Of a stretch of DNA of 35,651 nucleotides, positions 1 through 35,651 are shown in pieces. The notes beneath the pieces were generated by a model. The model had not been told where the DNA came from, made no database searches, and saw only the letters and a list, made by a program, of their open reading frames with translations. Numbering within the stretch: position 1 is the stretch's first letter; each line of letters starts with the position of its first letter. Made by a program: the position numbers and the translations under genes. The stretch is from Candidatus Saccharimonadota bacterium. Its GTDB lineage: Bacteria; Patescibacteriota; Saccharimonadia; Saccharimonadales; Saccharimonadaceae. The DNA lies in NCBI GenBank assembly GCA_017511405.1, contig JAFWKB010000050.1, forward strand, positions 1 through 35,651. The letters are read 5' to 3'.

Positions 1-1
1 A

Positions 2-1690
2 TTAATTAATCTCGTTCCGCTTCAAGCGTTCGCAGATATAGAAATAATTCATGGCATTCCTGAGCCAGAAGAACCATTAATAGAAGCGCCCGAAGCAGTA
101 TATAAAATCGGTAACGTAATTTTAGATAATCAAAAAAGCTACTATAAAAATGGCAAGGCAATCGAATATTGCGATTTTGATAATGACGATGATTGCACGC
201 TTTTTTATCACTATCGCCCGCAACAGTATCGTACTCTCTACATGAAAAACTACACCGGCCCAGAAATTTCTCTAATCGCAGATACAATCCAACACGCCGA
301 CATCAGATTCCTCGGAAATAATACAATCAACTCAGAAAACGAGTTTGGATTTTATTTCCCAGGGGCAAACAAAGAGACGACAACATATTTCGATCCGCAA
401 GACAACAACGCAAGCTTAACAATCAACGTTAATTCCAAAACAGAAAAAGCAATCGGCATTTATTCCGAAAGATCAAATCTATATTTTAAGAACAAAGCAA
501 AATACGAAATCAATATTAACTCCGCTCTACCAGAAGAAAAAATATCAACATCAGAGGTAGCAGGAATCAGAGTAGATAATCATGGTTCAATTCAAATTGA
601 CGAGAGAAGCAAGCTTGCAATCAATAATCCAACCGGAAACTATTCAATCTACGGAGACACAATCAGAATAGCCACAACAAGCATGGAATACTGTAAAGGA
701 TTAGGCGGAAACGAAAGGGAATGTGACGCAAATTTTGTTTTTACACATAAAATTACCGACGGAGTCGGTGACGTCATACCTGGTAATGATTTTGTAGAGG
801 AAGAACAAAGAAGCGAAAAAATCGCTTGGACAAACGGTTATTATACATTCGATTATATCAAAACCGACAATTTAGGAACATTTCGATTAATCCCGAGAAT
901 TAACGGAGTAAATGCCGAAGTCGTAGCAGAAATAATAGAAGATATGTCGTTTGATGAGGCGGAAAAATCGCTCAAAAACACATTAGTAAGATATGATAAT
1001 ATAAAAGAATTACTTGAAGAATATGACCAAAACCACTACGATAGCATGTTTTATCGCGTAAGTCCAGAAATTTCATACCTCATCAACGAGACAAATCCAG
1101 AAGACAAAAACAAAATAAAACTAGAAGATAAGTATGCATTTTATGTTGGATTCGAAACAACGGATCAAAATCACGGATTCGAAAGTTTAAGTAATAATCA
1201 TTGCGGAATACCTTTCTCGGATGCCATAATTAACGAAACAGTATATAGCTGTCATTCAGAAAATCGTACCCGAAATCCAGACGACCCCTTCAAAGAATGG
1301 TTTAAGCTAGAAATCTCAGTAAAGAAAAAAGAAGAGTCAATAGAGAAGCAAGAAGAACCAACCGAAGAAAAGCCAGAAGAGAAAACGGAAGAAGATCCAA
1401 AAAAAGAACTCAAAATAATGGAACAACCCAAAATAGAAAAGTCAAAAAACCTGCCAATGCTACCGATATTAGCACCAAACACAGGAATATTAACGCACGA
1501 AGAATCAAACTCAAAAGAACAAAGTTTGACCGTTCTAATGTTAATAACTATTTCAACATCCGTGTTACAATTAGCTTATTATGGCAAAACTATACTTTCG
1601 TTACGGCGCAATGGGGTGCGGAAAAACCATGCAACTCCTTCAAGTAGCATTCAACTACGAGGAAAGGGGTCATCAAGTTTGCGTCATTAA
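2..1690 (+). CDS. Secreted/cell-surface protein, 5'-partial (start lies upstream of window); E/K/P-rich stalk, LPXTG-like APNTG motif, C-terminal hydrophobic segment
   Basis: Frame of ORF 242..1690 is open back to base 2 (LINLVPLQAFA-DIEII..., looks like the end of a signal peptide). C-terminus has KKEESIEKQEEPTEEKPEEK, LAPNTG, LTVLMLITISTSVLQLAYY and a basic tail; overlaps tdk by 110 nt. Confidence 0.7.
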   Translation, partial: LINLVPLQAFADIEIIHGIPEPEEPLIEAPEAVYKIGNVILDNQKSYYKNGKAIEYCDFDNDDDCTLFYHYRPQQYRTLYMKNYTGPEISLIADTIQHADIRFLGNNTINSENEFGFYFPGANKETTTYFDPQDNNASLTINVNSKTEKAIGIYSERSNLYFKNKAKYEININSALPEEKISTSEVAGIRVDNHGSIQIDERSKLAINNPTGNYSIYGDTIRIATTSMEYCKGLGGNERECDANFVFTHKITDGVGDVIPGNDFVEEEQRSEKIAWTNGYYTFDYIKTDNLGTFRLIPRINGVNAEVVAEIIEDMSFDEAEKSLKNTLVRYDNIKELLEEYDQNHYDSMFYRVSPEISYLINETNPEDKNKIKLEDKYAFYVGFETTDQNHGFESLSNNHCGIPFSDAIINETVYSCHSENRTRNPDDPFKEWFKLEISVKKKEESIEKQEEPTEEKPEEKTEEDPKKELKIMEQPKIEKSKNLPMLPILAPNTGILTHEESNSKEQSLTVLMLITISTSVLQLAYYGKTILSLRRNGVRKNHATPSSSIQLRGKGSSSLRH

Positions 1691-2171
1691 ACCTAAAACA
1701 GATACAAAAAATGGCGAAAAACTCCTCACAAGAATTGGACCCGAACTAGAAACGGATATTTGTTTCGATAGAGAGACCGATCTTTTTGAAAAAATAGCCC
1801 AAAACTATGCTGGCGTAGCCTGCGTTTTAGTGGACGAATCGCAATTCTTAACCCCCGAGCAAGCCGACCAGCTCATGCAAATCACTATCCAACTCGATAT
1901 ACCCGTCATCGCATACGGATTACGTCTTAATTTCAGACTCACCGACGGAGGTTTCGAGGGAGCAACACGTCTTCTCCAAATTGCGCACGAAATCGAAGAA
2001 ATCAAGACCATCTGTGAATGCGGACATAAAGCTACCTGCAACTGCCGTTTCTTAAATGGAAAAATTGTTCAAGACGGACCAGATATTCTTATAGACGACG
2101 GAAAAACCAAAATCGAATATCGTGCCCTCTGTCCAGCTTGCGTTGAAAAATATAAACAAGGATCAAAATAA
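1581..2171 (+). CDS. tdk: Thymidine kinase
   Basis: P-loop YGAMGCGKT, Walker B VLVDESQF, YGL, Zn ligands CECG...CPAC. Confidence 0.95.
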   Translation: MAKLYFRYGAMGCGKTMQLLQVAFNYEERGHQVCVIKPKTDTKNGEKLLTRIGPELETDICFDRETDLFEKIAQNYAGVACVLVDESQFLTPEQADQLMQITIQLDIPVIAYGLRLNFRLTDGGFEGATRLLQIAHEIEEIKTICECGHKATCNCRFLNGKIVQDGPDILIDDGKTKIEYRALCPACVEKYKQGSK

Positions 2172-2782
2172 TGTATATTGTTATTGAAGGACAAGATGGA
2201 ACCGGAAAATCCACCCAAGCCGAATTACTTGCTGATTATTTTCGAGCACAAGGTAAAACGGTTTTAACTCTGCACGAACCAGACGGCGAACTATCACAAG
2301 CGCATGACATTCATGATCTAATTCTCGTCAAAGGAAAAGACTATAATCTCGAGCCAATAACAAATTTGCTTCTCTTTACGGCGGCAAGATGTGAACTTTG
2401 GAACAAACTCGCCAAACCAGTTCTCAAAAAAGGCGGGATAGTTATTTCCGCCCGAAACTGGTGGTCTACCCTTGCATACCAAGGATATGGCGAAGGAATC
2501 CCAATCAAATCAATCAAAGATTTAACTACCTCGCTTTTGCCGAAAGAATATGTTAAACCCGAAAAATCAGCAATCCTAATTTTGAGCAACGAAGAACGAA
2601 AAAAACGCGAAGAAACTCGTGGAAAAACCCTAGAGACTTTTGAGGTCAAGGGAAACGAATTTCAGGATAAAGTCAATAAGGGTTATGAAGCGATTGCTAA
2701 AGATTTATCAATACCGACGATTGAGGCAACGGGCACAATTGAAGAGGTTAACAAAAAACTAAAAACTCTCTTCCAAATTTAG
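2171..2782 (+). CDS. tmk: Thymidylate (dTMP) kinase
   Basis: IVIEGQDGTGKSTQ, EP, LLLFTAAR, RNWWSTLAYQG; start overlaps tdk stop (TAATG). Confidence 0.93.
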   Translation: MYIVIEGQDGTGKSTQAELLADYFRAQGKTVLTLHEPDGELSQAHDIHDLILVKGKDYNLEPITNLLLFTAARCELWNKLAKPVLKKGGIVISARNWWSTLAYQGYGEGIPIKSIKDLTTSLLPKEYVKPEKSAILILSNEERKKREETRGKTLETFEVKGNEFQDKVNKGYEAIAKDLSIPTIEATGTIEEVNKKLKTLFQI

Positions 2783-2828
2783 CACGAGCGTAATATAATA
2801 TATATTATGTATAAGAAGGTGGGCATTA

Positions 2829-4412
2829 GTGAATAAGATCGCGATTTATTTAAATCGCCATATCACCGGAAATGTTTTTGATAACGACTCAATTCTCGAG
2901 GCTTATTCCGTCGATGACTCGCTTTTAAAAATAAAACCCCGTTTTGTTGCCCTTCCCGAATCAACCTCCGACATCAGAAAAATAGTTAAATTTGTCAATC
3001 AGCTAGCCGAGAAAAAATACTATCTCCCGATTTCCGTCCGCGGATCCGGTCTCTCCAAAAGCGGCGCTGATTTGTCTAACGGAATCATCATTTCCACTGA
3101 AAAACTTAACCACGTTCGTGAGCTCGATGCACACGATCGCTTAGTCCACGTTCAAGCCGGAATAACTCTCGGAAAACTTAACGCCGTCCTCGCCCCTTAT
3201 GGACTGACCATACCTGTATTCGCTAACCCAAATGACACAATCGGCTCGCTCATAAATACTTGTCCGCGCGACAAATATTCAAACAAATACGGCGGAATAG
3301 TTAATTATATCGACAGGGTAGAGGTGGTACTCTCAAACGGAGATTTGCTTCAGACCTCTCGTCTTTCAAAAGGAAAACTTAACGGAAAAATTAGAGCTAA
3401 AGGTTATGAAGGCGAAATCTATAAAAAGGTTCAATCACTACTTACCGAGAAACAGGAACAACTCGACAATATAAAAAACACTCGAGAAGGATACACTGGC
3501 GCCAAGCACATTGTTAGAAATAACGGCTCAGTATTCGACATGCTCCCAATTTTCTTTGCCTCCGAAGGAACACTCGGAATTATTACGGAGGTAATTTTAA
3601 GAGCAGTTCCATCAACTCCACGCCCACACCGAATTTTTGCAACCTTTCCTAACCTCGAAAGCGCCACAAAATTCGCCGATTTCTGTTTAGAAAAAGAACC
3701 TCTCAGTGTTGAAATTTTCGACAATAAAATTTTCCAAACTGCCGAAGAATTTGGCAAAAAACCCGATTTGCTTAGCAAAAAAATCGAAAATGGCTACCTC
3801 GTGCTTGCAAGCTTCAACGACAAGTCAAGAAAATCGCGCAAAAAAGTTCGTAAATGCCAGAAATTTTCATCAAAATCAAATAACATAATTATCGAAACGT
3901 TAGATAACTCTCAAGATTTTGATGACTTCGAAACCAGCCTGATTTCGTTCTTGAATGACGATCCAAAAACAGAACGTCCAAATCTTCTCAATGATTTTTA
4001 TCTACCAAAAGAAAACCTCAACAAATTCATCGAAGAAATCAAAAAAATCGAGAAAAAATATAAAAAGACTCTTTCATTATTCGGGAGTTACGATACGGAA
4101 AACTTTTCTTTAAGACCAAGCTTTGAGCTAAAAAAAGTCGAAGAAAGACGAACCGCCCTTTCGCTTCTTCAAGAACTAAACACAATCTTAAAGGCACTTG
4201 ACGGAAACCTTACCGGAGGATATCCCGAAGGACGATTAAAGTCAATCGTTACTTATCCAGATTTAGCGAAAGACCGTAAAGAAACTTACGCAAAAATCAA
4301 AGAGATTTTCGATCCAAACAATATTCTCGGCCCGGAATCAAAGACAAATTACGACACACGCTCTGCTGTTCGTCATTTGCGTACAGAGACAAATCAAGGC
4401 ATTATTTCTTAA
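2829..4412 (+). CDS. FAD-binding oxidoreductase (GlcD/D-lactate dehydrogenase-like, VAO/PCMH family)
   Basis: P.S..DI, VRGSGLS, VHVQAGITLGKLN, ASEGTLGIITEVIL, KEIFDPNNILGP. Confidence 0.85.
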   Translation: MNKIAIYLNRHITGNVFDNDSILEAYSVDDSLLKIKPRFVALPESTSDIRKIVKFVNQLAEKKYYLPISVRGSGLSKSGADLSNGIIISTEKLNHVRELDAHDRLVHVQAGITLGKLNAVLAPYGLTIPVFANPNDTIGSLINTCPRDKYSNKYGGIVNYIDRVEVVLSNGDLLQTSRLSKGKLNGKIRAKGYEGEIYKKVQSLLTEKQEQLDNIKNTREGYTGAKHIVRNNGSVFDMLPIFFASEGTLGIITEVILRAVPSTPRPHRIFATFPNLESATKFADFCLEKEPLSVEIFDNKIFQTAEEFGKKPDLLSKKIENGYLVLASFNDKSRKSRKKVRKCQKFSSKSNNIIIETLDNSQDFDDFETSLISFLNDDPKTERPNLLNDFYLPKENLNKFIEEIKKIEKKYKKTLSLFGSYDTENFSLRPSFELKKVEERRTALSLLQELNTILKALDGNLTGGYPEGRLKSIVTYPDLAKDRKETYAKIKEIFDPNNILGPESKTNYDTRSAVRHLRTETNQGIIS

Positions 4413-4424
4413 ACCTCTAGTTTG

Positions 4425-4433
4425 TGATATAAT
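4425..4433 (+). promoter_or_regulatory. Extended -10 promoter (TGATATAAT) of tig
   Basis: TGnTATAAT 8 nt before ATG 4442, no SD. Confidence 0.6.
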
Positions 4434-4441
4434 CTAAAACC

Positions 4442-5719
4442 ATGAAAGTAAAATCAAAGAAATTATCCGACACCCGTGTCGAGATTAAAGTAACTCTCGA
4501 AAAAGAAGACTTAAGTGTTGCCAAAAAGAAAGCGATCGAACGTCTTTCTCGCGAAATAAAACTCGAAGGTTTCCGAAAAGGAAAAGCACCAAAAGAATTA
4601 GTTGAAAAAGCGCTCAACCCCAATGATATCAACGCAGAAACAATCGACATCGCCGTCCGGACTACAGTCCCGACCGCCTTTCAGCAAGCAGAAAAATCCC
4701 CGCTAGTCATCCCGAATGTCAATGTAACCAAATATGTTCCTGACGAAACTGCTGAATACACCGCCACAGCCGACATTCTGCCCGAGGTAAAATTAGGCGA
4801 CTACAAAAATCTAAAGACCAAAAAGCCAGAAAACAAGGTCTCGAAAGAAGAAATCGAAGAAATCGTTGAAAACGTTCGTAAAGCTTATTCAGAAAAGAAA
4901 GTAGCAAAAAAGAAAGCCGAACACGGCGACGAGGTGATTATCGATTTTGTCGGCAAAAAAGACGGTGAACCTTTTCAAGGTGGAACAGCAAAAGACTACG
5001 CACTTACCCTCGGCTCAAATACTTTTATTCCGGGATTTGAAGATGGTCTTATCGGTAAAGAATCAGGCGACAAAGTAGAATTGGATCTTACCTTCCCTAA
5101 AGACTATCCGGAAAAAAATCTTGCAGGTCAAAAAACCGTTTTCGAAGTGCTAGTTAAGCAAGTTAATGAAATATCACTTCCGAAACTCGACGATGAATTC
5201 GCAAAAAAATGCGGCCCATTCAAAAATATGGACGAACTCCGTGCCGACATAGAAAAAAACCTTAAAGCACAAAACGAATATAAACTCATAGAAAAATACA
5301 AAGACGATCTTGTCGAAGAACTCGTCAAAAAATCTACAGTTTCAGCTCCCGAGATTCTGATCTCCGACCAACTACAATTCGTTAGAAACGATCTTGAGCG
5401 AAATGCTACAAATGCCGGTATGAAATTTGAAGACTATCTCAAAGCTAACAACATGACGCAAGAAGAATGGGAAAAAGAGGCTAAAAAAGTCGCAGAGAAG
5501 CGCGTTAAAGCATCGCTCGTCCTTCAAGTTTTAGCAAACAAAGAAAATATCAACACAACTGACGAAGAAGTTGCAGCAAAAATTGCAGAGTTAAGGGACG
5601 TCTACAAAAAATCCCCAGAAGTGCTCAAGAATCTCAAAGATCCGCGAGTCAAAATGGACATCAAAAACCGTATGACGATTGAAAAAACCCTAGATTATCT
5701 CGTAAACGCAAACAAGTAA
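4442..5719 (+). CDS. tig: Trigger factor
   Basis: GFRKGKAP ribosome-binding motif, FKBP domain (VIIDFVG...FIPGFEDGLIG...TFPKDYP). Confidence 0.97.
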   Translation: MKVKSKKLSDTRVEIKVTLEKEDLSVAKKKAIERLSREIKLEGFRKGKAPKELVEKALNPNDINAETIDIAVRTTVPTAFQQAEKSPLVIPNVNVTKYVPDETAEYTATADILPEVKLGDYKNLKTKKPENKVSKEEIEEIVENVRKAYSEKKVAKKKAEHGDEVIIDFVGKKDGEPFQGGTAKDYALTLGSNTFIPGFEDGLIGKESGDKVELDLTFPKDYPEKNLAGQKTVFEVLVKQVNEISLPKLDDEFAKKCGPFKNMDELRADIEKNLKAQNEYKLIEKYKDDLVEELVKKSTVSAPEILISDQLQFVRNDLERNATNAGMKFEDYLKANNMTQEEWEKEAKKVAEKRVKASLVLQVLANKENINTTDEEVAAKIAELRDVYKKSPEVLKNLKDPRVKMDIKNRMTIEKTLDYLVNANK

Positions 5720-5722
5720 AAC

Positions 5723-5751
5723 TTGAAATTATTTACCTCCTGATATATAAT
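5723..5751 (+). promoter_or_regulatory. Sigma70-type promoter of gap operon
   Basis: TTGAAA-N17-TATAAT, followed by SD AGGAGG before ATG 5781. Confidence 0.7.
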
Positions 5752-5780
5752 AAACACAACTATATTCAGGAGGTATTTTA

Positions 5781-6785
5781 ATGGTAAAAATTGCAATCAA
5801 TGGCTTTGGGCGAATCGGCAGAAATGCTCTAAAAATCGCTCTCGAACGACGCGACCTTCAAATCGTCGCAATCAACGACCTGACTGACACGAAAACGCTT
5901 GCCAAGCTATTACAATTTGATTCATCCTACGGCATTTATAGCAAAAAAGTTAACTTTGATGAGAATAATCTAATCATCGGTTCACGCAAAATTCGCGTCC
6001 TTTCCGAAACGGATCCTAAAAAACTTCCGTGGAAAGAACTTGGAGTTGATGTTGTTATTGAATCAACTGGACTTTTTACCGATCCTGCCAAAGCAAAGGC
6101 TCACCTCTCGGCTGGCGCTAAAAAAGTCGTTATTTCCGCCCCCGCAAAAGGTGAAGGAGCTAAAACTATAGTCATCGGCGTTAATGAAGATCAAGTTGAC
6201 GCAAAAGATACCATCCTCTCTAATGCCTCGTGCACAACAAATTGCATCGCGCCCGTCATGAAAATCCTTGAAGACAATTTTGGCATAGAAAAAGCCATGA
6301 TGACTACCGTCCATTCATATACCGCCTCTCAAAGGCTTCAAGACGCCCCTGCAAAAGACCTTCGTGAAGCACGTGCCGCCGCCGAAAATATCGTCCCGAC
6401 TACAACTGGAGCTTCCAAAGCCGCCGCATTAACAATCCCATCGCTCAAAGATAAATTCAATGGCCTCTCGGTACGTGTCCCAACTCCCGTCGTATCACTA
6501 GCCGACATCACCGCCGTAATCAAGAGAAACACCACCAAGGAAGAGCTCAATCGAATTCTCAAGAAAGCAGCCCGCGAACCATATTATGAAGGTATCGTAG
6601 CAACAACGGAAGAAGAACTAGTCTCGACAGATTTCAGGGGGAATGCTCACAGCGCCATAATCGACCTTCCTCTTACCGATGTAGTCGATGGAAATCTCAT
6701 TAAAGTCGTCGCGTGGTACGATAATGAATGGGGTTATTCCAATCGGCTCGTTGAACTCGCCGCAGATTTCGGAAAGGTTCGCTAA
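5781..6785 (+). CDS. gap: Type I glyceraldehyde-3-phosphate dehydrogenase
   Basis: INGFGRIGR, SNASCTTNC, RVPTP, WYDNEWGYS. Confidence 0.98.
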   Translation: MVKIAINGFGRIGRNALKIALERRDLQIVAINDLTDTKTLAKLLQFDSSYGIYSKKVNFDENNLIIGSRKIRVLSETDPKKLPWKELGVDVVIESTGLFTDPAKAKAHLSAGAKKVVISAPAKGEGAKTIVIGVNEDQVDAKDTILSNASCTTNCIAPVMKILEDNFGIEKAMMTTVHSYTASQRLQDAPAKDLREARAAAENIVPTTTGASKAAALTIPSLKDKFNGLSVRVPTPVVSLADITAVIKRNTTKEELNRILKKAAREPYYEGIVATTEEELVSTDFRGNAHSAIIDLPLTDVVDGNLIKVVAWYDNEWGYSNRLVELAADFGKVR

Positions 6786-7249
6786 TGTCTACAATTTACA
6801 TCGCGTCCGATCACAGAGGTTTTAATCTAAAGAATAAACTCAAGCTCGAACACCCGACCTTCATCGATTTGGGACCAACAGTATACAACCCCGACGACGA
6901 TTATAACGATTTCGCTAAGACACTTGCAAAAAAAGTCCTCGAAACGCCAGGTTCGATGGGTGTATTAATCTGCGGATCGGCAATCGGCGTCTCTATTCAA
7001 GCCAATCGCTATAAAGGCATTCGCGCTGCAGTTGTGTCAGACATAGATTCCGCCAAAAAAACTCGCGAACACAACGACGCTAACGTACTTTGTCTTTCTG
7101 CCGACCACGTTACAGAAGCAAAAGACCCTCTCGAAACGGAAAAATCGCTTGAAGATATATCGGCCATCGTTGAGGCATTTTTAAATACACCATTTTCGGA
7201 TGAACCACGCCACTTAAGACGAATCAAAAAACTCGACGAGGATTTATAA
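6785..7249 (+). CDS. rpiB: Ribose-5-phosphate isomerase B (RpiB/LacA/LacB family)
   Basis: ASDHRGFNLK, GVLICGSAIG...ANR..GIRAA, REHNDANVLCL, RHLRRI. Confidence 0.93.
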   Translation: MSTIYIASDHRGFNLKNKLKLEHPTFIDLGPTVYNPDDDYNDFAKTLAKKVLETPGSMGVLICGSAIGVSIQANRYKGIRAAVVSDIDSAKKTREHNDANVLCLSADHVTEAKDPLETEKSLEDISAIVEAFLNTPFSDEPRHLRRIKKLDEDL

Positions 7250-7252
7250 TCT

Positions 7253-7903
7253 ATGCCAGAAATCGTACCAACCATCCTCACAAATGACAAAAATCTTTAT
7301 CGTAAACAATATGCGCTGTATTCGACTTTCGCAAAAAGAATCCAAGTCGACATCACGGACGGTGTTTTTGCGCAAAACCCAACCATCCACGAATCAAACG
7401 CCTGGAGAGAGCAAACTTGGGCACCTATGGACTTGCATATGATGGTAACCACACCGTCACAACATCTCGAAACTATCATAAAAATCAAGCCCGCCCTCTG
7501 CATTTTTCACGCAGAGACAAGCGAAAACCTACTGCCAATTTTTAAAATCCTCAAAAACGCAAATATCAAAACAGGAGTTGCAATCCTAAAACAAACATAC
7601 CCTGGAAAAATCGCCGCATACCTTAAAGAAGTCGATCATTGTCTAATATTTGCCGGAACCCTCGGAGCACAAGGAGGACAAGCCGATATGCTCCAAATCG
7701 AAAAAGTTCCAATTATTCGTGCAATAAGCCCAAATCTAGAAATCGGCTGGGATGGAGGGGTAAACATGTCAAACGCAAGAGCCCTAGCGCATTCCGATAT
7801 AGACGTCATTAATGTTGGTTCAGCAATCGCAAAAGCCCCCGATCCTAAAAAAATGTATAATGACCTTGTCCTCGAAATTGATAAGCAAGGAGTCTTGATT
7901 TAA
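7253..7903 (+). CDS. rpe: Ribulose-phosphate 3-epimerase (divergent)
   Basis: QVDITDGVF, DLHMMV, FHAE, WDGGVN, VGSAI; context rpiB. Confidence 0.85.
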   Translation: MPEIVPTILTNDKNLYRKQYALYSTFAKRIQVDITDGVFAQNPTIHESNAWREQTWAPMDLHMMVTTPSQHLETIIKIKPALCIFHAETSENLLPIFKILKNANIKTGVAILKQTYPGKIAAYLKEVDHCLIFAGTLGAQGGQADMLQIEKVPIIRAISPNLEIGWDGGVNMSNARALAHSDIDVINVGSAIAKAPDPKKMYNDLVLEIDKQGVLI

Positions 7904-8868
7904 TGGCAAGGATCGTTTCTATAGGTTCAGCGCTCCAAGATATATATCTCATCGACAGGGATGATTTCGGATCGTTTGAATATAACAACAAATCAATGTT
8001 CAAAAGTCTAGAAATTGGCTCTAAATACGACATCGACAAACTAGATTTTTTCATTGGGGGCGGTGGCACAAATACCGCAGTTACCTTCGCAAAATCAGGA
8101 CACGAAGCCATCTATCTCGGCAATATCGCACACGATCCCGCCGGAGAGGCAATACTTAAGAAACTCGACGAAGAGGGAATCGATACCTCCTACATTTCTT
8201 ACCCACCAAAAGGGAAAACGGGAGTTTCTATCATTCTTCTTGATTCAAAAACCGGCGAAAGAACCGTCTTAACCTTCCGAGGCGCATCTTCAAAGTTTAA
8301 CAATCTAAAACCGAAGGACCTAGAATATATTTCTCCAGATTGGCTATATATGACAACTCTTCGTGGTGACATGGGGTCGATACTAAGCTTCCTCGAAAAA
8401 GCGCATGAGTTAGGAGTGAAAACTATGTTCAATCCAGGTGTCCTAGAACTAAAAAACTCCAAGCAACTCCTCGGCCTTCTGAGAGACGTCGATATTCTTT
8501 TGCTCAACAAACGCGAGGCCTCTCAACTTGTCCCTGGAACACTCCTTCAAGAACTTCTAGAAAGACTTAAAAACTACTGCAAAACAGTCTTAATAACCGA
8601 CGGGTCCATGGGTGGAATAGCCACTAATGGCGAAAAAACCTACCGCTTCGGAATTTATGAAGACGTCAAGATCGTCGACACAACCGGAGCAGGTGATGCT
8701 TTCGGCTCAGGTTTCCTTGCAAGTTACGCTGCCGGAAAAAGCTTCCGAGAATCTTTAATTTTTGCTAGTGCAAACTCAACTTCTGTAGTTCAAAAACGTG
8801 GAGCTAAAAACGGAATCATCTCAATCGATGAAAAACTCCACCCAATGCCAATTCAATTATTAAAATAA
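7903..8868 (+). CDS. PfkB/ribokinase-family carbohydrate kinase
   Basis: GGGGTNTA, GERT, LLNKREA, DTTGAGDAFGSG. Confidence 0.92.
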   Translation: MARIVSIGSALQDIYLIDRDDFGSFEYNNKSMFKSLEIGSKYDIDKLDFFIGGGGTNTAVTFAKSGHEAIYLGNIAHDPAGEAILKKLDEEGIDTSYISYPPKGKTGVSIILLDSKTGERTVLTFRGASSKFNNLKPKDLEYISPDWLYMTTLRGDMGSILSFLEKAHELGVKTMFNPGVLELKNSKQLLGLLRDVDILLLNKREASQLVPGTLLQELLERLKNYCKTVLITDGSMGGIATNGEKTYRFGIYEDVKIVDTTGAGDAFGSGFLASYAAGKSFRESLIFASANSTSVVQKRGAKNGIISIDEKLHPMPIQLLK

Positions 8869-8877
8869 AGAGGAATT

Positions 8878-9624
8878 ATGCCAGACGCTAATCAAATCAA
8901 ATCAGAAGAAAAACGCTTCCAAGAAGTTGCAAAAGAGCTTGAATCTGCCGATTACGATCGCGCTCAAGCTTATGCTAAAGACCTTCTCTCTGGCCTCCGC
9001 ATCGTAAGGACCTTCCCACAAGGCGTAACTATCTATGGTTCTGCAAGATTAAAAGAAACTAGCCCCTACTACAAAAAAGCGCGCGAACTCGGACAACATC
9101 TCGCCGAGAATGGTCACGCCGTGATTACGGGCGGCGGTCCCGGCATCATGGAGGCCGCGAATCGAGGCTCGTTCGAATATGGCGGACGTTCCATAGGACT
9201 AAATATCACCCTCAGCCACGAACAACATCCAAACCCATATCTAACAGATATGCTCCAATTTCAATATTTCTTCGCTCGGAAAGTCATGCTCGCTATGTCC
9301 GCAAAAGTCTACGTCTTTTTTCCTGGAGGTTTTGGCACTATGGATGAGTTCAGTGAAATCCTCATCTTGATGCAAGAAGGAAAGATGCCCAAAATGCCAA
9401 TGTTCCTCTTCGGAAAATCCTTCTGGCGTCCCCTAGACCGTTTTTACGCAACCAAAATGGCCCCCCTAAAATTAATAAACTCCGAGGACAGAAAAATCTA
9501 CAAACTTACCGATTCAATCGAGGAAATCGTCGAAGCCGCCAATAAAATTGGCCACCCAAAGGTTAAAACCAATTATTACGACGGCTTCAGTAAAGCTAGT
9601 AAAATTGCTCAGCCAATAATATAA
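8878..9624 (+). CDS. LOG/SLOG-family (TIGR00730-like) nucleotide phosphoribohydrolase
   Basis: YGSAR, TGGGPGIMEAANRG, FFARK, PGGFGTMDE. Confidence 0.92.
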   Translation: MPDANQIKSEEKRFQEVAKELESADYDRAQAYAKDLLSGLRIVRTFPQGVTIYGSARLKETSPYYKKARELGQHLAENGHAVITGGGPGIMEAANRGSFEYGGRSIGLNITLSHEQHPNPYLTDMLQFQYFFARKVMLAMSAKVYVFFPGGFGTMDEFSEILILMQEGKMPKMPMFLFGKSFWRPLDRFYATKMAPLKLINSEDRKIYKLTDSIEEIVEAANKIGHPKVKTNYYDGFSKASKIAQPII

Positions 9625-9631
9625 TTGAGGT

Positions 9632-10822
9632 GTGATATATCTCGATTTTTCTGCAACAAGCCCCCTTTTGCCATGCGCTAAATCCGCCATACTCAAAGTC
9701 ATGGAGTTATCAGAGACCAGCAAAATAGGAAATCCATCTTCGCTCCATTCGCCAGGTTCGCTTTCTCGAAACATCTTGGAAAATGCTCGAAAAACAATCG
9801 CTAAAAAGCTTAACGCGAGAACCACGGAAATAATTTTTACATCCGGCGGTTCCGAAGCCAACAATACAGTTATTAACATCTTCAGAAATTCAACAATTCT
9901 AGCTTCAAGAATCGAGCATCCCTCCGTCCTTAAACCAACAGAAAAGCTAGGTAATCCATGTATCAAAATCCCAGTTTCAAAAGAAGGATTTATCGACAAA
10001 TCTTTCCTCAAAAATAAACTCGAAACTTTTCTCCAAGAAAATCCAAAAGAAAAAATCCTTATTAGCGTCATGATGGCCAATAACGAAATCGGAACACTCG
10101 AACCAATCAAGGCGTTATCTAAAACCGTCGAAGAATATAGAAACAAAGGACTCAAAAACCTATTTCTACACACCGACGCAACGCAAGCCTTCGGCAAAAT
10201 AAACATAGATGTAAAAAAACTAAAAATAGATTATATGACAATCTCCGCCCACAAAATTGGCGGACCAGTCGGGATCGGCGCCCTTTTTTTGCGCTCAGGG
10301 ACACCTTTCGCCCCTCTCATCCTCGGTGGCTCTCAAGAAAACAATCGCCGTGCCGGAACATCAAATGCCCTACTTGCTGAAGGATTCCGCTCTGCCGTCC
10401 AATATACAATTGACATAGAATCGGAAAAACTCTTCAAAGAAAAAATTACCCCGCTCAAAGATTTTCTTGCCAAAAACATTAAAAAGCAAATCCCAAGTTC
10501 AATCCTACTCACCCCAAACAAATCTTTGCCCAACATCCTCTCTTTCTCATTTCCAGCCGCCGAAGGAGAATCTACCCAACTCTATCTTGATTTGGAAAAC
10601 ATTGCTGTCTCAACCGGATCTGCTTGCGCCTCTGGAGACCTCGAGCCATCGCATGTTATCATGGCCACGCATAACGATGCAGAAATCGCGCATAATTCCG
10701 TTCGTTTTTCCCTCGGTCTCGACACCCAAAAATCAGACATCGACATCTTGCTAGATAAACTCCCCCCAATTATTAATCGCCTCCAAAAAATTTCAACCAT
10801 AAAAACAAAGGATGTAAAATGA
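9632..10822 (+). CDS. iscS: Cysteine desulfurase (IscS/NifS group I)
   Basis: YLDFSATSP, GNPSSLH, FTSGGSEANN, HTDATQA, SAHKIGGP (PLP Lys), STGSACASG (catalytic Cys). Confidence 0.95.
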   Translation: MIYLDFSATSPLLPCAKSAILKVMELSETSKIGNPSSLHSPGSLSRNILENARKTIAKKLNARTTEIIFTSGGSEANNTVINIFRNSTILASRIEHPSVLKPTEKLGNPCIKIPVSKEGFIDKSFLKNKLETFLQENPKEKILISVMMANNEIGTLEPIKALSKTVEEYRNKGLKNLFLHTDATQAFGKINIDVKKLKIDYMTISAHKIGGPVGIGALFLRSGTPFAPLILGGSQENNRRAGTSNALLAEGFRSAVQYTIDIESEKLFKEKITPLKDFLAKNIKKQIPSSILLTPNKSLPNILSFSFPAAEGESTQLYLDLENIAVSTGSACASGDLEPSHVIMATHNDAEIAHNSVRFSLGLDTQKSDIDILLDKLPPIINRLQKISTIKTKDVK

Positions 10823-11244
10823 AAAACCCTTGGGCCTACACAGAAACCGTAAAAGAACACTTCTTAAATCCAAGGAACTTTCTCATGGGCGACGAAACAA
10901 AGTTTAAAGCCGACGGAGAGGGAATTGTCGGAAATCCAATTTGCGGTGACCAAATGCTCATCAAAATTCAAGTAAAAACACGCGAAAACGGCGAAGAATA
11001 TATTTCTGATATCGGATGGAAAACTTATGGCTGCGCAAGTGCTATCGCCTCGACATCTGCACTTTCCGAACTGGCCAAGAACCGCACTCTTGAAGATGCA
11101 GACAAAATTAGCGCCAAAGAAATCTGCGATTATCTCGGCGGCCTTCCTGAACATAAATTCCACTGCTCCGTTCTCGGTCATCAAGCCCTTCATAAAGCCA
11201 TCAAGAACTATCAAGAAAAAAAGGCTCCCGAAGGAGCCAGCTAA
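10819..11244 (+). CDS. iscU: Fe-S cluster scaffold (IscU/NifU N-terminal)
   Basis: EHFLNPRN, GNPICGD, YGCASAIAS, KFHCSVL. Confidence 0.93.
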   Translation: MKNPWAYTETVKEHFLNPRNFLMGDETKFKADGEGIVGNPICGDQMLIKIQVKTRENGEEYISDIGWKTYGCASAIASTSALSELAKNRTLEDADKISAKEICDYLGGLPEHKFHCSVLGHQALHKAIKNYQEKKAPEGAS

Positions 11245-11258
11245 GTAATCAATATTGC

Positions 11259-11483
11259 CTAAAGACCAAAAATCCCCAAAATTCCCTGCTTTTCACCCTT
11301 AGAATTATATCCAAGGTCGCTCAACTCTTTGAGCGTATCTGTTCCGCCGGCATTTACAGTATTCGAGCCATGCATTCTCAAGAACAGCGCCGCATCCTCA
11401 GGGTCATTGAACGTTTCACACTCGCCTGTTCGCTTGTCTTTTAAACAATATCTATCCGGAAAGAGCCATCCCACATTTTTCAC
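11259..11483 (-). CDS. Small hypothetical protein (true start possibly GTG at 11474)
   Basis: Fills the intergenic gap, G-rich codon usage like other minus-strand genes, SD-like AAGGGGGTG 6 nt before GTG 11474. Confidence 0.5.
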   Translation of the reverse strand: MKNVGWLFPDRYCLKDKRTGECETFNDPEDAALFLRMHGSNTVNAGGTDTLKELSDLGYNSKGEKQGILGIFGL

Positions 11484-11547
11484 CCCCTTTCATTCAACAT
11501 AGAAAAATCCAGGAACAAACCTACAATAACCGATTTTGTAATTTTTA

Positions 11548-14500
11548 TCAAGCAGAAGTTTTTTCAATCAATAACTTTATAAAATTTTTTACATCCTTCA
11601 TTGTTTTATTCTTGTCAGCCTCAACTCTAAGTTCATCATCGTCGAGAAATTCCAAACTAGTCGCTTGTTTATAGACAACAGAAATAAGTTGCTTTAGTGT
11701 TTTCTCATCAGTCCGCTCAAATTCCTCAAAATCCAACACCTTATCATAAACTTTTCCTTCCTCATCTGGATTAACGAAAAGAATGTGACCTTTCGTAACT
11801 TTATAAAGTTTATATGTCGGGGAATTATTAAGCATCAACTTATAAAACCCAAGTTGAAGACTATATTTATATAAAGAATTAACACTCCCCCACTTTTCCT
11901 TATGATACTTCCCGGTCTTAAAATCATAAATCTCAATCGTTTTCTTCTCTTTTTCGATCGCTACATGGTCAAGAACTCCCGTCACCGGAACACCGTCAAT
12001 CGTTATATGTTCGCCTTTTAAATCCAACTCTGCGCGCGAATTTTGAGCGCGGAGCAAATCTCCGAAACTCTCAAGCGATGTTCTCAAGGCAAGCTCTCCA
12101 ATTTCTAGCAATTCTTTAAGTTCCCTCCCTGTTAAATCCGAGCATTCCGCCTCTTTTCTTAATCCCTCAACCGCCTCTTCATCAGAAATACCATCTGCTG
12201 TAATCTTCTGAAAAGCATGGTGAACCAAGTTTCCAAGTATAATGTTTGAAGTTGCCGGAGGCTGAGGTGTTCTAAGTACCTTTTTCTCGAAAAACGCCAT
12301 CGGCCCGCCATAAGAAATATCAACAAAACTTGCTAAATCTGTCGAAGTTAACTTATAATTTTCCATCCGCCTCAAAAGAATCGGACGAAGCTCAGGAGTG
12401 TTTCTTACATAAGCACTCCGCCAAGTCTTCCTCAGGTCAACCGTCTTACGAAGCTCTTTCAAATCATTATAATGCAAAGAAACTTTATAAAGTTTTTCTG
12501 AGTTTTTAGGGTTTATTATAAGTGGAGAAATCACATTTCCGTCATCGTCAACGTATTCCTCGAGATAGCTCAACCTAGCCGGACTCTTGCCAGAAAAATC
12601 TTTCGTCGAATTGGTCATTACTAATGCTTTCTTGGCTCGAGTTATCGCCACAAACAAAAGCCGCAGTTTTTCATCGTCAGTTGTCCCCGTATGTCGAATT
12701 TGCACCATATTTTTCGGCAAAGAAAGTAAATTATTATTACCTTTTCCTCTACCCCAGTTTACATTATCAGTCGCAATCAGAAAAACATACTCATATTCAA
12801 GCCCCTTCGATTTATGCGCTGTCACAAGCTGAACCGCATCTTCAGAATCGCGATACGGCGAAGTGTTCACGAGTCCCATCCCCGCCTCTTCATAATCTTC
12901 AAGGAGTAGCACCAGATCTTTTAATCTCAACGTCTTTTCCTTAGAATAGCTCAAAATCGCTTCTCTCAAAACGGCCAAGTTTTCATAAAGTTCAAACGTC
13001 TCAAAACTATCCTGTTCTTTAGCATAAAATTCCAAAAATGGCGAACGAAACGCTCTAGTTTCGACCGAAATCTCCAACTCAACTGAACCAACCATATAAT
13101 CAAGCATTAGCTCAAGCGGCGTATCAAAAGACAACATCGTCAGCTTCGCCAAAAACTCAGCCAACTCTCTAATCTTAGGCGAAGAGGATTTCAAAAGATA
13201 ATCAAGTCCAGATTTCTTATCTTCTTTTGCCTGATAAACCGCAGATATTGCCTCCGCACTCGGAATTTGCCAAAACGGAAAACTCATAATCTCGAGCAAA
13301 CGAGAGGAGATATTTTTACCAAGCGATAAATCATAGATAAACCTACTTAATGTCAGAATTTCCGACAAACGAGGGTCCTCAAAAATATTATCTCTCTTCT
13401 CGTAAGCAATATTTAAATTCTCCTTCTCCTTCAAAAACGGCAACAAAGGAGCTATGTACTTATGTTTCGGCGCAATAATTGCAATTTCTTTTTGAGGAAC
13501 ACCCTGTTTAATAAGTTTAGAAATCTCATCCGCCACAAACTGATATTCTTGATCAGAAGTCAAAAACTCGTGTCGAGAGATAATTCCGCCTGGGCCTTTA
13601 AAGGCAGTCAATTTCTTCGAAAGACCCATCTCTTTTGCACCCTCATTTTTTACGAAACTATTAGAAATCTGATCCGCAATCTTACGGGAAAAATCGAGTA
13701 TTTCTTGATTTGAGCGATAGTTTTCTTCCAGATTTACAACTTTCGCCCCATAATATTGCTCAAAATTCAACAAATTCGACGCATCTGCCCCCTGAAACTC
13801 AAAAATTGCCTGGTCATCATCTCCAACCGCCATCACATTTGGTTTTTCGTAATCAGTTAAAAGCCGGATAATCTCTGCTTGGCTCGGATTAGTATCTTGG
13901 AATTCATCAAGAAGAATATACTGATACCTTTCCTGGCAAGTCAACCTAAACGCCTCGTCTTTCTTCAGAAAAGAAATCGCCTGTTCAATCATATCATCAA
14001 AATCATAAAGTCCATCTTTTTCAAGCAACTCGGAATATTTAATCATTATCTTCCCCAAAGATTTCAACTTCTTGTTCGCAACTCTATCTTTAAGACAATA
14101 ACCACCATCATCCTTGCGTTCGAAGCATGCTTTTTTCCAATCGGAGAAGGGTTTCACCGAAACTTTTTTCCCGTTCGCATCCAAATCTTCCGCCTCACGG
14201 ATTAACCTCGCCAAATCTCGCGCAAGCACATTAGAAACAGGCTCAATATCTCTTACAATTTTTTCTTTCGAAACATATTTGACCAGAATCTCAAGAATAG
14301 GCCTATAAACATCATCAACAACCTCCGGATAGCGAGCACCTTTTTTAGCACCTTCCAAAATCGGAGAAATCTCAGAATTTAGCTCATCACTCAAAGCCTC
14401 ATTTTTCTCTGCAACTTTAATCAAATCTTCACCAGACAATCTCGCCTGCTTAGCGCTTGAAATCGTATCTAAAATATCTCTTAAAGCCGAATGTTTCAAA

Positions 14501-14889
14501 ATATCTTGTACTGGCAATTCTTCCTGTATCGTCTTTACGATTTTATACTTAGTTACCTCGTCAATCGCCGAATCCAAATTCCGATCAAACTTATCTGCAA
14601 AGTTTTTATATTGCGACAATAAATCAACTCCAAAAGCATGATATGTATGAATTTGGAGCTTCCTCGCCTCTTTTCCAATCGTAGAGAGCAATCGTTCGCG
14701 CATATTTGAAGCACCACTTTCCGTAAAAGTAATGCAAAGAATATTTTCCGGACTTACATCAGTCGCCTTAAGTATGTGCTCAACCCTAGCCGACAAAAGA
14801 TGCGTTTTTCCAGTACCAGGCCCCGCCAAAACTAGAAGCGGTCCATCTATATAATTGACCGCTTCTGCTTGTTTTTTATTTAACCCCAT
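11548..14889 (-). CDS. UvrD/PcrA-type SF1 helicase fused to C-terminal PD-(D/E)XK (RecB/AddA-like) nuclease
   Basis: VLAGPGTGKT, ILLDEFQDTN, VGDDDQAIF, ENYRS, TAHKSKGLE, LLFVAITRAK; C-terminal GVLDHV...IYDFKTG...QLGFY. Confidence 0.92.
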   Translation of the reverse strand: MGLNKKQAEAVNYIDGPLLVLAGPGTGKTHLLSARVEHILKATDVSPENILCITFTESGASNMRERLLSTIGKEARKLQIHTYHAFGVDLLSQYKNFADKFDRNLDSAIDEVTKYKIVKTIQEELPVQDILKHSALRDILDTISSAKQARLSGEDLIKVAEKNEALSDELNSEISPILEGAKKGARYPEVVDDVYRPILEILVKYVSKEKIVRDIEPVSNVLARDLARLIREAEDLDANGKKVSVKPFSDWKKACFERKDDGGYCLKDRVANKKLKSLGKIMIKYSELLEKDGLYDFDDMIEQAISFLKKDEAFRLTCQERYQYILLDEFQDTNPSQAEIIRLLTDYEKPNVMAVGDDDQAIFEFQGADASNLLNFEQYYGAKVVNLEENYRSNQEILDFSRKIADQISNSFVKNEGAKEMGLSKKLTAFKGPGGIISRHEFLTSDQEYQFVADEISKLIKQGVPQKEIAIIAPKHKYIAPLLPFLKEKENLNIAYEKRDNIFEDPRLSEILTLSRFIYDLSLGKNISSRLLEIMSFPFWQIPSAEAISAVYQAKEDKKSGLDYLLKSSSPKIRELAEFLAKLTMLSFDTPLELMLDYMVGSVELEISVETRAFRSPFLEFYAKEQDSFETFELYENLAVLREAILSYSKEKTLRLKDLVLLLEDYEEAGMGLVNTSPYRDSEDAVQLVTAHKSKGLEYEYVFLIATDNVNWGRGKGNNNLLSLPKNMVQIRHTGTTDDEKLRLLFVAITRAKKALVMTNSTKDFSGKSPARLSYLEEYVDDDGNVISPLIINPKNSEKLYKVSLHYNDLKELRKTVDLRKTWRSAYVRNTPELRPILLRRMENYKLTSTDLASFVDISYGGPMAFFEKKVLRTPQPPATSNIILGNLVHHAFQKITADGISDEEAVEGLRKEAECSDLTGRELKELLEIGELALRTSLESFGDLLRAQNSRAELDLKGEHITIDGVPVTGVLDHVAIEKEKKTIEIYDFKTGKYHKEKWGSVNSLYKYSLQLGFYKLMLNNSPTYKLYKVTKGHILFVNPDEEGKVYDKVLDFEEFERTDEKTLKQLISVVYKQATSLEFLDDDELRVEADKNKTMKDVKNFIKLLIEKTSA
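12039..12068 (-). repeat. Dispersed 30-bp motif copy (GTTTCGGAGATTTGCTCCGCGCTCAAAATT) inside helicase gene
   Basis: Reverse complement matches the copy at 34731-34760 at 26/30 positions. Confidence 0.85.
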
Positions 14890-15766
14890 TTTTTATCCTC
14901 CTCAGAATATCTGGTAAAATTTCTAACTCTCGCGGAATAAAAATTCCTTGTCGTTCAATCTCTCTCGCCGCCGTAACCCCCTCAACGGTCACCCCACGCG
15001 GAGCCAACATCTTCTTTAGTCTAACATCTTTGCTCGCTCTGAAAAACCCATCCAAACTTTTTCTCAAACCAGTTCGCCCTTCAAACTCGGACAATCTTAC
15101 TCCGAAACGATAATTCCGACTCATGTCACTCCCACATGTTAAAACAAAATCCCCCACGCCCGCAGAAAACTTCACAGTTTCAAGAAATCCGCCGTTATAA
15201 ATCAGAATCTGCTGAGACTCTTTTACGGCTTCCAAAATAAACTCTTTAAACATAGAAGAACGTTGAGTAAGTCTCCGTCGACCAGACTCAATCGCAAAAA
15301 TATTCTTTAACGCTCCAAGAAGCATCACTCCATAAACATCATCCGTCTTATCAAATCGCAATTTTTCCGATTCTAAAAGACGTTCCGCAAGCGTTACACC
15401 ATCTAAAGCACCAATCGAAGCGACCGTAAGCTTTATGCGTTTCTCATTTACGATGTCGCTCGCAAATCCCGGTCCAGAAATAATTTCATAATTCTCAAAT
15501 TTGTCATAAAGCTCTTTATTAAGTACCCCTTTCGTCGCCACAAGAAGCGGCTTAAAGAATCCTTCCGCAGGCAGGGAATTGATAATTCCAGAAACAGCCT
15601 TAGACGGCGCAGCGAGAAGAATTACATCAGAGAACTCCACAACATCCCGAAGGGTACGATTCGGAAGCAAAAAAGGGTCATAAAAATAAGTCGCATTCCC
15701 ATTTCTTCGAAGCTGAACTCCGAAAGCTTTTCCGTATTCGCCAGCCCCCAAAATACCTATCTTCAC
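14876..15766 (-). CDS. gpsA: NAD(P)H-dependent glycerol-3-phosphate dehydrogenase (shortened)
   Basis: IGILGAGEYG, ATKG, ISGPGFA, GALKNIFAI, GVGDFVLTC..SRNYRFG, TVEGV. Confidence 0.88.
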   Translation of the reverse strand: MKIGILGAGEYGKAFGVQLRRNGNATYFYDPFLLPNRTLRDVVEFSDVILLAAPSKAVSGIINSLPAEGFFKPLLVATKGVLNKELYDKFENYEIISGPGFASDIVNEKRIKLTVASIGALDGVTLAERLLESEKLRFDKTDDVYGVMLLGALKNIFAIESGRRRLTQRSSMFKEFILEAVKESQQILIYNGGFLETVKFSAGVGDFVLTCGSDMSRNYRFGVRLSEFEGRTGLRKSLDGFFRASKDVRLKKMLAPRGVTVEGVTAAREIERQGIFIPRELEILPDILRRIKNGVK

Positions 15767-15790
15767 TTTCTCTCCTTCTTAACTATAATC

Positions 15791-15841
15791 AGTATAGCAC
15801 AAAACCTCCCCCCTGCGCAATGGCTAAAGATATGTTATAAT
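15791..15841. promoter_or_regulatory. Divergent extended -10 promoters for gpsA (TGCTATACT, minus, 15791-15799) and dus (TGTTATAAT, plus, 15833-15841)
   Basis: Both motifs read directly; dus ATG lies 6 nt after TATAAT. Confidence 0.6.
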
Positions 15842-15847
15842 AAAGAA

Positions 15848-16807
15848 ATGAATATCTGGGATAACCTCAAAAAGCCAATTCTTGCACTCGCCCCAATGGA
15901 GGGAGTGACCGACATAGTTTTTCGACAAGTTATCTCAAAAGCTTCGCGTCCTGATCTATTCTTTACGGAATTCACCAACGTTTCCTCTTTCGCTTCAGAG
16001 AAAGGCCGCCACGACGCCCTCTCTCGTCTCAAAATTTCCCCCTCCGACTCCCCGATAATCGCCCAAATTTGGGGCAAGAATCCCGAACATTTTTCGGAAC
16101 TTTCATCCGCGCTCAAAAATCTCGGTTTTTCCGGTATTGACCTCAATTTTGGTTGCCCCGATCGTCATGTTAACCGTGCCGGAGGAGGAGCAGCCATGAT
16201 TAAAACTCCTGACCTCGCCGTCGAATGTGTACGTCGCGCCAAAAACTCGTCAAACGGCCTTCCCATCTCCGTAAAAACTCGTCTCGGTTTCACCTATCTC
16301 GAAGAATACAAAACTTGGCTTCCGACTATCTTGAGCGAACATCCTTCCGCCCTTACAGTTCATCTCCGAACACGAAAAGAAATGTCTAAAGTCCCCGCCC
16401 ATTTCGAGCTTATCCCCGAAATAATTAAACTAAGGAACGAATTTTCTCCCGAAACCAAACTTCTCATCAACGGAGACATCAAAAATCGCGCCGAAGCTCT
16501 AAAACTCTACCAAAAACATCCCGAAATTGACGGATTTATGATTGGGCGCGGCGTCTTTGAAAACCCTTTCTGTTTCAAGAGAACAGAAGACAATCTTCCT
16601 TACGCCCCAACAAAAGAAGAACTCTTCGCCTTATTAAACTATCATCTTGATGTCTTCGACCAAAACTCACCCCAACCTTACGAGCCCCTTAAACATTTCT
16701 TTAAGGTTTATGTCAAAGATTTTCCCGGCGCCTCCGAGCTTCGAACTAAAATGATGGAATGCAAAAATACAAATGAGCTTCGAGAAATCATCAACTCTTA
16801 CTCGTGA
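15848..16807 (+). CDS. dus: tRNA-dihydrouridine synthase (Dus family)
   Basis: LAPMEGVTD, TEF, AQIWG, IDLNFGCP, SVKTRLG, TVHLRT, INGDI, MIGRG. Confidence 0.94.
   Translation: MNIWDNLKKPILALAPMEGVTDIVFRQVISKASRPDLFFTEFTNVSSFASEKGRHDALSRLKISPSDSPIIAQIWGKNPEHFSELSSALKNLGFSGIDLNFGCPDRHVNRAGGGAAMIKTPDLAVECVRRAKNSSNGLPISVKTRLGFTYLEEYKTWLPTILSEHPSALTVHLRTRKEMSKVPAHFELIPEIIKLRNEFSPETKLLINGDIKNRAEALKLYQKHPEIDGFMIGRGVFENPFCFKRTEDNLPYAPTKEELFALLNYHLDVFDQNSPQPYEPLKHFFKVYVKDFPGASELRTKMMECKNTNELREIINSYS
16091..16120 (+). repeat. Dispersed 30-bp motif copy (TTTTCGGAACTTTCATCCGCGCTCAAAAAT) inside dus
   Basis: 28/30 identical to the copy at 35281-35310. Confidence 0.9.
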
Positions 16808-17229
16808 TGATAACTTCCGCCTCGAGAAATCTCCTGTGCTCGATAAATCTGCTCGGTCACAATTAACCTCGATAACATATGCGGAAAAACAAGTCGAGAA
16901 AAACTCCAAACAAAATCAGCCCGTTCTCTAACCTCCTCCGACACTCCAAATGCCGCCCCAATAATTATCACAATTTCCTTACTCTCATTAAACTTTTTCT
17001 CTAAAAGTTCGGATAATTCCGGCGAAGAGAGCTCCATACCCCTCTCATCACACAAAATTACAAACTCGTTCCCAGTAAACGGCCATTTCGCAAGAAAATC
17101 ATCCAATTTTTCTCCCTCCAAAAACTTAAACTCCACATCAAACGGCTTTCTTAACCTCTTCACATAATCATGAATTAACCAACCATATTCTCCCCCTTGT
17201 TTCTTGCCCCCGGCCACAATCTTTATCAT
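16798..17229 (-). CDS. rlmH: 23S rRNA (pseudouridine1915-N3)-methyltransferase
   Basis: DERG..LSS..LS, IIGAAFGV, SFSRLVFPHML.RLI..EQIYRA...GGSYHHE; start reset to MIKIVAGG (17229). Confidence 0.94.
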   Translation of the reverse strand: MIKIVAGGKKQGGEYGWLIHDYVKRLRKPFDVEFKFLEGEKLDDFLAKWPFTGNEFVILCDERGMELSSPELSELLEKKFNESKEIVIIIGAAFGVSEEVRERADFVWSFSRLVFPHMLSRLIVTEQIYRAQEISRGGSYHHE

Positions 17230-17230
17230 C

Positions 17231-17259
17231 TTTACATTTTTCCTTTCTTTTGATATAAT
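17231..17259 (+). promoter_or_regulatory. Promoter of rplJ-rplL
   Basis: TTTACA-N17-TATAAT with TG extension, back-to-back with the rlmH start. Confidence 0.7.
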
Positions 17260-17270
17260 TATAGCAGTTA

Positions 17271-17335
17271 CCAAAGACAGCGACGGGATTTTCTCAAAAA
17301 ATCCTTAATTTGTATTTGACATCGTCGCCGAGGAA
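17271..17335 (+). ncRNA. L10 leader (rplJ autoregulatory cis element)
   Basis: AAGACA-GCGACG...TTAA...CGTCGC-CGAGG with inner GGATTTT/AAAATCC hairpin, directly upstream of rplJ; matches the L10-leader layout (AGACAG-stem-UUAA-stem-CGAGG). Confidence 0.75.
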
Positions 17336-17404
17336 ATTTTCTCTTAATAAAGGTTGGTAACGATTTTTAACAGTTCGCTAACAACCAAAAAAGGAAAAAA
17401 CTAA

Positions 17405-17932
17405 ATGGCTATCTCGAAAGATAAAAAAACCACTTTAGTTGCTGATTTAACTGAACTTTTATCAAGCGCAAAGACAACTGTCTATGCCCGCTACCAAGGT
17501 CTAACCGTCGCTGAGCTCCAAGAGCTCCGCGCCGCCGCTCGTGAAGCAGGCGTAAAAATCAAAGTTGTCAAAAACCGCCTTGTCCGTGTCGCCATGAACG
17601 AAATCGCCGTTTATAAAGACACCGACACTACTGGATTAACCGGACAGCTCCTCTATGCTATCTCTAGCGAAGATGAGGTAATGCCTGCAAAAGTGCTTGC
17701 TAACTTCGCCAAAGACCACGAAGCCCTTGAACTTGCCGGCGGCTTTAGCGATCTCGGCAACACGCTTTCCGAAGATGACGTCAAAGCCCTCGCAGCAATG
17801 CCATCCAAGAACGAGATGATTGCGCAAGTTGTTGCAACCTTGCTCTCGCCTGTCAACGATGTCATTTCTGCTACATCTGGCTCTCTCTCCGGAATCGTCT
17901 CTGGTCTTGAAGCGCACGCTGAAGGAAAATAA
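17405..17932 (+). CDS. rplJ: 50S ribosomal protein L10
   Basis: YQGLTVAELQELR, KVVKNRL, LAAMPSK. Confidence 0.96.
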   Translation: MAISKDKKTTLVADLTELLSSAKTTVYARYQGLTVAELQELRAAAREAGVKIKVVKNRLVRVAMNEIAVYKDTDTTGLTGQLLYAISSEDEVMPAKVLANFAKDHEALELAGGFSDLGNTLSEDDVKALAAMPSKNEMIAQVVATLLSPVNDVISATSGSLSGIVSGLEAHAEGK

Positions 17933-17969
17933 ATTAGCAACTATTAATACTAAATAAAAGGATAATACT

Positions 17970-18347
17970 ATGGCTGATATTAAAAAATTGGCTGAGGAAC
18001 TCGTCAAATTGACCGTCCTCGAAGTCAACGAACTCAAAAACACTCTTAAAGACGAATACGGCATCGAGCCTGCCGCTGCTGCCGTTGCCGTTGCTGCCGC
18101 TCCTGCTGAAGGCGCTGCTGCTGCCGATGAAGGCAAATCTGAATTTGACGTCGTCCTGAAAGACGCCGGCGCACAAAAAATCGCCGTCATTAAGGCCGTC
18201 AAAGAGGCTACTGGACTCGGACTTGGCGAAGCAAAAGCTATCGTTGATGGCGCTCCTGCTACCGTCAAGGAAAAACTCGGCAAAGACGAAGCTGAAGCTC
18301 TCAAGAAATCTCTTGAAGAAGCTGGCGCAACCGTCGAACTTGCCTAA
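17970..18347 (+). CDS. rplL: 50S ribosomal protein L7/L12
   Basis: LTVLEVNEL, Ala hinge, [34 protein letters not shown]. Confidence 0.98.
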
Positions 18348-18383
18348 GTTCAGAAAAATCAATCAACAATTAGCGAACTGTAC

Positions 18384-18410
18384 AAAAATGCCCCGAAAGG
18401 GGTCTTTTTG
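18384..18410 (+). terminator. Rho-independent terminator after rplL
   Basis: AAAAATGCCCC-GAAA-GGGGTCTTTTTG. Confidence 0.75.
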
Positions 18411-18439
18411 TTGACAAAAAAGCATAAGTGTGATATAAT
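18411..18439 (+). promoter_or_regulatory. Perfect consensus sigma70 promoter with no gene directly behind it
   Basis: TTGACA-N17-TATAAT plus TG extension; hairpin CCCTCA-ACA-TGAGGG-CATTTTT at 18463-18484. Confidence 0.7.
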
Positions 18440-18641
18440 AGAAAAAAGGTATATTATTCAATCCCTCAACATGAGGGCATTTTTAATTGCATCGAAAAAG
18501 TCTTTTTTACAACATTTTACTCTTTATACCTGTTATTTTGGTGGAAAACTTAAAGAAAAAATCTGCCGTAAAAACATTGACTTAGGCCCGCATGAAGTGT
18601 AATATAATAATAGTACTATACAAAAATAGACAGGATGCGAG

Positions 18642-19163
18642 GTGATGTCTGAACTACCGGAAAAACAAATAAAAAGACTACGCAGTCTAATTCAAGAGGC
18701 TGAAACAAATTTATCCGCCGCAAAAGAGCTTTTAAACTCAGTTCTTGGCGATGGTGATATTATCACTGCTCCTCGCGCCACTATCGTTTCTGATCCCGAT
18801 GGAAAGGTTATCGAAGGCGTCTTCGACGGCCAAATCATGATTGGCCCTGACGGAAAAAACTATCCCGTTCCTGCGAACTACGCCTCAAAGTCAAAGCTTG
18901 TTGAAGGTGATTTGATGAAATTAACTATCACTCCCGAAGGGAAATTCCTTTACAAACAAATCGGTCCTGTCGAACGACGCACCGTAATCGGAACACTTAT
19001 TCATCACGACGATAAATATTTTGTCGAAGTTGCCGGCCGCGAATACGAAATTCTCTATGCTTCCGTCACTTATTTCCACCTCAAAGAAGGCTCTCAAGTT
19101 TCCGTTATCATCCCCGCGACAAACGACCAAGCTACCTGGGCCGCCGTAGAAGCCGCTCTCTAA
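18642..19163 (+). CDS. Conserved CPR hypothetical protein that follows rplL
   Basis: GKVIEGVFDGQIMIGPDGKNYPVPANYASKSKLVEGD motif, recalled from CPR proteins; own promoter-like TTGACT(18577)...TAATAT/TATAAT. Confidence 0.75.
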   Translation: MMSELPEKQIKRLRSLIQEAETNLSAAKELLNSVLGDGDIITAPRATIVSDPDGKVIEGVFDGQIMIGPDGKNYPVPANYASKSKLVEGDLMKLTITPEGKFLYKQIGPVERRTVIGTLIHHDDKYFVEVAGREYEILYASVTYFHLKEGSQVSVIIPATNDQATWAAVEAAL

Positions 19164-19174
19164 ATTAACCTACT

Positions 19175-19198
19175 AAATTCCGGGAAAACCGGAATTTT
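19175..19198 (+). terminator. Hairpin terminator
   Basis: AAATTCCGG-GAAAA-CCGGAATTTT. Confidence 0.65.
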
Positions 19199-19214
19199 CG
19201 TATATAATTTACTT

Positions 19215-20594
19215 ATGAAAGCACTCTATCGCAAATATCGCCCTAAAACCCTATCTGAAGTAGTTGGCCAAGAACAAATCACAACCCCTCTCCAAAATAG
19301 CCTCAAAAATCATAAAATCTCCCATTCTTACCTCTTCACCGGTCCTCGTGGAACAGGAAAAACCTCTGTTGCTCGCATTCTTGCCCATGAAATCAATAAT
19401 TTCCCCTACGAACTAGAAGATAATTACCTCGACATCATAGAAATCGACGCAGCGTCCAATACTGGTGTCGACAACATTCGAGACCTAAGAGAGAAGGCCT
19501 TAATCGCCCCTTCAAAAGGGAAATACAAAGTCTATATCATCGACGAGGTTCACATGCTCTCGAAATCCGCCTTTAACGCACTCCTTAAAACCCTCGAGGA
19601 ACCCCCCGAGCACGTCGTCTTCATTCTTGCCACCACCGATCTAGACAAAGTTCCCATCACAATCACCTCTCGCTCTCAAGTCTTTTCCTTCCGTCTCGCC
19701 GACCAAGTTTTAATGCTATCTCACCTCAAAAAAATCTCCATTCAAGAAAATATCAACATCGAAGAAGAAGCATTAAAACTAATCGTTCAAAGAGGAGGTG
19801 GCTCTTTCCGAGATTCGCTCTCACTTCTTGACCAAATCTCAACCATTTCCTCAGAAAAAATCACCGAACAACAGGTTTCTGATTGTCTTGGCCTACCCCT
19901 TAACTCCTCTATACAAACAATCCTCGAAGCCTACAAGGCTCAAAATTCACAAGAACTAACCGCTCTCCTTAAAGAGCTATTATCTCAAGGGCTAAAACCA
20001 GAACATATTTCCGAATCAGTTTTAAGACAAATCATCAACTCCCCAGACCCCATTTTCTTTCCCCTCCTAGAAAAACTCCCCTCCGTCTCAGCGCCATTTC
20101 CCGAAGCAAAATTATTACTCGCACTCCTAGATTTTCCAAATACAAATCATGATAGCCCTGCGTCAAATCAAAAAACGCCCGCCCCTCAGCCAACCCAAAA
20201 CAAAAAACCAATAGAAAAATCAACACCCGAACCAAACCAAGAACCAACGTCTAAAGAAAAACCAAAACCATCACCATGTTCAAATTCTAATTTCGATTGG
20301 AGTTCATTTCTCACCGCTGTCAAAACTGTCAACTTCGCCATCTTCAATCAACTTGAAAAATGCCAGTATAAAGCCTCAAACACAACTATCGACCTCTATC
20401 CAACTAAAAAAATCACTAAAATCATTCTTGAAAAACCAGCCAATTTCGAAATCCTTCAACAAAATCTCCCGCAAGGTTTCGAGCTCAACATTCACGAGCT
20501 CGACGAGCTAGAAAAAAGCCCCGAACTCGCCCAAATTTCTGATATAATGGGTAGCGTACAGGAGGTAAATACAGATGGAGGAATCCCATTCTAA
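19215..20594 (+). CDS. dnaX: DNA polymerase III subunit gamma/tau
   Basis: ALYRKYRP..L..VVGQ, GPRGTGKTS, EIDAASN, IIDEVHML, LLKTLEEPP, TITSR. Confidence 0.96.
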   Translation: MKALYRKYRPKTLSEVVGQEQITTPLQNSLKNHKISHSYLFTGPRGTGKTSVARILAHEINNFPYELEDNYLDIIEIDAASNTGVDNIRDLREKALIAPSKGKYKVYIIDEVHMLSKSAFNALLKTLEEPPEHVVFILATTDLDKVPITITSRSQVFSFRLADQVLMLSHLKKISIQENINIEEEALKLIVQRGGGSFRDSLSLLDQISTISSEKITEQQVSDCLGLPLNSSIQTILEAYKAQNSQELTALLKELLSQGLKPEHISESVLRQIINSPDPIFFPLLEKLPSVSAPFPEAKLLLALLDFPNTNHDSPASNQKTPAPQPTQNKKPIEKSTPEPNQEPTSKEKPKPSPCSNSNFDWSSFLTAVKTVNFAIFNQLEKCQYKASNTTIDLYPTKKITKIILEKPANFEILQQNLPQGFELNIHELDELEKSPELAQISDIMGSVQEVNTDGGIPF

Positions 20595-21945
20595 ATCAAT
20601 CAACGAAGGGCGCATCCCACCCCAAGATTTAGTTGCCGAAAAATCGCTTCTCGGCGCCCTCCTAGTTTCGGACGAGTCATTTCCAGATATCCTAGAGAAC
20701 GTTAAGGCTCGAGATTTTTACGACGAACGTCATGCCAAAATCTTTCAGGCCATGACCTCACTCTACCAAAAACACAGCCCAATTGACCTCCTAACCTTAA
20801 CTGCCGAATTACGTTCAAAAAAGGAGCTTCGCGCTGTCGGTGGAGCAGTCTATCTTACAGAGCTCAGCCAATTCGTCCCAGTCGCTTCTCACGCCAAAGC
20901 TTATTCTGACCTAATCAAAAAATGCTCAATCCGCCGTCGCCTCATTTCTGCCGGAACCAAAATTGTCGAAAGTTCATACGAAGACAGCACTCGAATTGAA
21001 GACCTCCTCGGAACTGCAGAAAAAGAACTATTTGAAGTTTCTAACACAACCGTCAAAACCGACTACGTTGCATTAGAGTCATTGCTTGCAGACGCCTTTG
21101 ACCGTATGGAAGAGCTCCATCGCAACAAAGGCGCTCTTCGTGGCCTCAAAACTGGCTTTCATGATCTAGACAAAAAAACCGCCGGTTTCCAAAAAGGCGA
21201 CTTGATCATCATTGGCGCCCGCCCCGCCATGGGTAAAACCACATTCGCAGAAAACCTTGCCTACAACGCTGCCACCATCAACAACAAAGGCGTCCTATTC
21301 TTCTCAATGGAGATGGCTAATGCAGAAATCGTTGACCGTATGGTTTCCGACATCTCCGGTGTAGACAACTGGAGAATCAGAACCGGCAACCTCTCTGACG
21401 AAGATTTTGCAAAAATTTCTGATGCCCTCGGAGAAATGGATAGTGTTCCACTCTACCTAGACGATTCATCCGCCATGACAATCCTGGAGCTTCGCAATAA
21501 AGCGCGTCGCGCCGCTCACGAACACAACCTCGGAATGATTATCGTCGACTATCTTCAGCTCCTCCAAGGTACAGACCGCTACGCAGGGAACCGCGTCCAA
21601 GAAGTTACAGAAATTTCTCGCGGTCTTAAACAGCTCGCCCGCGAACTAGAAATTCCCGTCATTGCCCTTGCCCAGCTCTCTCGTAATGTTACCGGTCGCG
21701 ATGACCCACGGCCTGTTCTCTCCGATCTTCGTGAATCCGGCTCCATCGAGCAAGACGCCGACATGGTTATGTTCCTTCATCGTATCGACTATTACAATCA
21801 AAATAAAGATGACTTTGTCCCAACAAACATCACCGAGCTAATTATCGCCAAACACCGTCATGGGCCCGTCGGAAAAATTGAACTCTATTTTCATCCCGAG
21901 CTTCTTCGTTTTATGTCTCTCGAGAAAGAACGCACCGAAGAATAA
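20575..21945 (+). CDS. dnaB: Replicative DNA helicase
   Basis: PPQDLVAEKSLLG, ARPAMGKT, FSMEM, IVDYLQL, LAQLSR, DLRESGSIEQDAD, KHRHGP; SD GGAGG and internal TGATATAAT at 20540-20548. Confidence 0.98.
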   Translation: MEESHSKSINEGRIPPQDLVAEKSLLGALLVSDESFPDILENVKARDFYDERHAKIFQAMTSLYQKHSPIDLLTLTAELRSKKELRAVGGAVYLTELSQFVPVASHAKAYSDLIKKCSIRRRLISAGTKIVESSYEDSTRIEDLLGTAEKELFEVSNTTVKTDYVALESLLADAFDRMEELHRNKGALRGLKTGFHDLDKKTAGFQKGDLIIIGARPAMGKTTFAENLAYNAATINNKGVLFFSMEMANAEIVDRMVSDISGVDNWRIRTGNLSDEDFAKISDALGEMDSVPLYLDDSSAMTILELRNKARRAAHEHNLGMIIVDYLQLLQGTDRYAGNRVQEVTEISRGLKQLARELEIPVIALAQLSRNVTGRDDPRPVLSDLRESGSIEQDADMVMFLHRIDYYNQNKDDFVPTNITELIIAKHRHGPVGKIELYFHPELLRFMSLEKERTEE

Positions 21946-22000
21946 ACCATATCTCGTTCAGTACACTTTTATTTCATGCTTTTTGTGCTATAATGTTTAT

Positions 22001-23467
22001 GTGCGTAGATTCATAATCTCTAAACTTTTTTTATACCGTTATCGTTTCGTAATCGGCTATATTTTACTTGGTCTCGCCTTCGCAAGTCTTGTTTGTTTAA
22101 TGCCTCTTTTTTCGCCAAACGGCCTCTCCGAAGCTGAAACTGAATCCGTCGTCACAAGTTATAATCTCCATTTTTCCTCAATTACCTCCGGAGATTTAGT
22201 TGACCTCCCTTATCATATCCTTCAAAAGCTCTCTATCCTCTTCTTCGGGATGAACCCTTATGCAATCCGGCTCCCGTCCATCTTAATCGGCCTCTTCCTC
22301 GGATTTCTTCTAATCCTTCTCTTAAACCGCTGGTTTAAGTCCAACGTCGCCCTTCTTGCCTCTGTTCTTACTGTCCTCTCGACGCCCTTCCTCTATCTAG
22401 CCGGCACCGGTACACCTCTCATCATGCTAGTCTTCTGGCCAACTCTCCTCCTCTGGCTCGGCTCTAAAATCCAAGGAGAAAAAACTACCAACCCAATTTT
22501 CTGTTATGTCTTCGCGTTTATTCTTCTCCTATCGATTTATACTCCCCATCTAATATACCTAGTCATTTTTATATTTATCTTCACCTTCACAAACCCCCAT
22601 CTCCGTTACACAATTAAATCCCTCCCTAAACTCCCGTTAATCATCATCGGAATCGTCTTCCTTGGCGGCCTCGGAATTTGGATTACAAACTTAGTCTCCT
22701 CAAAAACCGTAGCTATGTCCCTCTTCCTTGCGCGCGATTTTTCTTTTTCCTCTTTCTTTCACAATCTAAAAATCGGCTTTGCGCCTTTCTTTTCCTGGAT
22801 TTCTCCGCTCGAAGGAGTTTACCTCTCCCCAATGATTGGACTCCCAAGTTTCATCCTCGCGCTCGCTGGACTCTTCTCGACAACCAAAGGCTTCTTCGCT
22901 TCAAGAAACGCTATAGCCTCTTGTTTCATCGTCTTTTCCGTTATTCTCGCCGGCTTCGACCCAAACTCCGCCCTCTTGATTGTCCTTCCGTTTGCAATTT
23001 TAACCGCACATGGTCTTCGCTATCTTCTGGAAAAATGGTACGGTCTCTTCCCAGAAAACCCTTACGCAAGAATTTTCGCGATTTTCCCATTAGCCCTCCT
23101 TTTAGCTTTCATGACGCTTCCTTCGCTCAATCACTACGCTTACGGATATCGTTACACTCCCGCCGTCGCTAACGAATTCAGCAACGACCTTGAATTAGTC
23201 TCCGAGAATGTCGAAGAAAATAGTATCCTTGTTTTTAAAGAAAGCTCTATTTATTCTGAATTCTACAAAGTTTACGAAGACCGCACTCACAATCTTAAAG
23301 TCATTACAAAACCCGAAGAAATCCAAAAAGCCGAAAAATCCACAATTGTAACCTTAGGAAAAATCGATATCTCTCTCCCCGATAGTTTCAAACTCACCAA
23401 AATAGTCACCTCGTCAAAATCCGACAATTCTGATAGAATATACATATATAAATATATGATTAACTAG
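22001..23467 (+). CDS. Polytopic membrane protein, probable GT-C fold glycosyltransferase (GT39/ArnT/PMT-like)
   Basis: About 10-11 hydrophobic segments, PYHILQKLSI..FG...AIRLPS motif; start reset to GTG 22001, 6 nt after TGCTATAAT. Confidence 0.65.
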   Translation: MRRFIISKLFLYRYRFVIGYILLGLAFASLVCLMPLFSPNGLSEAETESVVTSYNLHFSSITSGDLVDLPYHILQKLSILFFGMNPYAIRLPSILIGLFLGFLLILLLNRWFKSNVALLASVLTVLSTPFLYLAGTGTPLIMLVFWPTLLLWLGSKIQGEKTTNPIFCYVFAFILLLSIYTPHLIYLVIFIFIFTFTNPHLRYTIKSLPKLPLIIIGIVFLGGLGIWITNLVSSKTVAMSLFLARDFSFSSFFHNLKIGFAPFFSWISPLEGVYLSPMIGLPSFILALAGLFSTTKGFFASRNAIASCFIVFSVILAGFDPNSALLIVLPFAILTAHGLRYLLEKWYGLFPENPYARIFAIFPLALLLAFMTLPSLNHYAYGYRYTPAVANEFSNDLELVSENVEENSILVFKESSIYSEFYKVYEDRTHNLKVITKPEEIQKAEKSTIVTLGKIDISLPDSFKLTKIVTSSKSDNSDRIYIYKYMIN

Positions 23468-23481
23468 CTAGGAGAAAAATT

Positions 23482-23778
23482 ATGGGCCAGACAATGGACC
23501 AAATGAAAATGCTTAATCAGCTTCGCAAAGCGCAAAAAGACCTTAAAAATGAAATCGTAGAAGTTGAAGCTGGCGACGGAGCTGTCGTAGTCCAGATTAA
23601 CGGCGAACTCAAAATCAAAAAAGTCACTATCGACCCCGAAAGAGTCGATCTCGACGACATTCATGAACTTGAACGTTGGATCGAAAACTGCATGCGCGAC
23701 GGATATGCCAAAGCTCAAGAAATCGCCGCCGACAAAATGAAACCCCTTATGGGGCAACTTGGGAATCTCGGCCTTTAA
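23482..23778 (+). CDS. ybaB: YbaB/EbfC nucleoid-associated protein
   Basis: EVEAGDGAVVVQINGE...VTIDP; adjacent to recR. Confidence 0.88.
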   Translation: MGQTMDQMKMLNQLRKAQKDLKNEIVEVEAGDGAVVVQINGELKIKKVTIDPERVDLDDIHELERWIENCMRDGYAKAQEIAADKMKPLMGQLGNLGL

Positions 23779-23783
23779 TCTAT

Positions 23784-24389
23784 ATGCTTCCTAAGGCTCT
23801 TCTTGATACGATTGACGCTCTTGGTCATCTTCCGGGCGTCGGTTCTCGCACAGCCGAACGTTATGCCTATTTTTTGTTTCGTTCTAACCCTCAAATTTCC
23901 GAAACCATCTCCGAAACCTTAAAGAATCTCCACTCTGGCGTAAAATCTTGCCCGAAAACCTTCGCCTTAATCGACGCAGACAAAGAAGTTTCCGAATTCT
24001 ACTCCGACCAAAGTCGCGACAAAACCTCAATACTCGTAGTTGAAGAACCTCTAGATATCTACGCAATTGAATCGACTAAACAATATACTGGAACCTATCA
24101 CGTACTTGGCGGCGCTGTTTCCCCTATAGACGGGATCACGCCAGACCAACTCCACATCAAAGAGCTCATTACTCGTATTCCCGACGACTCAGTAAAAGAG
24201 GTAATTATTGCAACTAACCCATCGGTGGAAGGGGAATCGACCGCTCTTCTCCTTCAAAAACTCCTTACCGAAAAATATCCCGAACTAAAAATCACTCGTC
24301 TTGCCCGCGGACTCCCACTCGGAGTAGATTTGTCTTACGCTGACCAAATTACTCTCTCAGCCGCATTATCAAACAGGACGTCTTTATAG
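23784..24389 (+). CDS. recR: Recombination mediator RecR
   Basis: LPGVGSRTAER, VVEEPLD, YHVLGG..SPIDG, IIATNPSVEGESTA, RLARGLP.G; start reset to MLPKALL. Confidence 0.95.
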   Translation: MLPKALLDTIDALGHLPGVGSRTAERYAYFLFRSNPQISETISETLKNLHSGVKSCPKTFALIDADKEVSEFYSDQSRDKTSILVVEEPLDIYAIESTKQYTGTYHVLGGAVSPIDGITPDQLHIKELITRIPDDSVKEVIIATNPSVEGESTALLLQKLLTEKYPELKITRLARGLPLGVDLSYADQITLSAALSNRTSL

Positions 24390-24403
24390 TGTATAATTAG
24401 TTT

Positions 24404-25045
24404 ATGTCTAAAATTTCCATCCCCAATTATTCTCTCGGTGAAGAAATTACCAATTCAATTTCGCACGGAATTGGGGCAGGATTGGCAATCGCCGCTCTCG
24501 TTCTCCTCGTTCTGAAAGCCAACACTCCAAACGCAAAAGTCGCCGTCTCTTTATACGGCGCAATCATGATTATCCTCTTCACGATTTCATGTATCTATCA
24601 CGCGCTCTCGCCAAAGCTAAAAGGAAAGAAAGTTCTTCGAGTTATCGACCACATTAACGTTGTACTCATGGTTGCTGGTACATATCTCCCGATTTGTCTT
24701 TCACTCTTCTATGGAACACTTGGGTGGGTAATCTTCGGACTAGTTTGGGGAGTAACACTCCCGGTTGTCGTTCTTAACGCCGTCAACGTCGATAAGTTCC
24801 AAGTTTTTTCCGCTATTCACAGCATCATTCTCGGTTGGGGCGCACTCCTTCTCATTAAACCTCTCCGCGAAGTCTGCCCAACGACCGGGATCTGGCTACT
24901 CATCGGAGGAGGGATTTGTTACACCATTGGTTCGATTCTTTACGGTATAGGAAGCCAAAAAAAATGGTTCCATTCCATCTTCCATTTTTTCGTTATTGCT
25001 GGCGCCATATTGCATTTCTTCTTCATCTACTTTTACTGCATCTAG
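24404..25045 (+). CDS. Hemolysin III / PAQR family membrane protein
   Basis: EEITNSISHGIG, SCIYH, DH...AGTY, GG..YTIG, HSIFHFFV. Confidence 0.92.
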   Translation: MSKISIPNYSLGEEITNSISHGIGAGLAIAALVLLVLKANTPNAKVAVSLYGAIMIILFTISCIYHALSPKLKGKKVLRVIDHINVVLMVAGTYLPICLSLFYGTLGWVIFGLVWGVTLPVVVLNAVNVDKFQVFSAIHSIILGWGALLLIKPLREVCPTTGIWLLIGGGICYTIGSILYGIGSQKKWFHSIFHFFVIAGAILHFFFIYFYCI

Positions 25046-25076
25046 ACAAATATCATTTCTCTGTTATAATCATAAT

Positions 25077-26216
25077 ATGAACGCGCTTATTCTTATTTTA
25101 CTAATAATAAATCTCCTCCTCTCCCTTACAATAATCTATAAAATCTTTTTCGCACCAACCACCTCAGCTGATTCCGAATTAAAACGCAACCTCGCTAAAA
25201 CCGAAGGTAAAATCGAACTCCTTACTCAAAAAATCGATTCTCTTGCCCCAACTCTTTCCGACGAATTCCGAAAAAATCGCAAAGAATTAAATGAAAACTT
25301 TGAGAAAATTCAATCCTCAAATGAGAAAAAACTCGAACAAATGCGTGAAACTGTCGACGAAAAGCTTCAAGCTTCCGTCGAAAAACGCTTCAATAACAGC
25401 TTCAAAACTATTTCCGAACAACTAACCCAAGTTTACCAAGGTCTCGGCGAGATGAAAAACCTCGCCACAGGAGTCGGTAACCTTAAAAAGGTTATGGAGG
25501 GGGTCAAAACTCGCGGCGTTTATGGCGAGGTTCAACTCGGAGCAATTATCGAAGATACTTTAAATCCGACTCAATACCTAACTAACACCTTAATCAAAAA
25601 GGGAAGCAAAGACCGTGTAGAATTCGCAATTAAGCTCCCCGGGAAAGGAAAATCCGAAATCCTTCTCCCAATCGACTCAAAATTCCCCATCGAGAATTAT
25701 CAACGTCTCCTCTCCGCCTACGAAGCGGGAGATAAACAAGAAATAGAAAAATATCGCAAAGAACTACGCAAAAACGTCCTTGACCAAGCCAAGAAAATTC
25801 AAGAAAAATATATTGAAGTTCCTAAAACCGCAAACTTCGCCATGATGTTTATCCCAACCGAAAGCCTCTATGCCGAAATCTTGCGCATTCCTGGCCTAGA
25901 CGAAGAGGTTCGCAAAAAATATAACATCTCCATATCTAGCCCCTCTACTCTCCCCGTCATGCTCGGCGGCCTTCTTATGGGCTACCGCAGCGTCGCTATA
26001 GAAAAACGCTCCGCCGAGGTCTGGAAAATTCTCGAAGGAGTTCGGGCCAACTTTGGCAAATTCAGCGATCTTCTCGAAGCCGTCGAGAAAAAACTTGGCG
26101 AAAGTGCAGACAAAATTGGCTCCGCCAAAAAACAAGCCGTTAAAATCCAAACCCAGATGGAAAACATCGCCCTTCCCGATTCCTCGTCGGAAATGCCGCC
26201 CGCGCTCAAAATTTAA
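25077..26216 (+). CDS. rmuC: DNA recombination protein RmuC
   Basis: N-terminal TM, LEQMRETVDEKLQ, KTRGVYGEVQL, LPIDSKFP, FAMMFIPTESLYAE; start reset to MNALIL. Confidence 0.93.
   Translation: MNALILILLIINLLLSLTIIYKIFFAPTTSADSELKRNLAKTEGKIELLTQKIDSLAPTLSDEFRKNRKELNENFEKIQSSNEKKLEQMRETVDEKLQASVEKRFNNSFKTISEQLTQVYQGLGEMKNLATGVGNLKKVMEGVKTRGVYGEVQLGAIIEDTLNPTQYLTNTLIKKGSKDRVEFAIKLPGKGKSEILLPIDSKFPIENYQRLLSAYEAGDKQEIEKYRKELRKNVLDQAKKIQEKYIEVPKTANFAMMFIPTESLYAEILRIPGLDEEVRKKYNISISSPSTLPVMLGGLLMGYRSVAIEKRSAEVWKILEGVRANFGKFSDLLEAVEKKLGESADKIGSAKKQAVKIQTQMENIALPDSSSEMPPALKI
26184..26213 (+). repeat. Dispersed 30-bp motif copy (TCGTCGGAAATGCCGCCCGCGCTCAAAATT) at the 3' end of rmuC
   Basis: TCGGAA and CCCGCGCTCAAAATT at the same spacing as the other copies. 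Confidence 0.75.
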
Positions 26217-26239
26217 CGTTTTCATGTTATAATTAAGGT

Positions 26240-27253
26240 ATGTATAAGTCATTCGTTGATTTTTTGAAAGATAAACACAAAATCTGCATCATCCAAGCCG
26301 AAAACCCTGACGGAGACTCTCTCGGCTCCGCCATCGCCCTTGATTATTTAATTTCCTTAAACGCTAACAATTCCCCAGAAATCTCCCTCTACTGCCCAGT
26401 CGACATCCCCAAATATCTTCACTATTTCTCAGATTGGTCACGTGTAGAAAACGAATTTGATTGGCGCGCCGACGGTTATATCATTGTCGATACCGCCGCC
26501 GAAGTTTTGCTTTCCAAATTACTCGAAGATTCCGCCATCCAAAACAAGCTCAATACAACCCCGACTTTTGTCCTCGACCATCACGAAACTGAAGACAATT
26601 TACCTTTTCCTCACGAAAAAATCATCGAGCCATTACCCGCCTGCTGCGACCTAATTTACAAAATTATCGTCTCAGAAAACTTAAAACTCGACAGAGATAT
26701 TGCCAAAAACCTTATCTATGGCATATTATCAGATACGCTCGGCCTCACCTCTTCATCCTCCACTCCCGATACTTTTCGAGATATCGCCAACCTCCTCGAA
26801 AAAGGAAATCTCGATATCGCCACTCTCGAAGAAGCTCGTCGCGAATTTTCCAAAAAATCCCCTAGAATCCTCGATTATAAAGCCGATTTAATCAAAAAAA
26901 TCGATTATTCTCTCGACGGCATCCTTGCAACAGTTCATATCACTTGGGAAGAAATCCGCGAATTCTCCGACGAGTACAATCCAAACGTTCTCATCCTCGA
27001 AGAACTCCGCCTTACGGAGGGCGTAGAAGTTGCCGTAGCTGTAAAAACCTATCCTGACGGAAAAGTTACCGGAAAAATCCGCACCTCTAAGCCAATTGCC
27101 GACCAAATTGCCGGCTATTACGGCGGCGGCGGCCATCCTTTCGCAGCCGGATTTAGAACTTATGATATCTCTTACGAAGATATCATCCGCGACTTAGTAA
27201 AAATCACCCCTGAACTATTAAATTCTCTCGAAACAGAGGAAAACCATGCTTAA
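26240..27253 (+). CDS. DHH-family phosphoesterase (NrnA-like nanoRNase/pAp phosphatase)
   Basis: NPDGDSLGS, IVDT, LDHH, LSDT, GGGGHPFAAG. Confidence 0.9.
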   Translation: MYKSFVDFLKDKHKICIIQAENPDGDSLGSAIALDYLISLNANNSPEISLYCPVDIPKYLHYFSDWSRVENEFDWRADGYIIVDTAAEVLLSKLLEDSAIQNKLNTTPTFVLDHHETEDNLPFPHEKIIEPLPACCDLIYKIIVSENLKLDRDIAKNLIYGILSDTLGLTSSSSTPDTFRDIANLLEKGNLDIATLEEARREFSKKSPRILDYKADLIKKIDYSLDGILATVHITWEEIREFSDEYNPNVLILEELRLTEGVEVAVAVKTYPDGKVTGKIRTSKPIADQIAGYYGGGGHPFAAGFRTYDISYEDIIRDLVKITPELLNSLETEENHA

Positions 27254-28625
27254 ACTCTATAACACCGCAACCAAAAAACTCGAAAGTTTTAAGCCTAAAA
27301 ACTCAGAAAAAGTCACGATTTACACCTGTGGCCCAACCGTCTATTCCGCCCCTCATATTGGCAATTTCGCCGCCTATATTTATTGGGACCTTCTTCTTCA
27401 GATTCTCAAGCTTAACGATTTAACCCCCTACCGCGTACTCAACCTAACCGATGTCGGCCATCTTACCTCCGACGGAGATAAGGGAGAAGATAAACTCGAA
27501 AAAGGCGCTCGCATCGAGGGAAAAACCGTCTGGGAAATCGCCGACCATTATATCTCACTTTTTAAATCCGATTTTCGAAAGCTCCGTCTTAACGAGCCTC
27601 AAAAATGGGCCCGTGCTACCGATTATATTGAAGAATCCAAAGAGCTCGTCCAAAAGCTCATAGATAACGATTTTGTCTATGAGACCTCAGACGGCTTATA
27701 CTTCGATACATCTAAATTCCCGGCCTACCCCGATTTCGCTCATCTAAATCTCGAAAATCAAAAAGCCGGTGCTCGCGTTAGTTTTTCTTCGGAAAAAAGA
27801 AATATTTCCGACTTTGCCGTCTGGAAATTCATCGCTCCTGAAGAAAAACATATTATGCGCTGGAATTTCCTTGGTCGTCCTGGCTACCCCGGCTGGCATC
27901 TCGAATGTTCAACCATCATCCATCAAGAACTCGGCGAGCCAATCGACATCCACACCGGCGGCATCGACCATATTCCTATCCACCATACCAACGAAATCGC
28001 CCAAACCTTTGGCGCTTTCCAAAAAAAACTTGCCGAGTTCTGGCTTCATTGTAACTTTCTTACCATTAATGGTGAGAAAATTTCAAAATCCCTCGGCAAT
28101 ATCATCACTCTAAAAGACCTTGAAGAAAAAGGTTTCTCTGTTTTTGATTTCAAACTCTGGCTTTATCAAGGACATTATCGCAGCGAAAGAAATTTCACCT
28201 GGGAAGATTTAGCCTCCGCAAAAATCCGTCGCAAAAATTGGCAAAATGCCTACATCCTCTCTTGCCAAAGAGGCAAAACTAGTCAAACCCCTTCCTTAGA
28301 ATCTAAGCTGCTTGAATATCTCAACGACGATCTAAACTCGCCCGCCGCCTTCGCATATATAGATTCTATCAAAGAAACCTTAACCTCCGAAGATTGGGAA
28401 TTAATCGACGAAATCTTTAAACTGAATTTAACCGAAATAAAAAACAATTCAAACTGGTCTTTTTCTGATTATGAATCTTTTGCTCGTCCTCTAATCAATA
28501 AACGCAACTTCGCCCGCGCTCAAAAGAATTACCAAACCGCCGATCAACTCCGAGAAGAATTATCTAAAAAGGGACTAACCCTCCTCGATACAAGCGAAGG
28601 AACTTTCTGGCAGCTCGAACCCTAG
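27246..28625 (+). CDS. cysS: Cysteine--tRNA ligase
   Basis: YTCGPTVY, HIGN, PGWHLECS, DIHTGGIDH..HH.NE, KISKSLGN. Confidence 0.97.
   Translation: MLKLYNTATKKLESFKPKNSEKVTIYTCGPTVYSAPHIGNFAAYIYWDLLLQILKLNDLTPYRVLNLTDVGHLTSDGDKGEDKLEKGARIEGKTVWEIADHYISLFKSDFRKLRLNEPQKWARATDYIEESKELVQKLIDNDFVYETSDGLYFDTSKFPAYPDFAHLNLENQKAGARVSFSSEKRNISDFAVWKFIAPEEKHIMRWNFLGRPGYPGWHLECSTIIHQELGEPIDIHTGGIDHIPIHHTNEIAQTFGAFQKKLAEFWLHCNFLTINGEKISKSLGNIITLKDLEEKGFSVFDFKLWLYQGHYRSERNFTWEDLASAKIRRKNWQNAYILSCQRGKTSQTPSLESKLLEYLNDDLNSPAAFAYIDSIKETLTSEDWELIDEIFKLNLTEIKNNSNWSFSDYESFARPLINKRNFARAQKNYQTADQLREELSKKGLTLLDTSEGTFWQLEP
28514..28525 (+). repeat. Core 12-mer CCGCGCTCAAAA of the dispersed motif, inside cysS
   Basis: Exact core; upstream CGCAACTT resembles CGGAACTT with 1-nt shorter spacing. 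Confidence 0.5.
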
Positions 28626-28696
28626 TTTGCTTTTATCTCCTTTTCACGATATAATTTCATAAACTTTTTGCACCTTAAAAGAAAGGAGGGGAGAAA

Positions 28697-29314
28697 ATGT
28701 GTCGTTCATTTTTAACGTCTATACATGCCAGAATATACGCTGCAGCCATAAACCGGCGCTATCTTCGTCTAGAGCAAAACCCAGAATATAACCCATATTT
28801 ATATTATAGCCCAGACGCAAAAATATTCATTATAAGTAAATCATATCTATTTGAGCGTCTGGGGAAATACGCTGGCAAGCAATACAAATTGACCCGAAAA
28901 CACTTCTGGCTAAAATTACAGCACGATTTTATAGTCGCCAGTAAATGTGGTCTAATTAGTTGCTATACAATCCTAAAATTCCTTGAGGAATATTCTTGCG
29001 ACTTACCTAAAAAATACTCTATAGAATTTCAAGCTCAAATTCAACATTTTGCCAAGCTCTTCAATAATGCTATAAGAAAAACGACTAAATATTCATTCGC
29101 TAAATACGACGAGTGGCTTCAAGAAACCGCAAGCACGTTCGCATTAAATGAAAAGGCAATTATCGTCAACCTGCTCGGTTTACACGAAGGCATCATAAAT
29201 CAAAGACGACTTTCCGAAGAAATAGAACCGCTGCTCAAAGATAACGAAGAGTTAATTCGTTCGCTCGAAGAGTTTACCCGAATCATCTCTCAAATCATGA
29301 AAGAAAAAGAATAA
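28697..29314 (+). CDS. Hypothetical protein in a self-contained expression unit
   Basis: TTGCTT-N17-TATAAT (28627-28655), SD GAAAGGAGG, terminator 29338-29360; no recognised motif. Confidence 0.7.
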   Translation: MCRSFLTSIHARIYAAAINRRYLRLEQNPEYNPYLYYSPDAKIFIISKSYLFERLGKYAGKQYKLTRKHFWLKLQHDFIVASKCGLISCYTILKFLEEYSCDLPKKYSIEFQAQIQHFAKLFNNAIRKTTKYSFAKYDEWLQETASTFALNEKAIIVNLLGLHEGIINQRRLSEEIEPLLKDNEELIRSLEEFTRIISQIMKEKE

Positions 29315-29337
29315 TATTTCTCCCTTTTACTCAAATC

Positions 29338-29360
29338 ATGCCCCAAGAAGGGGCATTTTT
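29338..29360 (+). terminator. Rho-independent terminator
   Basis: ATGCCCC-AAGAA-GGGGCATTTTT. Confidence 0.8.
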
Positions 29361-29401
29361 ACTGGCAAAAAGCATAATTTTATGTTATATTAAAAAATAT
29401 A

Positions 29402-30628
29402 ATGAAAGAATCCGCAACATACAAATCACTCTCCTTTACCATTGATAAAACATTGAAAAGTGGTCTAGGAAGAATCGGATCAATCAAAACAGCTCACGAC
29501 GAAATTAAAACGCCCGCCTTCATGACCGTTGGAACAAAAGGCGAAGTTCGATTCGTCGATATGGATAGTCTTCATCAAATTGGAGCCGAAGCTATGCTTT
29601 CGAACGGCTATCACCTCAGAAAACTTGCGCCCGAAATCGCTAAACAAGGCGGACTTGCCAAGTACTCAGGTTGGAACGGTCCGACCTTAACCGATTCTGG
29701 CGGATTCCAAGTCATGTCGCTCGGTTCCGGACTCGGCAAAGTCGTCTCGATGGATAGAAAAATCAAACAAACCTCAGAAAAAAACCGTCTAGCCCACGTT
29801 TCCGACGAAGGAGTCGACTTCACCGACCCCTTCACGGGAGAGCAAGAATTCATCGGTCCCGAAGAATCAATGCAGATTCAAACCAACATCGGCGCCGACA
29901 TCCACATGGCTTTCGATGAGCTAACATCTCTCGCCGATAATTATGACTATAACGTTCAGGCCATGTTCCGCACAGAAATGTGGGCCGAACGCTCACTAAA
30001 AAAACACCAAGAAATCCGCGACTCACTCGGTTATCGTCAAAATCTCTATGGCGTTCTCCAGGGTGGACGCTGGGAAGACCTTCGTCGTCGCACTGCCAAA
30101 GTTCTCGGAACTATGGATTTTGACGGGTATGGTCTCGGCGGAGCTTTTTTAAAAGAACAACTCGGAGATATTTTGCGTTGGTGCAATGAAGAATTGCCTT
30201 TTGAAAAACCTAAGCATCTCCTCGGTCTCTCTCGACCCGACGACATCTTTATCGGTTTCGAAAACGGCGCCGACACCCTCGATTGTGTCGCCCCAACCCG
30301 CGAAGCCCGCCATGGCCGAATTTATACCCGTGACGGAGAAATCTACTTGAGAAAATTCAAAGATTGTCCCGAGCTCCTCGACGAAAATTGCGACTGTCCA
30401 ACCTGTCGTTCTGGTTGGACGAAAGGCCAACTACGCGCCCTCTGGAAATCACCAACTCTAGAAGAAAAAGCCCTCTACTATAAACTCTCCTCAATCCACA
30501 ATCTCCGTTTTACTATCCGCATCTTCGAAGAAATCCGCCAAAATGTCCTCAAAAATTCATACGAAGCCTACAAAACCGACTTTTTATCCCGATACTATAG
30601 TCAAAAAAAATCGTCTATGCTAAAATAG
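29402..30628 (+). CDS. tgt: tRNA-guanine(34) transglycosylase
   Basis: TPAFMTVGT, TDSGGFQVMSL, VLQGG, KPKHLLG, GADTLDCV.PTR..RHG, Zn site CDCPTC...HN. Confidence 0.95.
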   Translation: MKESATYKSLSFTIDKTLKSGLGRIGSIKTAHDEIKTPAFMTVGTKGEVRFVDMDSLHQIGAEAMLSNGYHLRKLAPEIAKQGGLAKYSGWNGPTLTDSGGFQVMSLGSGLGKVVSMDRKIKQTSEKNRLAHVSDEGVDFTDPFTGEQEFIGPEESMQIQTNIGADIHMAFDELTSLADNYDYNVQAMFRTEMWAERSLKKHQEIRDSLGYRQNLYGVLQGGRWEDLRRRTAKVLGTMDFDGYGLGGAFLKEQLGDILRWCNEELPFEKPKHLLGLSRPDDIFIGFENGADTLDCVAPTREARHGRIYTRDGEIYLRKFKDCPELLDENCDCPTCRSGWTKGQLRALWKSPTLEEKALYYKLSSIHNLRFTIRIFEEIRQNVLKNSYEAYKTDFLSRYYSQKKSSMLK

Positions 30629-30649
30629 AACCAATCAAAGGAGATTTTT

Positions 30650-31774
30650 ATGGCGCACCAAATAATCGAAGTAGAAACAAAAACCTTCATCCGTTTTTGG
30701 CTCGTAACACTCGGATTTATTCTTGCTGGTGTTTTTATCGTAAAAGCTGGTGTCGCCCTTATGATGACCGGAATTGCCGCCCTCCTCGCCATCGCGATTC
30801 GTCCTTTCGCTCTCAAAGTCGAAAAACTCTTCTCTAAAATCTGGAAAACCAAGTCCAAAATCCCGACTCTTCTCGCCTATCTCATTGTTCTCCTTATTAT
30901 CGCCGCCATAGTCGCCATCGTTGGTCCCGTAATCATCAAAGAAATCGTTCGATTCGTCTCTAATCTTCCCAATATGGTTGAAGGTTCGGAGCTCAATTTC
31001 CTAAGCGATATCGGAGCTGCCCTCGGTTTCAAAGACCTCTCTACGGAAATCTCCGCCGCCGTAGAAAATTTCTCTAAAAATTTCCTAAGCGCTTATGGTT
31101 CATCCGTTCTTTCCGGAATCGGCTCAATCAGCACAATTGTCACGGAAACCGTAGTCACCTTAATCATGTCTCTCTTCTTCCTTCTCGAAGGACCCGGACT
31201 CCTAAATGACATTTGGAACAAACTTGGCGCTCGCCGCTCAACCTCCGAAGCTAAAGATCGTGACGCTAAACTTATTACCGAAGCTCGCTATATAGTCTCT
31301 AAAATGGCTTGGGTTGTTTCTACCTTTGTCGATAAAAAGGTCCTCGTCGCCATTATCAACGGTTGTGCTTCCGCCATCTTTATCTTCGTCATTTCAACCG
31401 CTCTCCATTTAGAAAACAACCTCGCTCTCCCTATGGGCATGATTGCTATGGTCTGTTGTATTATTCCAATGTTCGGTCAATTCATCGGCGGCATCACTAT
31501 CACTCTTCTCCTTCTCCTCAACAACCCCCTCGCTGCCGTCTTCTGGGTTGTTTACTACTCCATCTATAGCGTCATCGAATCCAACGTCTTCGAACCCAAA
31601 ATCCAAGGCGACGCCCTCAATCTCCCTCCCCTTATCGTCCTCATCGCCATCACTATCGGCACCTACATGATGGGCTTTTTCGGCACCATCATAGCAATCC
31701 CGATTGCCGGCTGCGTCAAGGTTATTCTTGACGAGCTCCCCAAAATCCGAGAAATTCAAAATCTCCCCAAATAA
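30650..31774 (+). CDS. AI-2E (PerM/TqsA) family transporter
   Basis: Multiple TMs, FFLLEG, IPMFG, ESNVFEPKIQG..LNLPP, G..G.IIAIP. Confidence 0.88.
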   Translation: MAHQIIEVETKTFIRFWLVTLGFILAGVFIVKAGVALMMTGIAALLAIAIRPFALKVEKLFSKIWKTKSKIPTLLAYLIVLLIIAAIVAIVGPVIIKEIVRFVSNLPNMVEGSELNFLSDIGAALGFKDLSTEISAAVENFSKNFLSAYGSSVLSGIGSISTIVTETVVTLIMSLFFLLEGPGLLNDIWNKLGARRSTSEAKDRDAKLITEARYIVSKMAWVVSTFVDKKVLVAIINGCASAIFIFVISTALHLENNLALPMGMIAMVCCIIPMFGQFIGGITITLLLLLNNPLAAVFWVVYYSIYSVIESNVFEPKIQGDALNLPPLIVLIAITIGTYMMGFFGTIIAIPIAGCVKVILDELPKIREIQNLPK

Positions 31775-31898
31775 TCAATTCTACCTCCAAATTCCGTCCC
31801 CTTCTACCCCTGTTAAACTTGACTTTTTTAAGCAGAAGGTGTATAATAGAAAGATATATCGTTTTATAGTTCTTTCCCAAAAAGGAGGTAGCTTCAAA

Positions 31899-32378
31899 AT
31901 GAAACACGAAAGTTATGTCGTTTTATTTCCCGAACTCAAAGATGAGCTCGATTTAAACGAACTCGACAATCTCGAAGGAAGCTTTGACTCAACCTTAAAA
32001 CTCGATTACTCAATAATTGCAAAATGCAACCGAGATCTTAATCTTAATTTTTCTCAAGATTGGTTCGAGAGAATCAAAAAAGCCAAAGAACTTCGTAATT
32101 CCGCTTCGGATCTTCTCCATGTCATCCTCGAAACCGAGCATAGCAAAAAAATCGCCAAAAAGCACTATTTATCCCAATTCGCCCGCAACATCATTAGCGA
32201 CCAAAGAAACATCCTAGACGTTGCCAACAATCAGATAGAGAAGCTCCACGATGATTTAATCGACCATCTCCATGACCTTAGCAGCAAGTATCCAACCGAA
32301 GAGATAATCGGTTCGCTAATCAAAAATCCCGCCCCTCCTTTCAAATTCACCCCTCCCGAGGTGAAAGTTACTTTCTAA
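31899..32378 (+). CDS. Hypothetical protein in a self-contained expression unit
   Basis: TTGACT-N17-TATAAT (31819-31847), SD AAAGGAGG, start reset to MKHESY, terminator 32381-32401. Confidence 0.7.
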   Translation: MKHESYVVLFPELKDELDLNELDNLEGSFDSTLKLDYSIIAKCNRDLNLNFSQDWFERIKKAKELRNSASDLLHVILETEHSKKIAKKHYLSQFARNIISDQRNILDVANNQIEKLHDDLIDHLHDLSSKYPTEEIIGSLIKNPAPPFKFTPPEVKVTF

Positions 32379-32380
32379 TC

Positions 32381-32401
32381 TGCCCCTTCTGGGGCATTTT
32401 T
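32381..32401 (+). terminator. Rho-independent terminator between convergent genes
   Basis: TGCCCC-TTCT-GGGGCATTTTT. Confidence 0.8.
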
Positions 32402-32411
32402 AATTAAAAAT

Positions 32412-32750
32412 CTAAACTGATTGAATCTTCTCAAACCTAATTGCAACAGAATTCTCTTCATCAAAAGGCTTTCCCATCTTATCGAACGCCTCTTTTGCCT
32501 TCTTTTCATCAGTTTCCTCGAACGCTTCCGCCATAAACCGACAAGTCCCGAAATCGTTCATCGCAAACACCTCGATTTTCGGATTTGCGACAATCTGAGA
32601 AAAAACACGCTTAACTCTCGAAGTTCCGCAATAAATTTTCCCCTCAATTTCCGCCGCCTGGTCAAAAGGACGAACATGTGGTTGATCATCCTCGGCCGTT
32701 GCTAAATACCACACTCCCCCAAGCGCCTCCAAAATTTCACTATTTTCCAT
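32412..32750 (-). CDS. Pyridoxamine 5'-phosphate oxidase-like FMN-binding split-barrel protein
   Basis: WYLATAEDDQPHVRPF, K.VFSQI..NPKIEV; SD GGGAGG. Confidence 0.85.
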   Translation of the reverse strand: MENSEILEALGGVWYLATAEDDQPHVRPFDQAAEIEGKIYCGTSRVKRVFSQIVANPKIEVFAMNDFGTCRFMAEAFEETDEKKAKEAFDKMGKPFDEENSVAIRFEKIQSV

Positions 32751-32763
32751 AACACCTCCCTTA

Positions 32764-32818
32764 AAACCTTAAAAACTCTCATATTTTTAAGGTTTGTTTT
32801 AAACATTTCTGCTATCAT
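32764..32818. promoter_or_regulatory. Operator-like inverted repeat and extended -10 upstream of the response regulator
   Basis: AAACCTTAAAAA-N8-TTTTTAAGGTTT (perfect 12-bp IR); TGCTATCAT at 32810-32818. Confidence 0.55.
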
Positions 32819-32844
32819 TCTAACATAAACAAGGAAAAATATTT

Positions 32845-33504
32845 ATGAGAATTTTATACGTTGAAGATGAAAAACTATTAGCCGACGCCGTCACCCATCT
32901 CCTCAAAAAACAGGGAATCGCTGTCGACTGGACCGATGACGGCGAAGAAGCCCTCAAACTCGCTAAAAAACCAGTTTACGACGCTATTGTCCTTGATATC
33001 ATGCTCCCAAAAATGTCCGGCCTAGAAATCCTAGAAATTATTAGGAAGCAGAGTATCAACACTCCCGTTATCATGCTCTCCGCCCTTTCGGAAATCGAAG
33101 ATAAAGTAAAAGGTCTCGAACTCGGAGCCGATGATTATCTTGCAAAGCCGTTTAAGACTAGTGAACTAATCGCTCGTTTGAACGCCCTTTCTCGCCGCCC
33201 TCCAATTCGCGAAAGAAAAATCCTCAAATTCGCCGATATTGAATTTGACCCCGAAGACCGCACAGTCAACGGCGTAACTTTGACAGAAAAAGAGTCAGAA
33301 ATCCTTAAAATGCTTATCGAAGCCGGCGACAAAACTGTTCAAAAAGATTATATCCTTGGCCACGTCTGGGGCGCTGAGATGCTCGCCGAAGACAATTACG
33401 TCGAAGTATACATGTCTTATCTCCGCAAAAAACTTAAAAGCGTAAGTTCTAAAGTTAGCATCAAAACAATCCGCGGCCTCGGTTACAAACTTGTCAAAAA
33501 ATAG
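32845..33504 (+). CDS. OmpR/PhoB-family response regulator
   Basis: VEDE, LDIMLP, LSA, GADDYLAKPF, winged helix VEVYMSYLRKK...TIRGLGY. Confidence 0.95.
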   Translation: MRILYVEDEKLLADAVTHLLKKQGIAVDWTDDGEEALKLAKKPVYDAIVLDIMLPKMSGLEILEIIRKQSINTPVIMLSALSEIEDKVKGLELGADDYLAKPFKTSELIARLNALSRRPPIRERKILKFADIEFDPEDRTVNGVTLTEKESEILKMLIEAGDKTVQKDYILGHVWGAEMLAEDNYVEVYMSYLRKKLKSVSSKVSIKTIRGLGYKLVKK

Positions 33505-33516
33505 TATAATTAGCTT

Positions 33517-34473
33517 ATGTTCAAGAATCTCCGCAACAAATTTGTCTTAATTAACGTCCTTACAACCTCTGCAATCCTCATTATCTCCTATGCGACCGTC
33601 TTTCTCGTTGCTAAAAACTCCGCCGAATCCCGAATGCCAATCCCCGCCGAAGAAACCTTAGACACCTTCGACCAGTCTCAAACCTACGTTCGCCGCATGA
33701 TTGAGGAACGCATCCTCACCGATCGTAAACTCGCCCTTAAAAACCTTCTTTTCGTCCTCATCGTTACTGGCATTTCCGTAGAAATCATCGTCTTTATTTT
33801 CTCGCTTTATCTCGCCGAAGAAGCCATCAAGCCTGTCAAAGAAGCCTATGACACCCAAAAAGTTTTTATAGCCAACGCTTCTCACGAAATCAAAACCCCC
33901 ATCGCCGCAATCAAAGCGAACCTCGAAGCTGCCGACCTCTCCTCGACCAATCACTGGATAAAAAATATAGAAACCGAAGCCGACAAGATAGAAACTCTTA
34001 ACCTCGCCCTCCTCAAACTCGCCAAAACCGATGCAATCAAAGAAGCCCTCGTGTCCGAACCAACAGAACTCAAACCTCTCGTCGAGTCGACGCTCGTCTC
34101 TTTCGATTCTCGGCTCAAAAAGAAAAACATTACTCTCAAAGTTTCTTATAACCTCGACGATAAAAAAATCATAAAACTCAATTCCGCCGACTATAAAGAA
34201 ATTTTAGAAATTTTAACCGACAACGCAATCAAATATTGCAATCAAAAAATCTGGATTCAAGTCACTCCCAAAACCCTTTCCATCAAAAACGATGGGGCAA
34301 CCATCCCCAAAGAAAAGCTTGCTCACATCTTCGACCGCTTCTATCAAGTCGATAAAAGCAAAAGCGGCTCTGGCCTCGGCCTCGCCATTGCCGATTCTCT
34401 CGCCAAGCGCAATAACTGGAGTCTAAAAGCCGACTCAACAAATAAAACCACAACTTTTACCCTAGGAGTTTAA
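33517..34473 (+). CDS. Sensor histidine kinase (2 TM, HisKA + HATPase_c)
   Basis: FIANASHEIKTP, DNAIKY, IFDRFYQ, GSGLGLAI. Confidence 0.93.
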   Translation: MFKNLRNKFVLINVLTTSAILIISYATVFLVAKNSAESRMPIPAEETLDTFDQSQTYVRRMIEERILTDRKLALKNLLFVLIVTGISVEIIVFIFSLYLAEEAIKPVKEAYDTQKVFIANASHEIKTPIAAIKANLEAADLSSTNHWIKNIETEADKIETLNLALLKLAKTDAIKEALVSEPTELKPLVESTLVSFDSRLKKKNITLKVSYNLDDKKIIKLNSADYKEILEILTDNAIKYCNQKIWIQVTPKTLSIKNDGATIPKEKLAHIFDRFYQVDKSKSGSGLGLAIADSLAKRNNWSLKADSTNKTTTFTLGV

Positions 34474-34695
34474 ATGATGATTAAAGTCTATACCACCCCG
34501 ACCTGTGTTTATTGTCACGCACTTATGGAATGGCTCGATGAGCTCGGGCAAGAATACGAAGAAATAAATGCCGAAAACCTTCCCGACATCAAATCTGTTC
34601 CTCTAACAATTTTCGTTGACAAAGCAGGGAACGAAACCAAGGTTCAAGGCTTCAATCGCCCTAAAATCAAAAAACTACTCAAGACCTTATCTTAA
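34474..34695 (+). CDS. Glutaredoxin/NrdH-like redoxin
   Basis: VYTTPTCVYC (CxxC), SVP, GFN. Confidence 0.88.
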   Translation: MMIKVYTTPTCVYCHALMEWLDELGQEYEEINAENLPDIKSVPLTIFVDKAGNETKVQGFNRPKIKKLLKTLS

Positions 34696-34700
34696 TTTTT

Positions 34701-34762
34701 AATCACCGCCCCTTGTTTCACCTCAATAAACTTTCGGAACTTTCCTCCGCGCTCAAAATTCC
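34701..34762 (+). repeat. Cassette leader copy A (contains the 30-bp motif at 34731-34760)
   Basis: Aligns with 35252-35312: AATC.CC.CC.CT...TTT.ACCTCAATAA..TTTCGGAACTTTC..CCGCGCTCAAAATTCC. Confidence 0.85.
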
Positions 34763-34779
34763 TCTTTCCGGCAACTTTC

Positions 34780-35000
34780 CTTCCAGAGCTCTCCGCAGCC
34801 TTCCTCTTTCGGTTATGATGTCGGGCTATCTCAGCTGGGACAGTGATAATCTCGGCAATAGAGGTACGCACGGCTACTTCTGGTCATCTACCCCCTATGC
34901 GTATACGTATTCGCACAACTTGAACTTCGCCTCCACTAGCGTTAACCCCATGTATGGCAGCAGTAAGCCAAACGGCTTACCCCTCCGCTGCGTTGTCCGT
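34780..35000 (+). repeat. Cassette 1: orphan DGR variable-region-like repeat (FISUMP/CLec C-terminus)
   Basis: SRALRSLPLSVMMSGYLSWDSDNLGNRGTHGYFWSSTPYAYTYSHNLNFASTSVNPMYGSSKPNGLPLRCV; collinear with cassettes 2 and 3. Confidence 0.85.
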
Positions 35001-35020
35001 CTCAAAAAGCGCTTCGTTTT

Positions 35021-35241
35021 CTTCCAGAGCTCTCCGCAGCCTTCCTCTTTCGGTTATGATGTCGGGCATTCTCAGCTGGAGCAGTGGTAATCTCTACAGT
35101 AGAGGTGCGGTCGGCTACTTCTGGTCATCTACGCCCTTCTCCTACTCAGATTCACGGTACTTGAATTTCGGCTCAACTAACATTAGCCCTAAGAATGGCA
35201 GCAATAAGCCCTACGGCTTAACCCTCCGCTGCGTCGCCCGT
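35021..35241 (+). repeat. Cassette 2: orphan DGR variable-region-like repeat
   Basis: SRALRSLPLSVMMSGILSWSSGNLYSRGAVGYFWSSTPFSYSDSRYLNFGSTNISPKNGSNKPYGLTLRCV. Confidence 0.85.
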
Positions 35242-35251
35242 TTTCCTCCAA

Positions 35252-35312
35252 AATCTCCACCTCTATTTTACCTCAATAACTTTTCGGAACTTTCACCCGC
35301 GCTCAAAATTCC
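35252..35312 (+). repeat. Cassette leader copy B (contains the 30-bp motif at 35281-35310)
   Basis: Homologous to 34701-34762, 550 bp apart. Confidence 0.85.
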
Positions 35313-35331
35313 GTACTTCTTTGCATGATTC

Positions 35332-35552
35332 CTTCCAGAGCTCTCCGCAGCCTTCCTCTTTCGGCTATGTTGTCGGGCTATCGCGTCTGGGGTAGTGGTA
35401 GTCTCAGCAGTAGAGGTACGTACGGCTACTTCTGGTCATCTACCCCCTACACATACACAAATTCGCACGCCTTGGGCTTCAGCTCCACTAACGTCGGCCC
35501 TAAGAATAGCTACCATAAGCCCTACGACTTTACTCTCCGCTGCGTCGCCCCA
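35332..35552 (+). repeat. Cassette 3: orphan DGR variable-region-like repeat
   Basis: SRALRSLPLSAMLSGYRVWGSGSLSSRGTYGYFWSSTPYTYTNSHALGFSSTNVGPKNSYHKPYDFTLRCV. Confidence 0.85.
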
Positions 35553-35651
35553 CTATTCCAACTCCCCAAGCGCCTCAAAAGCCGCAAATTGCTTCGCCCG
35601 CTTCTCCCGCGCCATCTTCGGCCTTGCCGACGTCGGCCGCTTTGAATCAAG
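35553..35651 (-). CDS. 3' end of a short YolD-like protein (start outside window; not in ORF track)
   Basis: Minus-strand frame reads LDSKRPTSARPKMAREKRAKQFAAFEALGELE*, resembling the YolD-like N-terminal motif PxM...RAxQF.PF.AL.G. Confidence 0.6.
   Translation of the reverse strand, partial: LDSKRPTSARPKMAREKRAKQFAAFEALGELE

Follow-up and report, generated by a model that had tools for sequence, protein, structure and literature searches.

The window analysed here, a stretch of 35,651 nucleotides from a Candidatus Saccharimonadota bacterium, carries a dispersed bipartite DNA motif. The motif is real, and it goes beyond its earlier description in one new respect: every core lies within ~140 bp of sequence with 10.8-bp phased GC/AT arms, ~60 bases per side (a cassette-linked subfamily, described below, has lost them). 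We propose, at a rough probability of 45%, that these ~140-bp elements are gyrase docking sites with a separate specificity factor. The core would then be the sequence-specific heart of a chromosomal element with helically phased arms, at which DNA would wrap around the docked protein at a hard-wired site. The likeliest protein would be gyrase, the cell's only type II topoisomerase, wrapping probably through the GyrA C-terminal pinwheel, while recognition of the two boxes might fall to a distinct, fast-evolving factor or to the GyrB part of gyrase. Such sites, spaced at roughly one per 15–70 kb, may give the cell fixed positions at which supercoiling is managed.

The core follows the consensus TTTCGGA-R-N-TTT-NNN-CGCGCT-CAAA, in short form TCGGA-N9-CGCGCT, a bipartite word of 20 bases with 11 near-invariant bases and boxes separated by 9 bp. 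A sequence-only reading of the window had reported six exact copies of CCGCGCTCAAAA and five 30-mers; all six copies were found at their positions (shuffle mean 0.43, maximum 2) and all five 30-mers match their description. Matrix scanning of the source assembly (G000, 529 kb) identified 12 sharp sites, 5 of them in the window, with a clean gap in score from 36.8 bits for these sites to 14.2 bits for the next window, and with leave-one-out scores of at least 25.8 bits. Sites of ≥18 bits were absent from 3/3 Markov-5 genomes; the motif is enriched genome-wide over this null. Coding sites were also above a synonymous-codon shuffle (100 shuffles per genome) in 4/4 genomes, numbering 7, 17, 12, and 14 against shuffle means of 0.27–0.62 and a maximum of 3. 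As had been claimed, host genes read the motif in different frames, and it is bipartite and non-palindromic, with merely a partial CGGA-N7-TCCG symmetry in the source clade, where the core extends to ~28–30 bp; this inverted symmetry is gone in other members, for example G242 (GAGCGCGCT).

Table 1 Motif sites and neighbouring cassettes in the window (arm strengths as genome percentiles)
Feature	Position	Strand	Remarks
Bipartite core TCGGA-N9-CGCGCT	12046..12065	-	In UvrD + PD-(D/E)XK helicase-nuclease gene; sense, frame +1
Whole element with phased arms	11985..12127	-	Left arm 67th, right arm 94th percentile
Bipartite core	16094..16113	+	Within dus
Whole element	16032..16174	+	Left arm 100th, right arm 99th percentile
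Bipartite core	26187..26206	+	3' end of rmuC
Whole element	26125..26267	+	Left arm 50th, right arm 89th percentile
Right half-site in cysS	28514..28525	+	TCGGA box absent at the fixed distance
Cassette-linked core	34734..34753	+	ACCTCAAT 6 bases upstream (34720-34727)
Second cassette-linked core	35284..35303	+	Between cassettes 2 and 3; ACCTCAAT at 35270-35277
Cassette 1, orphan FISUMP C-terminal, VR-like	34776..35000	+	Neighbour, outside the signal
Cassette 2	35017..35241	+	
Cassette 3	35328..35552	+	Weak Fib_succ_major match, E 4e-4

Among the sites in Table 1, the element in dus has the strongest phased arms of the 12 in the assembly; its core is exact at orthologous codons in 4/29 relatives, and its retention tracks the genome-wide site count (Spearman -0.45, p = 0.014). 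The helicase-nuclease gene is one that we infer to be AddA-like. The copy reported in cysS holds as an exact 12-mer and does not hold as a full motif, since it lacks the first box and falls outside the 16 windows scoring >10 bits; it is at most the remnant of a site, its spacer too short by one base, or else it arose by chance.

Across relatives the motif is a genus-level signal: at least five copies are present in 72/301 genomes of the genus, with up to 45 per genome, and at most three per genome in other genera (149 genomes). Many gut Saccharibacteria have 10–45 copies written into their genes in species-specific spellings, at a density of ~1 site per 15–70 kb, the dialects including GCGGA and TCGGC. 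Gain and loss are patchy, with at least 5 changes forced on a quick GyrA tree (49/52 loci yielded sequence) and 9 needed. An exact 25-base pattern was found in 0/40 relatives, a first impression of species specificity that was overturned by looser patterns. When 291 of the ~745 kb of G065 were searched de novo for dyads, cassette-like repeats turned up and no dialect did. A phage association was rejected, with one match in viral_contigs.

The arms were characterised across 114 sites, where 10–12-bp power reached 0.21 on the left and 0.11 on the right, whereas 300 random sets never exceeded 0.015 and 0.025, respectively. An alpha-helix artefact (3.6 aa = 10.8 bp) is ruled out, because arm phase (7.4–8.9 in all seven frame/strand classes) and amplitude (0.10–0.13 at codon positions 1, 2, and 3 and at non-coding bases, above every null maximum) hold throughout, and controls with only a half-box are flat (0.004, 0.009). 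The phase recurs at held-out dialect sites of G079 (n = 14; 0/2000 null sets as high) and G138 (n = 6; 2/2000), and at six cassette-free G000 sites (0/2000), which belonged to the training set; in G242 (16 sites) and in all 9 G000 sites pooled, the arms did not rise above the null range. The arms have periods of 11.05 and 10.5 bp and amplitudes of 0.12/0.09, and are mirrored about an axis at 9–9.5, midway between the boxes. A model with a central phase break of 0.54 turn (0.49–0.58) gave R2 = 0.63, better than a continuous wave at 10.75–11 bp (0.01–0.11); a continuous wave at 11.5 bp gave 0.48. Weak periodicity extends to ~90 bp. The word ACAGRGG occurs in 45/119 sites (background 3%) at fixed positions and in either orientation, 45/51 copies lying no more than 2 bp from a GC peak of an arm. 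These sequence features suggest that the arms were selected for bending around a DNA-wrapping protein.

The motif had been described as polar and always on the sense strand, and neither description survives wider sampling. One G000 site (C26:3240) is antisense within its gene, and in G000, G220, G225, and G242 taken together 52/58 sites are intragenic, with 27 sense, 25 antisense, and 6 intergenic. Both orientations relative to the G-rich strand occur (G220 14:7, G242 8:8, G225 3:9, G000 1:7), also on contigs of a single skew sign. Spacing, with a CV of 0.67 in G220 (p = 0.08) and 0.99 in G225, is indistinguishable from random in these two genomes, and even spacing is rejected; G242 (CV 1.35) has clustered sites, 10 of ~15 strong ones falling in 9% of the genome. 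There was no clustering at dnaA or parB in G225 or G242. At a 5-kb scale, 49 sites lean weakly toward convergent transcription (p = 0.028), a signal that is missing at 2 kb (p = 0.19).

It had also been suggested that the motif marks the variable cassettes, perhaps as the landing site for their insertion. Half of the G000 sites (6/12) do abut cassettes and share an extended left flank, and strain contigs join the motif-bearing spacer to cassette tails in further arrays. However, the motif lies just upstream of 5/33 cassette heads and is missing from the other 28, so that neither marking nor landing holds as a general function; cassettes are lacking at the other six G000 sites and at almost every site in relatives, and across G220, G225, G242, and G065 only a single site comes within 1 kb of a VR-like hit (distance 423 bp). 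The cassette-linked copies seem to form a single duplicated subfamily, all six G000 members, including the core at 34734..34753, having lost the in-phase arms. Among the joints listed for four runs there was no empty-site joint, although contigs break at the repeats; joined cassette flanks, tried as an empty motif site, left just TTGC..TTTYCTT with an unconserved right side. A proposed co-location with the DGR template failed, as the motif is absent from the TR locus on C35, and that TR belongs to another family. A recognition site for VR-like cassettes, whether DGR target signal or integration site, is therefore highly improbable.

Gene content and arm geometry both bear on the proposed docking of gyrase. 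Gyrase is the sole wrapping candidate found: HU/IHF and histones were not detected in 5/5 genomes, and no second type II topoisomerase was found. One GyrA-family gene is present in each of 3/5 genomes, a full, wrapping-competent GyrA in 29/32 motif-rich genomes, and the GyrA-box in 49/49 aligned proteins; neither gyrA nor gyrB was found in G225, a 99% complete genome with 12 phased sites, or in the 60% complete G000. In E. coli the gyrase motif spans 130 bp and is symmetric, with 10.75-bp arms (PMC6379681), and the elements described here likewise have two ~47-bp arms with 10–11-bp GC periodicity around a central region (E. coli amplitudes 0.09/0.09 versus 0.12/0.09 here). Correlation with the E. 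coli GC profile is r = 0.59 when centred on the TCGGA box (3.5), the best centre in 397/500 bootstraps, r = 0.50 at 14.5, and r = -0.55 at 8.5. The general cleavage preference of gyrase, -4G/-2A/+6T/+8C (PMC12324340), agrees with a single register, that with its centre at 8.5; there the arms run in anti-phase to those of E. coli, and the preference is not found at the dyad of the arms. An E. coli gyrase SELEX study reports enrichment of GC-rich words in CTD-bound arms (10.1101/2025.10.21.683783). Known gyrase recognition is degenerate and proceeds by indirect readout (PMC6379681, PMC13284261), unlike the 11 near-invariant core bases seen here, which speaks against gyrase. Presence and dialect of the motif are not explained by GyrA: sister pairs that match at the residue corresponding to E. 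coli D87 differ in the motif, and G138 GyrA has no private residue in common with other TCGGC genomes. GyrA covariation with the motif was rejected, as the highest-ranking columns (best p = 6.5e-6) reflect clades and the link fails in sister pairs. A search for a specificity factor gave no candidate among proteins shared by G225 and G242 or genes missing from 291 kb of G065.

The earlier inference of a protein-bound chromosomal signal is supported, and sharpened to a ~140-bp element whose phased arms point to DNA wrapping. The docked protein might still be another, undescribed wrapping protein, either an organiser of the nucleoid or an oligomer, that itself recognises the boxes and ACAGRGG and wraps ~140–180 bp, which we consider doubtful. 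A dedicated reader would suit the invariant core, the dialects, and the patchy gain and loss, as well as the mirror axis midway between the boxes, the fixed placement of ACAGRGG in either orientation, and a phase break unlike that of gyrase (0.54 versus 0.36 turn); a nucleoid role would be vacant, because no HU or histone was found. However, period and length are near those of gyrase, no such protein was identified among the G225/G242 shared proteins, the genes missing from 291 kb of G065 included nothing DNA-binding, and PadR was not found over the cut-off in 5/5 genomes; eleven small G225 proteins have no Pfam family. More broadly, and at somewhat less than even odds, the sites may form an undescribed class of 'wrap-here' addresses, where a dedicated fast-evolving reader would recognise a bipartite word peculiar to the species and start a nucleosome-scale wrap of 140 bp, by itself or by loading gyrase, and so replace HU and topoisomerase IV on minimal Patescibacteria chromosomes.

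An uptake sequence was another suggestion of the sequence-only reading, and it stays a live rival, if an unlikely one. Such a self-recognition signal would have accumulated by biased natural transformation in the manner of USS/DUS, and its arms would help to bend DNA on the pilus or channel. Sites lie inside core genes on both strands, with species dialects and phased T/A tracts, the box rich in CGCG/GCGG is reminiscent of GCGG, the inner core of USS (PMC7811141), Saccharibacteria are naturally competent (PMC10633639), and ComEC is present in 5/5 genomes, although these include motif-poor G065. The copy density falls short of the ~1 copy per kb of USS/DUS: 12 sites in 529 kb and at most 45 per genome, or ~1 per 15–70 kb, compare with 1,465 USS cores in H. 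influenzae (~0.6–1.1 per kb; PMC7811141). The sites are moreover few and near-perfect, they crowd into a small part of G242, and the tracts of USS are short AT tracts beside the core, 60-bp arms on both sides not having been found reported. A role in site-specific recombination (of the tyrosine-recombinase type, with accessory arms), or as a signal for segregation or replication like parS, matS, or Ter, is very unlikely. The ~28–30-bp core with partial symmetry in the source clade, the presence of an Xer-like protein and ParAB, and the clustering in G242 speak for it; against it stand the loss of inverted symmetry elsewhere (as in G242), the lack of polarity, the near-random spacing in G220 and G225, and the lack of clustering at dnaA/parB in G225 and G242. 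parS is a 16-bp palindrome clustered near oriC/parB, whereas the motif is non-palindromic and its sites lie far from dnaA and parB; a canonical parS pattern gave just scattered 2-mismatch matches. KOPS, Chi, and Ter are strand-polar relative to replication, a behaviour at odds with both orientations on contigs of one skew sign, and matS is a palindrome confined to the terminus region, whereas the sites here spread over G220 and G225 and cluster only in G242 (terminus not located). An RNA-level signal, also raised earlier, is not supported, given the occurrence on both strands without sense bias, folding no better than shuffles in 5/5 window sites (z from -1.3 to +0.7, no significant hairpin), and the lack of an Rfam match.

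How ultra-small Patescibacteria without HU or a second type II topoisomerase organise their chromosomes is an open question, and a defined 140-bp element with natural dialects offers a direct handle on it. Should gyrase prove to be the docked protein, the elements would represent strong gyrase sites that are natural, under selection, present in many copies, and built on a fixed core; a literature search found no description of such sites. According to one preprint, the cleavage sites of E. coli lack optimisation for binding. If they serve uptake, they would be a self-recognition signal in a group with none described, our literature search having found none for Saccharibacteria. On either account, DNA-level selection rewrites residues in core proteins.

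Among known systems, parS/ParB, matS/MatP, Ter/Tus-RTP, KOPS, and Chi share with the present sites tens of protein-bound copies tolerated inside genes, but the latter are not palindromic, polar, or origin-clustered, and they have phased arms. Pasteurellaceae USS and Neisseriaceae DUS (PMC7811141) resemble them in occupying core genes on both strands, in lineage dialects, in a GC-rich core with AT tracts, and in a competent host group, whereas here the copies are at least 10-fold sparser, the boxes are 9 bp apart, and 60-bp phased arms lie on both sides. REP/BIME-2, which bind gyrase (PMC6379681), are likewise dispersed chromosomal repeats linked to this enzyme, but are intergenic hairpin repeats, in contrast to the mostly intragenic sites reported here, for which no significant hairpin was found. 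Strong gyrase sites (phage Mu SGS, pSC101, pBR322) and the E. coli Topo-Seq motif share the ~130–140-bp length (PMC6379681; PMC10052514), the central region with its phase break, 10.5–11-bp GC/AT arms of similar amplitude, and orientation independence. They differ in being single or degenerate without a fixed core, in a phase break of 0.36 turn (E. coli), and in a periodicity span of 65 bp, whereas the sites described here have a bipartite core that hardly varies apart from its dialects, a word recurring in the arms, a cleavage register in conflict with the arm phase, weak periodicity to ~90 bp, and 10–45 chromosomal copies.

The element is real, and it is larger and more structured than the sequence-only reading described. 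The exact 12-mer core occurs six times in the window, at the places which that reading had named, and coding sites exceeded a codon-shuffled null in 4/4 genomes. Genome-wide matrix scanning of the window's own assembly (G000; 529 kb, 60% complete, 63 contigs, the window being contig C44) recovered 12 sites with a sharp score gap to background, 5 of them in the window. The cysS copy retained the exact 12-mer without the left box, and so fell short of a full bipartite site. Confinement to the sense strand did not hold (27 sense, 25 antisense and 6 intergenic sites), nor did the proposed polarity, as both orientations were found relative to GC skew. A literature search, with subscription journals largely outside its coverage, found no description of the bipartite motif; as far as searched, the element is undescribed, and it is open to direct experimental test.

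Coordinates of features discussed in the window
Feature	Position	Strand	Remark
Exact 12-mer core in cysS	28514-28525		
Three cassettes	34776-35552		orphan FISUMP C-terminal, VR-like
Reading frame containing MAREKRAKQFAAFEAL	35553-35651	-	reminiscent of YolD-like N-termini

By hand count, the minimal core (TCGGA-N9-CGCGCY) reached at least 5 copies in 72 of 301 genus genomes and at least 10 in 38 (maximum 45), with an unrelated identical repeat contributing to a few low counts (G253, G011). The reversed-motif control reached 5 copies in one genome, and the maximum across 149 genomes from other genera of the order was 3. Some apparently motif-negative genomes carry dialects instead, such as G079 (TTGCGGA in 15/17 hits listed) and G138 (TTTCGGC in 6/9 hits). 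Mapped onto a quickly built tree of 49 GyrA proteins, motif presence changed 9 times, and well-supported branches forced 5 of these changes. Across species, sites were repeatedly seen within or next to a shared set of genes (AddA-like helicase, dus, exonuclease III, dnaE, aspS, gatA and iscS, the naming resting in part on N-termini), at times at different codons or in reversed orientation. Similarity of the dus site to the core tracked genome-wide site count in 29 relatives (Spearman -0.45; kin not independent). When all species genomes were scanned, 45 of the 80 listed loci (of 118) carried Saccharibacteria titles (Nanosyncoccus in one case), with ruminant gut a frequent source; the other 35 records were each seen once. 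Holders of the window's DNA were mostly recorded as gut metagenomes, and the genus appears to be one of gut Saccharibacteria.

Outside the core, a logo of 129 sites displayed A/T-rich patches spaced 11 bases apart. After removal of 15 cassette-adjacent and dus-orthologue sites, GC periodicity in the remaining 114 lay far above 300 random sets in both arms. Among 99 full-flank sites, the same arm phase was seen in sense and antisense frames and between genes, and likewise when non-coding bases or each of the codon positions were taken separately; no periodicity appeared in half-box controls (1852 and 215 sites). The phase was reproduced by 20 dialect sites outside the phase-learning set. Taken per genome, the signal exceeded the null maximum in the relatives G220 and G225 and in pooled other loci; it did not in G242 or G000 alone. 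Within G000, arms were present at the six cassette-free sites (their value was reached in 0/2000 null sets) and absent from the six cassette-linked ones (1651/2000). The word ACAGRGG, in either orientation, lay on arm GC peaks at 45/119 sites, and sites without it were still periodic (0.083). DNA wrapping at the element is strongly implied.

About 33 orphan FISUMP C-terminal, VR-like cassettes of about 220 bp, with 33 heads, occupy about 19 loci in G000, mostly outside long ORFs, some in head-to-tail arrays and with a T-rich left junction. In 25 equal-length copies, 76/90 variable columns included A and 89/103 A-free columns were conserved, an A-biased variation that matches expectation for DGR variable repeats; their template was not found in the G000 assembly. 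The cassettes could represent a silent library or ectopic products of a DGR. In the six motif copies that flank them, ACCTCAAT stands six bases ahead of the core (in degenerate form in one copy), and in strain contigs the motif-bearing spacer is joined to cassette tails at further places. Most simply, these copies form a single duplicated subfamily in which the boxes were retained and the arms lost; a secondary part in the biology of the cassettes is conceivable. The relative G065 yielded 24 cassette-like hits. Locus L011 (G000 C35) holds a reverse transcriptase, an avd-like ORF upstream and, on the opposite strand, two template-like repeats whose family differs from that of the cassettes.

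Two palindromes were also observed. One, TGTTGTAA-N3-TTACAACA, possibly a regulator operator, is genus-wide at 5-8 copies per genome (whole genomes or large parts), in G000 (C17, C27, C36, C43, C56), G220, G225, G242 and G065. The other, a dispersed CCCGT-N4-ACGGG repeat, lies in G000 (C11, C24, C32, C54), G225 and G242, with several copies near cassette arrays.

We infer the wrapper's identity and the element's function, and the mechanism is unproven. Tentatively (probability roughly 0.45), we read the sites as gyrase docking sites: gyrase would dock at the element, positioned by a separate, putative factor reading the boxes, for which a candidate was sought and none identified. Its main rivals are an undescribed dedicated wrapper other than gyrase, which we consider unlikely, and a DNA uptake signal, which is improbable: competence has been shown in other Saccharibacteria (PMC10633639), but site density is far below that reported for USS (PMC7811141). 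As context supporting gyrase, HU and histone were not found in the genomes searched. Three points count against it: its DNA contacts are reported to be chiefly to the backbone (PMC13284261, PMC2094056), GyrA tracks neither motif presence nor dialect, and G225 has sites, yet its 99%-complete, 4-contig assembly gave no gyrA or gyrB match. The last of these is perhaps an assembly gap rather than real loss, a gap being plausible because in many members gyrA is located close to the end of a contig. On G225 C4, GC skew shifts in size (about -0.27 to -0.08) with the same sign at dnaA.

Also in favour of gyrase, the GyrA-family gene, where found, occurs once per genome, and every aligned GyrA protein has a GyrA-box. 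As a side observation at loci L354-L406, more than half of 49 genus members have Met at the position equivalent to E. coli GyrA D87. Further supporting context is that SELEX for gyrase binding is reported to enrich periodic GC and GC-rich words in arms (10.1101/2025.10.21.683783), and the Mu SGS to rely on a bent right arm (PMC10052514). The E. coli gyrase motif is reported to span 130 bp with 10.75-bp arms (PMC6379681). Against the E. coli GC profile, our arms gave r = 0.59 with the TCGGA box as centre, 0.50 when the centre moved on by one turn and -0.55 at 8.5; the envelope of amplitude has its centre close to the left box. The cleavage preference -4G/-2A/+6T/+8C, reported for six enzymes (PMC12324340), fits one register only, 8.5. 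Since the cleavage fit is confined to that register, and the phase break measures 0.54 turn in the Saccharibacteria element versus 0.36 in the E. coli gyrase motif, the likeness between the two is one of kind, not identity.

What the first reader, a model, noticed from the sequence alone, without database searches (positions are those of the whole stretch)
34701..35552. Tandem array of orphan, DGR-diversified variable-region cassettes: candidate archive or donor library
Seen: three collinear 219-nt units without indels (starts 241 and 311 bp apart) between the stop codons of two convergent genes. By hand count about 59 columns vary, about 43 with A in at least one copy (37 of 43 at codon positions 1-2). 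Codon sets such as GGC/TAC/AGC, CAC/GTC/TAC, AAC/TAC/GCC, TAT/GAT/AAT, AAC/AGC/GGC and AGT/AAT/CAT collapse to AAC/AAT, while framework codons (RG, G.FWSS, LRC) are fixed. Known: this is the signature of DGR adenine mutagenesis, and G.WSST...RCV is the CLec-fold end of FISUMP (Fib_succ_major-like) proteins. None of the three is the all-A template, none is attached to a gene body, none has a stop after RCV, and no RT is in the window. Canonical VRs are the 3' ends of expressed genes. Inference: silent pre-diversified cassettes, either captured DGR cDNAs stored as a memory array or donors for gene conversion into expressed adhesin genes (vlsE/tprK/pilS-like), i.e. a DGR coupled to cassette-based variation.
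Basis: partly seen in the sequence, partly recalled or inferred. Interest (0 to 1): 0.93.

Follow-up and report, generated by a model that had tools for sequence, protein, structure and literature searches.

The report
Silent library of retro-mutated adhesin tips
This tiny gut bacterium carries dozens of gene-less copies of the tip of a predicted surface protein, each bearing the adenine-specific changes typical of a mutagenic retroelement, and it likely recombines them into the working gene as a stored second source of variation.

Summary
The three units are real. They belong to 34 matches (28 complete) at 17 sites of a 60%-complete Saccharibacteria genome. None lies in a full gene. Variation falls on AAC/AAT-type codons. 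This assembly lacks their template (its one DGR RT has another), but sequencing runs show the full-length gene exists. Five same-genus species (G003, G104, G207, G378, G381) hold their own orphan sets, with template and RT present. Where testable, the cassettes carry gene-only sequence (5' arm, stop, tail) absent from the template, so they copy the gene's 3' end and are not captured cDNA. Arms are near-invariant, cores diverse; 43 of 44 length variants keep frame; linkage decays with distance; one site holds different cores in different assemblies. Best reading (0.55): a pilS/p44-like silent donor library stocked by DGR mutagenesis. Transfer into the expressed gene is not shown, and two intact target genes look purely template-derived. 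My paper searches found no description. The scan noted this before in other Saccharibacteria genomes (five notes).

The parts
34474..34695 (+). Glutaredoxin-like gene, left flank (not part of the cassette)
   Evidence: Pfam PF00462 E 4e-9
34701..34765 (+). Linker 1, ~60-nt repeat that accompanies cassettes at several sites
   Evidence: 84% match to 35252-35312, and matches beside cassettes on C22, C24, C59
34776..35000 (+). Cassette 1: constant 5' arm (~34782-34826), variable core (~34827-34982), constant 3' arm (from 34983)
   Evidence: a 108-nt piece is identical in run X3
35001..35016 (+). Short spacer between cassettes 1 and 2
   Evidence: The same spacer follows a different core in a protein from another assembly (P0009)
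35017..35241 (+). Cassette 2
   Evidence: a 152-nt piece is identical in runs X1, X3, X4
35242..35327 (+). Linker 1, second copy, plus leader
35328..35552 (+). Cassette 3
   Evidence: a 134-nt piece is identical in runs X1, X3, X4
35553..35651 (-). End of a convergent reading frame, cut by the contig end (right flank, not part of the cassette)
   Evidence: Stop at 35555-35553; run contigs continue past it

Best explanation
The units are members of a genome-wide set of start-less copies of the 3' end of a FISUMP-domain (predicted C-type-lectin fold) gene, with adenine-specific variation that a DGR likely wrote, and they likely serve as silent donors that homologous recombination copies, whole or in pieces, into the expressed gene. 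Steps: (1) a DGR rewrites the variable region of one or a few full-length genes (shown by template-versus-copy comparison in relatives; inferred here from codon pattern); (2) DNA copies of the gene end, with fixed arms, are laid down at intergenic sites and amplified head to tail (the copies and their gene-derived borders are shown; the copying mechanism is unknown); (3) the copies exchange tracts with one another and turn over between strains (shown statistically in G000 and by same-flank comparisons); (4) they are recombined into the expression site through the two constant arms (inferred, not shown). The protein likely binds the host bacterium's surface (inferred from fold and Saccharibacteria biology).
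For: 34 matches, 28 with both arms, 17 sites, none in a full gene. Positions 1-2 of AAC/AAT codons in G104's template predict the variable columns of 24 G000 copies: mean minor-allele share 0.44 versus 0.08, p 3e-19. Mismatch to own template at A versus non-A: G207 337/963 versus 37/2244 (18 copies); G003 416/1089 versus 263/2924 (22 family-A copies); G381 341/756 versus 563/3087 (21 copies). Gene-derived borders: G207 arm matches the 652-codon gene on C15, not the template; G003 arm starts about 100 nt upstream of template homology, and 13 of 22 keep the gene's stop and tail; in G378, 65 of 66 copies in 105 kb read are orphans with the target gene's stop and tail. Frame kept in 43 of 44 length variants and stops in 2 of 134 copies over four genomes. 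G378 cores differ from the template at 2324/8033 non-A positions while the post-stop tail differs at 10/952. In G000, 62 of 153 pairs of non-A sites fail the four-gamete test and linkage falls with distance, rho -0.32, p 0.0002. One unique flank (C36) carries four different cores in four assemblies. The G003 gene on C26 ends, at its contig break, in non-template sequence identical to orphan C29:45837. Runs X1, X3 and X7 show gene-body sequence joined to the long arm, in X7 on a 4706-nt contig.
Against: No transfer into an expressed gene was seen. Both intact target genes that could be compared with their template look template-derived: G378, 23 A and 0 non-A differences; G207 C15, 16 A and 2 non-A. 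The 12 G207 copies tested are star-like (most shared derived alleles 10; null mean 9.7). The longest-shared-run test in G000 was borderline (32 columns; p 0.05 against one null, inside the range of the other). Private non-A changes in G000 are 14 synonymous to 14 non-synonymous, as neutral decay would give, and 4 of 25 copies have lost the conserved Cys. The cognate template and gene are missing from G000. Frame conservation could date from before copying, and detection needs both arms. The same-flank comparison uses cluster representatives, which favours different cores.
Confidence: 0.55

Rival explanations
1. One-way by-product: the gene end is copied out repeatedly and spreads as a repeat family (selfish, or carried by neighbouring MITE-like elements). 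The copies recombine with each other but never supply the expressed gene.
For: Template-like target genes; neutral-looking private changes; star-like G207 set; an orphan duplicated to a second site in G207; an inverted-repeat element beside several arrays in G000.
Against: Old, strongly diverged cores keep frame between near-identical arms. Both arms are kept precisely in six species, each with its own sequence family. Reduced genomes would be expected to lose such DNA (general knowledge, not tested).
Confidence: 0.23
2. The cassettes are themselves remote DGR targets, rewritten in place by cDNA through homology, as a silent pool or as bystanders. This can coexist with donor use.
For: Star-like, template-close G207 copies. 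The stem-loop is not strictly required for retrohoming (PMC12875486 passage) and is found in only 34% of DGRs (PMC5758913 passage). Same site, different cores.
Against: Pieces of cassettes 2 and 3 are identical in runs of three studies whose flanks differ at 2-5 of 1261 nt (one run may be the source). Most G207 orphans lack the longer 3' homology and predicted hairpin of the gene (one orphan folded). Most G378 cores are far from the present template. No strand bias by a crude skew test.
Confidence: 0.13
3. Each unit is translated as a small stand-alone protein from the Met-Met in its arm.
For: G000 units have a Met-Met codon pair, and gene callers annotate such short proteins.
Against: Only the last third of the domain is present; ends are unrelated and lack a common stop; G104 and most G381 copies have no Met upstream of the core; no promoter-like site in the region.
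Confidence: 0.04
4. CRISPR-like memory array of captured mutagenised cDNAs.
For: Tandem, co-oriented units with fixed borders; in G381 the 5' border nearly coincides with template homology.
Against: Gene-only arms, stops and tails in G003, G207 and G378; in G000 the arm's adenines are not mutated (1 of 120).
Confidence: 0.03
5. Assembly or binning artefact: population variants of one gene stacked by the assembler.
For: Short-read MAG; most sites lie near contig ends; no run contig spans the array.
Against: Copies are only 71-87% alike; some lie deep in contigs with unique flanks; independent assemblies and five other species show the same layout.
Confidence: 0.02

Closest known systems
DGRs with CLec2-class (DUF1566/DUF823/Fib_succ_major) targets, e.g. 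Legionella (PMC5758913, passages)
   Same: A-specific change at codon positions 1-2, Fib_succ_major C-terminus, RT plus AAC-rich template; multiple targets occur (up to eight in tandem in that survey).
   Different: Known variable regions lie inside target genes (PMC8144416, passage). Here 14-65 per genome lie outside any gene, dispersed, many far from the current template.
Multi-locus and remote-target DGRs of Thiohalocapsa PB-PSB1 (PMC10907252, passages)
   Same: Dispersed targets, duplicated C-terminal regions, MITE-like neighbours.
   Different: There the targets are genes with N-terminal domains; here they are gene-less fragments with fixed borders.
Silent-cassette gene conversion: Neisseria pilS/pilE, Anaplasma msp2/p44, Borrelia vls/vmp, Treponema tprK (PMC4534519, passages)
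   Same: Many promoterless truncated copies, single or tandem at several loci, conserved ends around a hypervariable core, one or few full genes, mosaic tracts.
   Different: The repertoire bears DGR mutagenesis; the organism belongs to a group known as epibionts of bacteria (recalled), so selection is probably binding range and not antibodies; one-way transfer is untested.

Membership tests
DGR (system) | Reverse transcriptase with accessory gene in the genome | tested here: met
   G000:C35 462-aa RT, PF00078 above cut-off; homologues in 210 of 369 genus genomes, many beside AAC-rich templates. The upstream ORF matched no family, so 'avd-like' rests on position only.
DGR (system) | Cognate template repeat nearly identical to the variable region | tested here: inconclusive
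   Not in G000: the C35 templates differ from the cassettes at 46% of non-A positions; the assembly is 60% complete. Present in G003, G104, G207, G378, G381 for their own cassettes.
DGR (system) | Differences concentrated at template adenines | tested here: met
   weaker in G378 orphans (1440/3061 A versus 2324/8033 non-A)
DGR variable region (canonical target) | Lies within the coding sequence of a target gene | tested here: not met
   No G000 copy is in a full gene; the three longer ones are 5'-truncated too (one starts at a contig end).
DGR variable region (canonical target) | IMH with downstream inverted repeat | tested here: inconclusive
   Constant GC-rich 3' arm present; in G207 the gene has longer template homology and a predicted hairpin (-12.3 kcal/mol), one orphan -5.8. 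Cannot be judged in G000 without its template.
DGR variable region (canonical target) | C-type lectin fold | tested here: met
   Model of the G207 domain, pLDDT 89.6. Foldseek gave no match at E <= 0.001. VIA re-alignment ranks CLec-fold chains first: Bd2740 Z 7.0 (rmsd 2.8, 97 aligned), FGE 6.9, Lcl 6.8, Mtd 6.0-6.3. Middling Z; tested on a relative's domain.
DGR variable region (canonical target) | Ongoing A-specific variation in populations | tested here: inconclusive
   Contig pieces identical across three studies; contigs drop rare variants; no raw reads.
Silent-cassette gene conversion | Multiple truncated copies without start or promoter | tested here: met
   silence itself was not measured
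Silent-cassette gene conversion | Conserved arms shared with a full-length expression gene | tested here: met
   G207 C15, G378 C12, G003 C26; for G000 from loose ends of run contigs. Expression not measured.
Silent-cassette gene conversion | Segmental exchange (mosaics) | tested here: met
   G000: four-gamete and linkage-decay tests. Not seen in G207.
Silent-cassette gene conversion | One-way transfer from silent copy into the expression locus | not testable with these tools
   Needs closed genomes and time series; snapshots are mixed.
cDNA-capture memory array | Units consist only of template-derived sequence | tested here: not met
MITE/REP-type mobile repeat | Terminal inverted repeats or target-site duplication on the unit | tested here: inconclusive
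   None evident in printed flanks or among the 25 longest inverted repeats listed; no empty site was available. A separate inverted-repeat element lies beside some arrays.

The most novel reading that the evidence does not exclude
A two-tier diversification system: the DGR generates variants at an expression gene, proven variants are archived as silent cassettes by a dedicated copy-out step with fixed borders, and the archive, including cores from templates since lost, is recalled by gene conversion. This is a heritable memory of past binding specificities in a bacterial epibiont.
Probability: 0.35. Interest if true: 0.92.

Novelty: new variant of a known kind. Interest (0 to 1): 0.8.

Why it matters
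DGRs are thought to overwrite their target and keep no record. Here several species with genomes near or under 1 Mb spend kilobases on intact, gene-less variants. If recalled, these would join two diversification strategies known separately (retro-mutagenesis and silent-cassette conversion) and give a testable route to how Saccharibacteria track changing hosts. The cassettes are also a dated sample of DGR output, and they explain why such genomes fragment and why annotation fills with spurious short proteins.

Tried and rejected
Template search in G000 by BLASTN and AAC-rich frames found only the C35 pair. The full-length gene was not found in G000 nor among 120 listed homologues of P0011. JGI metagenomes: no exact arm match, one distant locus not followed. 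GTDB contig scan: none. No same-family cassette in 368 other genus genomes; best matches 68-84% over part (two candidates scored per genome). No RNA holder listed, which is no evidence on expression. Depth over the constant arm exceeded single-copy depth more than 100-fold but sums overlapping contigs and is not a copy number. Run X7 at this site was inconclusive. No Rfam match; no PDB sequence match. Strand bias: 10 of 15 contigs, p 0.3. The wide VIA fold search was not obtained. DGR presence does not imply orphans: G019 showed a template and one close copy; the loci read in G192, G331, G345, G373, G379 and G385 held genes or templates (only part of each genome's matches was read). G011 and G008, where this RT query found nothing, showed FISUMP matches only in long frames. 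Rows dropped before counts: G000 C22+621 (compensating indels), three length variants and six partial copies from column tests; G003 one partial match and a 21-nt fragment; G207 two divergent and three contig-end matches.

Full report
Observation. The window is contig C44 of a 529-kb, 63-contig, 60%-complete assembly. Named homologues of its ribosomal L7/L12 at 94-98% identity are Candidatus Saccharibacteria, and holders of the stretch are animal gut metagenomes. The genus name Nanosyncoccus, which I used in one paper search, is my guess and comes from no call. Three gap-free 225-nt units start at 34776, 35017 and 35328. The units encode the last third of a Fib_succ_major/FISUMP domain.

Genome context. 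BLASTN finds 34 matches: 28 with both arms, the rest cut by contig ends or remnants, at 17 sites on 15 contigs, always co-oriented within a site. Some are exact head-to-tail fusions (C11, C54). Three have a longer 5' arm, but two of these begin in unrelated DNA and one at a contig end. All 21 Pfam matches to the family lie in frames of at most 245 codons. Among 25 equal-length copies, framework codons are fixed and variable codons are of NNC/NNT type. No copy is all-A (14-24 A at 43 inferred sites) and pairwise identity is 71-87%. The genome has one RT (C35) with two AAC-rich template-like repeats on the opposite strand, but these differ from the cassettes at 46% of non-A positions, so the cognate template is missing from the assembly. 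As an outside proxy, AAC/AAT positions 1-2 in the closely related template of G104 predict the variable columns (p 3e-19).

The expressed gene. It is not in G000. Laying four runs on the long cassette of C62 gave loose ends in X1, X3 and X7 that read as the motif that precedes this point in full-length relatives (P0011, P0272), and in X7 a 4706-nt contig leads into the arm. X4 gave two discordant ends. At least one full gene therefore exists in this species. Full-length relatives are 600-1300 aa FISUMP proteins whose N-termini look hydrophobic by eye. A model of the G207 domain (pLDDT 89.6) aligns best to C-type-lectin-fold chains including Mtd, at middling Z of 6-7 (Foldseek alone gave nothing significant).

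Relatives. A homologous RT occurs in 210 of 369 genus genomes, usually as target gene, accessory ORF, RT and a convergent template. Five other species hold orphans of their own sequence families. G207: of 18 close copies, one ends a 652-codon gene, 14 are orphans and three lack upstream context; mismatches to the template are 337/963 at A and 37/2244 elsewhere. G003: 22 family-A and 6 family-B copies. G381: 21 copies aligned, many in ~190-nt tandems. G104: two seen. G378: in 105 kb chosen for matches, 66 copies, of which one ends the gene beside the RT. In G003, G207 and G378 the orphans carry gene sequence that the template lacks (5' arm, or stop and tail). They are therefore copies of the gene end, not inserted cDNA. 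Other DGR-rich genomes read in part (G192, G331, G345, G373, G379, G385) had variable regions in genes, so the trait is patchy.

Are they junk or donors? For donors: 43 of 44 length variants are multiples of three and 2 of 134 copies have a stop. G378 cores are 29% diverged from the template at non-A sites while the non-coding tail is 1% diverged, so decay after copying cannot explain the cores. G000 copies recombine: 62 of 153 non-A site pairs show four gametes and linkage decays with distance (p 0.0002). The unique C36 flank carries four different cores across assemblies, and tracts recur at different sites. A G003 gene ends in non-template sequence identical to an orphan, direction unknown. 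Against: both intact target genes with a template look template-derived; 12 G207 copies are star-like; the longest-run test was borderline; private changes look neutral and the overall synonymous excess is weak (27:21, p 0.055); four copies have lost the terminal Cys. Pieces of the window's cassettes are unchanged across three studies, which argues against fast rewriting in place. I put donor library at 0.55, by-product at 0.23 and in-place targets at 0.13.

Literature. I read passages of PMC5758913, PMC8144416, PMC10907252 and PMC4534519; passages and section 11 of PMC12875486; and the abstract of PMC10053308. A term search in bioRxiv 10.1101/2024.11.15.621889 gave no hits. Other papers were seen as search listings only. 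Searches found no description of gene-less DGR cassette libraries. The library omits most subscription papers and I read no supplements, where lists of variable regions outside genes could exist. Five earlier AI notes of this scan report the same phenomenon in other Saccharibacteria genomes. I had reached my reading before seeing them and did not check their genomes.

Verdict. The feature is real and genus-recurrent. It works like a pilS/p44 cassette library and bears DGR mutagenesis, but it fails the canonical definition of a DGR target (not in a gene) and the decisive feature of a conversion system is untested. New variant of known kinds; interest 0.8.

Noticed in passing
G000 C11:668-822, C32:7570-7705 and 9092-9208, C54:4758-4955, C22:1062-1146, C47:68-161, C24:13575-13646: A ~150-nt element with ~20-nt terminal inverted repeats and strong predicted folding (MITE/REP-like or structured RNA); most copies lie beside cassette arrays.
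   Followed up: partly
window 12038-12067, 16092-16121, 26187-26213: The ~30-nt core of linker 1 also lies inside three protein-coding genes, suggesting a binding or uptake motif.
   Followed up: partly
L001 (G000:C35) 1-340 and 620-940: Two tandem, slightly different template repeats, convergent with the RT, with no matching variable region in the assembly.
   Followed up: partly
G192 (L128-L134): 47 variable-region ends; those read lie in genes, often two or three FISUMP domains in frame, each with its own diversified region.
   Followed up: partly
genus-wide: DGR-type RT in 210 of 369 genomes, up to four per genome, with a conserved convergent template layout.
   Followed up: partly
L137 (G104:C28) 4589 and L120 (G207:C13): At these DGR loci the position normally held by the target gene holds an orphan cassette.
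   Followed up: no
P0267, P0339: Proteins made of in-frame head-to-tail variable-region units from another family, possibly translated cassette arrays.
   Followed up: no
window 2-1690: A large surface-like protein also begun at the end of contig C61, so it may be duplicated or the contigs overlap.
   Followed up: no
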